A stretch of 64,000 nt of DNA, taken from positions 1,312,001 to 1,376,000 of the forward strand of contig OZ219816.1 of assembly GCA_964291235.2 (NCBI GenBank), read 5' to 3'. The notes beneath the pieces are model-generated. The model ran no database searches, was not told the origin of the DNA, and worked only from the letters and a program-made list of their open reading frames with translations. The translations under genes and the position numbers were made by a program. Origin of the DNA: Vicinamibacteria bacterium. GTDB taxonomy: Bacteria; Acidobacteriota; Vicinamibacteria; Marinacidobacterales; Marinacidobacteraceae. Below, piece after piece: positions 1-64,000 of this stretch; positions within the stretch are counted from its first letter, which is position 1; each line of letters begins with the position of its first letter.

Positions 1-128
1 TAGGGATCATCGTGGGCCCGCTGGTAGGGGCTGCGGTTGCAGTGATCCTGTGCGGCGCGCTGGCGGTGCTCATCAATATCCGCGACCTGCTGGCGGCATC
101 GGCGGACAAGTCGGAATCGGAGTCGTAA
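1..128 (+). CDS. C-terminal end of a membrane protein (runs off the left edge)
   Basis: Frame from position 3 reads GIIVGPLVGAAVAVILCGALAVLINIRDLLAASADKSESES-TAA. It is followed by the hairpin GTGGCCT-GAGA-AGGCCAC (~132-149). Confidence 0.6.
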   Translation, partial: GIIVGPLVGAAVAVILCGALAVLINIRDLLAASADKSESES

Positions 129-230
129 TCGTGGCCTGAGAAGGCCACCGGGGCACATTGTCAGCGGGCGGCGCCGCTGGTGGCGAGAACGCGGGCTGGG
201 AACGGATTCGTCAGGGGCGCCGACGCCGCT

Positions 231-866
231 TTATCCGAACCCCTCGGGCTCGCGGTCATGGTTATCCGAGGATCTGGGTGGCGCCGCGAACATGTGGAGC
301 CAGTCGATCACCTGCGGTCGGCGGATCCCGGAGAAGTGGATCGCGCGGGCCAGTTCGAAGACGGACAGCCGTTCGCGAGACAGGAGTCTCGTGAGATCCC
401 AAGACCGGATACAGCCGAGGACGTGGTAGAGGATGGAGCATTCGCGTTCCGTGGGGGTGGCCGATCGGAAGATGCGGGCGAGTTCGGAACCGCTGGGCCG
501 GTTGGGGTATCCGGCTAGGTGGTCCGCGATGAGAGCGTCGAGCACGGGATGATCTTGGGGCGCCCCCCCTGGTGGCGGCGTGCGGGCTTCCGGATGCGTG
601 AACCAGGACAGAGGCAGAGGGATCCGTGCGGCTCGGTATTCGGGAGGGCAGTCGAGGTTTGAGGTTCGTAGCGGTTTGTCTGGCCCGCCGATCAAGGAGC
701 CGTGCTCGCCGAGCCCTGCGGCTCCTGGATCGCCGCCCCCCGCCAACCACGCCGCCACGACGCGACGTTCGTGGCGGGCGATGTGCTCCTCCCGGGTGAG
801 AAGGCGGCCCGGATCGGCTGGTGGCGGGTTGAAATAGGCATGGCGGAGCCTTGCGATGTCGAGCAC
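231..866 (-). CDS. Hypothetical protein, probable partner/antitoxin of the adjacent AbiEii-type toxin
   Basis: 211 aa ORF starting 2 nt after the toxin stop, with a helical C-terminal half. The function is inferred from position only. Confidence 0.55.
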   Translation of the reverse strand: MLDIARLRHAYFNPPPADPGRLLTREEHIARHERRVVAAWLAGGGDPGAAGLGEHGSLIGGPDKPLRTSNLDCPPEYRAARIPLPLSWFTHPEARTPPPGGAPQDHPVLDALIADHLAGYPNRPSGSELARIFRSATPTERECSILYHVLGCIRSWDLTRLLSRERLSVFELARAIHFSGIRRPQVIDWLHMFAAPPRSSDNHDREPEGFG

Positions 867-868
867 GG

Positions 869-1561
869 TCAGCGCTGCCAGTGGTAGGTTCGGCTGGGCT
901 GCAAGATGGAGCGAACCATGGAGACGGCGTATGCCGCCGCGCCAGGGCGGGCGGGCGCAAGAAGTCGCTGTGGATGGGTTGTCATGAAGTCGCGAGGCAG
1001 GGACCGCAGTTCGGCGCGGATATCCGCCAACTGATCGGGGGAGAACGGTTGGAGGGCGCGCGGGAGCGCTTCTGGCTCGTAATGTTGGGCGACAGCAATG
1101 TCATAGAGGTCGCGCGGGACGAAGGTGTTGTTCCCAAGAATGCGGCCGCCAATCTTGCGCGCGAGGATCTCGGCGCTGGTTTCGAGAGAGATCTGGGTTC
1201 CGCGAACGGTGTCGTCGGAGCGTGGGTTGCCGGTGAAGCCGGGGGTGGTGGAGACGCTGATCTCCCCGCCGTCGGCCAAGATGATCCGAGCGAAGGCAGG
1301 GCCGGTGGTGAGTTCCCGTAGCCCGCCGGTGGCACGGTTGAGGTCACGGCTGAAGGGATCAACGTTGGCGTACAGGAGCGCATAAGGTTCGGATTTGATG
1401 AAGTAGTCGATATCTGTGCTGTGGCGATGGTGCCAGCGGGCGGCGAGCGCGGTGCCGCCGCCGAGGCAGAGATGGTGTTCGCCGCCGAGGTGTTGGCCGA
1501 GAGGCGGCCGGGTAAGTTCCAGGAGTTCGGCGGGGCCGGCCGGAAGCTTGAGGGCGGCCAT
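869..1561 (-). CDS. Nucleotidyltransferase, AbiEii/AbiGii toxin family
   Basis: Signature LGGGTALAARWHHRHSTDIDYF plus the downstream PRDLYDI motif. Confidence 0.85.
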   Translation of the reverse strand: MAALKLPAGPAELLELTRPPLGQHLGGEHHLCLGGGTALAARWHHRHSTDIDYFIKSEPYALLYANVDPFSRDLNRATGGLRELTTGPAFARIILADGGEISVSTTPGFTGNPRSDDTVRGTQISLETSAEILARKIGGRILGNNTFVPRDLYDIAVAQHYEPEALPRALQPFSPDQLADIRAELRSLPRDFMTTHPQRLLAPARPGAAAYAVSMVRSILQPSRTYHWQR

Positions 1562-1565
1562 GGCA

Positions 1566-1829
1566 TCAACGAGCCGCGAGGACTCCGATCTGGACGCCGA
1601 TCCCGATCCCGATGGCCAGCCCGAAGACGAACCGGAAGATCCAGCGGCGGTAGACGGTGCGCCGGTGGCGGCGGAGTTCTGAGCGGAGCTCAGCTGTGGC
1701 TTCGACGATCTCGCGCAGCACCCCGCGGAGGTCCTGGCTGTTCTCGAGGAGGAGCTGGCGCAGGTGGACGTCGCCAGGGCGGGCGGTCTCCGCGAGACTG
1801 TCCGGGAGGGAGAGATCGGAGGGGCTCAT
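1566..1829 (-). CDS. Small coiled-coil protein with a C-terminal TM helix
   Basis: ATG at 1829 overlaps the upstream stop (ATGA). The tail WIFRFVFGLAIGIGIGVQIGVLAAR is hydrophobic. Confidence 0.6.
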   Translation of the reverse strand: MSPSDLSLPDSLAETARPGDVHLRQLLLENSQDLRGVLREIVEATAELRSELRRHRRTVYRRWIFRFVFGLAIGIGIGVQIGVLAAR

Positions 1830-2182
1830 GGGTTCGGGCCCGGGGCGTCGGGCGCGGCCCAGCGCGAACGGCCGTGCTGGTATTTCTGGAGGGTCCCGAT
1901 GGCCTCGCGCAAGGCCTCCGGCGGGAGCGCGGCAAGGGCATGGAGGCCGGCGCGGACGAGTTCGCTCTTGCTGGCCTGGGTGGAGGCGGCGAGACAGCGC
2001 GCCTGGAGGTCGGCGAGCAGCGCGTGGTCGCTGCGGGGGAAGGAGAAGGTGGCGCGGACCGCGGTTTGCGCGGGTGGCGGAGCGGCGGCAACCCGGTCCG
2101 CGGTGTCGAAGCGCTGCTCGACGGCGGCGCTCTCGGCCGCGAGGCTGCGGCCGAGGTTGCCGAGGGGATCTTCGGAGGTCAT
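1826..2182 (-). CDS. ParG-like ribbon-helix-helix centromere-binding/repressor protein
   Basis: Coupled to parA. The pattern VRATFSFPRSDHALLADLQARC..SKSELVRAGL fits strand-helix-helix. Confidence 0.65.
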   Translation of the reverse strand: MTSEDPLGNLGRSLAAESAAVEQRFDTADRVAAAPPPAQTAVRATFSFPRSDHALLADLQARCLAASTQASKSELVRAGLHALAALPPEALREAIGTLQKYQHGRSRWAAPDAPGPNP

Positions 2183-2865
2183 GGTGACGAGTCCTCCTCG
2201 AGGACGTTGAGGATTTCATGGGTGAGGCCGAAGATTTCGGCCTGGGCGAGCTGGGCCCGGGGCACGCCGGCGATGGTGAGGCCGCCCGCGGCGGCATGCC
2301 GGAAGGCTTCGCGGTCCCCGACCTGGGTGTTGAGGACGGGGATCCCGTATTCGGGCAGGAGGTCGCGGGTCTTGGCGGCGAGCCGCGTGCCCGCCTTGCG
2401 CTGGTTGACGACGATCCGGGCCTTGAGGCCGGGGCGCACCTGCACGACGCCGGCGATCACCTGGCGGATGGCGAGGCCGGCCCAGAGGTCGGGAGGCGAC
2501 GGGATGACCGGGACGATGGCGATGTCGGCCACCAGGAGCGCGCTGCGCGAGATGGGCGACTCGGCCGAGGGAGGGCAGTCGACGACGATGAAGTCATGGT
2601 CCTGGAGTTGCGCCCGCAGTTCACCGCGGAGGCGGTCGGCGGCACCGCTGGTGGCGAGAACGCGGGCCGGGAACGGTTTGGACGCCGGCGCCGACTCGGC
2701 CCAGCGGGTCGCCGTTCGCTGGGGATCGGCGTCGGCGACCAGGACGGAGTGGCCGCGGCGGGCGAGTTCGCCCGCCAGGCACATCGTCAGAGTCGTCTTG
2801 CCAGGCCCCCCTTTCTGGTTCACGATGGCGATGATGCGCGCGGCCTGGCTCGGGAGAGTATGCAC
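2179..2865 (-). CDS. parA: Plasmid-type (Ib) ParA partition ATPase
   Basis: IIAIVNQKGGPGKTT deviant Walker A, DADPQ and VDCPP motifs. Likely start is GTG 2865; the longer ORF reads through the repeat cluster. Confidence 0.9.
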   Translation of the reverse strand: MHTLPSQAARIIAIVNQKGGPGKTTLTMCLAGELARRGHSVLVADADPQRTATRWAESAPASKPFPARVLATSGAADRLRGELRAQLQDHDFIVVDCPPSAESPISRSALLVADIAIVPVIPSPPDLWAGLAIRQVIAGVVQVRPGLKARIVVNQRKAGTRLAAKTRDLLPEYGIPVLNTQVGDREAFRHAAAGGLTIAGVPRAQLAQAEIFGLTHEILNVLEEDSSP

Positions 2866-2912
2866 GGTAAATACCGGTATGAAAGCATACCGTATGCAAC
2901 ATACGGTATGCA
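2858..2912. repeat. 55-bp inverted repeat, left copy; CATAC(C/G)GTATG cluster (putative parC/operator)
   Basis: GTATGCACGGTAAATACCGGTATGAAAGCATACCGTATGCAACATACGGTATGCA matches the reverse complement of 3949-4003 at 54/55 positions. Confidence 0.9.
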
Positions 2913-2949
2913 AGGAGTCGTCGGCCGATGTAGGCATAGAATTGACTAC

Positions 2950-3210
2950 ATGGAAGATGGCCTGAGCGCGTCAACCAGAGATCGCCAGGACATAGCCCGG
3001 GCGGAGGGGATCATGGAGCGTCTCCGTCGGGATCTCGATGACTGGTATCGAGCCAGTCAGGGGCGTGTGGGATGGCGTGAGCAGCCGTTGGACGTGGAGG
3101 GGCTGCACCGTCAGGCGCGGGAACTCGCGAACGTCCTGGGACGGGTGCGTCGCCGTCATGCCAAGCGCCGGGAGGCGCGCGAGCGTCGCGGTAGCGTGCT
3201 GGAGGGTTAG
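2950..3210 (+). CDS. Small helical hypothetical protein
   Basis: MEDGLSASTRDRQDIARAEGIMERLRRDLDDWYR...; ends 2 nt before the next gene. Confidence 0.5.
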   Translation: MEDGLSASTRDRQDIARAEGIMERLRRDLDDWYRASQGRVGWREQPLDVEGLHRQARELANVLGRVRRRHAKRREARERRGSVLEG

Positions 3211-3212
3211 CG

Positions 3213-3869
3213 GTGAAGGAATGGACGACCGGCGCAACAGGGATCCGGTACCGCGTCGGAGGCGGCGGCGCACAAGTGGCAATCCCGGAGGGGCAGGCGA
3301 TGGTGGCCGAGGCGGACCGCCTGCTGTATCGTGGGGACGGCGTGACCTGGTCGATGGCCGGATCGGGTGGCGGTTGGGTGCGAGGATGGGTGAACCGGAT
3401 CCAGCGACGGGCCGCCGGCCTGGCGGGCCGGATGAATCTCTACGAGGGACCCGGTGAGGTGGCGTTCGCCGCGGGCGGCGGGGCGGAGGTTCAGGCCGTG
3501 GACCTGGTGAGGGGAGACAGCCTTGTGGTGGCCGCGCCGGCTTTGCTGGCGACGTCGGCCGGCGTTCACGTGGACGTGGCGCTGGTGGAGAAGGTCCGGG
3601 ACGAGGGAGAGCGGCGAACCGTGGTGATGTATAGGGTGACGGGTGAGGGGTTGGTGCTGCTCGCCGCGTTCGGACGTGCGGTGCGGATGGAGCTGGCGCA
3701 AGAGGAGGCGATCGAGGCGGCGGTATGGGGAGTCGCCTGGTATGGCGCGACGGGGGGCTACGAGTTGCGCGTGCTGGGTGGCCGCGGTGGCGGCCACGTG
3801 GCGCGGATCACGGGACCGGCGCGGCTGGTTCTGCAGACGGGGCGGCCGCCGGAGCGTTCGAATGGTTAG
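3213..3869 (+). CDS. AIM24 (TIGR00266)-like protein, divergent
   Basis: Repeated beta units typical of AIM24: MNLYEGPGEVAFA, YRVTGEGLVLLAAFG, ARITGPARLVLQT. Confidence 0.7.
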   Translation: MKEWTTGATGIRYRVGGGGAQVAIPEGQAMVAEADRLLYRGDGVTWSMAGSGGGWVRGWVNRIQRRAAGLAGRMNLYEGPGEVAFAAGGGAEVQAVDLVRGDSLVVAAPALLATSAGVHVDVALVEKVRDEGERRTVVMYRVTGEGLVLLAAFGRAVRMELAQEEAIEAAVWGVAWYGATGGYELRVLGGRGGGHVARITGPARLVLQTGRPPERSNG

Positions 3870-3948
3870 CGGAGGGGATGGCCGGCAGACCACAGGAGAC
3901 GAGGACAGCCTAGGGTGAGCGGTTCTCCGGTGTTGGCGTCTTCGATCG

Positions 3949-4003
3949 TGCATACCGTATGTTGCATACGGTATGCTTTCATACCGGTATTTACGGTGCA
4001 TAC
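3949..4003. repeat. 55-bp inverted repeat, right copy
   Basis: Reverse complement of 2858-2912 with one mismatch. Confidence 0.9.
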
Positions 4004-4041
4004 CGCTTTGGCGGCGGGCGAAGCGCCGGCGGCCGAGACGG

Positions 4042-4590
4042 TCAGGCGTGGGCCAGCGCCAGGCCGACTCCGGCAGCGAGGAGCCAGGCCGAGGCGGCGG
4101 CAGCGATTCCGAGCCGCAGGCGGCGCCGGGAAGGCGGCCGGCCCCGGAGGGTGGCGGCGCTGATCGCTGCCGCGGCGATGGGGAGCAGGGCCGGGAAGAC
4201 GAGGCCAAGCGTGAGGCCTGCGAAGAGGGCGGCCAGGGCCATGGAGACGAGGACCGCGCACGGCGACGCGAGCGGCCCGCCCGGGCAGGGCAGCACGGAG
4301 AACTCCCAACCGGCGGCGATCAGGAGCGCGGCGCCGGCGAACGCCGCCGCGGCCGTGCCGGCGGCATAGACCGCCAGGAAGTGTGCGAAGGGCTCGGCGG
4401 TGCGAGCCTCACCGTGGTACCAGACGCGCGCACCCAGGAGCGCGGCGAACAGCCACGGCCAGGCGGCGGCGCTCGTAAGCATGGTTGCGAGGCGGGAGCC
4501 GGGGTTGCTCCAGGCTGCGACCAGCGCGGCCCAGGCGACCAGGACGCAGGCGACCGAGACCGCGAGCAGGTAGACGGCGGGGCGGGTCAA
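4042..4590 (-). CDS. Multi-pass membrane protein
   Basis: TTG start overlaps the virB11 stop; about five hydrophobic segments. Confidence 0.6.
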   Translation of the reverse strand: MTRPAVYLLAVSVACVLVAWAALVAAWSNPGSRLATMLTSAAAWPWLFAALLGARVWYHGEARTAEPFAHFLAVYAAGTAAAAFAGAALLIAAGWEFSVLPCPGGPLASPCAVLVSMALAALFAGLTLGLVFPALLPIAAAAISAATLRGRPPSRRRLRLGIAAAASAWLLAAGVGLALAHA

Positions 4591-5567
4591 GGTCCGGACG
4601 GCGCGCCCGCTGCGGCGTCCTCGATGATCCAGCTGTTGTCCTCGACCTGCCACCCGCGGACGTAGATCCCGTTCTCGACGACGCGGCGGCCGCGGATGCG
4701 GGCGGTGTGGAGGACGAGGGCGATGCCGTCCACGACGCTGCGGCAGACGACTTCCCAGGGAAGGGCGTCCCGGGCCGCCATGGCGCAGCTCGCGAGCCGG
4801 GAGAGGGCGGAGACGGCCGTGTTGGCGTGGATGGTGGTGAGGCTGCCGCCGTGGCCGGTGTTCAGGGCCTGCAGGAGGTCGGCGGCCTCGGCGCCGCGGA
4901 TCTCGCCGACCACGATGTGGTCGGGCCGATGCCGGAGCGAGTGCTTCACGAGGCTCCGGACGGTGACGGGCCGGGTGTGCGTGTCCGTGGTGTCCGCCTC
5001 GCGGGCCTCGAAGCGCACGGTGTTCGGCTGCTCGATGCGCAGCTCCAGGGTGTCCTCGATCGAGACGATGCGCTCGTCCGGAGGAAGCAGCCCGATGAGG
5101 GCGTTGACGACCGTCGTCTTGCCGGTGCCGGTGCCGCCGGAAACGAGGATGTTCCGCCTGGCGGCGAGGGTGTTCCTGGCGGCCTCGAAGAGCGCAGGAG
5201 GCAGCGAACCGGCCGTGACGAGGTCCTCCGCGGTGAAGGCGCGCTTGCCGAAGCGGCGGATGGTGATGGCGACGTGGGGCGACGCCGGCGGGACGCAGAT
5301 GGCGACGCGGGAGCCGTCCTCGAGACGCGCATCGATGGTCGGCGAAACCGTGGGATCCAGGCCGAGCGGGCGGGCGATGTGGATGGCCGCCCGCTCGAGA
5401 GTGTCCCTGTCGAGCTTCGGGGCGTCGGCGGGGCGGAGCCCCTGCCCTGCCCGCTCGACCCAGACGTTGTGCGGGCCGTTGATCATGAGCTCCGAGACGG
5501 CCATGTCGGCGAAGATGTCCTCCAGGCCGGGGAGGAACGGGCTGAGCCGGTCGATCCCGGTGCTCAT
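4587..5567 (-). CDS. virB11: T4SS traffic ATPase VirB11/TrbB (CpaF-like)
   Basis: SGGTGTGKTT, SIEDTLEL, LRHRPDHIVVGEIRG and NTGHGGSLTTIHA motifs. ATG 5567 overlaps the virD4 stop. Confidence 0.92.
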   Translation of the reverse strand: MSTGIDRLSPFLPGLEDIFADMAVSELMINGPHNVWVERAGQGLRPADAPKLDRDTLERAAIHIARPLGLDPTVSPTIDARLEDGSRVAICVPPASPHVAITIRRFGKRAFTAEDLVTAGSLPPALFEAARNTLAARRNILVSGGTGTGKTTVVNALIGLLPPDERIVSIEDTLELRIEQPNTVRFEAREADTTDTHTRPVTVRSLVKHSLRHRPDHIVVGEIRGAEAADLLQALNTGHGGSLTTIHANTAVSALSRLASCAMAARDALPWEVVCRSVVDGIALVLHTARIRGRRVVENGIYVRGWQVEDNSWIIEDAAAGAPSGP

Positions 5568-7900
5568 ATCTGGCCGGCGGCGCGGGCGCGCCAGTAGGGG
5601 CGGTCGCGCGGGAGGTAGTGGGGCTTGAGATAGACCCGGGTGGCGGGAAGCGCCTGGGCGCCGTCGTAGGCGAGCACGACGGCCTGGCAGTTCTCGAGGA
5701 GCGTGAACTGGCGGGCGTGGAACATCGGCTCGCGCTGTTCGCGGTAGGACTTCGAGGTCCCCAGCGTGCCCTTCGCGCCGCCGGCGCGGGCGGTGATGAG
5801 GGAGAAGCCGGGCTTGGCGGACTCGGTGAAGGAGTAAGAGGGGGAGAGCCGCAGGATCTTGCCGCACATGTTGGAAGCGAGTTCGGCGCTGCTGTCGTCG
5901 CTGAGGGAGAGGAATATCTTGGTCCGGAGCGTCTGCAGGAGGGTGCGCCAGGCGTCCTGTCCGGGAAGCACCGATTTGAGGGAGCTGATGGACTGGGTGG
6001 CGACGATGGGGATGACGCGGCACTGGCGGGTGAGCGCGAAGGCTTTCTCGTCGCCGGAGGGGTCGTCCTCGCCGACGGAGGCGAAGGACTGGTATTCGTC
6101 GCAGAGGAAAACCGCGGGCCGGACGTAGCGGTTGGGGTGCAGCTTCATGGCGGCGGGCCGCTTGAGGAGGCCCTGGAGCCAGGCGTTCTTGAGCATGACG
6201 CCGATGGTGCGGGCGAGGGCGGGGTTGGCCCCGGCCGGCATGTTGAGCGCCACGACCTTGCCGTCCTCGGCGAGCTCCTCGACCGGCGGGAGCGGTTGCA
6301 GGAGTGCGGCGCCGGTGGATGGCGGGGTTCCGGGCGGCGGCGGCGGCAGGTCCGCGGGCGGCGGGGTGCGCGGCCGGGGCCGGTCCGGACAGAAGACGCG
6401 GGCGACCTCTGGGAGGTCGAACATGGAGAGGAAGACGGAGACGCCCTCGACGATGGAGGTGCGGAGCTTGGGGTCGAGCTGGAGCCAGTCGTGCTCGTAC
6501 CAGCGCTGGATGGCGTCGATGCGGAGGGCGTGCTCGGAGCGCGGGCGCTCGGGCGGGTTGTCGACCGTGAACGGCACGCCCAGCGCCGTGAGCGTGTCCT
6601 CGAGTTCCTGGTCGGCAGGAGTGCGGGCGTGACCGTCGCCGCTCTTGGTCCAGGTGCGCCCCTCGCGGAGCTGCGGGTGAGTGACGAAGTCGTCGTTCCT
6701 GACCAGCACGTCGTTGACGGGGGGCGGGTCGCTGAAGGAGCGCGCCCGCGCGAGCTTCCTGCCGATGAGTTCGGTGTCGATCGCGCAGTGATAGAGATCC
6801 CGGAAGGTGCACCAGCGCTCGGGGAGGGCGCGGTGCAGCTCGATGAGCCAGCGGATGAGGTTGGTGTATGCCTGCTGCCAGAAGGGCTCCTTGGACTTGC
6901 CGAAGAGCTGGTTGAGGAGGGTGGCGACGGTGTAGGCGAGGGAGTAGCTGTCCATGTCGGACGCGAGGGGGTTCCACTGCCAGCGTCCGCCGATGCCGAG
7001 TTCGAGGTAGTCGTCGGGCCGGCCGGCGTGCTCCAGGACGGCGCGGATGTCGTGGCAGAAGTCGCCCTTGACTTCGAGGACGAGTCCGGCCGCGCGGCGG
7101 GCGGGATCGTCGGCCTGCCAGGAGAGGAGCTGGTCGGCGAAGGGGCGCATGCAGGCGGAGGTCTTGCCGGTGCCGACGGCCCCGAAGATGGCGATGCCGG
7201 TGAAGAGGCCGCGTTCGGGCAGCGTGAGCCACTCCGGCCGGGTGGTCTCCTTGGCCTCGGTGGGGTGGTGGAGTTCCCCGACCACGAGAGAGGGGGCGGG
7301 GTCCTGGGGGCCATTGGGCCAGGGGGGCAGGACGCCGCGCCCGGGGAGGCGGCGGTTTGCCGGGGAATCGAGCCAGAGGCGCCGAATGCTGGTGGCGATG
7401 AGGAGCCCCCCGCCGGCGACGACGGCGGGAGCCACGAGAAACCACCCGCGGATGACGTTGTAGAAGACGGGGTCCTCGAGGGCGATGAGGTCGAGGAGGG
7501 GCACCTCGCCGGGCGCGGGGAAAGAGCGGGAGAGGATGGACCAGGCGAGCGCCGCGAGTCCGAGGACGATGGCGACGACGGTGCGCCAGGAGAGGAGCCG
7601 GCCCAGCGATGCCTCGGAGTTGCGTAGGCGCAAAACCGCCCACGAGAAGATCCGTCCCAGCGCGCGACGGAGGTCCGGTGCGAGCCAGAATGCGAGCAGG
7701 GCGAGGGAGAAGGCCCCGAGGGCGGGGCCGGCGTAGAACCAGGCCCGGAGGAGCTGGTAACCGAAGGGATCCTTGAGCGCGACGAGGTCGAGGAGCGGGA
7801 CGGCGCCCTCGGCCGGGAACCCGCCCTGGCGGACGATGACGAGGAGCGCCAGGATCGCGGCGGCCGCCGGAAAGAGGAAGCGCGGCGAGGAGAGCGTCAT
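5564..7900 (-). CDS. virD4: Type IV coupling protein (VirD4/TraD-like)
   Basis: N-terminal TM segments, GAVGTGKTS Walker A, LVLEVKGDF, FLCDEYQSF Walker B and VATQS. Start is 7900 or 7921. Confidence 0.88.
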   Translation of the reverse strand: MTLSSPRFLFPAAAAILALLVIVRQGGFPAEGAVPLLDLVALKDPFGYQLLRAWFYAGPALGAFSLALLAFWLAPDLRRALGRIFSWAVLRLRNSEASLGRLLSWRTVVAIVLGLAALAWSILSRSFPAPGEVPLLDLIALEDPVFYNVIRGWFLVAPAVVAGGGLLIATSIRRLWLDSPANRRLPGRGVLPPWPNGPQDPAPSLVVGELHHPTEAKETTRPEWLTLPERGLFTGIAIFGAVGTGKTSACMRPFADQLLSWQADDPARRAAGLVLEVKGDFCHDIRAVLEHAGRPDDYLELGIGGRWQWNPLASDMDSYSLAYTVATLLNQLFGKSKEPFWQQAYTNLIRWLIELHRALPERWCTFRDLYHCAIDTELIGRKLARARSFSDPPPVNDVLVRNDDFVTHPQLREGRTWTKSGDGHARTPADQELEDTLTALGVPFTVDNPPERPRSEHALRIDAIQRWYEHDWLQLDPKLRTSIVEGVSVFLSMFDLPEVARVFCPDRPRPRTPPPADLPPPPPGTPPSTGAALLQPLPPVEELAEDGKVVALNMPAGANPALARTIGVMLKNAWLQGLLKRPAAMKLHPNRYVRPAVFLCDEYQSFASVGEDDPSGDEKAFALTRQCRVIPIVATQSISSLKSVLPGQDAWRTLLQTLRTKIFLSLSDDSSAELASNMCGKILRLSPSYSFTESAKPGFSLITARAGGAKGTLGTSKSYREQREPMFHARQFTLLENCQAVVLAYDGAQALPATRVYLKPHYLPRDRPYWRARAAGQI

Positions 7901-7929
7901 GGGAGCGGCCCGCTCGGGCATGCGTAAGC

Positions 7930-8285
7930 GACGAGGAGCACGGCCCCCGCCAGGACAAGCACCTTGGCGACGAGATGTCGCAGGGTGCTCATCGCCTTCC
8001 CGCAGGGATCAGTGCGTCACGAGTGACGGCTGGGAGCGACCCGAACACGGGAAGAAGGGGTGAGAAATGCAACCCGATTCCGTGCCGCATTTCCTGGGGA
8101 AATGGGGGGGTCGCTCCCTACTCCGCCTGCCCGCTGAAATGCGGGCAGGCGGAGCGGTCCCATAGGGACCGAACCACACCGGGGAGAACGAGAATCGGAC
8201 GAGCCGGGGTGAGAAATGTGAAACGGGAAAAAGCGAGAAATGCGGGTTATGTGCATTTCTCGCGGGGAGATCGCCGCGAGACGAG
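7930..8285. other. Putative origin of transfer (oriT) / structured intergenic region
   Basis: Perfect 14-bp IR (8121-8154), 7-bp IR (8155-8171), 11-bp IR (8233-8263) and a direct repeat GGGGTGAGAAATG (8057, 8206). It lies upstream of the coupling protein gene. Confidence 0.5.
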
Positions 8286-8290
8286 GAGGT

Positions 8291-8551
8291 TCACTCATCC
8301 GCGGGAGCGTCCGCGGCGGCGTTGAGTTCGGCGAGCGCGCGGTGCGTGTCGTGCGCGAGCAGGGCCAGGTGCGGCAGGTCGTTGATGCCGAAGCTGGGGC
8401 GGCTGCGCCAGCCGTCCTCGGTCTTGTAGAGGCGCGAGAAGGTGGCCGAGTGGAACGTGTTCCCGTCGGCCTCGTTCCGCCAGATGGCGGCGCGGCAGGT
8501 GCCGACCCGGAGTTCGTCGACGGGAGGAGCGTTGTTCGTGCTGGTGGTCAT
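8291..8551 (-). CDS. Small putative ssDNA-binding protein (PC4-like fold, common on conjugative elements)
   Basis: PVDELRVGTCRAAIWRNE..SATFSRLYKTEDGWRSRPSFGINDL; RBS AAGGAGG before the ATG. Confidence 0.6.
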   Translation of the reverse strand: MTTSTNNAPPVDELRVGTCRAAIWRNEADGNTFHSATFSRLYKTEDGWRSRPSFGINDLPHLALLAHDTHRALAELNAAADAPADE

Positions 8552-8577
8552 GGAAGCCTCCTTGGGGGCGTCAGGGG

Positions 8578-9093
8578 TCATGGGCGGAAGTTGAGCCGTT
8601 CGACCAGGTCGATGCCGTGCGCCACGTAGAACAGGAAGGCTTTTTCGACCTGGGGGTCGGTGGGCGGCGCGCACGACGGGATGGCACAGAACTGCTGCAG
8701 CCTCATCTCGATATCTGAGCCGCCCCCGTCAAGGAACCAGACGGTGAAGCCGCGGCGGGATCCGCGTGTCGGCCTGACTGTTTCCAGGAGAGGACCGCTC
8801 CACGGCATTGCCGAATAGGTTTCGATCCATTGCTTCGCCCGGCGCCACGCGGTGGCGCATTCCCCGATCAGCTCACCCGGACCGGCTTCTCGATCTTCCT
8901 CCTCGTTCAGGCAGGTGACAGCGTTCGTGACATCGGCCTGCCGCAGGGCGGCTTCGATCTTGTCGTGATCGGAGTGGCCGATGAGGGGGAGTGGGGCCAC
9001 GGCATTGTTGAACGCATCGCAGGCGCCGAAGGCCAGGAGGGAACACAGGACGAGACGGAGTAACGGAGCTGGTCGGGGACGAAGGGGGCACAT
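8578..9093 (-). CDS. Hypothetical lipoprotein
   Basis: Signal peptide with a lipobox-like LAFGA-C. Confidence 0.55.
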   Translation of the reverse strand: MCPLRPRPAPLLRLVLCSLLAFGACDAFNNAVAPLPLIGHSDHDKIEAALRQADVTNAVTCLNEEEDREAGPGELIGECATAWRRAKQWIETYSAMPWSGPLLETVRPTRGSRRGFTVWFLDGGGSDIEMRLQQFCAIPSCAPPTDPQVEKAFLFYVAHGIDLVERLNFRP

Positions 9094-9105
9094 GGCTGTG
9101 GTCGG

Positions 9106-10077
9106 TTACGGGAGGGTGATGGAGTCGGGCGCGAGGCGTTCGGCGACGTGTGTGGAGGAGCCGTCGATCGCGGGGCCGGGTGGGGCGGCGGCGTTGTTGC
9201 GGCGCTGGATCCGGTCGAGAGCGTTGGCGGCGTCAACGACGCCGCCCCACGTATCGAGGATCCGCCAGTTGCGGGTCTCGCGGGCGCGCTGGACGTCGTC
9301 CATGAGTTCCTGCTCTGCGGCAGACAGTTCCAGCGCGGCGGGCGGAGGGCCGCACCACCTGGCGAGCTTCCTGCCGATCGATCGGGCCTGGCCGGGGGTG
9401 CGGGTGACGGCGACGACGCGGACGGTGCGGCCGTCGCGGCGGAGGGCGTTCCAGAGGGACTGATGGCCCTCGCCCCAGTAGTCGAGTTGGTTGATGTCCG
9501 CGCTGCTGGCCACGGTGTAGACGAAGGTGGCGGAGCGGTCGTCGGCGGCGATCGGGAGCTTGACGGCGAAGTAGCGGATGGTGGGTGCGACAGCACCCTT
9601 GAAGGTGCGCTGCGGGAGATCGGCGAGCGGAACACCGAGTCCCGTGAAGTGGGCGACCTTCTCCTGCTCCGTGGGGAGCCATGGCAGCTGTGGGTGCTCG
9701 ATGACGTAGTCGAGGGAGAGGAGGCGGCGGAAGAGGAGGCCGGGGGATCCGCGGCGGCGGTGGCGGACGTGCTCGATGCCGAGAGCGCGGTAGATGGGCC
9801 GCGCGGTCACGTGGCAGAGATGTTCGCTCGCGCCGCCCTGGTCGGGCGCAAGAGGGTGTTGATGCCCAGCTTGGGCACCGAGGAGCCGGTCGACGAAACG
9901 GTGGGCCGATTTGGTGGTGCATCCGCGGTACGCCATGTATTGCGAGCGCAGGAAAACGCCGCTGTGGAGGCAGGCGAGGGCGAGCCAGGCGGCGTCCCGC
10001 CCAGTCCAGCCGAGAGGCTTCAGGGCGGCCTCACGGCCGGCCAGGTGAAGGATGACGGGGTGGGGTCTGGCGGTCAC
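9106..10077 (-). CDS. Hypothetical tra-region protein, possibly DNA-processing
   Basis: GTG start overlaps the upstream stop. Motifs LHSGVFLRSQY, IYRALG..RHRR, RRLLSLDYV..LPTEQEK and YFAVKLPI. Confidence 0.65.
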   Translation of the reverse strand: MTARPHPVILHLAGREAALKPLGWTGRDAAWLALACLHSGVFLRSQYMAYRGCTTKSAHRFVDRLLGAQAGHQHPLAPDQGGASEHLCHVTARPIYRALGIEHVRHRRRGSPGLLFRRLLSLDYVIEHPQLPWLPTEQEKVAHFTGLGVPLADLPQRTFKGAVAPTIRYFAVKLPIAADDRSATFVYTVASSADINQLDYWGEGHQSLWNALRRDGRTVRVVAVTRTPGQARSIGRKLARWCGPPPAALELSAAEQELMDDVQRARETRNWRILDTWGGVVDAANALDRIQRRNNAAAPPGPAIDGSSTHVAERLAPDSITLP

Positions 10078-11474
10078 GGATCGTTTCCGCCTCCCAGGAG
10101 GCTGCGGTCGAGGTCCGCGCGGGGCAGGGCGTCGGAGTAGATGGCGCGGTCGCCGTCGAGGGGCGACCGGCGGCAGCGGTAGAGAACGGTACGGGGCGTC
10201 TGGCGGGCGGCGTGCCAGCCGGTGTCGGACTGGAGCTTGCCGCCGAGTTCGCGGACCGCGCAGTCGGCGAACACGCTGCGCAGGGTGCGGTCGGCGCGGG
10301 TGAGGAAGAGGGTGTCGCCGGGGAAGGCGACGTGGTTGACGTACAGCGAGCCGCCCGGCGCCAGGCGGGAGCGGACGAGGCGGTAGAACTCGACGGTGAG
10401 GAGGTGCCGGGGAATGGAGCGCCAGTTCGAGAAGGCATCGGCCACGATGGCGTCCCACTCTGCGGGGTCGTCCCGGAGGAAGGCGCGCGCATCGCGGGCG
10501 TGGAAGGTTCCGGCGGCGCCGTCCGGGACCTGGAGGAAGCGGGCGGCGATGCGCTGCTGGGCCGGGTCGACGTCGATGAAGACCGGCTTGATGGGACAGG
10601 GGGCGCCCTGTCCGAGGGTCATGCCGGCGGCGCCGAGGACGAGGACGCGCGTTTCGCGGGCCTCGCAGAGGGTGGTTTCGAGGAGTTCGACGTAGGCCCA
10701 ACCCGTGCCGTGCCGATCGTGGCCCGAGGCGCGCTGGTTATTGACTTCGAGCGCCGACCGGCCCTCGGGGAGGGGGGTGATCCGGTAGTCGGCGTAGGCG
10801 TTGCGCTCGACGTAGGTCGTCGCTTCGAGGTAGAGGTCGAACGAAAGGAGGGCGGCGACTGCAGCGGTGGCGAGCGCGTATCCGGTGGCGACGCGGCGGG
10901 ATGCGAGGGCGGCGGCGGCGAGGAGGCCTGCGCAGAGGATGAGGGCGGAGGCGGCGGTGCCGAGAAAGCGCAGGAGGAGGAAGGTGGTCGCCAGGGCTCC
11001 GGCGACGTTGCCGACGGTGGACAGGGCGAAGACGCGGCCGGCGGTGGCAGAGCGCTCGGCGGGAGGCGCACAGGCGTGGGCCAGGAGGACGGATTCGGCG
11101 AGAAGCCAGCCGATGGGGGCGATGCCGACAACGGCGTAGAAGCCGGCCTGGGCGAGCGGGGGGAGGGGCAGGCCGAAGGCGAGGAGGATGGCGGGCTCGG
11201 AGAGCCAGAAGGCGGCCAGGACCGCCGCGAGCGATAGCCGGAACGCGAGCCGCGGGCGAGGGTCGCCATCCTCGGCGAGGCGGCCGCCGCGGCGGTAGCC
11301 GCCGGCAAGGGCGGCCAGGTAGGCGGCGAGGAGCACGGTGGTGACGTCGACCGAAGTGCCCGCCCAGGGGGCGATCCGCCGCAGTGCGAGGATCTCCGTT
11401 CCGAGCGAGGCGTAGCCTTCCGCGAACAGCACGACGCTGAGGGCGAAGGGGCGCAGCGCAGGGGGGCGCGTCAT
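10074..11474 (-). CDS. Fused membrane domain / spermidine synthase-like SAM-dependent transferase
   Basis: TM domain (AEGYASLGTEILALRRIAPWAGTS, GRVFALSTVGNVAG) plus a SAM fold (VLVLGAAG, IDVDP, DARAFL, DAIVADAFS). Confidence 0.85.
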   Translation of the reverse strand: MTRPPALRPFALSVVLFAEGYASLGTEILALRRIAPWAGTSVDVTTVLLAAYLAALAGGYRRGGRLAEDGDPRPRLAFRLSLAAVLAAFWLSEPAILLAFGLPLPPLAQAGFYAVVGIAPIGWLLAESVLLAHACAPPAERSATAGRVFALSTVGNVAGALATTFLLLRFLGTAASALILCAGLLAAAALASRRVATGYALATAAVAALLSFDLYLEATTYVERNAYADYRITPLPEGRSALEVNNQRASGHDRHGTGWAYVELLETTLCEARETRVLVLGAAGMTLGQGAPCPIKPVFIDVDPAQQRIAARFLQVPDGAAGTFHARDARAFLRDDPAEWDAIVADAFSNWRSIPRHLLTVEFYRLVRSRLAPGGSLYVNHVAFPGDTLFLTRADRTLRSVFADCAVRELGGKLQSDTGWHAARQTPRTVLYRCRRSPLDGDRAIYSDALPRADLDRSLLGGGNDP

Positions 11475-11764
11475 GGCCGGAGCGGGGAGTGCGGGAGACC
11501 GTATGCATCGTGCGTACGCATACGGTATGTATCGTGCGTATGCATACCGTGCATACGGGATGCACCACCGGAAGGGACTCCTTCGAACGTCGGGGGCCAG
11601 CTTGTGTGGCGGGCGTCCGCGGGTGGCGCGCCGCAGTCTCGTGCGAAGACGTTGGGGTAGGAGACGAGCCACAGGAGCAGCGCGAGGAGCAGCACGAGCA
11701 GGAACATGTGGAGGGGGATCTGGTTGTCGAGGCGGTCCCGGCCGCAATGGCGGCAGTACGTCAT
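11471..11764 (-). CDS. Small membrane protein with N-terminal CxxC
   Basis: ATGA overlaps at both ends. MTYCRHC followed by a TM helix; the 3' end runs through a repeat cluster. Confidence 0.45.
   Translation of the reverse strand: MTYCRHCGRDRLDNQIPLHMFLLVLLLALLLWLVSYPNVFARDCGAPPADARHTSWPPTFEGVPSGGASRMHGMHTHDTYRMRTHDAYGLPHSPLRP
11499..11564. promoter_or_regulatory. CATAC/GTATG repeat cluster (putative operator)
   Basis: Two ~24-bp tandem copies GTATG(C/T)ATCGTGCGTA(C/T)GCATAC(G/C), containing CATACGGTATG. Confidence 0.65.
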
Positions 11765-12426
11765 TCGAAAGCGGCGGCGCGATCGGCCTGCAGGTAGGTG
11801 ATGACGAGTCCCATGGGGTTGGAGGGGAGGAGTTCGGGCGGGACCTGGTCGAGGAAGGTGAACTGGAGGCTGATGGTCCAGCGTTCGCGCGTGGTTGCCT
11901 GGCCGCGCTCGAGGGTTACGAGGTCGAAGTCGGCGGTTGCCGCGTGGGGCGGCTCCGGGTTCGGGTTGATCCGGAGCACGACGCCCTGGACCTGGAGTTC
12001 GGCGGCCGTGATGCCGGCAGCCATTTGGGCGACGGCGTCGCTGTCGGCGCGGAAGGCGGCGTTCGCCAGGTCGCTGCTCAGGAAGTTCAGGGACCGGGCC
12101 CAGGACGTCTCGACCGTGGCCCGGCGGCGCGAGTAGAAGTCGGAGAGCCACTGGTTGAGGAAGTACTTGGTGGTGGGGTCGAGGGGGTCGGCCTGGGCTT
12201 CGACGGCCTCGTAGGCGAGGGCCTCGGCGCGGCCGACCTCGTCCACGCGGATGACGATGGGCTTGGGCAGCTCCACGGCGGAGAGGCGCACGACGGCGAC
12301 GAGGAGCAGTACGGCGAATCCGCCGAGGGCCAGGAGCCAGAGGCGGAGGAAGCGGTTGCTGGCGACCTGCTCGGCCCAGATCTCGGCGAACTCTCTGCCG
12401 GGGTCCGGCTTCTTGCTCCGTCCCAT
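11761..12426 (-). CDS. virB8: VirB8/TrbF family protein
   Basis: Single N-terminal TM, PKPIVIRVDEVG and C-terminal NPMGLVITY. Confidence 0.85.
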   Translation of the reverse strand: MGRSKKPDPGREFAEIWAEQVASNRFLRLWLLALGGFAVLLLVAVVRLSAVELPKPIVIRVDEVGRAEALAYEAVEAQADPLDPTTKYFLNQWLSDFYSRRRATVETSWARSLNFLSSDLANAAFRADSDAVAQMAAGITAAELQVQGVVLRINPNPEPPHAATADFDLVTLERGQATTRERWTISLQFTFLDQVPPELLPSNPMGLVITYLQADRAAAFE

Positions 12427-12439
12427 GGGCCGGTTCTCC

Positions 12440-13528
12440 CTACTTGCCCTTGCCGGCGATGGCGGCGATCTTCCCGGCGCCGCCGGTGGCGACCATGATG
12501 CCCGTGGTGGCCATGCCGGCGACGTTCATGCCGCCGCCGCCGGCGCCGCTGACGAGGGAGCTGGCGATCTCTCCGACCTTGGTGGAGGACAGGACCGCGG
12601 CGACGGCGAGAGGGACGATCCCGATGAACCAGGCGGCGGACCAGCCGAGGCTCGAGAAGTCGATGGTCGCGTTGATGAAGGTGTTGACGTAGGCCAGCGC
12701 GATGGAGGACCAGACGTAGAGCATGGCGCCGGCGACGGCGCTGTAGAGGCTGTAGACGAAGAGGGAGCGGAGCCAGCCCCAGAAGAGGAAGGAGAGGGGC
12801 TGGAAGATGAAGAATGGGACGAAGACGGGCCCGACGTAGATCAGGATGTTGATGACGACGAGGGCGTAGAGGACCTGGGCGTAGGCGAAGCAGAAGACGA
12901 GGATGAGGAGCACGCAGAAGAGCGGCAGGACGACGGCGGTGACGGAGAGGGTGTAGAGCGTGCCGCCGCCGCCGGTGATCAGGCTCCAGAGGGTCTGGGC
13001 GTCCCAGATGGCGGTGAGGTGGTTGCTGATGTTCTCGATGAGGTTCGTGAATGCCTGGAACATCTGGGCGGGCACGGACTCGACGAAGGTCTGGCTGATG
13101 AAGTTGCCGCCCGCCGGGATGATCATGGGGAACGCCATGCCGACGCCGGGGATCGGGGTCGAGTAGGTCTGCAGGATCCAGAGGGGGATGATGATGTTGA
13201 GGACCATCCGGAAGAGGTCCCAGGAGTTCCAGCCGCCTCCGCCGAAAGCGATGCGGAGGCCGGTCCAGGAGATGAGGATCACGGCGAGGCCGCGCCAGAG
13301 GGCCATGCCGGTGGCCTGGAGGGGCGAGCCGCCGGCCGCCGTGAAGATGTCGCTGAGGATCGTGTTCAGGAGCCCCATGTGGTCGGTGAGTTGTTCGACC
13401 GGGATGGTGGTGGGCAGGGCCGGGTTCGGCAGCTGTGCCGGCGGTGGCTGCCCCAGGACGAGGCTCGGGGCGAGCAGAAGCAGCCCGGCCAGGAGCATGC
13501 GTCGAACGGTCACCGGTGGTGAAGGCAT
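12440..13528 (-). CDS. virB6: VirB6/TrbL polytopic membrane protein
   Basis: Multiple TM segments, VGPVFVPFFIF..LFWGWLR and a Gly/Ala-rich tail. Start uncertain (13498-13570). Confidence 0.85.
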   Translation of the reverse strand: MPSPPVTVRRMLLAGLLLLAPSLVLGQPPPAQLPNPALPTTIPVEQLTDHMGLLNTILSDIFTAAGGSPLQATGMALWRGLAVILISWTGLRIAFGGGGWNSWDLFRMVLNIIIPLWILQTYSTPIPGVGMAFPMIIPAGGNFISQTFVESVPAQMFQAFTNLIENISNHLTAIWDAQTLWSLITGGGGTLYTLSVTAVVLPLFCVLLILVFCFAYAQVLYALVVINILIYVGPVFVPFFIFQPLSFLFWGWLRSLFVYSLYSAVAGAMLYVWSSIALAYVNTFINATIDFSSLGWSAAWFIGIVPLAVAAVLSSTKVGEIASSLVSGAGGGGMNVAGMATTGIMVATGGAGKIAAIAGKGK

Positions 13529-13590
13529 GGAGCTCAGCCGGCTGGCGATTGCTTCGCGTGCGGACGGCATGCGCCTTCGGCATGCAACTC

Positions 13591-13624
13591 GTGCATACCG
13601 TGCACATGCATACCGTTCATACGG
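13591..13624. promoter_or_regulatory. CATACCG repeat cluster upstream of virB6
   Basis: GTGCATACCGTGCACATGCATACCGTTCATACGG. Confidence 0.55.
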
Positions 13625-13642
13625 CGGGGGACGGCCCGATCG

Positions 13643-14563
13643 TCACCGGGCTCCGTAGCTGGTGGGCAGGAGCAGGCCCCGGCCCATCGCGGACGCGTTG
13701 GCCTGGAGCCAGGTGGTGGTGGCTTCGGTCTGGGTCCGGGCGGTTGTGTGTGCGCCGGCCCAGTCCGTCAGCGCCTCGCGCCGGCCGCGTTCGGCCTCGT
13801 GGCTGTCCTGGACTTGGCGGATTGCCTGGAGGGCGAGCAGCTGGTTGGTCGCGACCTGGAGTTCGGCCTGGGTGAGCTGCGCGGCGAGGACGGCCTGCTG
13901 CAGGGCGGTGCCGGAGAGGTTCGTCTGGCTCCGGAGGGTGGCGATGGAGGTCTGGGTGTCCGCGAGCTGCGCCGCGAGCTCCCGGGCGGCATCCAGGGCC
14001 GCGTAGTCGGCGGCGAGCCGCCGTTCGGCGGTGTCGCGGTTCGCGCGCCAGTCCCTGACGGCTCTTTGCCGCGTGGCGGGGTCGTTCGGGAAGAGCGCCC
14101 GGATATCGGCCACTCGGACATCGTCGACCGCGCCGAGCGCGTCGCGCCAGACCGTCGTGAGGTCGGCGCCCTGCGGGTCGGTGAGTTCGAGGAACTCCCG
14201 GGCGAGCAGGCGCGTGTCGGCATCGCGGAAGGCGGTGGTCCAGGCCGGGGGCGCGATGTGCTTGAGGAGTTCCGCCGGTTCGGAGGAGAGCTGCTCGAAC
14301 GACTGGGGCAACGCGGCGCTTGCCAAGGTCCCGAGCGCCTCCTGTCGGGCCCGGTTGATCTCCTCGCTGATCTTCTGGCTATTGAGCGTCCGGACGCCGT
14401 TCACCGCGGCGACGACGGCGGCCATGTCGAGTGAGCCACTCAGGGCGTTGACGGCGGAGACCACAGCGGAAAAACTGGAGGCCTTCAGGTCGGGGGCCGG
14501 AACGAGGAGGAGGGCGGGGACGAGGAGGAGAACGAGGCTCCAGCGGAGGGCGGTGCGGATCAT
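13643..14563 (-). CDS. Secreted helical protein, VirB5/TrbJ-like
   Basis: Signal peptide and Gln-rich coiled coil (QAELQVATNQLLALQ); lies just before virB6. Confidence 0.6.
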   Translation of the reverse strand: MIRTALRWSLVLLLVPALLLVPAPDLKASSFSAVVSAVNALSGSLDMAAVVAAVNGVRTLNSQKISEEINRARQEALGTLASAALPQSFEQLSSEPAELLKHIAPPAWTTAFRDADTRLLAREFLELTDPQGADLTTVWRDALGAVDDVRVADIRALFPNDPATRQRAVRDWRANRDTAERRLAADYAALDAARELAAQLADTQTSIATLRSQTNLSGTALQQAVLAAQLTQAELQVATNQLLALQAIRQVQDSHEAERGRREALTDWAGAHTTARTQTEATTTWLQANASAMGRGLLLPTSYGAR

Positions 14564-15840
14564 GGGAGGCTCCTGCGGTTGGACGGGAAGAGGGCGTCGC
14601 TGGTGAACCAGATCCGGAGCCGGTGGCCGGCCCGGATCGTGACGGTGGGGAGGCGGTTGAGGAAACGGCGCATGACCTGGAGTCCGCTTTCGGACGTGCC
14701 CTGGGCGACGCCGCTGCGGTAGCCGGCGAGTCCGCCGGCGTAGGGGTTGCCGCCGAGGGCGGCGAAGCCGCTCATGAGGCCGACGGCGCCGGCGGCGAGG
14801 AAGGTCGAGAAGTAGTGCCGGTCGACCTGGTCCTTGAGGGCGCCCTCGCCGAGCTGGTTGAGTCCCTGGAACTGCAGGGCCACGTGCGTTCCGTCGGGCA
14901 GGATGACGCGGTGGAAGCCGACGGCGAGCCGCTCCTGGTCCTGCCCGCGGACGGGCTGCGCGGTGCCGATGAAGCGGCTGCCGCGGGGGATCAGGATGCG
15001 CTGCCGGTCCGTGCTGTAGAAGGGCACGGCGACGGTGGCGAGGACGGGCGAGGGGAAGTCCCCGCTGAGCTGGGTGACGAGCACGGCCTCGACGAGGGAG
15101 CCCTCGTAGATGCGTTCCCAGCCGGGCGGGTCGCGGGGGAGGGAGAAGCGGGGAGGGTTGTCGTAGTCGGGGAGGTTGTTGGAATCGGGCAGCGGGACAT
15201 CGAGGGTCCCTGGAGCGGGTGTGTATCCCGATGGATCGGCGCGCGGGAGGGCCTCCGGCCCGGGGAGGGCGCCGCCCATCGCGTCTGTGGGCGCCGAAGG
15301 CGCGGCGGGCGCCGGCGTGTGGAGGCCGGGGACGGCTCCGGAGTCATCCGGGGGCGCGGCGTCCGCGCCGCGGTGGCTCTGCGCGACCGGCGAGGTCCGG
15401 AGCGACCGCAGTTGGCGCTCCATCTCTTCGAGGCGGATCGCCTGCCGCAGTTGGTGTTCCTCGGGGGTGAGCGCCTCCCCGGTGTCGGGGTCCACCGGAG
15501 GCGGACGGCCGGGGTCCGGATCTCCGGAGGCCGCCATTCCGGCGGCCTGCAGGCGGAGCTGCTGGTCGGCTTCGCGCTGCTCGGCCTGGGCGCGGAGGCG
15601 CGCCTGCAGTTCCTGTTCGCGGATCCGCCGCGGCAGCGCGTCGCCGGCGGCGGGGTTGATGATTGGCTCGTCCGCGCCGGCGGCGCTGTCAGCGTCCTGC
15701 TCCGGGTCGTCGGAGCTCAGGGAGACGCTGAGGATGAGGGCGAGGAGGAGGACGGTGATGAGGAGCACGCCGACCTTCCCGACGATGTTGGCGGGGAGCG
15801 CCCCGGCGGGCTTGGACACGAGCCGTTTCCAGGTGGACAT
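14560..15840 (-). CDS. virB10: VirB10/TrbI
   Basis: TM, Pro-rich linker, then EGSLVEAVLVT..ILIPRGSRFIG..DQVDRHY..PTVTIRAGH. Confidence 0.9.
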   Translation of the reverse strand: MSTWKRLVSKPAGALPANIVGKVGVLLITVLLLALILSVSLSSDDPEQDADSAAGADEPIINPAAGDALPRRIREQELQARLRAQAEQREADQQLRLQAAGMAASGDPDPGRPPPVDPDTGEALTPEEHQLRQAIRLEEMERQLRSLRTSPVAQSHRGADAAPPDDSGAVPGLHTPAPAAPSAPTDAMGGALPGPEALPRADPSGYTPAPGTLDVPLPDSNNLPDYDNPPRFSLPRDPPGWERIYEGSLVEAVLVTQLSGDFPSPVLATVAVPFYSTDRQRILIPRGSRFIGTAQPVRGQDQERLAVGFHRVILPDGTHVALQFQGLNQLGEGALKDQVDRHYFSTFLAAGAVGLMSGFAALGGNPYAGGLAGYRSGVAQGTSESGLQVMRRFLNRLPTVTIRAGHRLRIWFTSDALFPSNRRSLP

Positions 15841-16147
15841 GAGGGTTGTCAGCCCGGCAGGGGCGCGAAGAGAGCCTCGGGAGAAGCCCGGAGCACCGGC
15901 TGCTCGGGGAAATGGCCCGGGAACGGCCCGAAAACGGCCTCTCTCGCCGTTTTCGGGGTCCGCGCGGGCCGGACATCGTCCGGACGGCCGCGCCGTCCTG
16001 AGGCGCGGTTTGGGGCTGACGACGCGGCGGCGCGCGCGGCGCGCGCGAGAATCGGGTCCGAAGGCTGGCGTTCTCCGGGCGGTCCGGCGGACCGGCCGTC
16101 TCCGCGAGGGGGCATCCCCGAGCGGCGGGGGGAGCGGAACGCGATGT

Positions 16148-17038
16148 TCACGGCAGCGGGTCCGGGGGCGTGAAGCGCCAGCGGGCGCGTTCGTCGCCTA
16201 GCTGGAGCCAGCCTTCGCCGATGATGCGCCGGACGACGTAGAGGCCGGTCTCGGTGAGGTCGTAGGGCACCAGCGAGGGCTCGCCGTCCTTGCGCTCGTA
16301 GAGCGCGGCGGACTCCGGGGCGCGGCTCCGGAGGTAGGTGAACTGGCCGTCGTGCCACATCGCCTCGACCAGGAAGGGCCACTCGCGGGCCTTCCGGTCG
16401 AGGGTGTAGGGGAACTCGATCCGGAGCGGGTAGGCCGCCCGGTAGGCGTCGATCTCCTCGGCGGCGGCCTCCCGGGCCGCGTGCACCTGCTCGTCGGCCG
16501 CGGTCCGGATGGCCTGGAGTTCGGCGCGGGCCTGGGTGGCCATGGCCTGGTAGGACTGGACCCGGGAGCGGGCGACGAAGGCCGGCTGGTGCGCGCCGCG
16601 CGCGCTCGGGGCCGGCAGGCCCGTGGAGTCGTCGATGGGCGCGGAGCTGTCGAAACGGACCACGAGATGGGGCTCCTCGGCGCCGGACTCGGCGACGAGG
16701 AACGAGTAGATCCGGCCGGACTCGCAGACAAGGGCGATGTTCGTCGCGGCGTCGTCGGCGATGGGCTTCAGGAACGCGACGTTGGCGCTGCCGGACAGGT
16801 GCCAGTACTCGGCGTCGCCCACCACGAAGTCGAGGATGGTCTCGTGCGCCGGGAGGGTGATGACGGTGGTGTGGCGGACGCGCGTCCGGAGCTGCCAGAC
16901 GGTGTCCTCGGGCGTGTCGTCGAGCCGGAGGATGTGCCCGTCCTGGGGCGCGGCGAGTGGCGCGAGCCCCTGGCAGAGCAGGAAGACGAGCAGGAAGAGG
17001 AGAAGGCGGGGCGGGACCTGGGGGAAGCCGGGGATCAT
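16148..17038 (-). CDS. virB9: VirB9/TrbG
   Basis: Signal peptide, TTVITLP..DFVVGD..W..FLKP..TNI and C-terminal WHDGQFTYLR. Confidence 0.88.
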   Translation of the reverse strand: MIPGFPQVPPRLLLFLLVFLLCQGLAPLAAPQDGHILRLDDTPEDTVWQLRTRVRHTTVITLPAHETILDFVVGDAEYWHLSGSANVAFLKPIADDAATNIALVCESGRIYSFLVAESGAEEPHLVVRFDSSAPIDDSTGLPAPSARGAHQPAFVARSRVQSYQAMATQARAELQAIRTAADEQVHAAREAAAEEIDAYRAAYPLRIEFPYTLDRKAREWPFLVEAMWHDGQFTYLRSRAPESAALYERKDGEPSLVPYDLTETGLYVVRRIIGEGWLQLGDERARWRFTPPDPLP

Positions 17039-19470
17039 GCGGGGCGCTCCATCTGGCGGGCGAGGGCGGCGAGGCCGCCGGTGAGGCCGTGCGCCGCGAC
17101 CGCTTCGGCGCGCCGCTCGGCGTCGGTGGGGGAGGACGTGTAGAGCCAGTAGCTCTCGGGGTCCACGTGGAGCCGGAGCACGCCGGCGGCCTGCGAGCGC
17201 CGCAGGTAGAGCTCCTGCTTGGGGACGAGCTGGCGGATGGTGGCCATCTCCGTCTCGTTGAGGCGGAAGATCTCGCCGACCTGGTCGGGCAGGTCGGGGT
17301 TGGCCAGGAACAGTTTCGTCGGCATGGACTCGAGGAGCCCCTTGGCCGCCGGGGTGGCGGTCACGTCGATCGCCGACTGGGTGGCGAGGACGAGGGCGGC
17401 GTTGCGCTTGCGCCAGGTCTTCGCGGCCTCCGCGAGGTAGGCGAGGATGGCGGGGTCCTTGAGGTACCGCCAGGCCTCGTCGACGACCATCAGCTTGACG
17501 CGGGCGGCCTCGGCCGGGTTGTCGAGGGCGAGGCGCATGCGCTCGAGGAGGTAGAAGAGCGCGGCCTCGCAGAGATCCTCGTGCTCGGCGGCGCCCGCGA
17601 GGTCGATGACCTGCCAGTCCTGGAGCTGGAGTTCGTCGGCGCCGGGGTTGTCGAAATAGGCGGCCCAGGCCCCGTTGCCGTGCCAGCGGCTCATCGCGGG
17701 CCACATCGCTTTCGGAAGCGAGGAGACGAAGGCGGAGAGCGAGCGCTGGGACTCCGGGAAGGCGTAGAGGTCCTCGACGCGGCTCCGGAGCTCCGACGGA
17801 TCCCGTCCGCTGAGCTGGTAGCCGCCGATCTTGAGCAGGCGGGTGATCCAGCCGGTGAGGAACTGGAAGGTGCGCTCACCGGGCGGCAGGGAGAAGGGCT
17901 TGAGGGCGAGCGCGCCGTCGGCGCGCTCGGGCGCGAGCTGCAGGTAGCCGCCGCCCAGGAACTGGGTGAGCCACCGGTAGCTGCCGCCGAGGTCCAGGAT
18001 GAGGACCCGCGGCTGGTACTGGAGGGCCTGGACGAGCAGGAAGTTGAGCGTGAAGCTCTTGCCCGCGCCGGTGGCCCCGAGGATGAGCGTGTGGCCGACG
18101 TCGGCCCCCGCGAAGAGGTCGTAGTGGTACGAGGTCTTCCAGGGCGTCTCGAAGGTGGCGAGCGCCGGCCGGGAGAGGTGCTTGCTGGTCCGGTGGCCGC
18201 GCGGAGGCCCGAAGAGCGGGGCGAGGCAGGCCGCGACGCCGGCGCTCGCGAAGACGGAGCGGATCTGGCGCTTCCGCGGCATCGCGGGCATGCGGGCGAA
18301 CCAGCTGGCGAGCTGCCCGTAGCCCTCGCGGATGAGCTTCGCGTCGCACCCGGCGAAGATCCGGCGCAGTTCGGCGTCCAGCCGCTCGGTCTCCGCCAGC
18401 GGGCCGTGCAGCGCGACGGTCAGCGACACGTCGCCGTAGCCGACGCCGTCGGCCTCCAGTTCGACCAGGGCGCCCCCGAGACGGTCCGCCTCGGCGTCGG
18501 CGGCCGCATCGACCATGGCGGAGGCCGTGCCTTCGGTGTCCTGCATGTGCGCCGACATCGAGTAGCGCTTCGAGAAGTAGTGGCGCTGCGCGCTCCGGAT
18601 CTTCCGCCGGGCGGCCTCGAGGGCGTAGGGACGCCACTCGAGCGAGAGCGTGAACCGCGCCTCCATGCGGGCGAGTTCGTAGAGGAGGTTGGCGCGGGCG
18701 GTCGCCGGCGGCGAGAGCAGCGAGTAGAGGATGACGGGCTCGCCGTCCAGCCGGAGGTGCCGGCGCTCGGCCTCGAGTTCGGAGAGCGGCAGCCGCCAGT
18801 TCAGGGCGCTGGGGGCGGCGTTGCCCTGCCACTCCAGGCCGGGGCGGTTGACGAGTTCGCTGAGGAAGGGGGTGGCCTCCGCCGCCGGCAGCAGCCGGAG
18901 CGGCGTGACCTCGTTGGTGAGCGCGGCCGAGGCCTCGACGAGCTGGCGGAAGCGGGTGGCGGCCTGGCGCACCTCGGCGAGCAGGTAGACGGACTCGTGG
19001 GGGTTGCGGCGGGCGCGGAGCCAGTTGCGCGCCGACTCGACGAGCCAGTGGCCGCCCCGGGGGCCGGTGCGGCCCGCCGGCTCGAGCCGGGGGTTGTGGC
19101 TCCAGACGACGAACGTCCGGAGGTCGTGGATCCGGGAGAGGAGGAAGTCGCGCCGGTTGCTCTGGGACAGGGCGGCGACGCCGTCAAGGCCGTTGACCTC
19201 CGGCAGGACGCCGGGCCGCCGGAGCAGGTAGAAGTAGAGGCGGGTATCGGTATCGAGGGAGGAGAGCAGGCGCTGCCAGCGGTTGAGGATCCGGTCGAGC
19301 TGCTCGGGGGTGCGGCCGTCCAGGACGGCGGGCTCCAGTTCGGCGGCCGCCAGGAGCTCGCCGGCGCGGGTGATGCAGAAGGGGTGCTCCTTCAGCCAGC
19401 CCCAGTAGGGCAGCTCGTCGGCGAGCGCGCCCGCCGCGGCGAAGTCCTGCTGCTCGGCCTTGAGGTTCAT
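17035..19470 (-). CDS. virB4: VirB4/TrbE ATPase
   Basis: GHTLILGATGAGKSF, LILDLGGSY, MVVDEAWRYL and WRKRNAALVLATQS. Confidence 0.93.
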   Translation of the reverse strand: MNLKAEQQDFAAAGALADELPYWGWLKEHPFCITRAGELLAAAELEPAVLDGRTPEQLDRILNRWQRLLSSLDTDTRLYFYLLRRPGVLPEVNGLDGVAALSQSNRRDFLLSRIHDLRTFVVWSHNPRLEPAGRTGPRGGHWLVESARNWLRARRNPHESVYLLAEVRQAATRFRQLVEASAALTNEVTPLRLLPAAEATPFLSELVNRPGLEWQGNAAPSALNWRLPLSELEAERRHLRLDGEPVILYSLLSPPATARANLLYELARMEARFTLSLEWRPYALEAARRKIRSAQRHYFSKRYSMSAHMQDTEGTASAMVDAAADAEADRLGGALVELEADGVGYGDVSLTVALHGPLAETERLDAELRRIFAGCDAKLIREGYGQLASWFARMPAMPRKRQIRSVFASAGVAACLAPLFGPPRGHRTSKHLSRPALATFETPWKTSYHYDLFAGADVGHTLILGATGAGKSFTLNFLLVQALQYQPRVLILDLGGSYRWLTQFLGGGYLQLAPERADGALALKPFSLPPGERTFQFLTGWITRLLKIGGYQLSGRDPSELRSRVEDLYAFPESQRSLSAFVSSLPKAMWPAMSRWHGNGAWAAYFDNPGADELQLQDWQVIDLAGAAEHEDLCEAALFYLLERMRLALDNPAEAARVKLMVVDEAWRYLKDPAILAYLAEAAKTWRKRNAALVLATQSAIDVTATPAAKGLLESMPTKLFLANPDLPDQVGEIFRLNETEMATIRQLVPKQELYLRRSQAAGVLRLHVDPESYWLYTSSPTDAERRAEAVAAHGLTGGLAALARQMERPA

Positions 19471-19760
19471 TACTCGAGGAGGTCGAGGTGCCAACGGGCC
19501 GGCTTGCCGGCGTCGTAGCGGGTGTGCGTCTCGGCGCTCGCCTTGACGATGGAGAGCATGTTGGGGTCCTCGCGCCAGGCGAGCAGACCGAGGCCGTAGA
19601 GGACGAGGAAGATCACGCCGCCGGTGAGGAGCGAGTTGATGGCGTTCCACATCGCCATGCCCAGGGTGCCGGCGAGCAGGAACCACCGCCTCTCGACGCC
19701 CATGATGGTGAGCGGCCGGCTCAGGGCGGGGTGGCCGTGCCAGGCGCGCCTGCCGGTCAC
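19470..19760 (-). CDS. virB3: VirB3/TrbD
   Basis: ALSRPLTIMGVERR, two TM segments and DP; abuts virB4. Confidence 0.85.
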   Translation of the reverse strand: MTGRRAWHGHPALSRPLTIMGVERRWFLLAGTLGMAMWNAINSLLTGGVIFLVLYGLGLLAWREDPNMLSIVKASAETHTRYDAGKPARWHLDLLE

Positions 19761-19773
19761 GGCTCAGCGCCGA

Positions 19774-19818
19774 CCGTATGCACGGTCAATACCGGATGTC
19801 GTCATACGATGCATACGA
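19774..19818. promoter_or_regulatory. GTATG/CATAC cluster between virB2 and virB3
   Basis: GTATGCACGGTCAATACCGG (19776-19795) matches 2858-2877 at 19/20 positions. Confidence 0.65.
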
Positions 19819-19846
19819 GCACTAGTCCCTGTTGGCGGTGGGCGCT

Positions 19847-20143
19847 CTAGGTGAACCAGTCCAGGAAGTTGCCCGCGGCCATCGTCATGCCGAGGCCGAA
19901 GATGATCCCGGCGATCGCCTTCTTGGAGCCGCCCTCCCCGAAGGCGAACATCAGCCCGCCGATCACGATCGCGATGAGCGACAGGCCGCGCGCGATCGGG
20001 CCGGTGAAGGCGGTCTGGATGACGTTGACCGCGTTTTCCCAGGGGCTGGTGCCCGCCTTCCCGGCAAACGCCGTGCCCGGGACGAGCATGGCGGCAGCCG
20101 CCAGGGTCAGGAAAACGAAGAGACGTGAGGGGATGCGCTTCAT
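19847..20143 (-). CDS. virB2: VirB2/TrbC pilin
   Basis: Signal peptide, then PWENAVNVIQTAFTGPIARGLSLIAIVIGGLMFAFGE; RBS AGGAGG. Confidence 0.9.
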   Translation of the reverse strand: MKRIPSRLFVFLTLAAAAMLVPGTAFAGKAGTSPWENAVNVIQTAFTGPIARGLSLIAIVIGGLMFAFGEGGSKKAIAGIIFGLGMTMAAGNFLDWFT

Positions 20144-20165
20144 GGCAGGGACCTCCTGGTCTGGA

Positions 20166-20483
20166 CTATTCGGTGAAGTCGCCCTGCTCCTGTTCGGCAA
20201 GGCGGCGGGAAAGCTCGGGATCGCCGTCGCCGCGGCGCACCGAGCGCTCCGCGAGGTCGACCTTCCGGCCGATGTCGTAGAGGCCCAGGCTCCGCAGGAT
20301 CCCCGCGGCGGCGACGACGGCGGCGAGGAACGCGCTCCCCGCGTAGGCGGTGACCGGCCACCAGTACTCGGTGACGATGACCCGCCGGTAGGGGGCCAGA
20401 TAATCAAAGTGCGACGCCGCGAAGAAGACGACGGCGGCCGTGAGGGCGACGCCGACGCCGAGGCTGATCTTCCAGGGATGCAC
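20166..20483 (-). CDS. Small two-TM hypothetical protein
   Basis: Two hydrophobic helices and a charged tail; fills the gap before virB2. Confidence 0.6.
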   Translation of the reverse strand: MHPWKISLGVGVALTAAVVFFAASHFDYLAPYRRVIVTEYWWPVTAYAGSAFLAAVVAAAGILRSLGLYDIGRKVDLAERSVRRGDGDPELSRRLAEQEQGDFTE

Positions 20484-20484
20484 G

Positions 20485-21387
20485 TCAGATCTCCATGAGT
20501 TCCGGCGGCCGCGGGTCGCGCCCGCTGCCCCCCCGCTGTGGTCTTGCCGCCTCCCGGAACGCCTTCGCGACCTTCGCGATCATCCGCCCGGCCTTGCCGT
20601 TCGCGCCGTGGAGCGCGAACCCGGCGGCGGCCTTGGCCGCGACCGCGCCCGCGTTGTAGTGCTAGGTGGTGACCTCGATGTTCACCCGCCCGAACGTGTC
20701 GCGGCCGCCGGCATCGGCGGCGGCGTATTCGAGCTGCGCGTCCGGGAAGGACACCGCCCCCTCCGGAGTGTGGGGGAGTCCGAGTTCGGCGGCCGCGCGA
20801 CGCCGTTCCTGGTCCGCGGCCTCGCGCCCCGCCCGGGCGCGGGCCCGTTCGCTCCGCCGCACCACGGCGCTCCGCAGCTCGGCGTCGAGCCGGACGCGGA
20901 CCGCCGTGACGCCCTTCGCGGCGAGTTCCTCCCGGGCGGCCAGGACCGCGCGGTAGACGGCGACGTCGTGCGCGAGGTTCTTGCGGCGTTCGATCCCGCT
21001 CCAGAAGCGCTGGTCCTCGGCGTAGCCGCGGTCGGCCGCGGCGTCCCCGGCCTCCCTCGCGCCTTTCGGGGTGGCGGCCAACACGGTGAAGGAGCCACCG
21101 TTGGGGCCGTCGGCCTGGTGCTCCGTCACGAGGCCCTCGCGCTTGAGCCGGTTGATGCCGGCGCGCGCGGCGAAGGGGTGGCCGTCGAAGTGCACGTCCG
21201 CGATGTCCCGGTAGGCCACGGCGCGGTGCGCGCTGATGTCCGCGAGCGCGCCTTTCTCGCGCCGGACGCGGCCGCGGGACCCGCCCTCCCGGGTCCCCTG
21301 TTCCCGGCGGTGGCCCGAGCGCCGCAGTTCGCGGTCGCGGAGGACTTCCGGCCGGTCGGGGCGGCGGGGTTCGGGACGACGGCTCAT
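20485..21387 (-). pseudogene. Replication-relaxation (MOBC-like, PD-(D/E)xK) relaxase with an in-frame TAG at 20662-20664
   Basis: wHTH-like N-terminus, LAHDVAVY and FPDAQLEY..VNIEVTT-TAG-HYNAGAVAAKAAAGF. The frame continues 58 codons to TGA at 20485, 1 nt before the next gene. Confidence 0.6.
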
Positions 21388-21396
21388 CGACGGGGA

Positions 21397-22392
21397 TCAG
21401 CGCCCGGGCGTCATCGCCGGCGCCTGGCGCTGGGCCACGGGGGGCGGAGGAGTCTGGGGAGCACGCTCGGGCGTCGCCCCATCGCGCGCGGCGCGCGCCT
21501 CGCGGGCGATGTCCCGTAGCTCGCCGCGGGCTGGCTTGATGAGGTTCCGCGCGATGCGGTGCCCCTCGGAGGCCGCCCGGTGCATCTCCCGCGGGTCCTC
21601 CCTAAGCGCCTTGAGCCAGGCCTGTTTGTGTTCGTCGCCGTGGTCGGGTTGATAACCGATCCCCAGGCGGTCGCCAGCGGTCATGGTGGCGATCTCGACG
21701 CGGAGTTTTTCGCGGATGTGCCCGTCGCCGTCGAGACCCTCGCTGTGGGTCTGCTTGAAGGTCTCGCGGGCCATCCGGCTCTCATGTCCGGAGGCGTGCG
21801 CCATGTTCCGGAGCGCGGTGCTGTAGTAGTGCTCCGGGCTCCGGAACTGCTTCCGCTCGGGCAGGACCACCTGGTCGTGGTCCTTGCTGTAGTAGTTCTG
21901 GTCGCCGGGGGAGTGCTTGATCTCGACGGCGGAGGCGGCGATCACGGCGTCGGCGCCGCGGTGCGCCTGCCAGTCCGGACGCCGCGGCCGCCGGTCGAGC
22001 TTCAGGCCGCGCACCTGCTCCACGTTGTAGACGATGGAGGTGCGCCAGAGCGGCTTCTGCCCGTTGCGGTCGTCGCGGAAGAGGATCCGTTCGCCCGGGC
22101 CCTTCGGCGGCTGGCCGCCCGCCTTCTTGATCTGGGCGTTCGTGATCCAGCGGTTGTCGGTGAACCCGCGGTCCTGGCCGCGGCTGGCCAGGTAGAGCGC
22201 GTTGCCGCCGGTATAGGCGCGGCCGGTGACGGCGTTCCGGGGCAGGACGGGCTCACCGGCCTTCGCTGCGCGCTGCCAGGGCGCGGTGCCGGCCTCCATC
22301 TGCCGGATGGCGGTCTCGGCGAACTTCCCGTAGTAGCGGCTGGGCGAGTCGATCGCGGGCTTCGGGGAGGGAGAGGTTTTGGCTTCAGCCAT
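21397..22392 (-). CDS. ardC: ArdC-like ssDNA-binding/antirestriction protein with a degenerate zincin motif
   Basis: GTAPWQR, PRNAVTGRAYTGGN and DNRWIT; STALRNMAHASGH in place of HExxH. Confidence 0.85.
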   Translation of the reverse strand: MAEAKTSPSPKPAIDSPSRYYGKFAETAIRQMEAGTAPWQRAAKAGEPVLPRNAVTGRAYTGGNALYLASRGQDRGFTDNRWITNAQIKKAGGQPPKGPGERILFRDDRNGQKPLWRTSIVYNVEQVRGLKLDRRPRRPDWQAHRGADAVIAASAVEIKHSPGDQNYYSKDHDQVVLPERKQFRSPEHYYSTALRNMAHASGHESRMARETFKQTHSEGLDGDGHIREKLRVEIATMTAGDRLGIGYQPDHGDEHKQAWLKALREDPREMHRAASEGHRIARNLIKPARGELRDIAREARAARDGATPERAPQTPPPPVAQRQAPAMTPGR

Positions 22393-22473
22393 GTTGGTTG
22401 CTCCTGGTTCAGGGGTTCGGGACAGCGAGTCGTAGAGCGCCGCCGCGGTGGTCCGGAACGGCGTGTTCGCTGT

Positions 22474-23550
22474 TCATCGTCCGGGCGTCAGGGCCGGCTG
22501 TTGGCGCGCGGGCGTGGGAGGCGTGATGCCGGGCACGCGCATCTCAGTTGCATCCGGAGGCGTGGGGCTGTCGCGCCCGACCTGCTGGATACGTTCCCTG
22601 GCGGGCTCCAGCAGATAACGGGAGATCCGTTCCGCTTCGGCAGCCGCGCGGTAGATCTCGCGAGGTTCGTCGGAAAGAGCCTTGATCCAGCTCTTGACGT
22701 ACGCGGCGCTGTTGCCGTGGCCGCCACGGGGCAGGTGGCCGACGCCGATCCGCTCGCCGGCCATCATGGCGCTGATCTCGGCGCGGAGTTCCTCGCGGGC
22801 GTAGGCGGGGCTGCCGAAACCGGCCTGTACGCCGTTGTAGAAGGTCTTCCGGTCCATGCGGGTCTGATGGCCGGACGCATGGGACAGTTCGTGAAGGGCG
22901 GTTGCGTAGTAGGCCTCCGCGCTGGGGAACTGGCCGCGCGCCGGCAGGACGATCTGGTCGGCCTGCGGGCTGTAGTAGGCGCGGTCGCCCGCGACGTGCC
23001 TGATCGGGACCTTGGCCGTTTCGATGACGGCTTCGGCGGCTTGATGCGCCTGCCAAGCCGCGACCGCCGCTTGCCGTGGGGGAAGGTCCAGATCACGGGT
23101 CTGTTCGACGTTGAACACGGTGTAGACGCGTTGCAAAGGGAATCGTTGTTCGGGGCGTTCATAGACCGGCCGGCCCTCCCCATCGACCAGGTGGCGTCCG
23201 GCTTGGTCCTTCTTCGGAACGAGTTTCTGGGTCCGGAAGAAGACAATGTGTTCGCCTCGTTCGCCCTTGCGGACGTGGCCTCCGGCTTCCCTGATCTGGC
23301 GGTATGTCGCCCAGCGGTTGTCGGTGAACCCGCGCTCCGGACCGCGAAGGGAGAGACGGAGAGCGTTGCCTCCGGTGTAGGCATTGCCGGTGATGGCGTT
23401 CCGGGGTAGCGCCTGCTCGCCAGGCTTCCAGGGACGCTGCCAGGGTGCAGTGCCCGCCTCGATCTGCTTGACGATCGCGGCGGCGAATTGCTCGTGATAT
23501 TCGGTGATGCGGTCCCGCCCGCGGGGAGTGTTGGCTTTGGCAGCGGCCAT
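22474..23550 (-). CDS. ardC: ArdC antirestriction protein (ssDNA-binding plus zincin domain)
   Basis: PWQRPW, YTGGN, RWATYRQI..HVRKGE, TVFNVEQ, ATALHELSHASGH and YAREELRAEI. Confidence 0.92.
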   Translation of the reverse strand: MAAAKANTPRGRDRITEYHEQFAAAIVKQIEAGTAPWQRPWKPGEQALPRNAITGNAYTGGNALRLSLRGPERGFTDNRWATYRQIREAGGHVRKGERGEHIVFFRTQKLVPKKDQAGRHLVDGEGRPVYERPEQRFPLQRVYTVFNVEQTRDLDLPPRQAAVAAWQAHQAAEAVIETAKVPIRHVAGDRAYYSPQADQIVLPARGQFPSAEAYYATALHELSHASGHQTRMDRKTFYNGVQAGFGSPAYAREELRAEISAMMAGERIGVGHLPRGGHGNSAAYVKSWIKALSDEPREIYRAAAEAERISRYLLEPARERIQQVGRDSPTPPDATEMRVPGITPPTPARQQPALTPGR

Positions 23551-23580
23551 GTTGGTTTCTCGCCGGGCGCGGGGGGGGCG

Positions 23581-23799
23581 TCAGTCCCGGTCTTCGTCGG
23601 CCAAATCCAGGAGCTCAGCTGGAAGTTCGCCGAACTCGATGGGGTCGCCGTTCTCGTCGGCGCCGGGGACCCCGAAGGCCGCGATGACCTCGCGTGGGGC
23701 GGCGATGGGCAGCCCACGGTCGAACACGCGAGCGAACTCCTCCTCGGTGTCGACGCTGAGGGCGGGCTTGCCCTCGACGATGATTTCTCGGATTGCCAT
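23581..23799 (-). CDS. Small acidic hypothetical protein
   Basis: 72 aa with 19 D/E versus 6 K/R; RBS AAGGAG. Confidence 0.6.
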   Translation of the reverse strand: MAIREIIVEGKPALSVDTEEEFARVFDRGLPIAAPREVIAAFGVPGADENGDPIEFGELPAELLDLADEDRD

Positions 23800-23816
23800 A
23801 GGTGCTCCTTCCGCGG

Positions 23817-24712
23817 TTAGCGGGATGGCTGCGCCCGCGCCTGCGGGCGCTGGATGTCGAGGAATGCCTTGCGGGTGGTCCGCTCGGCGTAGTAGTGGGG
23901 GTCGTGCTTTTCGCCGGCGCGGCGCTTCTCGAGCGCGGCGATGACCCTCTCCTGGGGGACTCCCTTGCGGAGCTGGTCCTTCGCATAGGCCCAGTCCCGG
24001 GCGGACTGGCTGGTGTCCCGGCCCTCAATCTGACGGCCGGGGGCGGGAGAGCGGTTTGGGGAAAGCTCCACCCTGGGTAGATGCGCGAACGCATGGGGGT
24101 GTGTCGCGCGGCCGGCGTGGTCGGTCCAGCGCACGGGCGCATCGTCCCGCTCCGGCTTCTTGTTGCGGAAGCCCGGGAGCCGCATCACGCGCGCAACGTC
24201 GGCCACCGAGGAGTCCCCGCCGTATTCGGCCGCCAGGCGGCGCATGGTGTCCTCCGCCTCCGGAGCCGTCCAGGCGTCCGGATCCGCGTGCCAGATCACC
24301 TGGTAGTTGTGGCGCGAACTCCGGACCACAGCCGCAGGCGGGGGCAGGGAACCGGCATGCACGTCGGCGAGGACGCGGTGGAGGGACTTGGGGCCGTTGC
24401 GGTCCAGGTCGAGCTGAAGGCGGCGCACCTTCGCCACGTCCTGCTTCTCGCGGCGGCGCCGCTGTGGGTTGACGGGGTTCATCGACACGAAGATGTCGTA
24501 GCCCTGGGCGTTCAGGGCACGAAGCCACGCCTGGAACTTCGGCGCAGTGACGGCTCGCACCTGTCGGATTCGCTGTTCCGGGTGGCGCTCTGCGACCCGG
24601 TCGATCGCGACTAAGGCGAGATGTTCAGTGTCAGCGGGATAGAGCGTCCGGATATACGCCGTGGCCTGGTCCGGATCTTGCGGTGTGTGTGTGTGTGTGT
24701 GTGTGTGGTCAC
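23817..24712 (-). CDS. RepB'-type (RSF1010-like) DNA primase; 5' end interrupted by a (GT)12 tract
   Basis: LNAQGYDIFVSMNP, LQLDLD, VRSSRHNYQVIW, GGD..ARVMRLPGFRNKK and DTSQSARDW. The frame is open upstream of 24560 up to the repeat; the GTG at 24712 is 2 nt out of frame. Confidence 0.8.
24683..24707. repeat. (GT)12G dinucleotide microsatellite
   Basis: Read directly from the sequence. Confidence 0.97.
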
Positions 24713-24838
24713 GGGTTTTGGGTTCGGAACCGGTTATCTATCACACTCCGGGTGGTGATGGCGAATTCGGACACCTGCTCTGGCGACAGTCCGGGTGTTA
24801 CTGAGCCGGTCGGCTGAGCTTTTCGCGTTCGTAGTTGA

Positions 24839-24912
24839 CCCGCCGCGCTAGCGGCGGGAGAGGAAGGGGCCGCGAAGCGGAGCCCGACCGGAGGCGCGCG
24901 ACGAAGTCGCGC
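24839..24912. other. Cluster of short hairpins, putative ssi/primase site of oriV
   Basis: CCCGCCGC-GCTA-GCGGCGGG, CCGC-GAA-GCGG and GCGCGAC-GAA-GTCGCGC, between the iterons and the primase gene. Confidence 0.45.
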
Positions 24913-25068
24913 TCGATGGCACCATCAGGCGGGTGAGGTTAGGGCGGGAGGCCGGATTTTCAAGTCCGGCCGACAGGCCCTTTTTTTCTCCTCCCCCCCT
25001 CCGAAGGGTCGGGGTAGGGGAAGGAGCGAACGGAAGTCATTGGTTTTGCGCGTAAATTCGGGCAAGAA

Positions 25069-25176
25069 CGTGACCGGAGTACACGTCCAGCGTGACCGGA
25101 GTACACGTCCAGCGTGACCGGAGTACACGTCCAGCGTGACCGGAGTACACGTCCAAGCGTGACCGGAGTACACGTC
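25069..25176. repeat. Five tandem 22-bp iterons (putative oriV)
   Basis: CGTGACCGGAGTACACGTCCAG x3, one 23-bp copy and one 19-bp copy, ending 28 bp from the stop of the putative rep. Confidence 0.9.
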
Positions 25177-25204
25177 GCCTAAGCGGGGACGGATTTGCGA
25201 CGTT

Positions 25205-26620
25205 TCAGTCGTCGCTGTCGTTGACGTGTGTCGTTGGCGGGAGGATCCGGCCAGGCGTGATACGGCCGACAGCGCCGGCCTCGTGGAGCGTGGAAAGAAT
25301 GCGTCGGATTCGCTCAAGACGCTTGCGTCTCCCAGGGGCCGAAACGGTGTCGCCCGACGGGTAGAAGAGAGCCATGAGATCCGCGGGGGTGAGCGGGTGA
25401 TAGCGCTCCGGATCGTCGGCATGCCGCCAGTGGACGATCTTCTTGTTGCGGCGGATCGGATAGAGGGTCTTGCCGGGTTTGTGCCATTGGTAGGCGAGCC
25501 CGATCAGGCCGCGATAGGCGAGTGCGGACCGCGCGCCCCAGTAGCGGAGGCGAGGCATGTCCACGGCGGGGCCGTTCTCGGATCCGGGCGGGTAGAGGAC
25601 GCGCACGTGGAAACGCGAGTCGAGGCCGGCGCCGATGGCAGGGGGCAAGGCCTCGAGCGAGATGACGCGGCGGTCCGTTGGATCGCCGGTTGCCGGGTCG
25701 AGCCAGCGGACCCTTGCGGCGTCCGAGTCGTAAAAACGGAGGGCTTCGCGAAGCGCGGGCCAATCCCGCCCCACGCGCCAATTGGCGGCTCCGTTCTGCC
25801 GGAGCCAGTTGACGAGATCCCGGACCGTGAACTCAAGCAGCGCCCCATCCCGGTGGTCCCGCCGGTCGAGCGGCACGGCCGCGAGAAACTCCGTCCCGAG
25901 CCGCAGGTTGATCGGGGCGGCGGAATGCCCGCCGCCGCCTGCGAAGGTAGGCCCGCCTGCACGGTCGAAGGCGGCAAGCCAGGCGGGGATCTGCACCGTG
26001 GGCGCGCGCGGGTCAGAGAATCCCGGCAGTGTCGGCGCAGGATCGCTCGGCGCGCTGAGCGAAGCCGGCAGGGATTGCTGTTGGGAATGCACGCCAGCGG
26101 CGGGCATCATCAGGGTGCCCGCCGGCAGGATGGGGTCTTTCCGGACGGTCGGGAGGACGGGAAAAGCGGCCTGGACGACTTCGTCCAGCACGGATCTGCT
26201 GCGCTGGGGATCAGCCCAGATGTTGCTCATCTGTTCGAGCAGGAAGCGCCAGGCTTCGCCATGCTCGAGAACCTTCTGGTGCCAGACGTGCTTCCGGGAG
26301 AAGTCCTCCAGAATCGGAAGGCTGGCGAGCTGCTGCGCGAGATTCCGGAGCCGCGTGGCCGGCTGCCCGTACGGGTCGACGGCGTTGTTCCAGCGCTTCA
26401 GGCGGTGGGGGTTGAGCGCCTCCTGGAACACGCGGCGCGAATACTGGGTTGCGATCGAGAGGAGGAGTTTCCGGCGCTGCCGGAAAGCCTCTCGGTCGGA
26501 GGGAGTAGCGTTCGGGGCAGCCCGGTCCGCGAGTATGGCGTCGAGCGCCTGCGGCTCGCCCGGGCGGCGACGCGCCGGATCTTCACCGGAAGTCGCTTTC
26601 GCGACTTCCGATAATGATGC
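25205..26620 (-). CDS. Putative replication initiator (Rep); frame open from the dif spacer, first usable start GTG 26431
   Basis: Adjacent to the iterons, with wHTH-like segments (FTVRDLVNWL..WPALREAL; RIRRILSTLHEAG). There are 63 stop-free codons upstream of 26431, up to TAA at 26621-26623. No family match could be verified. Confidence 0.6.
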   Translation of the reverse strand, partial: ASLSEVAKATSGEDPARRRPGEPQALDAILADRAAPNATPSDREAFRQRRKLLLSIATQYSRRVFQEALNPHRLKRWNNAVDPYGQPATRLRNLAQQLASLPILEDFSRKHVWHQKVLEHGEAWRFLLEQMSNIWADPQRSRSVLDEVVQAAFPVLPTVRKDPILPAGTLMMPAAGVHSQQQSLPASLSAPSDPAPTLPGFSDPRAPTVQIPAWLAAFDRAGGPTFAGGGGHSAAPINLRLGTEFLAAVPLDRRDHRDGALLEFTVRDLVNWLRQNGAANWRVGRDWPALREALRFYDSDAARVRWLDPATGDPTDRRVISLEALPPAIGAGLDSRFHVRVLYPPGSENGPAVDMPRLRYWGARSALAYRGLIGLAYQWHKPGKTLYPIRRNKKIVHWRHADDPERYHPLTPADLMALFYPSGDTVSAPGRRKRLERIRRILSTLHEAGAVGRITPGRILPPTTHVNDSDD

Positions 26621-26631
26621 TTATGTAAAGT
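26604..26631 (+). other. dif: dif site (XerC arm - 6-bp spacer - XerD arm)
   Basis: ACTTCCGATAA-TGATGC-TTATGTAAAGT, compared with B. subtilis dif ACTTCCTAGAA-TATATA-TTATGTAAACT. It coincides with the G/C skew switch and the mobile/core boundary. Confidence 0.88.
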
Positions 26632-26670
26632 AGTGGGTGTTTTGGGCCGCCGAACGGCGCGCTCTGCTCC

Positions 26671-27573
26671 TCACCCTTCCTCCCCAAACGCCGCGACGTC
26701 GCGGTGGAACACGAACAACGCGTCCACGTCCTCCGAGGGCGACTCGAAGTTGTAGGTCCTGCCGCCGCGCACCTTCAGCCGCAGGTTGTTGTCCAGATAG
26801 TCGATTTCAAACCGTTCCGCCTGCCCGAACGGCAACTGGAACGCATCCTTGTGGTCCGTCCGGTAGTCAAACCCGTCCGCTGTCGCGACCAGCACCCCCT
26901 CACACGATCCGAACCGGTGCTTGTGCACCACCGGCACCCGCACGTCCAGCGTCGCCACCGAGTCGCCGAAGTCCACGCGCACGGGCACCGCCCGCCGGCC
27001 GACTTCCACTCGCCGGGAAACGACGTCGTGGCCTTCGACGGAAACCGTCAGGTTGTATCGCCCGGGCTGGAGATCCGCGATGGTGACCGGCGTGTTCCCC
27101 TTGAAGTTCCGATCCAGAAAGACATTCGCCCCCGCCACATCGCTCTCCACGACGATCGAACCCAGCATTTCGGTGAGCGTTGCGGCCAGCGATCGAGTTC
27201 GCCCACCGCGGATGGTGACGCTGACCTCCAGCGGGTGGAAGCCTTCTTTTTCGATGCGAACCGGAAACTCCCCGACGTCCAAATCCTCCCAGGTGCCCGG
27301 TACGGTGCCCAGCATCCGGCCGTTCAGGAGCACGCTCGCGCCATTCGTGCCTTCAATCTGCAGGGTGCCGGTGGTCGGCGCCGGCGGCGGAGGAGGTGGT
27401 GGCGCCCGGTCCGGCTCAGGCGCCTCGACGGGTGGCGCCTCCTCGACGGGAGCCGGCTCCTCGGGAGGGGCCGCCGGCTCCTCGTTTCCACCACAACCGG
27501 CGAGGAGTGCCAAGCCGATAAGAGGTGTCAGCCTCCAGGACAGGGCGCGCGTCCACTCAGCACGACGAGTCAT
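26671..27573 (-). CDS. PEGA-domain lipoprotein
   Basis: Lipobox LLAG-C, Pro-rich linker and two PEGA repeats (GASVLLNG..GTVP; GANVFLD..GNTP). Confidence 0.85.
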   Translation of the reverse strand: MTRRAEWTRALSWRLTPLIGLALLAGCGGNEEPAAPPEEPAPVEEAPPVEAPEPDRAPPPPPPPAPTTGTLQIEGTNGASVLLNGRMLGTVPGTWEDLDVGEFPVRIEKEGFHPLEVSVTIRGGRTRSLAATLTEMLGSIVVESDVAGANVFLDRNFKGNTPVTIADLQPGRYNLTVSVEGHDVVSRRVEVGRRAVPVRVDFGDSVATLDVRVPVVHKHRFGSCEGVLVATADGFDYRTDHKDAFQLPFGQAERFEIDYLDNNLRLKVRGGRTYNFESPSEDVDALFVFHRDVAAFGEEG

Positions 27574-28075
27574 CCACCGCGTCTCCTATCTCGCGATACG
27601 CCCGGTCGTAGTAGAGCAACGGTGGCGCGTCAGCGCGTTCTACCCTGCCCTCGATCACCCTGCCGATGAAGAGCGTGTGGTCACCCTCCCGGTGAGCACC
27701 AACCGTGCGGCACTCGAGCCATCCGATGCTCCCCGAGAGCTGCGGCGGCTTCCCCGCGCCTCCGGCCTCGACGGCACCAGCAAACGCTCCGGCGAACTGG
27801 GTCGCGGAATCGAGCCCGGGCTTCGCGAAGTGCCCAGAAACCCCAGCCTGATCGGAAGCGAGGAGATGCACCCGAAATCCGGCGGCGGCGATCCCGGCGT
27901 GCGCCTGCGCGGAATTCATGATCGAAACCAGCACCAGCGGCGGCTCAAGGCTCACTGAAGTGAACGAACTGACGGTGATGCCCCGCGGGCCCTCGGGACC
28001 CGTGGTGGTTACCACGGTCACCAATTGCGGCGCGCAGCGCATCAGCGCCCGGATTGCCGAAGCGGCGTCGCTCAT
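27557..28075 (-). CDS. Flavin reductase family protein
   Basis: VTVVTT..GITVSSFTSVSLEPPLVLV and GDHTLFIG. Confidence 0.92.
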   Translation of the reverse strand: MSDAASAIRALMRCAPQLVTVVTTTGPEGPRGITVSSFTSVSLEPPLVLVSIMNSAQAHAGIAAAGFRVHLLASDQAGVSGHFAKPGLDSATQFAGAFAGAVEAGGAGKPPQLSGSIGWLECRTVGAHREGDHTLFIGRVIEGRVERADAPPLLYYDRAYREIGDAVDDSSC

Positions 28076-28554
28076 GCGGCGCTGGTGTTGTCGAGCTCCT
28101 CGAAATCGGCCGTGTAGCGGATGTCCACCCCGCCCTTCAGGGTATTGGCCAACGGGCAGCCACGCTCATGGAAGCGCAGCGCCCGTTCCGCCTCGGCGCG
28201 CTTGCCCGAAGGTACGGCAACCCGGTACCGAATCCGGATGGCGCGCAGCGCCATCACGCCGTCTTCGTCCACGATGTCGCCTTCAACGTCTGCCGAAAGC
28301 CGATTCGGCTGGCTGGGAATTCCGCGTACTTCGAGCGCCCGCCCGAAAGTCCCCACCATTCAACCGCCGGTGGCGGCGACGACGTAGTCGAGGGTCGCGG
28401 GCAGCTCCTCGGCCGGGGTGACTCCGTAGAACGCGGCGATTCCGCTATGGACTCCGAAACGCACCGGCTGGTCGAAGTCTTCCAGAAAAGCCTGCCGGAC
28501 CGGGCCGGCTTGCTTGACGACCCGCGCGTGACAGGTATGGACGACCTTGCTCAT
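28072..28554 (-). CDS. OsmC-like peroxidase, probable selenoprotein (U65; TGA at 28360-28362)
   Basis: Two abutting in-frame ORFs give DYVVAATGG-TGA-MVGTF, at the position of the first OsmC Cys. The second Cys is in ERGCPLANTL. Confidence 0.8.
28328..28350 (-). promoter_or_regulatory. Candidate bacterial SECIS for the OsmC-like gene
   Basis: ACUU(U)CGGGC-GGGC-GCUCGAAGU hairpin with a bulged U and G-rich loop, starting 9 nt after the UGA. Confidence 0.55.
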
Positions 28555-29096
28555 CGTGACACGTTGAAGATGTCGGAACGAAGCATCTTCACCGGGGCCC
28601 CCGCCTTTGCAGTCGGCAGGGACAGCTCGAGGGTCGTGCTGGTGGGGGCGCTGCAGGCGTTGTCCGTGCAGAGCTGGTAGCGGACCAGCACTTCGGCGTT
28701 CGCCGCCCGTCCTCGCTCGAGGACGGAGGTCACCGGAATCCGGATGGCTACCGTGCCCTCGTAGAGGTCATATTCGCCGAGGCCGGAAAGATCGCGCCGG
28801 ATGGGCGTCGGATAGTCAGGCTCACCGGCTTCGAAAGCACCGCCCTCAACGAGTTCCACGACCGTTGCCGTCGGGAATGCCTCCTCGGGCCCGTAGAGGT
28901 GATACCCCTCGTCGAGTTCCGCAACCACCGCGACTGCGAGTTGGTCGCCGGGGCGCACGGGAGACTGGGAGGCCACCAGTTCGAACTTCGCCGCGTTGTC
29001 CCAGTCGGGAATCATGGGCGCCTGGGCAGCCGGGGCGGCCGCGAGGGCGCCGGACACGCCCAGGAGGAGAGCAAACAGCGGGAGAGGGTGTTTCAT
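28551..29096 (-). CDS. DsbD N-terminal-domain protein (secreted)
   Basis: Signal peptide, ELDEGYHLYG, PDYPTP, LYEG and YQLCTDNACSAP. Confidence 0.85.
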   Translation of the reverse strand: MKHPLPLFALLLGVSGALAAAPAAQAPMIPDWDNAAKFELVASQSPVRPGDQLAVAVVAELDEGYHLYGPEEAFPTATVVELVEGGAFEAGEPDYPTPIRRDLSGLGEYDLYEGTVAIRIPVTSVLERGRAANAEVLVRYQLCTDNACSAPTSTTLELSLPTAKAGAPVKMLRSDIFNVSR

Positions 29097-29128
29097 GAGG
29101 CGAAACTCCTTTGGGAAAGGACGGAACA

Positions 29129-29710
29129 TCAGGATCCTCCGAGACGGGAGATCTCGGCAAGGATCTCGTCCGGAGGTGTTCGGTCGCGGTAGTTCACCCA
29201 CACGTTGACGAACCGGACCACGCCGTCACCGTCCACGATGATCGTCGCGGGATGGGGAATCCCTTCGCGGTCCGTCCCGGCGTGATCCGGGTTGGGGATG
29301 CCGTAGTCAGCGATGACCGAACCGCCTTCAACGAGGATCGGGAAGGTCCAGTCATTCTTCGAAAGCCACATCAGAGTGTCGCCTGGCCCGTACTTGGAGA
29401 TTCCGAGGACGGTGACGCTCTGCGTTTCGAACTGATCCAAAGACTGTTGCAACTCGCCGAGTTGCGCAATGCAGAATGGTCACCAGCCTCCACTGCGGAA
29501 GAACTCGAGGACGACCGGCCCGCCTTTGACGAGATCGGAAAGCCGATAGCTGGCGCCGTGGGCGTCCTTGAGCTCGAAATCGGGAGCTGGGTCGCCGACC
29601 TTCACGGTCGCAGTGTCGGCATCCTGCGCGACTCCGCTGGCGGCCCCGAGGCCGACGGTCAAACCGGCGATCAGTAGTGCAGAGGTGGTACTTCGAACCA
29701 TGCGGGCCAT
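29129..29710 (-). CDS. Exported AhpC/TSA peroxiredoxin-like protein, probable selenoprotein (U77, UxxC; TGA at 29480-29482)
   Basis: VGDPAPDFELKD..VVLEFFRSGGW-TGA-PFCIAQLGELQ continues in frame into PHPATIIVDGDGVVRF. Confidence 0.85.
29447..29469 (-). promoter_or_regulatory. Candidate bacterial SECIS for the peroxiredoxin-like gene
   Basis: Perfect stem GCAACUC-GGC-GAGUUGC about 14 nt after the UGA. Confidence 0.55.
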
Positions 29711-29876
29711 TCTAGCCCCGGCGCGGGCGAACCGAGAGGGGGCGCGCAGGAAGGAAATGTCGCGCTCTCGGAGTGCCGAAGAAACGGCCCCGCCTCGCGG
29801 AAATCAGAACCCGTACCGGGGAATTCCGGAATCCCCGGGCTCCCCAGCGACCTTCCGGTGTTTAGCTCCTGCCTGG

Positions 29877-30752
29877 CTAACTTGTTGATTCTGCTTCGCT
29901 TGGCTCCGATGTCGGCGCGCCGACATCCTCTTCTTTCGCTTCGAGCTGTTGGAGGAGAGTCCGCAGCGCCTCCACGACCTCTGCCTCTTCCACCTCGCTG
30001 CGGCGGAACGTCAGTTGGAGCCGGAACGGTCCACCCCGCGGCGAATATCGAAACACGAAGGGCCGCGGCCGTTCTCCCTTGCGCTTCCGGCGTTTGGGGG
30101 TTGGCTCTTCAAGCCCCTGAGCGAGGCGCTGGACACAGGCCAGCATCGCCTCCGCGTCCGGTTCCCGCGCCACCCGCAAGAGCTGCCGGCGGGACACGAT
30201 CCCGGATGCCTGGCAGACCTCCCGAATTTCCTCCGGAATATGGAGCAGCGCAAGCGTTTCGGTGATCGACGTGCGTCCCTTGCCGACCCGGCGCGCCAGG
30301 GAGTCGTGGGTGTGTCCGTGTTCCCTGATGAGGCCCTCGTAGGCGACCGCCTCTTCAAAGGCCGAGAGATCGTCCCGTAGCAGGTTCTCCACCAGCGCCA
30401 ACTCGAGAGCATCCCCTTCCCCGGCCTCGCGCTCGACGCAGGGCACTTCGCGCAGGCCTGCCAGCACGGCGGCGCGATACCGGCGTTCGCCGGCGATGAT
30501 CTGGAAATCCTTGGGTCCCAGTCGCCGGACCAGGATGGGCTGCAGGATTCCCTGGTCCCGAATCGAGGTGGCGAGCGGTTCCAGAGTCCCGATGCGCTGA
30601 CGGGGCTGATGGGGGTTCGGGTGAATCTGGGCCGTCGGGATCATGCGCTGGCGAGCCCCCGGCTCATCGGGGGTCAGACCCGCCACGTAGTGGCTGTCGC
30701 GCGGCTTGAGACTGAGTTTTTCAGGAAGACCGGTTCGCTTGGACACGGGCAA
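29877..30752 (-). CDS. parB: ParB/Spo0J family protein
   Basis: PNPHQPR, GILQPILVR, IIAGERRYRA and ALVENLLR motifs plus an HTH. Confidence 0.92.
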   Translation of the reverse strand: MPVSKRTGLPEKLSLKPRDSHYVAGLTPDEPGARQRMIPTAQIHPNPHQPRQRIGTLEPLATSIRDQGILQPILVRRLGPKDFQIIAGERRYRAAVLAGLREVPCVEREAGEGDALELALVENLLRDDLSAFEEAVAYEGLIREHGHTHDSLARRVGKGRTSITETLALLHIPEEIREVCQASGIVSRRQLLRVAREPDAEAMLACVQRLAQGLEEPTPKRRKRKGERPRPFVFRYSPRGGPFRLQLTFRRSEVEEAEVVEALRTLLQQLEAKEEDVGAPTSEPSEAESTS

Positions 30753-31497
30753 GCACCTCCTGAGACAGGCGCCGATAGTCCTCGGCGCCTCGGGAGTTGG
30801 GTGCGAAACTGAAGATCGATTCCTTGTACGCGGGACTCTCCTCGAGTCGTACGTTCCTGCTGATCAGGGTCCGAAATACGGCCTTCCCGAAGTGCCGGCG
30901 AATTTTCCGAATCGCATCGCGGGCAATCTTCGTGCGTTGGTCAGCCATGGTGATGACAACCCCGAGGAGGGACAGGTCGGGATTGGGACGGCGACGCACC
31001 TGCTCGAGCGTATCGAGAAGATCGTCGGCCCCTTCCAGAGCGTAGTACGTCGGCGGCAGGGGCAACAGTACATAGTCACTCGCGACCATCGCATTCACCG
31101 TAATCAGACCCAGGGTCGGCGGCGTGTCGATCACGACGAAGTCGAACTGCTCCCGAACGTGTTGAATGCGGTCGCGCAGTCGATAGTGGGCGTCGATGTC
31201 GCCGAGCAGTTGTCGCTCCAGCTTGGCCAGCGAGATGCGCGCTTCGGCGACGGACAGTCTTTCCACGCTGGTGGGGCTGATGATGTCCGCGAAGCGGACC
31301 TCGCCGGTCAGCGCCTCCAGCATCGAACGCCGGGACGGATCGGGCTCGATGACACTCACCGAGGCGTTGGCTTGCGGATCTACGTCAACCAGGAGGGTCC
31401 GGTGTCCGGCGCCTGCAAACGCTGCCGCCAGGTTGACCGCGGTGGTGGTCTTGGCCACCCCTCCCTTCTGGTTCGCTACGGTGATGGTGGCGCGCAT
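30721..31497 (-). CDS. parA: ParA/Soj family ATPase
   Basis: ANQKGGVAKTT, DVDPQANAS, IDTPPTLG and ISRNVRLEESP. Confidence 0.93.
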   Translation of the reverse strand: MRATITVANQKGGVAKTTTAVNLAAAFAGAGHRTLLVDVDPQANASVSVIEPDPSRRSMLEALTGEVRFADIISPTSVERLSVAEARISLAKLERQLLGDIDAHYRLRDRIQHVREQFDFVVIDTPPTLGLITVNAMVASDYVLLPLPPTYYALEGADDLLDTLEQVRRRPNPDLSLLGVVITMADQRTKIARDAIRKIRRHFGKAVFRTLISRNVRLEESPAYKESIFSFAPNSRGAEDYRRLSQEVLARVQANRSS

Positions 31498-31506
31498 ACC
31501 CGGAGC

Positions 31507-32007
31507 TCAGTGCGTGTCGCCGAGATCATCCTCGTCCAGAGCCTCGAGCCAGTCGCCGAGCGCTTCGCTGTCTTCCGGCGGTTCGACATCTTCGGCCATG
31601 AGCTCCTCGGCGCGCTTCGCCCCCCGTTCAATGACGCGGGAATGGACGAAGATGGGCGCTCTCGTTCTCAGGGCCAGCGCGATGGCGTCGCTCGGCCGGG
31701 CATCGACCGCGAGCCGCTGGCGTTTTCGCTCCAGGTGGACGTGCGCATAAAAGGTGTTGTCCTGGACATCGTGGATCACCACTTTGGTAACCCTTGCATC
31801 CAGCTCCCGCAGCAGTTCCCGAATCAGGTCGTGCGTGAACGGCCGGGGCGGCTCATAGTTCTCGATCTGCAGGCCGATGGCGCGGACTTCCATGGGCCCA
31901 ACCCAAATGGGCACTTCACGATCGCCCGACTCCTCCTTGAGCATCACCACCGCCGCACTGGTCCGCGGCACCATCAGGATCGCCTTGATACTTACCTCAA
32001 TCTCCAC
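31507..32007 (-). CDS. Bifunctional nuclease (DUF151) family protein
   Basis: VPIWVGPMEVRAI, PRPFTHDL and DARPSDAIALALR. Start GTG 32007 with RBS AAGGAG. Confidence 0.9.
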   Translation of the reverse strand: MEIEVSIKAILMVPRTSAAVVMLKEESGDREVPIWVGPMEVRAIGLQIENYEPPRPFTHDLIRELLRELDARVTKVVIHDVQDNTFYAHVHLERKRQRLAVDARPSDAIALALRTRAPIFVHSRVIERGAKRAEELMAEDVEPPEDSEALGDWLEALDEDDLGDTH

Positions 32008-32029
32008 GGTCAGCTCCTTCTGCGTCCCT

Positions 32030-33580
32030 TCATCCGGATGGCCTCGGCTCGCCGGCCCCGGCTCCCGCCTGAACCACCGGAAGAGGGATCCCCGACGACC
32101 AGGATTCCGGTCCCGCCACTGGAACCGGCGCCTCGCCGGCAGCGTGGCGTAGCTTCGGCGCCTCCACCAGCTCACCGAGCAAACTGTTCGGGCCGAATCC
32201 CGTGACCACGACTTCGGCAAAGCTTCCGGCGGCTTCCGCCGGACCCTGAAAGTTCACGATCCGATTGTCAGGGCCCCGTCCGGCGAGTTGGCCCCCCTTG
32301 CGGCTCGGCCCTTCAATCAGAACTTCCATCCGGCGGCCGACCAGATCGCGGTGCAGGGCGAGCTGGATGTCCCGTTGCCGACTCTGCAGCTCGATCAGCC
32401 GTCGCGTCTTCTCCGCGTCCGGAACATCATCAAGAAGCCGCTTCGACGCCAGAGTGTGGGGACGTTCCGAATACTTGAAGGAATAGACGGAGGAAAAACG
32501 CACTTCGTCGAGAAGGGTCAGAGTGTCTTCGAACTCTCGCCGGGTTTCACCGCAAAACCCCACGATCAGGTCGGTGGACAGAGCCAGATCCGGCGCCTTC
32601 TCCCGGGCCCGCCCGACGAGTTCCAGAAAGTCATCACGGGTGTAACCGCGACGCATTCGTTCCAGCACGCTGGTGGACCCGGACTGCGCGGGCAGATGCA
32701 TGTGCGGCATCAGGGGTCCCCCGGCCGCGAAACGATCCATGAGAGCCGTACTGAAGTCTTTCGGGTGAGGGCTCGTGAAGCGGATCCGGCGGATGCCGGC
32801 GACTGCACCCACCGCATCGGTGAGTTCGGCAAATCCCCGGCCATCTTCGGGATTCCGATAGGAATTGACGTTCTGGCCGAGGAGCTGAATCTCCCGGAAC
32901 CCCGACGCGGCCAGAGATTCCGCTTCGCGCACGATCCGGGACACGCTTCGGCACCGCTCGCGGCCGCGGGTGAACGGCACCACGCAGAAGGAGCAGAAGT
33001 TGTCACAGCCCTCCATGATGGTGATGTAGGCCTTCACTCCGGGAATTCGATCGATCTGTTCCGGCGGGATGTCGAGGTTGTCCGGGTGCCGTCCGATCTC
33101 GACGACGTGCGACTCGCCGTCGAGCAACCGGCGCACCACGTCCGGAAGACACACCAGGCTCTGGGTGCCGAGGACGAAATCCACCGCCGGCGCCCGGCCG
33201 AAGATGGCGCCCCCTTCCTGCTGGGCAACGCAGCCCGCGACCCCGATGAGCCGGGGGCGCTCCTGGCCCCGGCCGACCAGTTGCTCGACCCGGGCAAACA
33301 CCTTCTCCTGCGCTTTTTCCCGAACGGAACAGGTATTGAGAACAACGATGTCCGCGGGCCGGGCGTCTGCGGACCGGGCGTCCGTGGTCTGGGCGTCCGC
33401 TGGACGGCAGCCGAGCGATCCGAGCGCGGCCGCCATCTTCTCGGAATCGTGCACGTTCATCTGGCAGCCCCACGTCTCGATCCGGAACCGCAGGGAAGCC
33501 GGCTCCCCACGCCTCCCCGAAGGATCCAACATCGGTTCGGACGTCCGCCGAGGCACGAAATCCGCTGCGCTGACGGTCAT
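32030..33580 (-). CDS. miaB: tRNA-i6A37 methylthiotransferase
   Basis: TWGCQMNVHDSE, NTCSVREKA, radical-SAM CDNFCSFC and a TRAM domain. Confidence 0.95.
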   Translation of the reverse strand: MTVSAADFVPRRTSEPMLDPSGRRGEPASLRFRIETWGCQMNVHDSEKMAAALGSLGCRPADAQTTDARSADARPADIVVLNTCSVREKAQEKVFARVEQLVGRGQERPRLIGVAGCVAQQEGGAIFGRAPAVDFVLGTQSLVCLPDVVRRLLDGESHVVEIGRHPDNLDIPPEQIDRIPGVKAYITIMEGCDNFCSFCVVPFTRGRERCRSVSRIVREAESLAASGFREIQLLGQNVNSYRNPEDGRGFAELTDAVGAVAGIRRIRFTSPHPKDFSTALMDRFAAGGPLMPHMHLPAQSGSTSVLERMRRGYTRDDFLELVGRAREKAPDLALSTDLIVGFCGETRREFEDTLTLLDEVRFSSVYSFKYSERPHTLASKRLLDDVPDAEKTRRLIELQSRQRDIQLALHRDLVGRRMEVLIEGPSRKGGQLAGRGPDNRIVNFQGPAEAAGSFAEVVVTGFGPNSLLGELVEAPKLRHAAGEAPVPVAGPESWSSGIPLPVVQAGAGAGEPRPSG

Positions 33581-35368
33581 TCAGCGATCCGCCACCCCTG
33601 CCGGAGCCCCCGGACCGCCGCTGCCGGGGGCTTGCGCGTCCGCACCGGCGAGCAGTTGGGATGCGTGCTGTCGGGCGCTTTCGGTGATCTCGGGTCCAGC
33701 GAGCATGCGGGCGATTTCCTCGATGCGGGAACCCTCTCCAAGGCGACGAACCCGAACCGCATTGCCGGATTCTAGTTTCTCGACCGTCAGGTGGACTCGC
33801 CCGAGGGCGGCAACCTGAGGCAGGTGGGTCACGGAGACGACCTGCCGGGAAGTCGCGAGGCGGCGGAGGCGGCGGCCCACGGCATCTGCGATCCGGCCGG
33901 AGGTTCCGGTGTCCGCCTCGTCGAAGATCAGGGTTGCGGCGCCTCCCTCTCCCGCTCCGGCCGCCTTGAGCGCCAGGAAGAACCGGGAGGACTCCCCCCC
34001 CGATGCGATCTCGCCGATCGGACCCGGCGCCATCTCGGAACTCGCGCTGAACAGGAACTCGACGCGGTCGAGGCCGTGTTCCGTGAAATGCCCGGTTCCG
34101 GGCTCCTCTTCCGCCTGAAACCGCCCCCGCACTGGTTCCAGCGCAATCGAGAAGCGAGCTCGCGGAATACCGAGTCCGGCGAGTTCGGCCTGCACCCGCT
34201 CGCCGAGTGCGCTCGCCGCGTTTTCCCGAGCGGCGTGGAGCGCCCCTGCCCTCTCCAGATAGCGCGAGGCGCCGGTCTCCGCGGCAGCCACCGCCCGGCG
34301 GCGCTCCTGGGCCTGGTCGGTGAGTTCGGCAAGAGCCTCCCGTATCTCCGCCGCCCGCGCGAGGAGTTCGTCCGCGCCACCCGTTCCTCGTGCGTAGCGC
34401 CGTTCCAGTCCGCGCAGTTCCCCGAGACGATCTTCGATTTCCGCGAGTCGCGCCGGCGCCGCCCGGACCCGGTCCCGCCGATCGCGCACTGCCGCCGCCA
34501 GATCCTCGACCTCCACGAGCAGGTCCGGGCGGCCCTCCAGCAGACGGGCTGTCTGGGGGTCGGAAGCCGCCGCGTCGTCGAGGGCGCGGAGTGCCACCGC
34601 CAGTTGGGAGCCGGCCGCCGCCTCGGACCCGTAAAGCGCCTGAAATGCACTTTCGAGCCGACCGGCGAGGTGTTCCGCATCACCGAGCGCGCGGCGCTCC
34701 GCAACGAGCGCCGCCATCTCGCCCGGCTCGGGCTGCACCCGTTCGATCTCTTCGAGCGTTCGCTGCATCTCGGCGCGCTCCGCGGCGGCCAACCGGAGGC
34801 GCTCCTCGAGCGCGTCCCGGTCCGCTTCGGCCGCACGCAGTTCACGAAAAGCCGCAGCGACCTCGTGCCGCAGACCGGCGTGCCCCCCGACGGCGTCCAC
34901 CGTCTCCCGCGCCGCCCCGGGCTGGAGCAGAGCCAGATACTCCCCCTGGCTGTACACCTCGGCGAGGTGCAGCCCCACCACGCGCAGCACCGCTACCGGA
35001 ACCGCGGCCCCGTTCAGGGACACCCGGTTCGAGATCGAGCGCCGTCCCGCGCCCAGACGCAGTTCCCGCCGGATCACGAGTTCGTCGTCTTCGGTCGATA
35101 TCCCGACCTCCTCACCCAACGCCTTGAGTCGTGCCCCGGTCGGAGATCCCGTTTCCGGGACGGCGAAGCCCGCCTCCACGACGGCCCGGTCCGCGGCCGG
35201 GCCCACGAGCTGCGAACGGCCGCGCGCACCGAGAACCAGTCCGAGCGCCTCGAGCAGCATGCTCTTTCCGACCCCCGTCTCGCCGGTCACCACGTTCAGC
35301 CCCTCTCCGAACTCAAGGGAAACATCCTTGAGAAGGGCGACGTTTCGCGCCCGCAGCCAATGAAGCAT
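33581..35368 (-). CDS. recN: DNA repair protein RecN
   Basis: TGETGVGKS, coiled coil, ASGGE, IFDEADTG and VTHLPQVAA. Confidence 0.95.
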   Translation of the reverse strand: MLHWLRARNVALLKDVSLEFGEGLNVVTGETGVGKSMLLEALGLVLGARGRSQLVGPAADRAVVEAGFAVPETGSPTGARLKALGEEVGISTEDDELVIRRELRLGAGRRSISNRVSLNGAAVPVAVLRVVGLHLAEVYSQGEYLALLQPGAARETVDAVGGHAGLRHEVAAAFRELRAAEADRDALEERLRLAAAERAEMQRTLEEIERVQPEPGEMAALVAERRALGDAEHLAGRLESAFQALYGSEAAAGSQLAVALRALDDAAASDPQTARLLEGRPDLLVEVEDLAAAVRDRRDRVRAAPARLAEIEDRLGELRGLERRYARGTGGADELLARAAEIREALAELTDQAQERRRAVAAAETGASRYLERAGALHAARENAASALGERVQAELAGLGIPRARFSIALEPVRGRFQAEEEPGTGHFTEHGLDRVEFLFSASSEMAPGPIGEIASGGESSRFFLALKAAGAGEGGAATLIFDEADTGTSGRIADAVGRRLRRLATSRQVVSVTHLPQVAALGRVHLTVEKLESGNAVRVRRLGEGSRIEEIARMLAGPEITESARQHASQLLAGADAQAPGSGGPGAPAGVADR

Positions 35369-35441
35369 CGGGATCCGGAGCGCCGGGAATTGCGCGTTAG
35401 CAGCCTGTGGACAAAGTGACGTGAGCACCGAGAACGGGGAG

Positions 35442-35562
35442 GCCCAGTTCTCCCGGTGGGGCCAGTTCTCCCGGTGGGGGCCCGGCTGACCCCGTTCTCC
35501 CGGTGAGGGGCCGGTTCAGCCGGGATCCATCGCCGTTCGAGCCCCCACCGGGAGAACTGGGC
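35442..35562. repeat. REP-like cluster CCAGTTCTCCCGGTGGGG (three direct copies, one inverted)
   Basis: Copies at ~35444, 35462 and 35492 (variant), inverted copy at 35543; another copy at 57122. Confidence 0.75.
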
Positions 35563-35708
35563 CGCGTGACTTTAGCCACAGGCTGCCAGGCCGCTGACGG
35601 ACGGGTTTCGGTCCCGGAGCCGGGCCAGACTCGGACACCGCCGGGTGCTGGCGCAGAAACGGACCCGAACCCCAACAGGTAGTGGGTGGGCATGGGTTAG
35701 GCTACTAT

Positions 35709-36581
35709 ATGTTGGGTATCCTGGTTACCCGCATCCTCTACGTGTTCGCCCGGTTCACGGCTTCGTGCAGCGCTGTTTTTGGGGCCGGGGTTTCGGTGCT
35801 GTTGCCCGCGACCGCGTGGGCGGGACAGGCGCCACCCGAGCAGCAGGCCGTCGAGGAAACCGTCACCGCGGTGGACATCGGCCGCTCCGGCGGACTGTTC
35901 GAGGGCGGCGGGATCCTCGGGCTCGTGGTGGAGGCCGGACCGGTTTCCTGGTTCGTCCTCGCAACACTCCTGTTCTTCAGCCTGTTCTCCTGGGCAATCA
36001 TCCTGAACAAGACCCGGCGACTGCGGCGGGCGGAACGGAATTCGGCGGCGTTCCTGAAACACTTCCGCTCTGCCACGCGATTCGCGGATGTCGTGACCTG
36101 GGCTCGGAAGCACCCGGACAGTCCGCTCGCCAGGCTCTTCAAAGCCGGCTACCAGGAGGTGCGGTATCAGTCCCGGCTGGATCAGGAAGACGAGGAGTCG
36201 ATGCGGCTGAGGGTGTCCAACATGGAAGCCGTGGCGCGATCGCTCCTCCGCGCCTCCTCGACCGAAACCGCAGCCCTCGAACAACGGATGATTTTCCTCG
36301 CGACTACCGGCGGCGCGACACCGTTCATCGGCCTGTTCGGAACCGTCTGGGGGATCATGAACGCGTTTCAGGACATCGCGCTGACCCAGGCGGCCAACAT
36401 CAGCGTCGTCGCCCCCGGCGTGTCGGAAGCACTGATTGCGACCGCTGCAGGCTTGGCGGCGGCGATTCCGGCAGTGATCGCCTACAACGCTTTTCTGGCC
36501 CAGATCCGCCGGATCACCAACACCATGGACGATTTTTCGCTGGAGTACGTGGCCATGCTGGAACGGCACCTGGCCCGCTGA
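35709..36581 (+). CDS. tolQ: TolQ (MotA/ExbB family)
   Basis: FLATTGGATPFIGLFGTVWGIM and APGVSEALIATAAGL. Start uncertain. Confidence 0.92.
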   Translation: MLGILVTRILYVFARFTASCSAVFGAGVSVLLPATAWAGQAPPEQQAVEETVTAVDIGRSGGLFEGGGILGLVVEAGPVSWFVLATLLFFSLFSWAIILNKTRRLRRAERNSAAFLKHFRSATRFADVVTWARKHPDSPLARLFKAGYQEVRYQSRLDQEDEESMRLRVSNMEAVARSLLRASSTETAALEQRMIFLATTGGATPFIGLFGTVWGIMNAFQDIALTQAANISVVAPGVSEALIATAAGLAAAIPAVIAYNAFLAQIRRITNTMDDFSLEYVAMLERHLAR

Positions 36582-36585
36582 CAGC

Positions 36586-37077
36586 ATGGCCATGGGGACC
36601 GCCGGAGGTTCCGCCGGAGGTTCAGGTCCGGGTTCGGGCTCCGCGCTGGCCCAACTCGGCGCCAAGCGGAGGGCGACCGCCGGAACCGCACTGTCCGAGA
36701 TCAACGTAACCCCCTTTGTGGACGTGGTACTCGTCTTGCTGATCATTTTCATGGTGACCGCCCCGCTCCTCGTCCGCTCGCTCGAGGTGAACCTGCCCAC
36801 GGCGCGCATGCGGTCGGCGGAGGCAACCGAGCGCGTCATTGTCACCGTCGATGCCGAGGGACGCACCTTCGTCGGAGAGCGCGCCGTGAATCCACTTCTC
36901 CTCGAGGAGCGGCTTCGTGAAATCGTCGATCTGGAAGGGGCTCGCGAAGGCTATCTGCAGGGGGATGTCTCGCTAGAATACGGACAGGTCATCGAGGTAA
37001 TCGACACGATGAAACGAGCGGGTTTTGACCGCGTTGGTCTCGTGTACGCCTACCCCGGCGAACAGCGCCAGAGGTAG
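36586..37077 (+). CDS. tolR: TolR/ExbD
   Basis: EINVTPFVDVVLVLLIIFMVTAP. Confidence 0.93.
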   Translation: MAMGTAGGSAGGSGPGSGSALAQLGAKRRATAGTALSEINVTPFVDVVLVLLIIFMVTAPLLVRSLEVNLPTARMRSAEATERVIVTVDAEGRTFVGERAVNPLLLEERLREIVDLEGAREGYLQGDVSLEYGQVIEVIDTMKRAGFDRVGLVYAYPGEQRQR

Positions 37078-37083
37078 TAGCCC

Positions 37084-38091
37084 GTGCCGGATCCACCCCG
37101 GAACCCACCCGTCCGGCGACCGACCGTCGCGTCCCCCCCGTCAACTCCCCCGTCCACAAGGTCGCCAACGAGGTCGTCACCGAGATCCGCATCGCGGGGT
37201 TCCGAAGACACGTTCCGGCGGAACCTCATGTGGTCGGCGACCGCGCACGTTGTTTTTCTCGGAGGCGCCGCGGTAGGTCTTGACCTCGACCGGAGACCTG
37301 ATCTCCTGCCTCCTTCCGCGGCCTTCATCGAACTCGGCATGTCCGGGCCGAACCCGACGCCCAACCTGGGCAGCGTGGCGGCGGCGCCCCCTGCCCCGGC
37401 GCCCGAGCCCGAACCCGAGCCCGAGCCGGAACCGCCGGCTCCCGAACCTCCGGAACCTGAGCCCGCCGCTCCCGAGCCACCGCCGTCCCGCCCGGAGGTA
37501 GTGCGCCCCACCGTCGAAAACCGGGACCGCATGCCGGTACCGGACGCCCGGGAGCGCCGCCGGTCCGCCCGCCCCGAGCGCCCGGAATCCGGCCTTCGGG
37601 GCCGGGATGCGGCGTGGGCGGACTCCGCGCGGCTCGAAACCCGCCGTCCCGTCGACACCAAATCCCGCCCGACCCGGCGCTCCGTCACTTCGAGTGCAGC
37701 CAACCGGGAAGCTGCCGGGAACACCGGAATCGGTCTCGGAGGGACGCCCGGAGGCACCCAGTTCGACCAGGATTTCGAATACGCGTTTTACCAGCGCCAG
37801 ATGATCGCCCGGATCCAGGCGAACTGGCAGCAGATCCCCGTTCGGGGACGGGCCACCGTCGTAATCCGGTTCACCATTTTCCGCGACGGCGGTATCAGCG
37901 ATGCGGAGGTCGAGACTTCGAGCGGTCAGTCGCTGCTCGACCGCGCCGCGCTCAGGGCGGTCGTCCTCGCCGAACCGCTTCCGCGGCTCCCTGACAGTTA
38001 TCCTCGGGATCGCGTCGGGGTCCACCTGCTCTTCACCTATTCGCAGGAAGCGAACGGCAGTCCGGACGGGCCGCCGGCCGAGGCTCCATGA
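37084..38091 (+). CDS. tolA: TolA/TonB-family energy transducer
   Basis: TM with SxxxH, (PE)n linker and C-terminal SSG..LDRAALRAV; position in the tol operon. Confidence 0.8.
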   Translation: MPDPPRNPPVRRPTVASPPSTPPSTRSPTRSSPRSASRGSEDTFRRNLMWSATAHVVFLGGAAVGLDLDRRPDLLPPSAAFIELGMSGPNPTPNLGSVAAAPPAPAPEPEPEPEPEPPAPEPPEPEPAAPEPPPSRPEVVRPTVENRDRMPVPDARERRRSARPERPESGLRGRDAAWADSARLETRRPVDTKSRPTRRSVTSSAANREAAGNTGIGLGGTPGGTQFDQDFEYAFYQRQMIARIQANWQQIPVRGRATVVIRFTIFRDGGISDAEVETSSGQSLLDRAALRAVVLAEPLPRLPDSYPRDRVGVHLLFTYSQEANGSPDGPPAEAP

Positions 38092-39626
38092 GACACCCCC
38101 TACCCCGTCTTGGCCTCGCGTTCGCCGGTGCGGCGCTGGCCACCGGAGTCGCGGCGGCTTTCGTGCCGGTTTCCGTTTCGGTTGGCGCCGCCACCCCGGC
38201 CGGGGTCACGAACGCTTCGCCGGAGGCCGCAAGCGTCAGCGCCTCCTCCCGCAACCGAGTCCCGGCAAGCACGCTGAACTCCTCCCAGGACGCCGGCGAC
38301 TGGTATCTGGACATCACGCGCCCGGGAGCTCCGGTCAGGATGGCCATCCCGGATTTCAAGGCGGATTTCAACCCGATGCTGTCGGAGTCCGAACCGGGCG
38401 TCGGTGGCGAATCTCCGGCCGGAGACCCCCAACCGCTCGCCGACGAAACGGCCGCGGCGGTGTCGGTAGCCAGCGCGGTGCTGTGGGATGACATCGAGTA
38501 CGCCGGCGTGTACCGGATGCTTCCGAAGCGCTTTTATCGGATCGCCCAGGCCGGCTCCGCCGACCAGGCGCTTGATTACTACCAGTGGGAGTCGATCGGA
38601 GCCGACATCCTGATCGACGGAAATCTCTGGATCGAGGGCGATCTGCTGGTCGCCGAAGTCCGGATGCACGCGGTCCGGGCGCAGGAAAACGTCTTCGGCC
38701 GCCGCTACACGGCAGCTCGCGGCGCCGCCCGGCTGCTGGCTCACCGGATCGCGGATGACATCCTGGAACACGCGGGCAACTATCAGGGAGTAGCCCGGAC
38801 CCGGATCGCCTTCTCCACCACCCGTGCACAGCCGCGCAGCAAGGAAATCTTCCTGATGGATTACGACGGGCACGGCCAGCGGCCGGTGACCGCCAACGGC
38901 TCCTTGAACATCACCCCGAGTTGGTCGCCGGATGGGAGAGCCCTGAGCTACATCTCCTATCGCGAAGGCGCCCCCGCGCTCTATCTCGCGTTTCTCTATC
39001 AGGGCCGCGGAGAGAGACTCGTAGGGGACTTCCAATCCTTCACCCCTTCCTGGTCCCCGGACGGAAGGTGGATCGCGTTCACCTCGAATCGCGACGGCCA
39101 ATCCGAAATCTATCTGGCCGCGGTGGACGGCAGCGAACTGCGAAGACTCACCGACCACCGCGCCATCGACGTCGCCCCTACCTGGTCTCCGAACGGACGC
39201 ACAATCGCCTTCACTTCCGACCGGACGGGAGCCCCGCAGATCTACACCATGGATCGGGACGGCCTGAATCTGCGGCGCATTTCCTTCGAGGGCTCGTATA
39301 ACGACTCCCCTGCCTGGTCTCCGTCGCGGCAGTACAGCGAAATCGCCTACGCCTCCCGGATCGAGCGCCGTCCCTTCGACATTGTCGTTCATGATTTCGA
39401 GACGCGGCAGACGCGCCAGCTCACCACCGGACGCGGCAGCAACGAGAGTCCATCCTGGGCGCCCAACGGCCTGCACCTTGCGTTCACATCCAATCGTTCC
39501 GGCAGCGACCAGGTCTTCACCATGCACCGGGACGGTTCCAATCCGAAGCAACTCACCCGCGAGGGAAACAACACCACTCCGCGCTGGGGCAACCCCCCTC
39601 AAAACCCGCAATCGAGGCCGCGCTGA
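38088..39626 (+). CDS. tolB: TolB
   Basis: AHRIADDI, TRIAF, MDYDG and repeated PSWSPDG blades. Confidence 0.93.
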   Translation: MRHPLPRLGLAFAGAALATGVAAAFVPVSVSVGAATPAGVTNASPEAASVSASSRNRVPASTLNSSQDAGDWYLDITRPGAPVRMAIPDFKADFNPMLSESEPGVGGESPAGDPQPLADETAAAVSVASAVLWDDIEYAGVYRMLPKRFYRIAQAGSADQALDYYQWESIGADILIDGNLWIEGDLLVAEVRMHAVRAQENVFGRRYTAARGAARLLAHRIADDILEHAGNYQGVARTRIAFSTTRAQPRSKEIFLMDYDGHGQRPVTANGSLNITPSWSPDGRALSYISYREGAPALYLAFLYQGRGERLVGDFQSFTPSWSPDGRWIAFTSNRDGQSEIYLAAVDGSELRRLTDHRAIDVAPTWSPNGRTIAFTSDRTGAPQIYTMDRDGLNLRRISFEGSYNDSPAWSPSRQYSEIAYASRIERRPFDIVVHDFETRQTRQLTTGRGSNESPSWAPNGLHLAFTSNRSGSDQVFTMHRDGSNPKQLTREGNNTTPRWGNPPQNPQSRPR

Positions 39627-40267
39627 TGAGACTCATACTGACCCGCCGGGCACTGGTAGCCACCGTTTCGGTGGCTCTCCTTTTCGCGCTGTTGTTCGGG
39701 GGGGCTGCCTGTTCTTCGGTTTCGCGCGGCCCGGCGACGGGGAGTGAGCCGGTGGCCGCTCCGATGACCGCTGCTGCCGAAGCGACGGAGTCGACGATGG
39801 CCGCCGAGCCGGAATCCTCGGATTCCGGTGGGTTGACCGAGGACGAAATCCTCGCCATCCCGCCCGAGGTGGGGAGCGAAACCGATCTTCTGGACATCGG
39901 TTCAAAGAGCCTGGAAGATCTGAATGCCGAGGGGCACCTCCAAGACGTGCAGTTCGAGTACGACAGCGCCCAGCTCAGCCCCAGGATCCGGGCCACCCTG
40001 GAAGAAAACGCCGACTGGCTGGCCCGCTACCCCACCGTCAGGATCCTGGTCGAGGGACACTGCGACGAACGGGGAACGATGGAATACAACCTCGCTCTCG
40101 GGGAGGAACGCGCCCGGGCCGTCCGGGACTACCTGCAGGAGCTCGGCGTCGGTTCCGGCCGGATGCGGATCATCAGTTACGGCAAGGAATTTCCTCTCGA
40201 CCCGGCTCACAACGAAGCTGCCTGGCGCCGGAATCGGCGCGCCCATCTGGAGATCGTCGCCAAGTGA
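39626..40267 (+). CDS. pal: Peptidoglycan-associated lipoprotein
   Basis: Lipobox, EGHCDERGT.EYNLALGEERA and SYGKE..NRRA. Confidence 0.95.
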   Translation: MRLILTRRALVATVSVALLFALLFGGAACSSVSRGPATGSEPVAAPMTAAAEATESTMAAEPESSDSGGLTEDEILAIPPEVGSETDLLDIGSKSLEDLNAEGHLQDVQFEYDSAQLSPRIRATLEENADWLARYPTVRILVEGHCDERGTMEYNLALGEERARAVRDYLQELGVGSGRMRIISYGKEFPLDPAHNEAAWRRNRRAHLEIVAK

Positions 40268-41220
40268 ATCCTCCCCCCACCGCATCCCGCTCCGGATTCC
40301 TCGTCGCCGGGGCGCTCCTGCTATCCCTCTCGGCCCCCGCCGTTTGTCTCGCTGGGGAAGCACTCGCCGGCGCTCAGCGGGACCAAAACCGCATCGTGTC
40401 CGAGATCCGGCAGATTCAGGTGCAACTGGCCACCCTGGTGGAGGCGCAGACTGCCCTGTTGCAGACCGTGGAACGTCTCCTCGAAGACCGGGAGGAACAA
40501 CTGACCGCGGACCGTCGCAGCCGCGCCGAAACCATGAACGCCCTGGATCGGATGGAGCGCAACGTCGCGACTCTGAGCGAAGCGTTCCGAAGTAGCAACG
40601 ACCGCCTTTCCGCCCTCATGGTGGAAGTGGAGGCGGTGCGGGATGCGCAGCGCCGAGCCGCCCTCACGGGGACTTCTCCGGCGACCGCCGCCGAGGAAAC
40701 TTCGAACGACGGTGAGGGAAACGAAGCGCCGGAGACCGGAAACGACGCGGCGACCGCTGCCGACGAGACCTCCGGGGAAGAAGGCGCGGACACCGGAGGC
40801 AGCACGGAAGAAGGAGCAACCCTCCTGGATGCGCCGAGTGTTTCCCAGATCTACTACGAGGCCGAGGCCGATTACCACCAGGGACGCTACGACCTCGCGT
40901 ACGCGAGCTTCGAGCGGGTTGCGGATCAAGGGGGAGCACTGGCGGACAACGCCCGTTTCTTCATGGGGGAATGCCGCCTGGCCGAAGAGCGTCTCGACGA
41001 CGCACTGGATCAATTTGAAATCGTGATCCGGGACTTCCCGGACAGCAGCAAGCATGGCGAGGCCTGGTACAGGAAAGGCCTCATTCTCGGGCGGATGGGG
41101 CATGACTCCGATGCGCGCGAAATCTTTGAGGACATCTTGGATGTTTTCGCCGGTACCACGGCGGCGCGTCTGGCGAAAAGGGAGCTGGACGCCATGCCCC
41201 CGCGGGATCCCGGCCGTTGA
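40264..41220 (+). CDS. cpoB: CpoB/YbgF coiled-coil TPR protein
   Basis: Follows pal; signal peptide, coiled coil and C-terminal TPRs. Confidence 0.8.
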   Translation: MNPPPTASRSGFLVAGALLLSLSAPAVCLAGEALAGAQRDQNRIVSEIRQIQVQLATLVEAQTALLQTVERLLEDREEQLTADRRSRAETMNALDRMERNVATLSEAFRSSNDRLSALMVEVEAVRDAQRRAALTGTSPATAAEETSNDGEGNEAPETGNDAATAADETSGEEGADTGGSTEEGATLLDAPSVSQIYYEAEADYHQGRYDLAYASFERVADQGGALADNARFFMGECRLAEERLDDALDQFEIVIRDFPDSSKHGEAWYRKGLILGRMGHDSDAREIFEDILDVFAGTTAARLAKRELDAMPPRDPGR

Positions 41221-41258
41221 GAGCCGGCCGCGCCACGCGGCCGGAAGGAGTAGTTGTG

Positions 41259-42062
41259 ATGCGAGATCTGAACAAGGTTGTTCTGCGCGGAGTGGTTTCC
41301 GACGCTCCCCGAACCCGCGTCTTTGACGACGGACGCAAGCTCGTGAGCCTGAACGTCAAGACCGTGACCATCGAAAACGACGAGAAGGGTGCGATGCGGG
41401 AACGGCCTGCCTGGCACCGGGTCGAAGTCCGCGGCGAGCGGAATTCCGAAACCGCCGAGAGAATGGCTCCCGACAGCCCCGTGTACGTGGAAGGACGCCT
41501 GCGAACCCGCAAGTACCAACGAGACGGTGAGGACGTGTACGTCACCGAGATTCGCGCCGAAATCGTGCGCGAAACCGAAAACCCGGACCCTCACATCAAC
41601 CGTTCGATCGTCCTGGGAAATCTGGGGAGGACACCGGAACTCAAGCGATTCGATTCCTTCATGGTCATGAACCTGGCCGTGGCCACGAGCGAAACGTGGT
41701 CCCGCCGGGACGGGGAGACCGGAGAAGAGACCGAATGGCACCAGGTCGCGGTGTTCGGAGAAGCCGCCCAGCGCCTCGATGGACAGCTCGAGAAGGGGCA
41801 GCGAGTCCTGGTGGACGGGCTCCTGCAGAGCCGGAAGTACAACGACCGGAGCGGCCGGGAACGCCGAGTCACGGAAACCCGGGCTCATTCGGTGCTGGGG
41901 AGCGGCAGCTCACGTCCCGGCAGATCCGACGGCGGAAACCCAGCTTCAACGGGGGGATTCGATGCGAACTCCGGGCGACGCAAGGCTGAGCGGCAACCCG
42001 ACGCCTGGGGATCGAGCGGAGTGAATACCAGCGACGACGACGGAGACGACGTCCCGTTCTGA
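41259..42062 (+). CDS. ssb: Single-stranded DNA-binding protein with two tandem OB folds
   Basis: LNKVVLRG..WHRV..VYVEGRLRTRKY, then INRSIVLGNLG..EWHQV..VLVDGLLQSRKY; acidic tail DDVPF. Confidence 0.92.
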   Translation: MRDLNKVVLRGVVSDAPRTRVFDDGRKLVSLNVKTVTIENDEKGAMRERPAWHRVEVRGERNSETAERMAPDSPVYVEGRLRTRKYQRDGEDVYVTEIRAEIVRETENPDPHINRSIVLGNLGRTPELKRFDSFMVMNLAVATSETWSRRDGETGEETEWHQVAVFGEAAQRLDGQLEKGQRVLVDGLLQSRKYNDRSGRERRVTETRAHSVLGSGSSRPGRSDGGNPASTGGFDANSGRRKAERQPDAWGSSGVNTSDDDGDDVPF

Positions 42063-42101
42063 CCGCGAGCGGCCGCGGGGCGGGGCGCGGAAAATAAAAA
42101 A
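42063..42101. terminator. GC-rich hairpin plus A-tract after ssb
   Basis: CCGCG..CGCGG followed by AAAATAAAAAA (U-tract on the - strand). Confidence 0.4.
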
Positions 42102-42307
42102 GACCGCACCAGCACTCTGGATCGAGGTCTGCGCCCCGCATCCGGACCGCGGGACTGCTTTGCCTGATTCCGTAAAGGCGATCGGCGAGGCGCCGCTGGC
42201 GCTCTCCCGGCTGCCGTGCCGAGCGGCAGGTCGGCGCAGTCCTGCTGGTAGGGCTTTTCTTGCCCATCCCGGTCCGTGACCCTCCACCATCCTTCACTCT
42301 GGCATAC

Positions 42308-42321
42308 CAGACAAATGTCTG
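42308..42321. promoter_or_regulatory. Putative LexA operator
   Basis: Palindrome CAGACA-AA-TGTCTG next to a -10-like TATGCT, 13 nt before the lexA ATG. Confidence 0.65.
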
Positions 42322-42334
42322 TTATGCTGCGTAC

Positions 42335-42958
42335 ATGCCCAAAACGCCACCGGGACAGACCCGGAATCGGATCTTCGGCTTTGTCCGTGATCGTCTGCTG
42401 CAGGGGGACTCCCCTTCCCTTCGCGAAGTGCAGCGGCATTTCGGCTTTCGAGCCGTGGAGACCGTGCGGGCCCACCTCACCGCTCTCGTGGAAGAAGGGC
42501 GCCTGGCCAAGGAGTCGGGCCGCTCCCGCGGCTACCGATTGCCCTCTCCGGCGTCAGGCTGGTCTTCCAACCGCCCGCAGCCAGTCCCCCTGCTGGGAGA
42601 GGTCGCCGCCGGAGGTTTCGAAGAAGCCATTGAGAACCCGGAGGGGAATCTCCCGGTAGAAATCCCCGATTCCCGGGATCTTTCGGACTACTTCGCACTC
42701 CGGGTGCGGGGGGAAAGCATGTCCGGCGCCGGCATCCTGCCCGGCGACACCGTCATCGTCGAACGCCGGACCACTCCCGTTTCCGGCCAGATCGTGGTGG
42801 CGCTTCTCGAAGAAGAAGCCACGGTGAAGCGACTTCACCTGGGACGGGACGGGATGGAGTTGCGGCCGGAAAACCCCGATTTCCAAACACTCCGTCCACC
42901 TCCCGGATCCTGCCGAATCCTGGGAAGAGTCGTGGAATTGCGACGCCAAATTCGCTGA
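42335..42958 (+). CDS. lexA: LexA repressor of the mutagenesis cassette
   Basis: PSLREVQ HTH, cleavage site VAAG, catalytic Ser in GESM and Lys in TVKR. Confidence 0.93.
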   Translation: MPKTPPGQTRNRIFGFVRDRLLQGDSPSLREVQRHFGFRAVETVRAHLTALVEEGRLAKESGRSRGYRLPSPASGWSSNRPQPVPLLGEVAAGGFEEAIENPEGNLPVEIPDSRDLSDYFALRVRGESMSGAGILPGDTVIVERRTTPVSGQIVVALLEEEATVKRLHLGRDGMELRPENPDFQTLRPPPGSCRILGRVVELRRQIR

Positions 42959-43011
42959 ACACCCCCTCAATACCGAATCCCCCAATTCTGAATTCCAGCC
43001 AAGAGAAAACC

Positions 43012-43977
43012 GTGATGCAACAAACCCTTGCTCCCGTCTTGCCCAAGGCTTTGCCCGGACTCCTCCCCGAGGTTTTGCCCGAACTCCAACCCGAGCGGCA
43101 GGGATCCCCTTCCCGATTGCATCCCCAACTCTCGTCCCAGCCCCGCACGACAAAGTCTCCCGACTCCGAAAAACCTCCTCACGGAATTGCAACGCCTCCA
43201 GTCCCCCGCTCTGCCCCTGATACGAGACTCGCAAGGTGGGAGCTTGCCCGGCTTGCCGGCAGCCTGGTGGAGATATCCGGAACGGCTGATTCTGGAGTCT
43301 TGTCTTCAGCGCTCGCGCTCGTTGCCGAAGCCCAGCACCATCAAGCCAAACACGAAAAAACCAGACCTCACAAAAACCGCAGCCGGCATCCTGCTCCGAA
43401 TTCCGCTTTCCACCCGGCTCCTGCCCTGGTGGCCTGGATCGCAACGACCCGCAGCCTCTTCTTCCCTCCAGACGCGGTGGAATCCGGGATCGCTCTGGAT
43501 CGACTGGTCCTGCTCCGCCTGGAAACGCCGGTGGCGCAGATCCGCGCCGCCACCCGGATTGTCCACTCGGGAGCTTTCGGATTGGTGATCGTGGACCTCG
43601 CCGATTCGCTCCCGCCAGAAAAATCCCACGTGACTCCCGGGCAGCGTCAAGGCCCGAAAGTCCGGAGCCTGATTTCCCCGCCGGACACTTTCCCGGCAAT
43701 CCCTCCTCTGTCACGGCTTGCCGGACTCGCGCACAAATACCGAACCGCCATCGTCCTGTTGACCGACAAACCGCCCGCCGCTCCTTCGCTTGATCCCCGG
43801 GTGGGGAAACGCTTCGACGCGAGCCGCCGGGACAACGACGTCGTCGTCACCGTTCTCAAAGACAAGGGCAACAGGATTTCACCCTCCTCCGGATTCCCGC
43901 CGGCCCACGGCGGAGACCGCCTTCTTCCCGGATTCCGTTTCGAAAGGAAATGCCGTGAGCCGGCTGGCATGTGTTGA
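43012..43977 (+). CDS. imuA: ImuA/RecA-like protein
   Basis: GSLVEISG, VAWI..FFPPD..GIALDRL and SGAFGLVIVDL; sits between lexA and imuB. Start uncertain. Confidence 0.8.
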   Translation: MMQQTLAPVLPKALPGLLPEVLPELQPERQGSPSRLHPQLSSQPRTTKSPDSEKPPHGIATPPVPRSAPDTRLARWELARLAGSLVEISGTADSGVLSSALALVAEAQHHQAKHEKTRPHKNRSRHPAPNSAFHPAPALVAWIATTRSLFFPPDAVESGIALDRLVLLRLETPVAQIRAATRIVHSGAFGLVIVDLADSLPPEKSHVTPGQRQGPKVRSLISPPDTFPAIPPLSRLAGLAHKYRTAIVLLTDKPPAAPSLDPRVGKRFDASRRDNDVVVTVLKDKGNRISPSSGFPPAHGGDRLLPGFRFERKCREPAGMC

Positions 43978-45600
43978 CGTTCCGGCGCTACCACTCCAGA
44001 TCCTGCTGCGGCGACATCCCGAATGGCGATCGGAACCGGTGGCGGTGGTTACCGAAGACAAGGTGCAGGCGCGGGTTTGCTGGGCGAACCGGAAGGCGAT
44101 CACTCTCGGGGTGCGTCCGGGAATGCAACAGACTGCTGCCGTCGCCTGCTGCCCCGCGCTTCGGGCCAGCCATATCCGTGCTTCGGAAGTAGAGCGAGAA
44201 GCTCGCTCTCTGGCTGAGCGGCTCCAGCATTGGAGTCCTCAGATCGAATCGGCTTCATCCCCTTCGGCTTCACTCACTGCCCCTCAACTGTCCGAATTCG
44301 GCGCTGCCGGAGTCTTCTGGCTTCGGGCATCCGCCTGGCGGGATTGTTCGGGCCACTTTCGGATTGGGCTGACACACTCCGCAAGGATCTCGGGAAAGAG
44401 GGTTTTCACGCCTCGGTCGCGGTGGGCTTCTCCCGGTTCGGCACCTTTGCGGCGGCGCGGGCCATGTACGGGCTGCAAATCTTCGAAAGCCCCGCCGAAG
44501 AAAAAACCGCTGCCCTGAGGGCGCCGCTCGTCCGCTTCGGCCTACCGGAGAAAACCCTCGCCGGACTGGAAAAACTCGGCATCTCTTCCCTGCGGGATCT
44601 GCTGCGGTTGTCCGGGAAAGGACTCGCGAACCGCTTCGGGAAAGAAGTCCTCGCACTCCATCGTCTCGCATCCGGGGAGCACTCTCCGGCTTCCAGCATT
44701 TTTTCTCCACAAACGCCGGTGGAACTCCGGATCTCCTTCGAGCCACCCGAGACCGATATCGAACGGCTCATCTTCCACGCGAAGCGCCTCCTCGACCAGA
44801 TCCTTGCCGAACTCGGGAAACAGGGCCTTGCGATCACCGAACTCGCCTACGAAGTGGAGTGCGAAGACGCTCCACCGGTTTCCGGATCGGTCCGTCCCGC
44901 CCTTCCCACCGAAGACGGCGTGAAGCTTCTTTCCCTGCTCCGCCTGCGGCTCGGGGCCGCTTCGCCCGGGAACCGAACACCCGGAAAGCAGACACCCGTC
45001 GGGCCAGGAGTGCTCCAGGGTTCGGCAGATCAACCGGGAAGAAGAATTCTCGGCCTCGTTCTCCGGGCTCTCGGTGGCATCTACGTCTCCGAACAGCCCG
45101 GCCTGTATCAAGCCTCTGGAGGGACTCTTCCCACGAGTCCGAAAAAAGCGGCGGAAGCGCTTGCCCAGATCCGGGCCGAATTCGGTGAGGACTCTCTGGT
45201 CCGCCTGGAAACCCGGGACGCGCACCTTCCCCGGGGACGCTATCGATGCCGGCCGATCTCTCCCGAAGAGGCCGTCCTCCGGAATCCGGGCAAAAGCTCC
45301 CCGAAGGGTTTTTTCGAGACCCGGACGCCACGCCTGATTCGCCGCATCTACGACCAGCCGCTCATTCTTCCCCATCGGGGTTCGGGCGAACCCGATGGCT
45401 GGTTGCTCCGGGGGATCGAACACGGACCCGTTCAGGGGTTTACCGGTCCCTTTCGAATCTCCGGAGGCTGGTGGCGCCTGCTTTCGGGACGCCCCATCTC
45501 CCGCGACTACTTCTTTGTCCGCCTGAAACGCGGCGATGTCTGCTGGGTTTTCTATGACCGCGAGCGACGCTCGTGGTTTCTCGAGGGCCGCGTCGAATAA
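43955..45600 (+). pseudogene. imuB: ImuB (inactive Y-family polymerase homolog) with a 1-nt frameshift near 44333
   Basis: SRLACVDVPALPLQ..GVFWLRAS is in one frame and LAGLFG..GPFRISGGWW..RDYF in the next. One extra G (TCC GGC CTG) joins them. Confidence 0.8.
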
Positions 45601-45636
45601 CGGATCTCCAGCAGCCTGTAGCCATCAATCCGGAAT

Positions 45637-48600
45637 TTGTACTTTCCGCTTTTCTGCAAGAGCAACGCTTCCTTCCTGGAAGGAGCAAGTCACCCCGAGG
45701 AATTGGTCGAAGAGGCCCACGCCCTCGGCCTCCCCGGCTTTGCACTCACGGACCGGAACGGCCTCTACGGAGCCGTCAAGGCCCATGTGGCGGCCCGGGA
45801 GCGCGGGGTCCGGTTGGTACTCGGCGCCGAAACGTCGGTGGCCGCTACCGGAGACGAGCAGGGCCGGCAAAGCGAACCGGGAAGCATCCTCCTGCTTGCC
45901 CGGAACCGGGATGGCTATCGGAACCTGTGCCGGCTTCTGACCCGGGGGCTGTTGCGAGGTCCCGGCGTCACCCCTGAAAAAGATTCGCTAGAAGCACCGC
46001 CGCGTTCCAAAACGGGCGGTCGGCCATCCCGCAAGGGAACCGCCGGAGTTTCCTGGACCGAGATCGCTTCGCATGCCGAGGGGCTCCACGCGCTCTGGGG
46101 AGGCGGCCTTGGTGCCCTCAAACAGGAAGCTCCTCCCGACCAGCCGGCGAATCTGCTCCGGGAAGCTTTCGGGGAAAACCTTCATGTCCTCGTTACCCGG
46201 CACCGCGCGGACAGTGACGTTCCGGAAGAGGCCCTACTTCGCAAGCGGGCAGAGCGGTACCGGATCCCGATCGCCGCCGCCACCGAGGTCCTCTACCACC
46301 GCCCGGGCCGCCGGGAATTACAGGATGTGCTCACCGCCATCCGTCACGGCGTGCCGCTTCGGGAAGCCGGGCGGCGTCTGCTCCCGAACGCCGAGCACTA
46401 CCTGCTGTCCCCTGCCCTGTTCGCGGACCTCTTTGCCGACGACCCGGTTGCGGTTGACCGAACCCTGGAAATCGCCGAGCGGTGCCAGTTTTCACTCGAC
46501 GAACTCCGCTACCGCTATCCCGCCGAAGACCTCGAGGGAATGCAGTCTTCCACCCGGCTTCGGGAACTGGCGTTCGAAGGCGCCGCCGAGCGGTATCCCG
46601 GCGGCATCCCGCAGGCCGTCAGACAGCAACTGGACAAGGAACTGGCCCTGATCCATGAACTCGACTACGGCGGATATTTCCTCACCATGGTCGAGATCGT
46701 CCGTTTCTGCCGCGAGCGGGAAATTCTCTGTCAGGGACGAGGTTCCGCCGCAAACTCCGCGGTTTGCTACTGCCTCGGGATCACCGCGGTGGATCCGGTA
46801 CGGATGGGACTGCTGTTCGAACGGTTCCTTTCCCGGGAACGCGCCGAACCCCCTGACATCGACCTCGACATCATGCATTCGCGCCGGGAAGAGGTCATCC
46901 AGTTCCTGTACCGCAGATACGGCGAGGGACGCGCTGCCATGGTGGCCAATACCGTCTGCTACCGGACCCGGTCCGCGATCCGGGACGTGGGCAAGGCGCT
47001 CGGGTTTTCCGAGCGCTCCGTGGATCGGCTGGCCCGCGCCTTTTCCCACTACGAACCACTTTCAAGGGACCGGCTGGCCGCCGCCGGCTGGAGTTCGGAG
47101 GGGCCGGCAGCCCGGCACTTCCTCCGGCTCGCGAACGAAATTCAGGGGTTTCCCCGGCACCTCTCGATCCATCCCGGCGGGTTCCTCCTCGGCGAAGAAC
47201 CGGTTTCCCACATCGTGCCGGTCGAAAACGCCGCGATGGAGGGGAGAACGGTGATTCAGTGGAACAAGGACGACATCGAAGAGCTCGGTCTGTTCAAGGT
47301 GGACCTGCTGGGACTCGGAGCCCTCACCCAGCTGGATCTCGCTTTCCGACTGCTCAAGGACTCCCGAGGTCTCGATCTGTCCATGGACGCCATCCCGGCT
47401 GACGATCCGGAGACCTTCGCCATGATCCGGAAGGCCGCAACCGTGGGGGTTTTCCAGATCGAAAGCCGGGCTCAGATGGCCATGTTGCCACGGCTTCAGC
47501 CCCGGAACTACTACGACCTGGTGATCGAAGTGAGTATCGTCCGCCCCGGGCCCATCGCCGGCGGCATGGTGCATCCCTACCTTCGCCGCCGGCGGGGTGA
47601 AGAAACCGTGGAATATCCGCACCCTTCCCTCCGGCCCGTTCTGGCAAAGACCCTTGGAGTGCCGCTGTTTCAGGAGCAGGTAATGCGGCTCGCGGTGGTC
47701 GCCGCCGACTACACCGCCGGCGAAGCCGATCAGCTCCGCCGCGACATGGCCGCCTGGCGGCGCACGGGCCGAATGGAGCGGCATCGGAGTCGCCTGCTTT
47801 CCCGCATGTGCGCCAAGGGGATCGCTCCCGAGTTCGCAAAACGGGTGTTCGAGCAGATCCAGGGATTCGGGGAATACGGCTTTCCCGAAAGCCACGCCGC
47901 CAGCTTCGCCCTCATCAGCTATGCCGGCGCTTTTCTGCTCCGTCACTATCCCGCGGAGTTCGCGTGTGCGCTGCTGAATGCGCAGCCGATGGGTTTTTAC
48001 TCTCCGGCGACGATCATCGAGGACGCCAAGCGGCGGGGAGTGCGCTTTCTCCCGGTGGACGTGACCACGAGCCTCTGGGATTGCTCTTTGGTTGCCGGTT
48101 CCGTCCCTTCGAACAAGCTCGCCAGACCCGATGTCCGCCTGGGACTGCGCTACGTGAAGGGACTCGGGTCCGTCGATGGAGAGAAGATCGTGGCGGCTCG
48201 CCGGGAATCACCCTTTGCTTGTGTCGCCACGCTGGCGCGTCGTGCCGCACTTGGGAAAAAGACGATGGTGGCGCTCGCCGAGGCGGATGCACTCCGGAAC
48301 CTGGGGCCGAAAAGCCGCCGCGACGCCGTCTGGCAGACACTCGCCCTGGCGCCGAAAAGCCTGACACCGGAAGATCCGCCCCTCCTGCAGGAAACCGTTC
48401 CCCGCTTCGCACCGCTGGACCGCTTCGAGTCGATTGCGTGGGACCATCGGACCACGGGCAGCAGCACCCGGGGCCATCCCCTGTTGCCGCTTCGCAGCCA
48501 ACTGGCCGCCGCGGGACTCCCTACCGCCCGCGAGGTAACGGAGTTTCGAAACGGAAGCCGTGCGCGTTACGCGGGGATCGTGATCTGCCGGCAGCGGCCG

Positions 48601-48843
48601 GGGACCGCTTCCGGAGTGGTGTTCATGACCCTCGAGGACGAAACCGGGTTCGTGAACCTCATCCTCTGGCCGGACATCTTTGAAACGCACCGGCACCTGG
48701 CCCAGACCCTGTCGTTCCTCGGGGCCGCCGGCCGGGTTCAGGCTGAACAGGGCTCCACGCACATCGTGGTGGAGCGACTCTTCCGGCCGAAGATTTCAAA
48801 GACTCCGGTGCCGCCGGAAGTTCCGAGCCGGGACTTCCATTGA
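45637..48843 (+). CDS. dnaE2: Error-prone DNA polymerase DnaE2/ImuC
   Basis: SNASFLEGASHPEEL, GRGSAANS, PPDIDLD, YGFPESHA and C-terminal SRDFH. Confidence 0.96.
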   Translation: MYFPLFCKSNASFLEGASHPEELVEEAHALGLPGFALTDRNGLYGAVKAHVAARERGVRLVLGAETSVAATGDEQGRQSEPGSILLLARNRDGYRNLCRLLTRGLLRGPGVTPEKDSLEAPPRSKTGGRPSRKGTAGVSWTEIASHAEGLHALWGGGLGALKQEAPPDQPANLLREAFGENLHVLVTRHRADSDVPEEALLRKRAERYRIPIAAATEVLYHRPGRRELQDVLTAIRHGVPLREAGRRLLPNAEHYLLSPALFADLFADDPVAVDRTLEIAERCQFSLDELRYRYPAEDLEGMQSSTRLRELAFEGAAERYPGGIPQAVRQQLDKELALIHELDYGGYFLTMVEIVRFCREREILCQGRGSAANSAVCYCLGITAVDPVRMGLLFERFLSRERAEPPDIDLDIMHSRREEVIQFLYRRYGEGRAAMVANTVCYRTRSAIRDVGKALGFSERSVDRLARAFSHYEPLSRDRLAAAGWSSEGPAARHFLRLANEIQGFPRHLSIHPGGFLLGEEPVSHIVPVENAAMEGRTVIQWNKDDIEELGLFKVDLLGLGALTQLDLAFRLLKDSRGLDLSMDAIPADDPETFAMIRKAATVGVFQIESRAQMAMLPRLQPRNYYDLVIEVSIVRPGPIAGGMVHPYLRRRRGEETVEYPHPSLRPVLAKTLGVPLFQEQVMRLAVVAADYTAGEADQLRRDMAAWRRTGRMERHRSRLLSRMCAKGIAPEFAKRVFEQIQGFGEYGFPESHAASFALISYAGAFLLRHYPAEFACALLNAQPMGFYSPATIIEDAKRRGVRFLPVDVTTSLWDCSLVAGSVPSNKLARPDVRLGLRYVKGLGSVDGEKIVAARRESPFACVATLARRAALGKKTMVALAEADALRNLGPKSRRDAVWQTLALAPKSLTPEDPPLLQETVPRFAPLDRFESIAWDHRTTGSSTRGHPLLPLRSQLAAAGLPTAREVTEFRNGSRARYAGIVICRQRPGTASGVVFMTLEDETGFVNLILWPDIFETHRHLAQTLSFLGAAGRVQAEQGSTHIVVERLFRPKISKTPVPPEVPSRDFH

Positions 48844-48913
48844 TCGGACGCCCCGGCAGCCTGTGGCCGAACGTACGCGGCCCTCGGCGCTCCCGCGAGT
48901 CCACCACCGGCTG

Positions 48914-50680
48914 CTACTCGTCTCCATCCCCCCCCTCGCGGACGGCCCGCAGCACTCGGGCCCGGACTCGGCGGGAAGTCGTCAGCCGGACACTCTGCTG
49001 GGCGATTTCTTCGGCTCTTCGGGTGTCCTGAACCGCGATCAGCCGTTTCATCTCCGGGATCGCGTTGGGGCTCATCGAAAAGGTCCGCACCCCGAACCCC
49101 AGCAGCAGGGGAAGCATGAGCGGCTCGGCCGCGACCTCCCCGCAAATCGCGAGCGGCAACCCGCTCCGCCGGGAGACCCGGGTCACGAAGCGGATGGTGC
49201 GCAGCAGCGCCGGATGGAGCGGATCGCTGTAGTGCGCGACCCGTTCATTTGCCCGGTCCGCGCCGAACAGGTACTGCATCAGGTCATTCGTCCCGATGCT
49301 GAGGAAATCGACCTCCGGCCCCAGCAAGTCCACGGTCGCCGCCGCCGAGGGGACTTCCAGCATGGCGCCGACCGGCACCTCGCGAAAAGGAACATCCCGG
49401 TGGCGAAGCGCCCGAACCGCCGCCCGGACATGGGTCCGGGCAGCCCGAAACTCCTCGAGTCCGCCCACCATGGGGAACATCAACTGGACTTTGCCGTGGA
49501 CGGCGGCCCGCAGCACCGCCCGGATCTGGGTTTCGAAGATCCCGGATGCCATCACCAGCAAACGCGTGCCGCGCAGGCCCAGGGCCGGATTCAATTCGGG
49601 CGCCCGGCCGATGTCCGTTGCGGTGAGATCAAACGCCCGAATCACCAGCGGGTGCGGATCGAGAGTCTGAGCCAGATCCCGGTAGATGCGGAATTGCTCC
49701 TCCTCGGAAGGGATCTCCTGGACCGCAATCCGCTCGGTACGGAAAAGCCCTACCCCTTCGGCGCCGTGCCGGCGAACAAGGTCGATCTCTCCGGGCTCGT
49801 CCATGTTGGCCATCAACACCACCCGCTCGCCGTTGGCGGTGCGGGCTTGCGACGCCGTCGCCGCCAGCAGGCGACGACGACGTTCCCGTTCTCGTTCCCG
49901 CTTCTTCCGATACTCGGCAACGGTTTCCCGAGCGGGATTCACCACCACGATCCCTTCGGAACCATCCACCACCACGGGCAGGTCGGTGTGGATGTGATCG
50001 AGCAGGCCGGGGATCCCGGTGACGCAGGGGACATCGTGCGTCCGCGCCAGAATCGCCGTGTGGTACGTGGGTCCGCCCGCCTCCATGATGACCCCCAAGA
50101 TCTTGCCCCAGTCGAGTTCCGCGGTGTCCGACGGGCGAAGATCATCGGCCGCCACTACGTGCCGGCGTTCCCAGCGCTCGAGGCTCGGCCGGGCGGCACC
50201 GCCCAGATTCTGAAGCAGCCGCCCGCCGACATCCGCGATGTCTCCCTTACGCTGACGCAGGTACTCGTCGGCGAGCCCGTCAAAGACCGCCTCGAGTTCG
50301 CGGAGAACCGTGCGGACCGCCCATTCTGCGTTCACCCGCTCCGCCCGGATGACCTCCTGCACCCGCTCGACGAGCAGAGGGTCAGCGAGCATCAGCCGCT
50401 GCGCTTCGAACAGATAGGCCCGGTCCTGTCCCAGGGCCCGTCGGGTGGATTCCCGAATCTCCCGTAGCTGTTCCTCAGCCCGGGCGCGGGCGTTTTGGAA
50501 ACGCCGGATCTCGCGCCCGATCTCCCGCTGGCTGATTTCCACCCGGAACACCGGAACGGCGCGCCGCTCGAAGATGATCGTCGGCGCCACGCAGATCCCC
50601 GGCGCGGCGGGCTCCCCGCGCAGGACGGTCTCACCCGGGCCGGCCCGAACGGAGTCGCTCCGGGGGAAGGGCACCATCAT
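48914..50680 (-). CDS. ptsI: PEP-protein phosphotransferase (enzyme I)
   Basis: GGPTYHTAILAR, GVGLFRTE, ELNPALGLRG, SIGTNDL and ICGE. Confidence 0.94.
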   Translation of the reverse strand: MMVPFPRSDSVRAGPGETVLRGEPAAPGICVAPTIIFERRAVPVFRVEISQREIGREIRRFQNARARAEEQLREIRESTRRALGQDRAYLFEAQRLMLADPLLVERVQEVIRAERVNAEWAVRTVLRELEAVFDGLADEYLRQRKGDIADVGGRLLQNLGGAARPSLERWERRHVVAADDLRPSDTAELDWGKILGVIMEAGGPTYHTAILARTHDVPCVTGIPGLLDHIHTDLPVVVDGSEGIVVVNPARETVAEYRKKRERERERRRRLLAATASQARTANGERVVLMANMDEPGEIDLVRRHGAEGVGLFRTERIAVQEIPSEEEQFRIYRDLAQTLDPHPLVIRAFDLTATDIGRAPELNPALGLRGTRLLVMASGIFETQIRAVLRAAVHGKVQLMFPMVGGLEEFRAARTHVRAAVRALRHRDVPFREVPVGAMLEVPSAAATVDLLGPEVDFLSIGTNDLMQYLFGADRANERVAHYSDPLHPALLRTIRFVTRVSRRSGLPLAICGEVAAEPLMLPLLLGFGVRTFSMSPNAIPEMKRLIAVQDTRRAEEIAQQSVRLTTSRRVRARVLRAVREGGDGDE

Positions 50681-50985
50681 CGCGCTGCACCCGGAGCGGC
50701 CCCGTCGACCCCCGGCTCCGGAGGATCTCCGATCCCCTCATGGACCAGCCGCGTCAGCGCTTCCAGCGCGGCCGCCGCCTCCGGACCGGAAGTGTGGATC
50801 CGCAGGCGGCTCCCCCTGGCGGCGGCGAGGAACAACAGGCCCAGAATGCTCTTGCCGTCGATGGTGGTCTCGCCGCGGGTCACGGTCACGACCGCGTCAT
50901 AGCGCGCCGCCGTCTTGACGAAACGGGCTGCCGCCCGTGCGTGCATCCCCAGCTGGTTCGTGACCAGGACGACCCGCTCCGGCAC
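50677..50985 (-). CDS. ptsH: Phosphocarrier HPr
   Basis: NQLGMHARAA and DGKSILGL. Confidence 0.93.
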   Translation of the reverse strand: MPERVVLVTNQLGMHARAAARFVKTAARYDAVVTVTRGETTIDGKSILGLLFLAAARGSRLRIHTSGPEAAAALEALTRLVHEGIGDPPEPGVDGAAPGAAR

Positions 50986-51009
50986 CGTTTCCGACCAGAC
51001 CCCGCCGGG

Positions 51010-51501
51010 TCAGTCCTGCTCCGGGCTGGCGTCATCCTCCGGCACGGCCGCGGCCCCTTCCTCCGGCTGTTGGTCGATCGCGGCGGCGCCCACACCCCCG
51101 CCGAGCAGTTCGGAGGCGAGATAGATGTTCTCCTTCCCCTGGTACAGCGCCGCCCGCGCTGCCTCGGCCGGACCAACCTGGTCCTCCTCCCGAATCGAAA
51201 TGAGCCGGATGAGCATGGGGAGATTCACCCCCGTTACGACTTCGATCCGGCCCTCCTTGAGCAGGCTGAGAGCCAGATTGGAGGGGGTTCCGCCAAACAT
51301 GTCCGTCAGGATCACCGAACCCTCATCTCCGGCAACTCGCTCCACGGCCGTCACGATGGCCCGTTGGGCGTCGTCCGGGGCGTCGTGCCAGCCGATCGAA
51401 ACGCTGGTGGCGTTCGGGATGTCCTCTCCGGTGATCATCTCCGCGGCAGCTACCAGCTCCCGCGCCAACTGCCCGTGGGTGACGACGACAATACCGATCA
51501 T
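51010..51501 (-). CDS. PTS EIIA, mannose family
   Basis: MIGIVVVTHG, LTDMFGGTPSN and GVNLPML. Confidence 0.92.
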   Translation of the reverse strand: MIGIVVVTHGQLARELVAAAEMITGEDIPNATSVSIGWHDAPDDAQRAIVTAVERVAGDEGSVILTDMFGGTPSNLALSLLKEGRIEVVTGVNLPMLIRLISIREEDQVGPAEAARAALYQGKENIYLASELLGGGVGAAAIDQQPEEGAAAVPEDDASPEQD

Positions 51502-51534
51502 CGGCAGGCAGTATTCGGGAGCGGCCCCCGCGGG

Positions 51535-53037
51535 TCAACTCCCGGCGGATCCCCAACCGGAAGCACGCGCCGGCGGGCGGTTGCGATAGCGGGCGCGTCG
51601 TTCGTTGGAAGACGGGATGCGCAGCGATTTGCGGTACTTGGCCACCGTCCGGCGGGCGATCATGATCCCCTCCCGGTCCAGGAGTTGAACAATCTGTTCG
51701 TCGGCCAGCGGATGTTGCGGATCCTCGCGCTCGACCATCCGCTGGACCCGCGCGCGTACCGCCTCCGAGGACACCTGACGCCCGTCGCGCAGCGACAGGG
51801 CGCTGTGGAAGAACCGCCGGAACGGAATGACGCCGCGCGGAGTCTCCAGGTACTTGTTGCTCACGACGCGGGAGACGGTGGACTCGGCGCGCCCGATGTC
51901 CTGTGCGACGTCATTCAGCACCAGCGGCCGGATATGAGCAATCCCCTGATTCAGGAAATCGGTCTGCTTGCGCACGATGTCCTCGGCGACGAGTCGCACC
52001 GTCTCCTGGCGCTGCTGGACAGACCGCTGAAAGCCTTTCGCGCGAGCCCAGGCCTCCCGCGCGAAGGCCTGGTCCGCCGGGGTGTGCCGGTCGGGAGTCT
52101 TCAGCACGGCGCGGTAGGCGGAACTGGTCCGGAGTCTCGGAATCCCGTCGCTCATCTCGACTCGCCACTCTCCGTTGAACACATAGGCCCGGGCGTCCGG
52201 CACCACGACTTGCTCGGGACCCCGAGAGAACTGGCGGCCCGGACGAAAGTCCAGCTCCCCGATCCGGCGAAGCCAGCGCATCACCAGGCCAATCTCGGCG
52301 CCCATCGCTCGGGCAAGATCCCGGAAGCGCTCCCCGATGACCAGATCGAGATGCTCGCGCACGATCGTGCCCAGCGGGCCCTCAGCCTTCCCGGCACTCT
52401 CGAGTTGAACCAGCAGGCACTCGGCGAGATTCAGGCAGCCGACGCCCGTCGGGTCGAAACGAAGGATTCGCTTGCGCACCGACTCGACTTCCTCTGCCGT
52501 CACGCCAACCGTGCCGGCAATCTCCTCGACGGAACCATCGAGGTAGCCGCGGTCGTCGAGGTTTCCGATGATCTGGAGTCCAATGGTGCGTTCAAGTTCG
52601 GTTTCAACCGATGGACCGAGCTGCTCGATCAGGTGCTGCGCCAGGGTGCGTCCGGCCGCCAGGGTCCTCTCCAGGGCCGGGGGCTCTTCGCCGAGAGCCA
52701 ACCCGCCGGTGTTGTCGTGATTCTCGCGGTAGAAATCCTCCGCCTCGATCTCCGTCATCGGGTCGGGATCGTCCTCCGGCGAGCTCTCGTCGGTTTCGGC
52801 CCCGTCCGCCGCCTCGGCCTCCTCGCTGGTTTCCGCGTCGTCTTCCTCTTCGTCCGTCACCTCTTCGAGTGCCGGATTCTGGAGCAGCTCCTGCTGCACC
52901 CGGACTCTCAGTTCGGTAAGCGGCAATACCAGCATCTCGATGGTCTGCCGCACCTGGGGCGTGAGCGTCAGTCGGGCCTGCTGACGCACTCCGACCCGGA
53001 GTTCCGTTCTGGGGCCGGACCGACCGCTCACTGCCAC
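51535..53037 (-). CDS. rpoN: RNA polymerase sigma-54
   Basis: QNPALE, ESTVSR and RpoN box ARRTVAKYR. Confidence 0.96.
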
Positions 53038-53882
53038 TCCCAGTCCTCGCCGAGATAGGCCCGGCGCACCGCGGGACTACGGACCAACGCGGCGGGCGTC
53101 CCCTCGAAAAGGATGCGGCCCTCCTCGATAATGTAGGCCCGGTCCGTCACCCGGAGCGTTTCACGGACGCTGTGATCGGTGACGAGCACCCCCAGTCCCC
53201 GGTCGCGCAGCCGGCCGACAATTCGCTGCAGCTCGGATACCGCGATCGGGTCGATGGCGGCGAACGGCTCATCCAGGAGCAGGAACTGAGGAGCCGGGGC
53301 GAGCGCCCGGGCGATTTCCGCCCGCCGGCGTTCGCCACCGGAAAGGGAGTGGCCGAGGTTCCTCCGGCGATCGCTGAGGCCGAACTCCTCCAGAAGTGAG
53401 TCAGCGCGCTTGCGCCGCTCCTTCCGCCCCAGCCGGGGCACTTGTTCCAGGATGGCCAGCACGTTCTCCTCGACCGTAAGCCCCCGGAAGATGGACGGTT
53501 CCTGCGGCAGGTACCCAATCCCGGAACGCGCCCGGCGGTGCATCGCCAGCCCGGTGAGATCCTGATCATCCAGGGACACCTGGCCGTGGTCCGGCTGGAT
53601 CAACCCGACGATCATGCGAAACGTAGTCGTCTTCCCGGCTCCGTTGGGGCCGAGGAGGCCGACGACCTCCCCGCTCCCCACCTGAACCGAAACCTCGTCC
53701 ACCACCCGGCGGTGTCCGTAGCTCTTGATGAGGTCCTGACAGGCGAGCAGGTGGCGGGGCGGCGAGTCCGCCTCTGCTTTCCCGACTGGCGCGCCGGCAT
53801 CTGCCGGGGTCGGGGAAGGCCCCTCAGCCGCTTCGGCGGCAGAGGCGCTGGCGGCCGGCGCGCCGCTCGCGGAGAGACTCAC
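53028..53882 (-). CDS. lptB: LPS export ABC ATPase
   Basis: [37 protein letters not shown] and TDHSVRE. Start GTG 53882 is inferred. Confidence 0.92.
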
Positions 53883-53883
53883 G

Positions 53884-55923
53884 CTAGCGACGGGAGGGGA
53901 TCTCTCCCCTGGTAACCCGACCTCGAGTGAAGGCCCGCCGGGAACGGGTGGGGTGGATCTCGGTTCGATCCGCGCCCAGGGCCAACTCCAGCAGTCCTCC
54001 CTCCGAGGTCCTGCCGTCCACTTCCAGGACCGCCGGAGAACCCCGGGCCAACAAGATGTCGGCGGCGGGTTCGTAGCGGATGCGGAACCCCCGTACAAGG
54101 CTGCTCCCGCGTTCAAATCGCGCGCCCTGAAACCCGACCACCGCCCCGAGCGAACCCTCCGGGGTCATTTCCGCTTCGATACGCCCGGCGAAGAGCTTGC
54201 TGTGTTCTCCCGACGATTCCTCGCGCTCGAGTTCAGGACTTCCCGTATAGGCAATCCGTCCTCCCTCCGCCTCGTAATGGAACCGCTCCGACCGCGCCGC
54301 AAAAACGAAGGGGGAGGCGGCGGAATCACCCTCTACCGGGTCACTTCCGCCTGGGGGGATGTCAAGTTCCAGCGAGGTGGCGACGTCACCGGACGCCTCC
54401 AGCGTTCGGCCTTCCGCGTCCACCTTGATTTCGTCCGCAAGGAGCCGGTTCTTGCCGAACAGGAGTCGTACGCCTCCCCGGAAGTCCCCCAGGCCACTCC
54501 CGGTTTCGAGGAGCGCGGTGTCCGCGGTGAGCACCACACCGTCAAATTGTCCCGGCAGCCAGTCGAGCCGTGCAGGAAGAAACCGGGCCGTCAATCCCTC
54601 CCGCGCCTCGATGCGGCTCGGTTCCGCAACAACCAGTCGCAAATCGCCCCCTTCGAGTTCGAGGAGCGACGAATCCACGACGCGCGGGTCTCCTTCCAGA
54701 ACCAGGATGTCGGAACCGTCCCAGCGCGCGGTTTCGGCGGTAGCCGACGCCCGGCCGTAACGCGCCTCGACCCCGCCCTCAAACGCCGCCTCCCGGATCA
54801 GGCCCTGGGGCCCGAGATCAACCTCAAGCGCCGAAGAATCCACCGAAATCAACTGCCGCTGCTCCGGACCGGCCGGAAGGCGGGAGGTCACCTCGCCGGT
54901 CATGGTGAGCCATTCGGGATCTCCCCCGGGGTCGAGAGTCAGGGTCCCCTCGTCTGCCCGGAGCTCCGTTCCCGCTCCCCGGCGAAACGAGAGGTTCTCC
55001 TTCACCAGCACCCGGCGCGGCGTGCGTCCCTCCTCCAGGGTGATCTCCAGTTCGTCACCCCGAAGAACCAACTCGTCGCCGGACGCTCCCGGCGCCGCTT
55101 CGTCGGGAGACTTGCGGAACGTGAGCGCCGTTCCGAACCCGGCCTCGATGGAACGCATCCGGCGCCGTTCCCGGTCGCGATGGGCGGTCACCGATTCCTG
55201 GGAGAAGAGTTGGAGCCGATCCGACTCGATCTCGACGTCGCCGAAGAGCGTCGTGTCCGCCGTCTGTCCGTCGAAGCGCACCCGCTCGGCAACGACCGCA
55301 AGCCCCCCCTCCGTCACCGGAGCCGCGACCACGCCCTGTAGCGAGACGTCCCCGGCGAGTGTTTCGAACTGCATGGACGCGGCAATTCCGATGAAGTCAC
55401 TGCTCTGGAACTGCACCGGATCACGGGACCAGAGTCGGTCCGGCGAGCGCCGGAAATGCAGGTGTGGCCCGGAGAGTTCGAGCCCTTCGACGCTCAGCAG
55501 CGCGTTACCGATGAATTCGACCGCCTCGGTCCGGGGATCGAGGAGCAACTCGTCGGCGGCGACCACCGCGTCCCCGTCCGCGTACACCCCGACCAGGCGC
55601 ACCTCGACGTTCCGAAACCGCTGCTGGCCGTCACTGCGGCCGAGCGCCTCCTCCGCCCTTCCGTGGAGGACAAGCCGACCCTGTTCGTCGTAGCGGGTGA
55701 ACTCGACCTCGGTCGAAACCACCTCTTCCCGCTCAACGGGCACCTCATCGGCGGAACCGAACCACTCCGCCGCCCGCCGTTCGAAGCCCTGCTGGAGGCG
55801 CAGCACCACAAACACCGCAAACCCGAGGAAGGCCAGCACCGTCAGGGCCGGCCCGATCCATCGCGACCAAACCGCCGCCCGACGGCGGCGCGCGCCCTTC
55901 CCGGCGCGGGGCAGTGTCGGCAC
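53884..55923 (-). CDS. Long LptC/LptA-like beta-jellyroll protein
   Basis: N-terminal TM followed by repeated beta-rich units; directly upstream of lptB. Confidence 0.7.
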
Positions 55924-55928
55924 GCGAG

Positions 55929-56984
55929 TCAGCCCGTGCCCGCCGACTGGTAGCCGGCGGCGCCGCTTTCCCCGGCTCCCCTCTCCCCCGGGGGCGGCGC
56001 GTCCCCGGATCGCTGGACCGGCGCCTCCTCGAGTCCAATGTTCCCCATGCTCCGAAACTTCTGGTAGCGCGCCTGCCGGAGTTCGGCTTGGGGAACTTCG
56101 CCGAGGACGCGTAGCGCGGACCGCAACCGCTCGCCGAGGATCGCCGCTGCCGCGTCGTGGTCCGCGTGCGCTCCTCCCGGAGGTTCCGGAACGATCTCGT
56201 CGATCAGGCCGTTCTTCAGGTGCTCGGGAGCGGTGATGCGCATGCGGGCCGCGGCTTCCTCGGTCGCCGCGAAGGCGCGCTCCGGATCCTTCCAGAGGAT
56301 GGCGGCACACCCTTCCGGCGAAATCACGGAGTAGATCGCGTTCTCCATCATCAGGATGCGATCACCCACCGCGATCCCCAGGGCTCCGCCGCTACCGCCC
56401 TCGCCGATGATCGCCACCACCACCGGAACTTCGAGTCGCGCCATTTCGCGCAGATTCAGGGCGATCGCCTCGGCCTGTCCACGCTCTTCGGCCTCGATGC
56501 CGGGAAAGGCCCCCGGCGTATCCACGAGCGCGATGATCGGCCGACCGAACTTCTCCGCCATTTTCATGAGCCGGAGCGCCTTCCGGTACCCCTCGGGCCG
56601 CGGCATGCCGTAGTTGCGATGAATCCGTTCCGCGGTATCGCGCCCCTTCTGTTGCCCGATCACCATCACCGGCTGCCCCGAAAGCCATGCCGGGCCTCCC
56701 ACGACGGCCGGATCGTCCGCATAGCGCCGGTCGCCGTGAACCTCCGTGAAGTCCGTAAATATCCGCTTCAGATAGTCGAGCGTGTAGGGACGTTCGGGAT
56801 GGCGCGCCACCCGCACCCGCTGCCACGGCGTCAGACCCGCATAGATGCGCTGACGCCGCCGCAACAGTTCGCGCTCAAGTCCGGCAATTTCCGCCGAATG
56901 ACTGTCGGGATACCCGGTAAGTGCTTCGATTCGCTGAACAATCGCCTGGATGTCGGCTTCGAAGTCGAGAAACTCGCGCTGCAC
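55929..56984 (-). CDS. accA: Acetyl-CoA carboxylase carboxyltransferase alpha
   Basis: [19 protein letters not shown] and GEGGSGGAL. Confidence 0.96.
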
Positions 56985-57143
56985 GATGGGAAGTCTAGCG
57001 AGGCCCGATCAGGCAAATCCCGTACCACAAGCGATGCATCTTCGGCGTAAGACGCCCACGAGGCGCCGGTTCGCTGTTGGCGGCCGGTGGTGAAACCCAG
57101 CGTGCACCCATTCGCGGCGCGCCAGTTCTCCCGGTCGGAGGTC

Positions 57144-57455
57144 GCAGGATCAACCCGTGGGGGGCGCCCGGAACCACGGATTCGGTGTCCGCGATCTCCT
57201 GGGGCTCATGCGGGGTGCTTTCACCACGGGCTCCTAACGGCCCGTGGCAAAAACCGGAGGGCGCCCATTCGCGGCGCGCAGCGCCACGGGGGTGGGGTGT
57301 GGGGAGGGGTTTCCCCTCCCCGCGAAAGACGATGCTGCGAATCGCATAGCGATTGCAGCATCAACCCGTGGGGAAAGCGCCCCGCGCGCACGGAAACCAC
57401 GGATTCGGTGTCCGCGATCTCCTGGAGCTCATGCGGGGGGCTTTCCCCACGGGCT
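57144..57455. repeat. Two ~90-100-bp direct repeats, each self-complementary (REP/MITE-like)
   Basis: 57144-57232 and 57355-57455 share AACCACGGATTCGGTGTCCGCGATCTCCTGG(G/A)GCTCATGCGGGG, flanked by CCCGTGG...CCACGGG. Confidence 0.8.
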
Positions 57456-57456
57456 G

Positions 57457-60400
57457 CTATCGCGCGAAGTCGGGAGGGAGCCTGCCGTCGAGGCGAAGGG
57501 TGTCCGGCCCCAGCAGATCCCAGGCGTCCCGCGCCAGGTCGCGACAGGGTCGGACCGCAGTCGCCGTCTCGAGGAGGACTTCGATTCCGCGTGCCCGCAC
57601 CCTTAGCAGCAGGGGTCTTCCGCCCGGGTATTTCGCGAGCAGTTCCTCAAGGACGCTCCCCAGTCGTTCGGGTTCGCGAACCAGGAGTTCCACCCGGCGG
57701 GCCAACCGGTAGGGCGCCTCGTCGGCGAGCAGGAGTTCGTGCGCGTGCAGTTCGGCCTGTTGCCGGGAGCGCCGGCCCTTGTCGCCGGATCGCGCTGACT
57801 CACGCCGGAAGACTCCCCTGACCAGCGCCACGGGCTCGCTCTCGAGCGGCGGGCAGGTGCTCCACATCTCCGGGAACGCCACCACGGGGATCGACCCCGT
57901 TTCGTCCTCGACGATGAATCTGCCCATCGCGCGGCCGGCTCTCGTGGCTCGCTTCCGAAGCTCCCGAACGAGTCCCACAACCCCCACCTCCGCCTTGTCC
58001 CCGGTCGCCAGCACCGCCTTCACCGGGCCGGTGACCACGTTCTTGAGCGCCGCGCGGTATTCCGTTGCCGGATGCCCTTCCCAGAAGAAGCCGAGCGCGT
58101 CCTGTTCGCGCCGCAACCGCTCCGCATCGGTCCAGGCTTCGGCATCGGGGAAGACATCCACGGGAGCCTCGTGGGCGGCGCCGAACAGGGACTGTACGCC
58201 GGCGCTCTGGCGGCCGCGCGCCCGATTCGCCGCCTCCAGGGCGCCCGGGATGGCTGGCAGGATCCGCCACCGGGGAACCCGGAGAAAATCGAGCGCGCCC
58301 GCGCAACAGAGCGCTTCGACGGCCCCCCGGTTGAGCGTCTTCGGTTCGACGCTTTCCAGGAAATGGGCGAGCGACTCGAAATCCCCGCATTCGCGTCTCG
58401 CCCGTTCAATCTCCCGCGCGGCACGGGTGCCGACCTGTTTGACCGCTTCCAGGCCGTAGCGGACTGCCTTGCCCTCCACGAGCGCTTCGGCGCCACTTCG
58501 TCGTACATCGGGGGGGAGCACGGGTATTCCGACGGCCTGGGCGCTCTTGCGGATCCGGGCAATGCGCTCGTCCTTGTCACCGGAACGGTGTCCGGCAGTG
58601 AGCAGCGACGCCAGGAAATGGAGCGGGAAGTGGGTCTTCAGCCAGCCGGCAACGTAGGCAACCACCGCGTAACCCACGGCGTGCGATCGGTTGAACCCGT
58701 ACCCGGCGAACTTTGCTATCTGTTGGAACGTCTCCTCGGCGACCCGACGATCGAGCCCGCCGGCTACCGCGCCTTCCACGAAGCGCCCTTCCTCGCTGCG
58801 CATCACCTCCGGATCCTTCTTGCCCATCGCCTTCCGCAGGATGTCCGCCTGGCCAAGCGAATACCCTGCCAGGTTCTGGGCGGCCAACATGACCTGCTCC
58901 TGGTACACGATGAGCCCGCGCGTCTCGGGGAACAGGGCGCGCACGCGGTGGTCCAACTTGTCGGACAAACCGCCCTTTTTCTTGGCGGCCACGAAGTCCG
59001 CCGCCATTCCGCTCTCCAGCGGACCGGGGCGGTAGAGCGCGTTGAGCGCCGCCAGATCATCGAGATTCTCCGGTTTGTAGCTGGAGAGGAGTTCGCGCAT
59101 CCCGCGGCTTTCGAACTGGAAGATCCCGTCCGTCTCCGCCCGTGAAAACAGAGCGAACGTGTCGGGATCGGGCGGCACCTTCTCGAAGTGGCCGTCCTGG
59201 ATGAGATCAAGCGCCGAAACCTCCTCCGGGCTCGGAGCGGTATCGGCATCATCCGCAATCCGCCGGGCGCAGTCGTCGATCTGGGTGAGGTTGCGGAGCC
59301 CCAGGAAGTCCATCTTGAAGAGCCCGATCGCCTCGCAGTCCTTCATGTCCCACTGCGTGCGGCGGCGGACGGCTGCCGACGCGGGATCCCCGGTGGTGCG
59401 GGCGGAACCGGACTTCTTGACCGCCACATCGCGGTAGAGCGGCAGAATGTCTTCGAGCGGCTCGGGCGAGATGACGACCCCGGCGGCGTGCGTGCCGACG
59501 TTGCGAGGCAGCCCCTCGAGTCGTTCGGCGAGTTCAAAGAGCCGCTGGAACTGCGGATCTGCCCGCGCTTCCCGGAGTGCCGGAACCCTGTCGAAAGCAT
59601 CGCTGAGGCTCGTCAAGTCCGGGATCAGCTTGGCCAGCCGGTCCACCTCCGGCGGGGGCAGCTCCAACATGCGGCCGACATCCCGGACCACCAGTTTGGC
59701 CTTCATGCTCCCCAAGGTCATGATCTGGGCCACCCGGTCGTTCCCATAGCGTTCGGTGACGTATTCCAGGACTTCTTCGCGCCGGAACTCGCAGAAATCC
59801 ACGTCGATGTCCGGAGGGCTCACCCGGTCCGGATTCAGGAAACGCTCGAACAGGAGGCCGTGGGCGAGAGGGTCGATGTCGGTGATGCCGAGTGCGTAGG
59901 CGACGAGGCTTCCCGCCGCCGACCCCCTGCCCGGCCCCACGGGTATCCGACGCTCCCGCGAGAAGCGCACGAAGTCCTCAACGATCAGAAAATAGGCGGA
60001 ATAGCCGGTTTTCTGGATGACATCGAGTTCCATCCGAAGCCGGTCTTCGTAGTCTGGCCGGGGAGGGCGCTTGCCGTGGACCTCCGCGGATTCGAGTCGC
60101 CACGCCAGCCCTCGCGCCACGGATTCCTCCAGGGTGCCGGCCAGGGTCTTCCCCTCCGGCACCTCGAAATGCGGAAGCAGGCTGCGCTCCTTTTCGACGA
60201 AATCAAAGTCCTCGACCTGCTCGGCGATCTCGACAGTGTTGCGGTAGGCGTCGGGACATCCCTCGAATACCGTTTCCATCTGTTCCGAGGTCTTGAAGAA
60301 GAACTGGTCCGAATGGAACTTCAAGCGTCGCGGGTCGCTCGCCGCACGGTTGACGCTGATACAAAGACGCAGGTCGTGGGCCTCGGCGTCCTCGGGCGAC

Positions 60401-61086
60401 GCATAGTGCGAGTCGTTCGTGCCGACCAGGGGAATGCCGGTCCGGCGCGAGACCTCGATCACTCCGTCGCGGATGCGCTGTTCCAATTCGGAGAGCCGCT
60501 CGCCTTCGGGCGCCGCGCCCCCCGGCGGGGTGTGGTCCATGAGTTCGAGGTAGTAGTTCCCTTTCCCGAAGACCTCCTGGTACCGCCCCGCCCACTCGAC
60601 GGGGTCTCCCCCCGTCGTCACCTCGCGGGGCACGATTCCCTTGGGACATGCCGAAAGAGCGATCAGCCCCTCGTGATGTTTCTCGAGGAGAGCGAAATCC
60701 ATGCGCGGCTTGAAATAGAAGCCCTCCGAGTGGGCGATCGAGCTGAGGCGCATCAGGTTCTGAAACCCGATCCGATTCTTGGCTAGCAGGACCAGATGCT
60801 GATTCTCCGAATCCGGGTTCTGTTCGCGCCGGTCACCCGGTGCGACGTACGCCTCGCACCCCAGAATGGGCTTCACGCCTACCTCTCGGGCCGCCGCGTG
60901 GAACTTCAGCGCCCCGAACAGGTTTCCGTGGTCGGTGATGGCCACCGCGGGCATCCCGTCCTGCTCGGCCATCCGGGTAACCTCCGAAAGGCGGCTCATC
61001 CCGTCCAGCAGCGAGTACTCGGTGTGGGTGTGGAGATGTACGAACGGGCGCCGCCCATTCCGGCCCCTCGGGGCAGCGTCGCTCAA
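57457..61086 (-). CDS. dnaE: DNA polymerase III alpha subunit
   Basis: HLHTHTEYSLLDG, GRGSAAGS, PDIDVDF, KMDFLGL and YGFNRSH. Confidence 0.97.
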   Translation of the reverse strand: MSDAAPRGRNGRRPFVHLHTHTEYSLLDGMSRLSEVTRMAEQDGMPAVAITDHGNLFGALKFHAAAREVGVKPILGCEAYVAPGDRREQNPDSENQHLVLLAKNRIGFQNLMRLSSIAHSEGFYFKPRMDFALLEKHHEGLIALSACPKGIVPREVTTGGDPVEWAGRYQEVFGKGNYYLELMDHTPPGGAAPEGERLSELEQRIRDGVIEVSRRTGIPLVGTNDSHYASPEDAEAHDLRLCISVNRAASDPRRLKFHSDQFFFKTSEQMETVFEGCPDAYRNTVEIAEQVEDFDFVEKERSLLPHFEVPEGKTLAGTLEESVARGLAWRLESAEVHGKRPPRPDYEDRLRMELDVIQKTGYSAYFLIVEDFVRFSRERRIPVGPGRGSAAGSLVAYALGITDIDPLAHGLLFERFLNPDRVSPPDIDVDFCEFRREEVLEYVTERYGNDRVAQIMTLGSMKAKLVVRDVGRMLELPPPEVDRLAKLIPDLTSLSDAFDRVPALREARADPQFQRLFELAERLEGLPRNVGTHAAGVVISPEPLEDILPLYRDVAVKKSGSARTTGDPASAAVRRRTQWDMKDCEAIGLFKMDFLGLRNLTQIDDCARRIADDADTAPSPEEVSALDLIQDGHFEKVPPDPDTFALFSRAETDGIFQFESRGMRELLSSYKPENLDDLAALNALYRPGPLESGMAADFVAAKKKGGLSDKLDHRVRALFPETRGLIVYQEQVMLAAQNLAGYSLGQADILRKAMGKKDPEVMRSEEGRFVEGAVAGGLDRRVAEETFQQIAKFAGYGFNRSHAVGYAVVAYVAGWLKTHFPLHFLASLLTAGHRSGDKDERIARIRKSAQAVGIPVLPPDVRRSGAEALVEGKAVRYGLEAVKQVGTRAAREIERARRECGDFESLAHFLESVEPKTLNRGAVEALCCAGALDFLRVPRWRILPAIPGALEAANRARGRQSAGVQSLFGAAHEAPVDVFPDAEAWTDAERLRREQDALGFFWEGHPATEYRAALKNVVTGPVKAVLATGDKAEVGVVGLVRELRKRATRAGRAMGRFIVEDETGSIPVVAFPEMWSTCPPLESEPVALVRGVFRRESARSGDKGRRSRQQAELHAHELLLADEAPYRLARRVELLVREPERLGSVLEELLAKYPGGRPLLLRVRARGIEVLLETATAVRPCRDLARDAWDLLGPDTLRLDGRLPPDFAR

Positions 61087-61093
61087 GCGAGCC

Positions 61094-62638
61094 TCACTCC
61101 CACTCGATGGTGCCGGGCGGTTTCGAAGTGATGTCCAGCACCACCCGGTTGACTCCCCGCACCTCGCCGGTAATCCGGTTGGATACCCGGACCAGAAGTT
61201 CGTGGGGCAGCGCCGCCCAGTCGGCCGTCATCCCGTCCCGACTCTCAACCGCCCGGATGACCGCCACCCGCTCGTAGGTCCGGGCGTCTCCCATGACTCC
61301 CACCGTGCGCAGGGGCAAAAGCACCACAAACGCCTGCCAGACCCGGTCGTAACAACCCGCCGCCCGGATCTCCTCCTCGAGGATCGCGTCCGCCTCGCGC
61401 AGGACCTCGAGTCCGGATCGTTCGACAGACCCCAACATCCGCACCGCCAGGCCCGGGCCGGGGAAGGGATGGCGGTCCACGAGTCCGTCCGGTGCCCCCA
61501 ACTGCCGTCCCAACACGCGCACCTCGTCCTTGAAGAGTTCGCGAAGGGGTTCGATCAGTCGAAGCCGCATCCGCTTCGGCAACCCGCCCACATTGTGGTG
61601 GCTCTTGATGACCGCCGAGGGGCCCTTTACCGAGACGCTCTCGATAACGTCGGGATAGAGCGTCCCCTGGGCCAGGAAGTGCACATCCGGAATCTCCCGG
61701 GATGCCTCCTCGAAGACCCGGATGAACTCGCGCCCGATGATCTTCCGTTTCCGTTCCGGGCTGCGCACTCCCTTGAGGCGGGTGAGGAAGCGGTCCGCGG
61801 CGTCCACGACCTGGAGCGGAATCCCGAGGCCCTTCTCGAAGTCCGCTCGAACCCTCTCGGCCTCTCCCTTCCGCAGCACTCCGTTATCCACGAAGATACA
61901 GTGGAGACGGTCCCCGATCGCCCGGTGGACGAGCATGGCGGTGACGGTCGAATCCACCCCGCCCGACGCCCCGCAGACCACCTGTCCCTCCCCGACCTGG
62001 CTCCGAATGGCGGCCACCGTGCGCTCCGCGTGGGACCTCGGGGACCAACCCCCGCGCGCGCCGCACACCTGGAAGGCGAAATTCCGCAAGATCTCGGTCC
62101 CGTGCTCCGTGTGCACCACCTCGGGATGGAACTGCACGCCGTAGAGCCGGCGGTTCGCATTCTCGAACGCTGCGATCCGCGCCTGACCGGTCCCCCCGGT
62201 GCGCCGGAATCCTTCCGGTAGCGCGTGAACCAGATCTCCATGACTGGCCCACGCCCGAAACCGCTCGGGCACACCGTCAAAGAGGCGTCCACTCCCGTCG
62301 TGGCTGAACTCCGCCGGACCATAGGAGCGGCGGGGCGCCGGCCGCACGTCGCCGCCGCTCTCCCGCGCCAGGAGTTGCATTCCGTAACAGACGCCGAGCA
62401 CTGGTACCGGCGCCTCGAAAACGCCGTGCGGAGCGGCCGGGGCACCCTCCCCGTACACGCTCTCCGGTCCCCCGGAAAGCACCACTCCCACGGGCTTTCG
62501 CTCCCAGATCTCCTGCTCGGGGGCGGTGCACGGGAGAATTTCGCAGTACACCCCCAGTTCACGGAGCCGCCGGGCGATCAGCTGGGTGTATTGCGAGCCG
62601 AAATCGAGGACGAGAAGCGACTCAGCGGGGGCCATCAC
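61094..62638 (-). CDS. guaA: GMP synthase (glutamine-hydrolysing)
   Basis: LDFGSQYTQLIARR, GVCYGMQ, SGGVDS, IKSHHNVGG and KPPGTIEWE. Confidence 0.97.
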   Translation of the reverse strand: MMAPAESLLVLDFGSQYTQLIARRLRELGVYCEILPCTAPEQEIWERKPVGVVLSGGPESVYGEGAPAAPHGVFEAPVPVLGVCYGMQLLARESGGDVRPAPRRSYGPAEFSHDGSGRLFDGVPERFRAWASHGDLVHALPEGFRRTGGTGQARIAAFENANRRLYGVQFHPEVVHTEHGTEILRNFAFQVCGARGGWSPRSHAERTVAAIRSQVGEGQVVCGASGGVDSTVTAMLVHRAIGDRLHCIFVDNGVLRKGEAERVRADFEKGLGIPLQVVDAADRFLTRLKGVRSPERKRKIIGREFIRVFEEASREIPDVHFLAQGTLYPDVIESVSVKGPSAVIKSHHNVGGLPKRMRLRLIEPLRELFKDEVRVLGRQLGAPDGLVDRHPFPGPGLAVRMLGSVERSGLEVLREADAILEEEIRAAGCYDRVWQAFVVLLPLRTVGVMGDARTYERVAVIRAVESRDGMTADWAALPHELLVRVSNRITGEVRGVNRVVLDITSKPPGTIEWE

Positions 62639-62895
62639 AACAAATCCGCTCCCGCCGCCGCTCCTCGCGCCGCCGGAATTCGGCGGTGCGCCGCAGGCCG
62701 CCCGACTCGCCGGCCCGCGGCCGGCGATGCCATCCCGAGGGTTGGCCCCGTCCTTCCCCCGGAGACTTCCTCGGAGCGCGCCATCCGCGTGAATTGTAAG
62801 CGCGGGGATTCACTCAGCCCCCCGTCTTGCCGAGAGAAATCCTGTCCCCGCCGGCAAGGAGAAGCCTGCCGGTGGACTCCCGGTGGCCGCCCCTC

Positions 62896-64000
62896 TCAGG
62901 AAGAGGCGCCCGTCCGGGGGCCGAAGACGGCCAGCCGGCCGTCCCGGAGACCGAGGAACAGTCGGCGGTCTCGCCAACCGTCCTCCCGGGCGCCATCCCC
63001 CAGGCGGCGCACCACCCCGAGAACTTCGGATTCCAGGTCGCGAGGCCGACCGATCCGCTGTCCCGTCTCCCCGTTCACCTCCACGAGCAATCCGTCCTGG
63101 GTGACGACGAGGATGGCGCCCGCCATCCGCAGTGGCGAAGCCGCGGGCCGGCCCGGAAGCGCGGCCCGCCAACGCTCCCCGCCCCGCCTCGCGTCGAAGC
63201 AGTAAAGGCTGTTCGCCTTGGTCGCGGCGTAAAGGCGCCCACGACTCAGGAGCGGTGGATGATGGAACCCCTCCGCAAGCCTCCACCGCCACCGCTGCCG
63301 CCCGGTCTCCAGATCGACCGCGGTGAGATCACCGCCCTCATCTCCCACGATCGCGAGCCGATCGTCCGCAGACACGAGCCCCGGTCCGGTCACCGGGCCG
63401 GCGCCCTCGACCTGCCAGCGGATGGCGCCCGATGGAGACACGGCGACGGCGCCGCCGCTTCCCAGCGAGACCAGAAGCACCGATGAAGCGTCTGCCGCGG
63501 ACTCCGCCGCTCCGGCCGCCACCACTACGCGGCTGGGTTCTCCCGCCGGCAGCGGGACCTCCAGGACCGGGTCTCCTGCCGGGATGCGGTAGCCGCGGAG
63601 TGTCCCGCCGGAAACCCAGTAGAGCGTCGTCCCGGCCAGCGCGGCGGGCACGGGACCTCCCCCCGCCCCGCCGAGGTCCCCATCGGGTGGCAAACCGGTC
63701 GCAAAACCACCGACCCGCACCCCATCGAGGACCCGGCGAAGCGTTACCTCGCCATGCCTGTCGAGGAGCGCCACGGTTTCCGCGTCCTCAGCGATCCCGA
63801 CGAAGGCGGCACCGGCCCCCGGCAGGCCCCAGCGGGTTTTCTCCGCGTCCGGTTCGTAGGCGATCACCGCGCCGCCAGCCGTCTGGACGAGGAATCCGTC
63901 GTCCCCAAAGACCATCGCGCTGATGACACTTCCCGGAACGGGCGCCGGGGCGCTCAGCATGCGGCCCGGGAGAATTCCAGCCGGCGCCGCGGCGATCCCC
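62896..64000 (-). CDS. PQQ-like/BamB-type beta-propeller protein (probably runs off the right edge)
   Basis: Blades such as LTAVDLETGRQRW and LYCFDARRGGERW; the frame is open to the window end. Confidence 0.75.
   Translation of the reverse strand, partial: GIAAAPAGILPGRMLSAPAPVPGSVISAMVFGDDGFLVQTAGGAVIAYEPDAEKTRWGLPGAGAAFVGIAEDAETVALLDRHGEVTLRRVLDGVRVGGFATGLPPDGDLGGAGGGPVPAALAGTTLYWVSGGTLRGYRIPAGDPVLEVPLPAGEPSRVVVAAGAAESAADASSVLLVSLGSGGAVAVSPSGAIRWQVEGAGPVTGPGLVSADDRLAIVGDEGGDLTAVDLETGRQRWRWRLAEGFHHPPLLSRGRLYAATKANSLYCFDARRGGERWRAALPGRPAASPLRMAGAILVVTQDGLLVEVNGETGQRIGRPRDLESEVLGVVRRLGDGAREDGWRDRRLFLGLRDGRLAVFGPRTGASS

What the first reader, a model, noticed from the sequence alone, without database searches (positions are those of the whole stretch)
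1..26631. Integrase-less conjugative replicon sitting at the chromosomal dif site (IMEX-type ICE)
Seen: a plasmid-like backbone (Rep, iterons, primase, relaxase-like gene, VirB/D4, parA, TA) ends exactly at a 28-bp dif-like site. Housekeeping genes begin 40 bp later, and no recombinase or tRNA lies at the junction. Known: CTX-phi, TLC and the gonococcal genetic island use host XerCD at dif. Inference: this is a XerCD-exploiting conjugative element with its own iteron replicon, which I do not recognise as described in this kind of host.
Basis: partly seen in the sequence, partly recalled or inferred. Interest (0 to 1): 0.85.

Follow-up and report, generated by a model that had tools for sequence, protein, structure and literature searches.

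The report
Conjugative plasmid-like element inserted at dif
A 29.5-kb transferable plasmid-like element sits exactly at the chromosome's dimer-resolution site (dif) of an Acidobacteria genome, much like the gonococcal genetic island, but it does carry a recombinase gene of its own just outside the window.

Summary
Window 26604-26631 is a genuine dif: it lies at the GC-skew maximum, is unique in the genome, is conserved at this locus across the genus, and closely matches published dif sites. The element begins 2.9 kb left of the window, at a second site in direct orientation. That site keeps the XerC arm and central region (23 bp identical) but has no XerD arm. Of the 16 genus genomes, 7 show the two flanks adjacent and 7 carry this element family.

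"Integrase-less" is wrong. An intact Xer-like tyrosine recombinase under purifying selection lies about 1 kb inside the left end. Its family, however, typically has its own palindromic ATAA-N6-TTAT site just upstream (34 of 64 loci). That site is intact inside the six integrated elements examined for it, and 50-53% identical homologs sit on free plasmids. It therefore looks like a plasmid multimer-resolution module.

The deduced attachment site has the architecture published for the gonococcal island and TLC-phi. My best reading is host XerCD integration (about 0.55). The rival is integration by the element's own recombinase (about 0.3). No relaxase was found. The iterons are real, but the Rep assignment is unproven. 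This is a new variant of a known kind, of moderate interest.

The parts
1..26599 (.). In-window body of the integrated element. The element starts outside the window at C2:1309057 (2,943 bp left of window base 1). The part left of the window holds left site L1 (C2:1309061-1309088), fossil site L2 (C2:1309094-1309121), a 79-aa ORF, the tyrosine recombinase (C2:1310033-1311097, minus strand) and its palindromic site (C2:1311365-1311392).
869..1561 (-). AbiEii-type nucleotidyltransferase toxin. The upstream ORF 231-866 is its presumed partner but matches no family.
   Evidence: PF08843, 2.8e-08
2179..2937 (-). ParA-family partition ATPase
   Evidence: AAA_31 1.8e-21, CbiA, MipZ, VirC1
4587..5651 (-). 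VirB11-like traffic ATPase (start codon approximate)
   Evidence: T2SSE 1.5e-44; frame deduced
5564..7921 (-). VirD4-like coupling protein
   Evidence: TrwB_AAD_bind, TraG-D_C
11761..12426 (-). VirB8
   Evidence: 1e-15
12440..13570 (-). VirB6/TrbL
   Evidence: 1.9e-12
14560..15840 (-). VirB10/TrbI
   Evidence: 2.4e-37
16148..17104 (-). VirB9/CagX (start approximate)
   Evidence: 4e-22
17035..19686 (-). VirB4 ATPase
   Evidence: P-loop_TraG 4.6e-15, AAA_10
21397..22392 (-). ArdC-like antirestriction/zincin protein, copy 1
22474..23550 (-). ArdC-like protein, copy 2
23817..24560 (-). RepB-type (IncQ-like) primase
   Evidence: PF16793, 4.6e-24
25069..25193 (.). Five direct 22-bp iterons (CGTGACCGGAGTACACGTCCAG), a putative oriV
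25205..26431 (-). Orphan 408-aa protein (P0002). It is a Rep candidate by position only.
26600..26622 (+). Right copy of the 23-bp direct repeat CGCGACTTCCGATAATGATGCTT. The left copy is at C2:1309057-1309079. The crossover lies within it.
26604..26631 (+). Chromosomal dif (attR): XerC arm ACTTCCGATAA, central TGATGC, XerD arm TTATGTAAAGT

Best explanation
A 29.5-kb conjugative-plasmid-like element is integrated by site-specific recombination inside the chromosomal dif. It carries a VirB/D4 T4SS, ParA, an iteron origin, a primase, ArdC and a toxin-antitoxin pair, and it is one of seven related elements in this Acidobacteria genus.

The crossover lies within the XerC arm plus central region. 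To the right it regenerates a complete dif. To the left it leaves a hybrid site made of the chromosomal XerC arm, the central region and an element-derived arm that is not a XerD arm. The deduced attachment site is therefore a half-dif mimic of the gonococcal-island or TLC-phi type.

I infer that host XerC and XerD carry out the integration. The element's own Xer-like tyrosine recombinase most likely acts on its own palindromic site 268 bp upstream of its gene, resolving multimers of the free plasmid form. The missing XerD arm at the left site would then keep the integrated state stable, as published for the gonococcal island.

Shown: location, boundaries, empty sites, sister elements, gene content, and the recombinase with its adjacent site. 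Inferred: which recombinase does the integration, and whether the element still replicates and transfers.
For: dif identity. The site lies at the GC-skew maximum and is unique in the genome. It is conserved at the same locus in six empty-site relatives whose sequence I read. Its XerD arm matches the E. coli arm at 9 of 11 positions, and the genus form TTATGTTAAAT matches at 11 of 11. It resembles the Myxococcus and Anaeromyxobacter dif sites listed in PMC2731167.

Boundaries. The only other match in the genome is a direct copy that is identical for 23 bp and then diverges.

Population. Of 16 genus genomes including this one, 7 have the two flanks adjacent (one by spacing only). Seven carry the family element with a recombinase of at least 84% identity next to the left flank. 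Two have other inserts.

Attachment sites. All seven left sites are XerC arm, central region, then RT[AC][AC]GGT[CT]. The five sister right sites I read are an element end, then GCTTCCGATAA, the central region and the chromosomal XerD arm. This is the architecture published for difGGI and TLC attP.

Host enzymes. The host has a XerD that passes the TIGR02225 cut-off (333.6 against 329.6 bits). It also has a XerC-like protein scoring 326 bits on TIGR02224 (cut-off 335) and 313.6 bits on the PRK00283 tyrosine-recombinase subfamily (cut-off 279).

The element's recombinase has another site. Of 83 loci examined, 64 had at least 500 bp upstream, and 34 of those 64 have an exact ATAA-N6-TTAT palindrome within 900 bp upstream. 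The background is 10 sites in 638,539 bp. In this genome and in the five sister elements whose recombinase loci I scanned, that site is intact although the elements are integrated (G007 not scanned past the gene). Homologs of 50-53% identity lie on free circular plasmids and on a phage-plasmid. [quoted passage not shown]

Weak hint of excision. In four runs, contigs stop at 26622 and restart at 26600, the exact repeat borders. Other neighbouring contigs overlap by 30 bases.
Against: The recombinase is intact: R200, K229, H303, R306, H329 and Y338 are present. It is under purifying selection, with dN/dS of 0.04-0.18 in 15 pairs. It is present in all seven elements and lies 1 to 4.5 kb from the left end, as an integrase would.

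The left arm of its internal site is 8 to 10 of 11 identical to the host XerC arm (GCTTCGGATAA against GCTTCCGATAA in two sisters). It could therefore bind dif itself.

The attachment site has no XerD arm, and no XafT-like (DUF3653) activator was found in the genome.

No experiment shows Xer dependence. The contig pattern can also arise from mixed strains.
Confidence: 0.55

Rival explanations
1. This is an ordinary integrative conjugative element whose own Xer-like tyrosine recombinase is the integrase. Its attB happens to be the XerC half of dif. The recombinase acts alone, or paired with host XerC or XerD in a hybrid synapse.
For: An intact, conserved recombinase under purifying selection lies near the left end in all seven elements. 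The arms of its internal site resemble the XerC arm at 8 to 10 of 11 positions. The inner part of the element-side arm at the left site (RT[AC][AC]GGT[CT]) is conserved even where the flanks diverge. No XafT-like factor is present.
Against: The element-side arm of attP bears no likeness to the arms of the recombinase's own palindrome (2 of 11 by my reading). The palindrome next to the gene, which is the usual place of an attP, is intact in the integrated state. The closest named homologs sit on autonomous plasmids. The attP architecture equals that of XerCD-dependent elements.
Confidence: 0.3
2. The element is a fixed fossil. It entered once in an ancestor, or spread among relatives by homologous recombination of the flanks, and no longer excises, replicates or transfers.
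For: No relaxase was found. The left site lacks a XerD arm. No contig that I could see shows a circular junction.
Against: Each of the 24 genes I called in the window genome gave an uninterrupted open reading frame, and 22 of them have homologs in at least one sister element. The recombinase is under purifying selection. Presence and absence are mixed among 16 species-level genomes. The Rep-iteron module and the central regions differ between elements, which implies continuing exchange. The contig breaks fall exactly at the repeat borders.
Confidence: 0.1

Closest known systems
Gonococcal genetic island (GGI) of Neisseria
   Same: Both are large T4SS-encoding islands with ParA, inserted between the chromosomal dif and a dif-like site. 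That site has a good XerC arm and central region but a degenerate XerD arm (passages of PMC6744903 and PMC5357621). The attL and attR layout here is the same.
   Different: The phylum differs (Acidobacteria titles). The T4SS here is VirB/D4-type, and no MOBH TraI_2 relaxase was found. This element has an iteron origin with a primase and its own Xer-like recombinase with an adjacent site. I did not test sequence homology to GGI genes.
TLC-phi type IMEX of Vibrio cholerae
   Same: The attachment site has a XerC arm and central region like dif, but a XerD arm that binds XerD poorly.
   Different: TLC-phi is a small satellite phage and needs the XafT (DUF3653) activator. No DUF3653 was found in this genome.
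Plasmid-borne and single-recombinase Xer modules (XerS/difSL, XerH/difH, large-plasmid resolution systems)
   Same: The recombinase gene lies directly next to its palindromic dif-like site (passages of PMC5357621). Here this holds for 34 of 64 family loci.
   Different: The recombinase is only 25-26% identical to the host XerC and XerD. It scores far below the NCBIfam Xer cut-offs (110 against 330 bits). It is carried on a mobile element rather than serving the chromosome.
LME-1 of Legionella
   Same: It is a mobile element whose att site is a partial dif mimic. It regenerates one intact and one modified dif, which stabilises integration.
   Different: LME-1 is phage-like and uses a single host recombinase, XerL.

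Membership tests
IMEX (integrative mobile element exploiting Xer) | Integrated at the chromosomal dif | tested here: met
IMEX (integrative mobile element exploiting Xer) | The attachment site mimics dif, and integration leaves one intact dif and one modified dif | tested here: met
   attP was deduced from attL and attR, not observed.
IMEX (integrative mobile element exploiting Xer) | No recombinase of its own | tested here: not met
   An intact tyrosine recombinase lies at C2:1310033-1311097. Its likely cognate site is internal and was not used for integration.
IMEX (integrative mobile element exploiting Xer) | Integration catalysed by host XerC/XerD | not testable with these tools
   Only the presence of the host xerD and of a XerC-like gene is shown.
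TLC-phi-like IMEX | XafT (DUF3653) activator | tested here: not met
   0 matches in the genome, which is 90% complete by marker genes
Integrative conjugative element | Mating-pair T4SS plus coupling protein | tested here: met
   VirB4, B6, B8, B9, B10, B11 and D4
Integrative conjugative element | Relaxase | tested here: not met
   None in the ORF scans. No hit inside the element for PF03432, PF08751, PF07514 or PF03389. Several ORFs remain unassigned, so a novel relaxase is possible.
Integrative conjugative element | Excision to a circular form | tested here: inconclusive
   Only contigs were available. They break at the repeat borders, but no junction was seen.
Gonococcal genetic island family | MOBH TraI_2 relaxase (homology of the other T4SS genes to GGI was not tested) | tested here: not met
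   (TraI_2 not found). The T4SS here matches VirB-type families.
IncQ-like iteron replicon | Direct iterons next to the initiator gene | tested here: met
   5 x 22 bp at 25069-25193. Sister element G005 has 4.9 x 21 bp in the same position.
IncQ-like iteron replicon | RepB primase | tested here: met
   PF16793, 4.6e-24
IncQ-like iteron replicon | RepC-type initiator | tested here: inconclusive
   P0002 has no Pfam or NCBIfam hit. One Atlas cluster at rank 30 has RepC on 15% of its members, with recognition below the useful level. The AlphaFold2 model had a mean pLDDT of 41.5.
Recombinase-plus-adjacent-site Xer-like module | Palindromic 11-6-11 site next to the recombinase gene | tested here: met

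The most novel reading that the evidence does not exclude
A replicating conjugative plasmid family outside the Proteobacteria enters and leaves the chromosome through host XerCD using a half-dif attachment site, while keeping a private single-recombinase Xer-like module for its own multimers.

The copy in this genome carries two tandem half-dif sites 33 bp apart with different central regions. TGATGC matches this host's dif, and GGATGA matches the dif of most of the genus. This would be a dual-specificity attachment site that widens the range of dif alleles it can enter. A bolder variant is that the element's recombinase replaces XerD on the degenerate arm in a hybrid XerC-Int synapse.
Probability: 0.2. 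Interest if true: 0.8.

Novelty: new variant of a known kind. Interest (0 to 1): 0.55.

Why it matters
The finding pins down the dif site of an Acidobacteria genus, a phylum in which my searches found no described dif-exploiting element.

It would be a second kind of T4SS-bearing element at dif after the gonococcal island. It is found in 7 of 16 species-level genomes, with matching empty sites, which makes a good natural system for asking how large elements exploit dif.

It carries both a half-dif attachment site and a private Xer-like recombinase with its own site. It therefore allows a direct test of whether mobile elements divide labour between host Xer (integration) and their own recombinase (plasmid resolution), or mix the two.

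An integrated conjugative plasmid at the terminus could also mobilise chromosomal DNA in the manner of an Hfr strain.

Tried and rejected
Structure of the Rep candidate P0002. AlphaFold2 on a 6-sequence alignment gave a mean pLDDT of 41.5, too poor for a fold search, so I ran none. The Atlas search gave only unnamed clusters and one weak RepC lead. A homolog search found 5 proteins with no names or Pfam domains. BLASTP of P0002 against the 443-aa protein in the same position in G005 was not significant (E = 0.72).

Relaxase. None was found. The two PF03432 hits lie elsewhere on C2.

XafT/DUF3653. None was found.

Free attP. A scan of viral contigs with the left-site motif found nothing. The closest metagenome relatives of the recombinase (65% identity, L041-L045) have no XerC-arm-like site in the parts I held. 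One of them, L043, shares VirB4, ArdC and the primase in a different order. I could not check whether its contig is circular.

Reads. Only assembled contigs were served for the four runs that hold this stretch, so rare circular or empty-site junctions could not be seen. Depth ratios were not used.

Other inserts at the locus. The G004 insert is an IS256/Mutator transposase cluster with a giant adhesin, not a dif-exploiting element. The G001 3.4-kb insert has no clear genes.

Origin of the double left site (L1 and L2). I considered tandem integration, imprecise excision from a former host, and cointegration with a second plasmid. None fits all the junctions, so this is left unexplained.

A dif on contig C1. 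None was found at 8 or fewer mismatches or as ATAA-N6-TTAT.

Literature. Searches found no paper on a dif-inserted conjugative element in Acidobacteria; one search returned 0 papers with all four terms.


Full report
WHERE THE WINDOW LIES. The window is G000:C2:1312001-1376000. The assembly has two contigs of 1.34 and 2.11 Mb. Related contigs bear Acidobacteria MAG titles.

THE OBSERVATION. Window 1-26600 is a block of mostly minus-strand genes.
- Pfam identifies AbiEii, ParA, AIM24, VirD4 and VirB8.
- Pfam also identifies VirB6/TrbL, VirB10/TrbI, VirB4, two ArdC genes and a RepB-type primase.
- After I worked out the frames from codon-position GC content, VirB11 and VirB9 were also found.
- Five 22-bp direct repeats lie at 25069-25193, next to the 3' end of a 408-aa orphan gene.
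- No tRNA lies in window 1-30000 or in the 18 kb around the left end.
- No relaxase family was detected in the ORFs. Six-frame searches with four relaxase families gave no hit inside the element.

THE dif SITE. ACTTCCGATAA TGATGC TTATGTAAAGT lies at 26604-26631.
- It sits at the cumulative GC-skew maximum of C2, about 1.34 Mb.
- It is the only full-length match in the genome and one of only three ATAA-N6-TTAT sites in 3.45 Mb.
- The same site, with small changes (RCTTCCGATAA GGATGM TTATGTTAARW), lies between the same flanking genes in relatives.
- Published dif sites listed in PMC2731167 (passages) include E. coli GGTGCGCATAATGTATATTATGTTAAAT and Myxococcus AGGTCCGATAACATGCGTTATGTAAACT. The XerD arm here matches these at 9 and 10 of 11 positions.
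- The host encodes a XerD that passes the TIGR02225 cut-off. It also encodes a XerC-like protein that scores just under the XerC cut-off but passes the PRK00283 tyrosine-recombinase subfamily cut-off.
- I regard the dif assignment as secure.

THE LEFT END. The only other match to the dif in the genome is at C2:1309061, which is 2,939 bp left of the window, in direct orientation. Counting the four bases before the arm, it is identical for 23 bp and then diverges: ACTTCCGATAA TGATGC TTCCCTTGGCT. The element therefore spans 29,543 bp.

Thirty-three bp further in lies a second half-site, ACTTCCGATAA GGATGA GTACGGTCGAG.

RELATIVES. The two flanks were searched in 31 genomes. I judged adjacency only for the 16 genomes of the genus, including this one.
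- In seven genomes the flanks are adjacent: G002, G003, G008, G009, G010, G013 and G014. For six of these I read a single dif. G002 is judged by spacing only.
- In G005, G006 and G011 the flanks are 35-37 kb apart. The insert is 67-89% identical in nucleotides to this element over the aligned blocks (80-88% over the longest ones), and 22 of my 24 gene calls have homologs there.
- In G007, G012 and G015 the flanks lie on different contigs. A recombinase of at least 84% identity and a left site lie on the left-flank contig, and a right site with an element-type end lies on the right-flank contig.
- The element family thus occupies dif in 7 of 16 genomes.
- G004 has an IS256-type transposase cluster with a 2121-aa adhesin at the locus. 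G001 has a 3.4-kb insert with no clear genes.

THE ATTACHMENT SITES. All seven left sites read: chromosomal flank, XerC arm, central region, then RT[AC][AC]GGT[CT]. The five sister right sites I read are: an element end (such as ...gtgcggagcca), then GCTTCCGATAA, the central region and the chromosomal XerD arm.

The deduced attP therefore has a host-like XerC arm and central region and a degenerate XerD arm. This is how difGGI and the TLC-phi attP are described (passages of PMC6744903 and PMC5357621).

In G006 and G012 the central regions of the left and right sites differ by one base.

In this genome the inner half-site (L2) matches the sister elements' left sites. The outer one (L1) shares the host's TGATGC central region with the right-hand dif. 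The Rep-iteron module and the last bases before the dif are also specific to this genome. Sister G005 has a different 443-aa gene and 21-bp iterons in the same position.

THE RECOMBINASE. A 355-aa tyrosine recombinase lies at C2:1310033-1311097 on the minus strand, 969 bp from the left site.
- Pfam Phage_integrase scores 5e-20.
- NCBIfam XerD scores 110 bits, against a cut-off of 330.
- It is 25-26% identical to the host XerC and XerD, and all catalytic residues are present.
- dN/dS among six copies is 0.04-0.18.
- 'Integrase-less' is therefore refuted.

Three results suggest it is not a classical integrase for these ends.
1. A palindromic site lies 268 bp upstream of its start. As printed on the plus strand it is GGGTGCGATAA TCCTTT TTATCCGAACC at C2:1311365. 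It is one of the three ATAA-N6-TTAT sites in the genome. It is conserved and intact in the five sister elements whose recombinase loci I scanned (G005, G006, G011, G012, G015), although they are integrated. In G007 the stretch I fetched ends within about 270 bp upstream of the gene and showed no such site.
2. I examined 83 loci holding relatives: 80 metagenome loci, one MAG and two plasmids. Of these, 64 had at least 500 bp upstream, and 34 of those 64 have such a palindrome within 900 bp upstream, mostly 70-150 bp from the conserved core. The background in the same loci is 10 sites in 638,539 bp. Nineteen loci were dropped for lack of upstream sequence.
3. Homologs of 50-53% identity lie on free circular plasmids of Planctomycetes and on a phage-plasmid.

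A recombinase gene next to its own site is the usual layout of large-plasmid resolution systems and of XerS and XerH modules (PMC5357621).

Against this, the left arm of the internal site is 8-10 of 11 identical to the host XerC arm. The protein might therefore also bind dif.

EXCISION. Four runs of one study hold the stretch, but only as contigs. In all four, one contig ends at 26622 and the next starts at 26600, an overlap of 23 bases equal to the direct repeat. Other neighbouring contigs overlap by 30 bases, for example 29477-29506 in X2 and 25400-25429 in X3.

In a k = 31 graph (the k value is recalled, not from a call) this is what is expected if the reads also contain the repeat joined to other flanks, as in attP and an empty dif. 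A mixture of strains would give the same pattern, and variant positions in the flank show that mixtures are present. I count this as a hint only.

VERDICT. The element is a plasmid-like conjugative element at dif, with GGI-like ends. Host XerCD integration is the best-supported mechanism (0.55). Integration by the element's own recombinase, alone or with a host Xer protein, is the main rival (0.3). The element is not a sequence relative of GGI as far as tested. It fails the strict IMEX criterion of having no recombinase. I file it as a new variant of a known kind.

TOOLS THAT WERE CLOSED. Supplementary files of papers were closed; tables of dif sites there might list Acidobacteria.

Noticed in passing
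L001 12770-13080 (C2:1308770-1309080), just left of the element: A tandem array of about 130-bp units lies here: 3 units in this genome and more in G006. It is full of XerC-arm-like motifs in both orientations, including pseudo-dif palindromes such as ACTTCGGATAA-N11-TTATCGGATGT. It is conserved beside dif in relatives with empty sites. Its function is unknown.
   Followed up: partly
window 26575-26622 and the same place in relatives (L003, L004, L006, L008, L016, L017): Every chromosomal dif in the genus is preceded by an inverted copy of its XerC arm 4 bp away (ATCCTTATCGAAAGTCGC-N4-GCGACTTCCGATAAGGAT). This genome's element carries a similar palindrome at its right end.
   Followed up: partly
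C2:1309094-1309121 (outside the window, 33 bp right of the left site): A second half-dif has the central region GGATGA. It matches the left sites of the sister elements and sits next to the active site, which has TGATGC. It may be a fossil of an earlier integration or a second specificity.
   Followed up: partly
contig C1 of the genome (1.34 Mb): No dif-like site was found at 8 or fewer mismatches or as ATAA-N6-TTAT, although xerC lies on C1. I could not tell whether C1 is a separate replicon.
   Followed up: partly
window 1-19000: GC skew is about +0.2 on the plus strand, so the coding strand of the minus-strand T4SS genes is strongly C-rich.
   Followed up: no
C2:233818-236864 and C2:759452-761826 (outside the window): PF03432 relaxase hits lie near other tyrosine integrases. 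These are probably other integrative mobilisable or conjugative elements.
   Followed up: no
L022 (G004:C1:2887500-2903000): Between the same dif flanks, G004 has three IS256/Mutator-family transposase genes (plus a fourth 420-aa ORF of the same size that I did not scan) and a 2121-aa fn3/cadherin-repeat protein.
   Followed up: partly
window 24683-24707 and L028 16801-16828: A (GT)12-14 microsatellite lies between the primase gene and the iterons in both this element and the G005 sister.
   Followed up: no
L037 (Paludisphaera plasmid PALBO2) 19754 and 22336: Two ATAA-N6-TTAT sites with the same central region, CGCCCT, flank the homologous recombinase gene on this free plasmid.
   Followed up: no
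window 10074-11747: A 557-aa ORF inside the T4SS cluster matches the fused MFS/spermidine-synthase subfamily (NF037959, 9.8e-31). This is an odd passenger for a conjugation operon.
   Followed up: no

Follow-up and report, generated by a model that had tools for sequence, protein, structure and literature searches.

The integrated element and its initiator gene

The window, i.e., the whole stretch of 64,000 nucleotides that was analyzed, contains on its left side most of an integrated element of 29,543 bp (contig C2, 1309078-1338620, corresponding to -2922 to 26620 in window numbering), the right end of which is joined to a chromosomal dif site beside a host gene (Table 1). Only one copy of dif lies inside the window. 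The second, at C2 1309060 (window -2940), 2.9 kb to the left of the window, is the only other copy in the genome, and its XerD arm is degenerate beyond the shared 23 nt. That the copy inside the window is the genuine chromosomal site is shown by the cumulative GC skew, which along the 2.1-Mb contig reaches its maximum at C2 1338646, 15 bases away, and by the presence of dif at the same place, beside the same PEGA-domain gene, in 15 of the 15 other genomes of the genus.

Table 1. Coordinates of the element, its rep gene and the right junction (window numbering unless another contig is named)
Feature	Position	Strand	Remarks
Element, part inside the window	1..26620	-	AbiEii, ParA, VirB11, T4CP, VirB8, VirB6, VirB10, VirB9, VirB4, VirB3, VirB2, two ArdC, primase, iterons, rep
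Xer-like integrase of the element	L001 14030-15097	-	just left of the window; ORF intact
Zinc-ribbon ORF with ATG	L001 13383 downwards	-	just left of the window, at attL
RepB-type primase gene	23817..24560	-	Pfam PF16793, E 4.6e-24
Five 22-bp iterons, presumed origin of vegetative replication	25067..25176	.	just downstream of rep
rep body	25205..26431	-	408 codons from the sole upstream GTG, plus stop (25205-25207); unnamed iteron-associated initiator family
rep N-terminal stretch	26432..26620	-	codons 1-16, att site and hairpin; codons 17-63, conserved Rep N-terminal region (alignment with P0001, P0002)
Hairpin/palindrome, 10-bp stem	26587..26610	+	formed by a portion of the XerC arm with its inverted copy; z -2.78
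Crossover region, 23 nt	26600..26622	+	same 23 nt at attL, C2 1309057-1309079, left of the window; covers the XerC arm, the spacer and 2 nt
Chromosomal dif GACTTCCGATAATGATGCTTATGTAAAGT, attR of the element	26603..26631	+	XerC arm to 26614, spacer 26615-26620, XerD arm 26621-26631
TAA closing the rep frame upstream when integrated	26621..26623	-	from the host XerD arm
Host PEGA-domain gene, conserved right flank of dif	26671..27573	-	Pfam PF08308; 73-81% identity in 15/15 other genus genomes

With an integrase of its own and flanking direct repeats at a specific site, the element has these two features of an ICE, as do the related elements of G005 and G011. Judged by homology, it also encodes the type IV secretion system and coupling protein of such elements, i.e., VirB2, B3, B4, B6, B8, B9, B10 and B11 together with a TraG/TrwB-like coupling protein. 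No Pfam relaxase was found in the window part of the element; the G005 ORF at L061 11335-12243 scores 25.2 bits with Replic_Relax, under the cut-off of 25.3, and window 20662-21387 may be its counterpart, judging by gene order only.

The Rep family comprises 608 relatives, and the query protein has no match in Pfam, NCBIfam, PHROG or PDB, the PDB sequence search giving a chance match only (E 0.23). Of the 60 aligned members, 59 matched no family at all, and the one match, CheR_N, is unrelated to replication; by these searches, Rep is not an initiator of a described family (e.g., of the winged-helix Rep_3/RepA type). Tandem repeats of 21-22 bp lie just downstream of the rep homologue in 21 of 21 loci, and also in G005. 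This is the layout of iteron-controlled plasmid replicons, in which direct repeats of about 20 bp (21-22 bp) are arrayed beside the Rep gene, and binding of the iterons by Rep is putative. Unlike in those replicons, however, Rep here matches no described family or structure sequence, nor any of the 72,556 PLSDB plasmids searched by tblastn. Small mobilisable plasmids in G001 carry a rep homologue with the same rep/repeat layout, and their other scanned ORFs match mobilisation families only or have no match. A search with Rep of this genome (G000) in the other 15 genomes of the genus returned no near relative, the best match (36% identity) being that in G001; the searches of 41 relatives, of the class (401 genomes) and of the family (28 genomes) returned none above 39% identity, and contig scans with the Rep protein and with alignment A1 returned no relative. 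If the reading favored below is true, poorly sampled bacteria harbor a large family of iteron initiators that has yet to be named.

The rep frame at the junction and in the circle

Above the sole GTG at 26431, the rep frame on the minus strand continues through 26432-26620 as 63 codons with 0 stops and 0 ATG/GTG/TTG. It traverses the XerC arm and the spacer and ends at the TAA 26623-26621, i.e., at the first three bases of the XerD arm. Both observations had been made in the original prediction, and both were reproduced here, with an identical peptide. Its caveat that 63 open codons can occur by chance was also right: of random frames 63 codons long in this 68% GC genome, 51% have no stop and 13.5% have neither a stop nor a start codon, and at 178 codons 24% are still open. 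The observed frame is no rarer than expected by chance, and its significance must therefore rest on comparison. The codon-usage score of the 63-codon stretch is 0.10 vs 0.30 for the rep body.

Comparison with homologues indicates that the coding sequence of rep extends upstream of the GTG. The alignment with the closest ones, P0001 (70% identical) and P0002 (54%), covers 45-50 of the 63 upstream codons, the P0004 alignment also points to coding upstream of GTG 26431, and in the wider Rep family the corresponding N-terminal helix region precedes the valine encoded by this GTG by a good distance. In G006, there is no ATG, GTG or TTG in the 52 codons before the conserved RLxRW motif. Homologues thus do not start at about 26431, the point at which the original prediction had placed its check. 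No XerC-arm motif was found in 20 loci of distant Rep homologues, indicating that the att site inside rep is not family-wide.

If rep and the zinc-ribbon ORF at attL were nevertheless two separate genes, the latter would encode a small stand-alone protein with a tail over att, Rep would be made from GTG 26431 or from a non-canonical codon just within the element end, whether or not the element is integrated, and the frame continuity described below would be a by-product of GC richness and of shared ancestry of the att module. We regard this as unlikely, although open frames are frequent in this genome and a GTG for the same conserved valine is present in six of seven genomes, where it could start a shorter Rep. 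The gene callers also choose this GTG for our genome and its near-identical relatives (405-408 aa), and for P0001 (three members of 458 aa each, on 29-53-kb contigs) and P0002 they start just inside the att site, a called start that could be real. A GTG start, however, would drop the 45-50 residues conserved with P0001, P0002 and P0004 and is preceded by no visible Shine-Dalgarno-like sequence, and G006 offers no start codon ahead of the conserved motif. The database "rep" calls of 405-408 residues are probably truncated gene models. A sigma-70 scan upstream of rep found no site on the minus strand (the host promoter type may differ from the sigma-70 model), and an Rfam search of 24000-27000 at E up to 0.1 gave no match. 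An out-of-frame GTG ORF (26398-26586, minus strand) that might feed rep by frameshift was considered and rejected, its product being unlike the N-termini of the homologues.

When the element was circularized in silico, the rep frame was open for 178 codons upstream of GTG 26431, with an in-frame ATG 165 codons upstream, and it crossed two tandem dif mimics into the zinc-ribbon ORF, giving 573 codons in total. The circles of the related elements in G005 (37,169 bp) and G011 (35,003 bp) each contain a 585-codon ORF with the zinc-ribbon and Rep motifs, i.e., the frame is continuous from zinc ribbon to rep in three of the three circles built. There is no stop between the two ORFs in the circle, so that translation begun at the ATG must enter rep. 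A complete rep gene with a start codon thus probably exists only after excision. Judged from these sequences, the ORF has its att core inside, is whole only in the free form and is conserved as protein in both halves. The circle also contains the degenerate, stop-free XerD-side arm that the original prediction had expected in attP, and the in-frame ATG that it had proposed to look for by circularization.

Two observations count against the fused ORF and for the two-gene alternative. No fused zinc-ribbon-Rep protein was present among 3,821 longer candidate predicted proteins, a blank that is weak evidence, and a database search with Rep residues 1-140 returned no fusion, the sole return being a 405-aa GTG-start call; this blank, too, is weak evidence. 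The linker shows no third-position excess (differences at positions 1/2/3 of 5/6/7 and 5/5/5), i.e., no amino-acid constraint, and the frame together with the absence of stops is the sole argument for its translation. Also against the fused ORF, the codon usage of the ribbon (score -0.38) and of the linker (-0.70) differs from that of host genes, the 5th percentile of which is 0.17, and GC3 is not raised in either of them.

The zinc-ribbon ORF and the related elements at dif

The zinc-ribbon ORF starts with ATG in seven of seven genomes. Over its first 66 codons, aligned without gaps in six genomes, the differences at codon positions 1/2/3 are, e.g., 6/9/27, 5/5/26 and 2/5/22, i.e., third-position changes are in 3-5-fold excess. 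By this pattern, the ORF is a real coding sequence under purifying selection, and the excess excludes conservation of the DNA alone. Five of six aligned genomes have, upstream of the ATG, TTGACG followed after about 20 nt by a second conserved block; a promoter scan of the minus strand in G000 found no sigma-70-like site there, and here as well the host promoter type may differ.

The ribbon has five invariant cysteines, in a CPxCG knuckle and a CPxC. A Pfam search with the ribbon itself gave no match. Its resemblance is to a host IstB/DnaC-like AAA+ protein, with the N-terminus of which it shares 39% identity over 57 residues (E 3e-9). Zinc-binding N-terminal domains of DnaC/DnaI-type loaders bind the helicase, as known from the DnaI literature, and from the resemblance to the host protein the ribbon may contact the helicase. 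A CxxC...CxxC motif is absent from all 150 listed representatives of the Rep family, a point in favor of two separate genes; from this absence it follows that the ribbon is not needed for Rep proteins of this family to work.

Six other genomes of the genus, traced via the zinc-ribbon ORF, carry related elements at dif (7 of 16 genomes overall), and further carriers are the metagenome contigs P0151-P0153, L014 and the sequencing run X5; at least three diverged lineages of dif elements can be told apart, with two different att sites in use. The in-frame TAA from the XerD arm is also present in the six related integrated elements and in L014. In 7/7 genomes, the attL ORF is free of stops up to the XerC arm, which it reads in the codons TTA TCG GAA, and at attR the XerC arm stands in the same frame, directly after the XerD-arm TAA, again in 7/7. 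The frames agree despite linkers of 93, 104 or 105 codons at the left end and of 46, 47, 52 or 72 at the right, and despite Rep bodies that have diverged past BLASTP (E 1; hhalign 91.5%, E 8.6e-7). Please note that the seven elements are relatives and hence not seven independent observations. For two separate genes, one would not expect a zinc-ribbon ORF that has no stop of its own before att and keeps the rep frame across three left and four right classes of linker length, nor a circle in which no stop parts the two ORFs. The circle ORF and this agreement in seven of seven genomes support the original proposal that attP lies inside the 5' end of rep and that integration would part rep from its start.

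The distribution also bears on whether the arrangement might be an accident, i.e., a conjugative plasmid that recombined with dif through an Xer dimer-resolution site and became a dead-end cointegrate, its rep truncated by chance and no switch evolved. Plasmids commonly carry Xer sites, and plasmids are among the IMEXs in passages of PMC9765430; in addition, the depth over the element is below that of the flank in the runs X1, X2 and X4 (9.15 vs 10.9, 42.5 vs 51.7 and 33.3 vs 51.1, respectively). A remnant of this kind would, however, hardly recur with the same architecture at dif in 7 of 16 genomes and the further carriers, in at least three lineages and with two att sites. The long ORFs of the element are all intact, its copies in four sequencing runs show no differences, the zinc-ribbon ORF is under purifying selection, and the element's own integrase adjoins attL. 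We consider an accident very improbable.

Excision as a candidate switch and the att sites

The reading that we favor, and hold to be likely, is that the window contains the attR of a 29.5-kb conjugative plasmid-like element whose initiator gene is split by attP and whole only after excision, an arrangement that would silence the iteron origin in the chromosome. In the circle, a promoter-like region and the ATG would be followed by the zinc ribbon, the linker, and the N-domain and core of Rep, with the five iterons after them. Two tandem mimics of the XerC arm and spacer of dif would be accommodated in the unconstrained linker, where recombination with dif would carry the ATG and zinc ribbon to attL, 29.5 kb off and pointing outward from the element. 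What stays behind at attR would be the Rep body, which has no start codon there and is stopped on its upstream side by the TAA in the host XerD arm. Being startless and closed when integrated, rep could give the full-length initiator only after excision, and the iteron origin would be silent in the chromosome terminus and switched on in the circle. Of this, the junctions, the reading frames, their conservation, the related elements and a natural contig linking the region upstream of rep with both att sites were observed directly; we infer from sequence that the fused ORF is transcribed and translated and the integrated copy silent, and likewise what the ribbon does and which recombinase acts (host XerCD, the element integrase, or both).

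With somewhat less assurance, we extend this reading to a dif-targeting conjugative family in which the initiator gene would be split by its own att site, the att DNA would serve as a protein linker and the host XerD arm as a stop. Excision would then be the only route to a ribbon-bearing initiator, so that the topology of the chromosome would act as the on/off switch of the replicon; the second att site in this copy, matching a different dif spacer, would widen the host range.

An active initiator and origin integrated in the chromosome, in this case in its terminus, would fire out of turn, and the known remedies are repressors or promoters rebuilt at the junction. If our reading is true, a coding sequence cut by integration is a fail-safe without any regulator, and att-site DNA can be read as protein. 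To our knowledge, attP-split genes have been described for the integrases of archaeal elements and for a few phage repressors, but not for bacterial conjugative initiators; the split initiator would add to the split-gene integration switches already known. SSV-type "suicidal" integrases (SSV1, pTN3 and pT26-2) are alike in that attP lies in their own ORF, which integration fragments and excision restores, and passages of a review give this mode of integration as known only from archaea (PMC8371274); there the integrase is split, whereas here it would be the replication initiator of a bacterial conjugative element, the integrase remaining whole. In mycobacteriophage BPs and its relatives, as set out in part of PMC4557955, attP lies in a regulatory gene and the integrated and free forms encode different proteins, which constitutes a genetic switch. 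The BPs repressor loses its 3' end and its short form is active, whereas the initiator of our element would lose its 5' end (promoter, start and N-domain) and its short form would presumably be silent. In the haloarchaeal virus SNJ2, according to sections of PMC13107129, replication functions are assembled only on excision, safeguarding the switch from the integrated state to replication. SNJ2 rebuilds an operon, so that the joining is transcriptional, with the int gene and a rolling-circle Rep taking part, whereas the element would rebuild a single ORF, i.e., a translational joining, in an iteron-type bacterial replicon targeted to dif. For ICEclc, excerpts of PMC5812530 describe the outward promoter Pcirc beside attL, from which a gene at the opposite end is transcribed in the circle alone; there the integrase gene is complete and the fusion upstream of it is transcriptional, whereas in our element the coding sequence itself is interrupted.

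IMEXs (CTXphi, TLCphi, the gonococcal genetic island and LME-1), which include plasmids and islands, resemble the element in target choice. Like it, they are described in portions of PMC9765430 and PMC9226527 as integrating at the chromosomal dif via a dif mimic as attP and as flanked by one genuine dif and one site degenerate on the XerD side. Unlike them, the element has a Xer-like recombinase of its own, as recognized by sequence, two tandem att sites with different spacers and an att site within the coding sequence of an initiator; our literature search found no report of a split rep gene in any IMEX, and none is known to us. The likeness to TLC and the gonococcal island drawn in the original prediction accordingly holds for the degenerate XerD arm but not for a recombinase-less IMEX, the element having its own recombinase and a full VirB-type conjugation system. 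If our reading is true, a Xer mimic and a recombinase of their own can go together in dif-targeting elements.

The attP is double, i.e., the XerC-arm/spacer mimics, sites A and B, stand in tandem 33 nt apart with different spacers and are used in different hosts. Site A is used in G000, and site B mimics GGATGA, the commonest spacer of the genus. The contig from run X5, which is from another host, reads rep upstream region, site A, 8 letters, site B, and then the XerD arm with the host flank; L014 has the same order of rep upstream region, sites A and B, and host flank. In X1, X2 and X4, contigs break exactly at positions 26600 and 26622. As only 23 bases are shared and k was 31, such breaks are expected only where attL and attR occur together with recombinant junctions; the attP branch in these runs is inferred from the contig ends, not directly seen. 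One empty-site contig was found in X2, with a variant left flank, and may derive from a second strain.

Which recombinase acts on these sites concerns the mechanism only. The element might behave as a classical IMEX wholly dependent on host XerCD, with an XerC-side exchange as in TLC and the gonococcal island and its own recombinase serving otherwise, a course that is possible but that we doubt. The attP copies the XerC arm and spacer exactly and is degenerate in the other arm, and the host has XerD (333.9 bits, above the cut-off) as well as a second Xer paralogue (309 bits). Site A, the one used in G000, also lacks the arm that is conserved at site B of related elements. However, the gene of a Xer-like recombinase lies about 1 kb from attL in G000 and G005; its product in our element is a tyrosine recombinase that has a SAM-like N-domain (Pfam 5e-20; XerD model 1e-31, 110 bits vs a cut-off of 329.6 bits). 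The non-XerD arm beside site B is, moreover, conserved as DNA among the elements (GGATGA, then a GTACGGTC-like block) amid an otherwise unconstrained linker, a pattern that suits a putative binding site for an element-encoded protein. An inverted-arm arrangement like that of the hairpin at 26587-26610 also precedes the native dif of relatives.

The dif site and the ends of the element

Only one dif copy lies inside the window, the one beside rep. Because the cumulative GC skew of the 2.1-Mb contig (C2) of the host genome peaks 15 bases away, and because dif adjoins the same PEGA-domain gene at the equivalent place in 15 of 15 other genomes of the genus, this site is the true chromosomal dif. 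The second copy in the genome, 2.9 kb left of the window, has 23 nt in common with dif (XerC arm, spacer and a further two bases), and beyond these its sequence is unlike the XerD arm. Nine bases past it is a third XerC-arm/spacer copy, site B, whose spacer (GGATGA) is different.

The genes in the 29,543 bp separating the two copies lie nearly all on the minus strand. In minus-strand order, rep is followed by five 22-bp iterons, a RepB-type primase and two ArdC proteins; then come VirB2, B3, B4, B9, B10, B6, B8, the coupling protein and VirB11, then ParA and AbiEii, then a tyrosine recombinase (XerC/XerD-like, with scores far below their cut-offs), and last the zinc-ribbon ORF (130 codons, ATG start, CPxCG...CPxC), whose frame leads outward through site B and the left dif copy and on into chromosomal DNA. 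XerD and one further Xer paralogue are encoded by the host itself. The element in dif is thus conjugative and plasmid-like, with its own integrase. It shares its target and a dif mimic with the IMEXs, as far as the available text of PMC9765430 goes; IMEXs, however, use host recombinases by definition, and we do not class the element as an IMEX because it encodes its own.

Positions of features in the window, on C2 and at related loci
Feature	Position	Strand	Remark
rep ORF	window 25205-26431	minus	GTG 26431 to stop 25205-25207, from sequence reading
Upstream extension of rep frame	window 26432-26620	minus	63 codons
TAA limiting the rep frame	window 26623-26621	minus
Inverted-arm palindrome	window 26587-26610		able to fold as a 10-bp hairpin in the host genome
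Inverted XerC-arm copies in relatives	L016-L030, around 1400-1440		4 nt before native dif
Second dif copy	C2 1309060
GC-skew peak	C2 1338646
Arm on XerD side of site B	L001 13096-13110		L001, stretch left of the window holding attL
Repeat left of attL	L001 12760-13060 (C2 1308760-1309060)		about 2.3 copies of a ~130-bp unit
Spermidine-synthase-like ORF	window 10074-11915	minus	in the T4SS block
Tandem ArdC-like genes	window 21397-23550; L061 12247-15590		ArdcN and zincin peptidase domain
Host IstB/DnaC-like protein	L064 448-1173 (C2 1807948-1808673)	minus	N-terminal zinc ribbon

Several minor observations concern these regions. On its XerD side, site B has an arm unlike a XerD arm; a block like GTACGGTC after the spacer is kept among elements (L051-L056), with the linker around it unconstrained, and this conserved arm is a candidate binding site of the element's own recombinase. 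The repeat left of attL holds several XerC-arm-like pieces in both orientations, possibly scars left by elements that once integrated into dif and excised again. An inverted XerC-arm copy precedes native dif in nine of 15 relatives, and might serve as an additional XerC site or as an accessory site for FtsK or Xer. Neither the 29-mer, with up to 8 mismatches allowed, nor the arm pattern located a dif-like site on the 1.34-Mb contig C1 of the host genome; C1 may use a different site or belong to one chromosome with C2. Among the cargo, the ArdC-like anti-restriction genes stand in tandem, two copies in the host genome and three in G005, another genome of the genus, and the conjugation operon holds an odd passenger, which aligns with the spermidine-synthase portion of a fused MFS/spermidine-synthase model (E 1.4e-30).

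The rep frame across the att site

Upstream of its GTG, the rep frame continues through 63 further codons without stop, ATG, GTG or TTG, crossing both the XerC arm and the spacer of dif before it meets the TAA in the XerD arm; this matches the original prediction letter for letter. Its caveat that 63 open codons can occur by chance is also borne out: random frames of this length in the host genome are open in 51% of cases, and open and startless in 13.5%, while 24% of random 178-codon frames are open. An open frame alone is no proof in this genome.

When the ends are joined in silico, as had been proposed for finding an in-frame start, an ATG is indeed found: the frame is open for 178 codons upstream of the GTG, and the resulting ORF of 573 codons comprises zinc ribbon, linker, site B, site A eleven codons on, and Rep, with the short motif SLSEVAK read from both sites. 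This join is not hypothetical, because a contig of sequencing run X5, from another host, runs from the rep upstream region through site A, the same eight letters and site B into a genuine XerD arm and the host flank of a G002-like genome, and the metagenome contig L014 has the same arrangement. From these junctions, the element entered via site A in the present host and via site B in two other hosts. The present dif spacer, TGATGC, is unique in the genus; GGATGA is the dif spacer in eight of the 15 relatives. A genuine XerD arm always introduces TAA into the rep frame, and the XerD-side arms of attP are degenerate and stop-free, as anticipated.

The ribbon ORF recurs at 69-78% identity in six genomes of the genus (G005, G006, G007, G011, G012 and G015), ~35-37 kb from dif where both ends are on one contig. 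Synteny between our element and that of G005 covers the integrase, ParA, the coupling protein, VirB6, B10 and B4, ArdC (three genes in G005), a primase, iterons (21 bp) and an ORF of 483 codons adjoining dif. This ORF is too distant from our Rep for BLASTP (E 1), and profile comparison recovers the relationship (91.5%, E 8.6e-7). In 7/7 genomes, the ribbon ORF has an ATG start and no stop ahead of the att site, and translates the XerC arm in the frame TTA TCG GAA; the dif-end ORF opens directly behind the TAA of the XerD arm, and its frame through the XerC arm is that of the ribbon ORF. This agreement persists despite ATG-to-arm distances of 93, 104 or 105 codons and stop-to-RLxRW distances of 46, 47, 52 or 72 codons (83 in L014), the seven elements being relatives and not independent trials. 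Closing the G005 and G011 elements into circles yields ORFs of 585 codons with both ribbon and Rep motifs.

An initiator gene probably split by integration

Alignments of the two closest Rep homologues (70% and 54% identical) cover codons 17-63 of the extension, so that conservation does reach upstream of the GTG, and distant members such as P0004 have more than 40 residues ahead of RLxRW. Since homologues align or extend there, the valine of the GTG is internal to a conserved region. Across the seven genomes, the only start-like codon before RLxRW is the GTG of this valine, and G006 has none. These data bear on the main rival, i.e., that Rep is made from the GTG or a non-canonical start and the ribbon ORF is a separate gene, which we regard as unlikely. 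Counting against a split gene, no fused ribbon-Rep protein is found among predicted proteins, the ribbon occurs in 0 of the 150 Rep family members listed, the gene-caller starts of P0001 (three members, all 458 aa) and P0002 lie just inside the att site, and the codon usage and GC3 of ribbon and linker are unlike those of host genes.

In ungapped comparison, the first 66 ribbon codons have 3-5 times more third-position changes (for example 6/9/27, 5/5/26 and 2/5/22 at positions 1/2/3), so that the ribbon is a protein under selection and more than a stretch of conserved DNA. The linker has no such excess (5/6/7, 5/5/5) and behaves as an unconstrained spacer in which frame and openness alone are maintained. 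Upstream of the ATG, five of six aligned genomes share TTGACG and, ~20 nt further on, a second conserved block; the present host lacks them. Three of four metagenome homologues of the ribbon (54-59% identical) are integrated copies, because their frame runs through the XerC arm into the genus-typical inverted-arm flank.

In sequence, the ribbon is also similar to the N-terminal end of a host AAA+ protein (IstB/DnaC-like; 39% over 57 residues, E 3e-9), which may be the host helicase loader; the likeness would suit a replication role, possibly contact with the helicase, an idea from the DnaI literature. Twelve of the 15 other genomes of the genus gave hits in the ribbon search as well, in open frames 244-316 codons long.

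The circle ORFs, the seven concordant frames and the upstream conservation support the original prediction that attP lies inside the 5' end of rep, and we consider this the best reading and a likely one. The initiator gene would hold the att site in its 5' part; on integration at dif, promoter, ATG and ribbon would stay at attL, and attR would keep a Rep body that lacks a start and is closed by the host TAA; excision would restore the whole gene. Going by the available portions of the sources, the closest known cases include the SSV-type 'suicidal' integrases (PMC8371274, a review whose available text knows self-splitting recombinase genes only from archaea), the integration-dependent immunity of phage BPs (PMC4557955), virus SNJ2, whose replication operon is rebuilt on excision (PMC13107129), and the Pcirc junction promoter of ICEclc (PMC5812530). 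Full-text literature searches gave no account of a bacterial element whose replication initiator is split by attP.

Excision and the Rep family

Contigs of runs X1, X2 and X4 end at 26622 and begin at 26600. Because the assembly used 31-letter words, longer than the 23 shared bases, such breaks should arise only where junctions of the attP and attB types coexist with attL and attR. X2 yields one empty-site contig, and its left flank differs from that of the host genome; X1 and X4, which hold the element, contain a second, closely related strain, seen as variant contigs at 26851-26935 and 27466-27538 with 5-6 differences each; and the attP contig itself is not among the contigs listed for the three runs. 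For these reasons we call excision of the element likely, and no more.

Rep has no match in Pfam, NCBIfam, PHROG or PDB sequences, nor by tblastn in PLSDB, and has 608 relatives in a library of 1.8 billion proteins. A tandem array of period 22 (21-22 bp) lies directly downstream of the gene at 21 of 21 homologue loci (L002-L014, L035-L047), a set that includes the window itself and L014, its near-identical copy. In G001, of the same genus, Rep homologues lie on small concatemeric contigs of 7.8- and 9.5-kb period, whose other scanned ORFs belong to mobilisation families (MobA/VirD2, MobC/NikA) or to no family. From this context of iteron arrays and mobilisable small contigs, we label Rep an iteron-type initiator, and its family, without a database name, is probably an undescribed plasmid-initiator family. 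Four G001 contigs (C2, C5, C8 and C12 of that assembly; L048, L049) repeat themselves with periods of 7.8, 9.5, 13.8 and 16.4 kb and, being small and self-repeating, are concatemer assemblies of plasmids.
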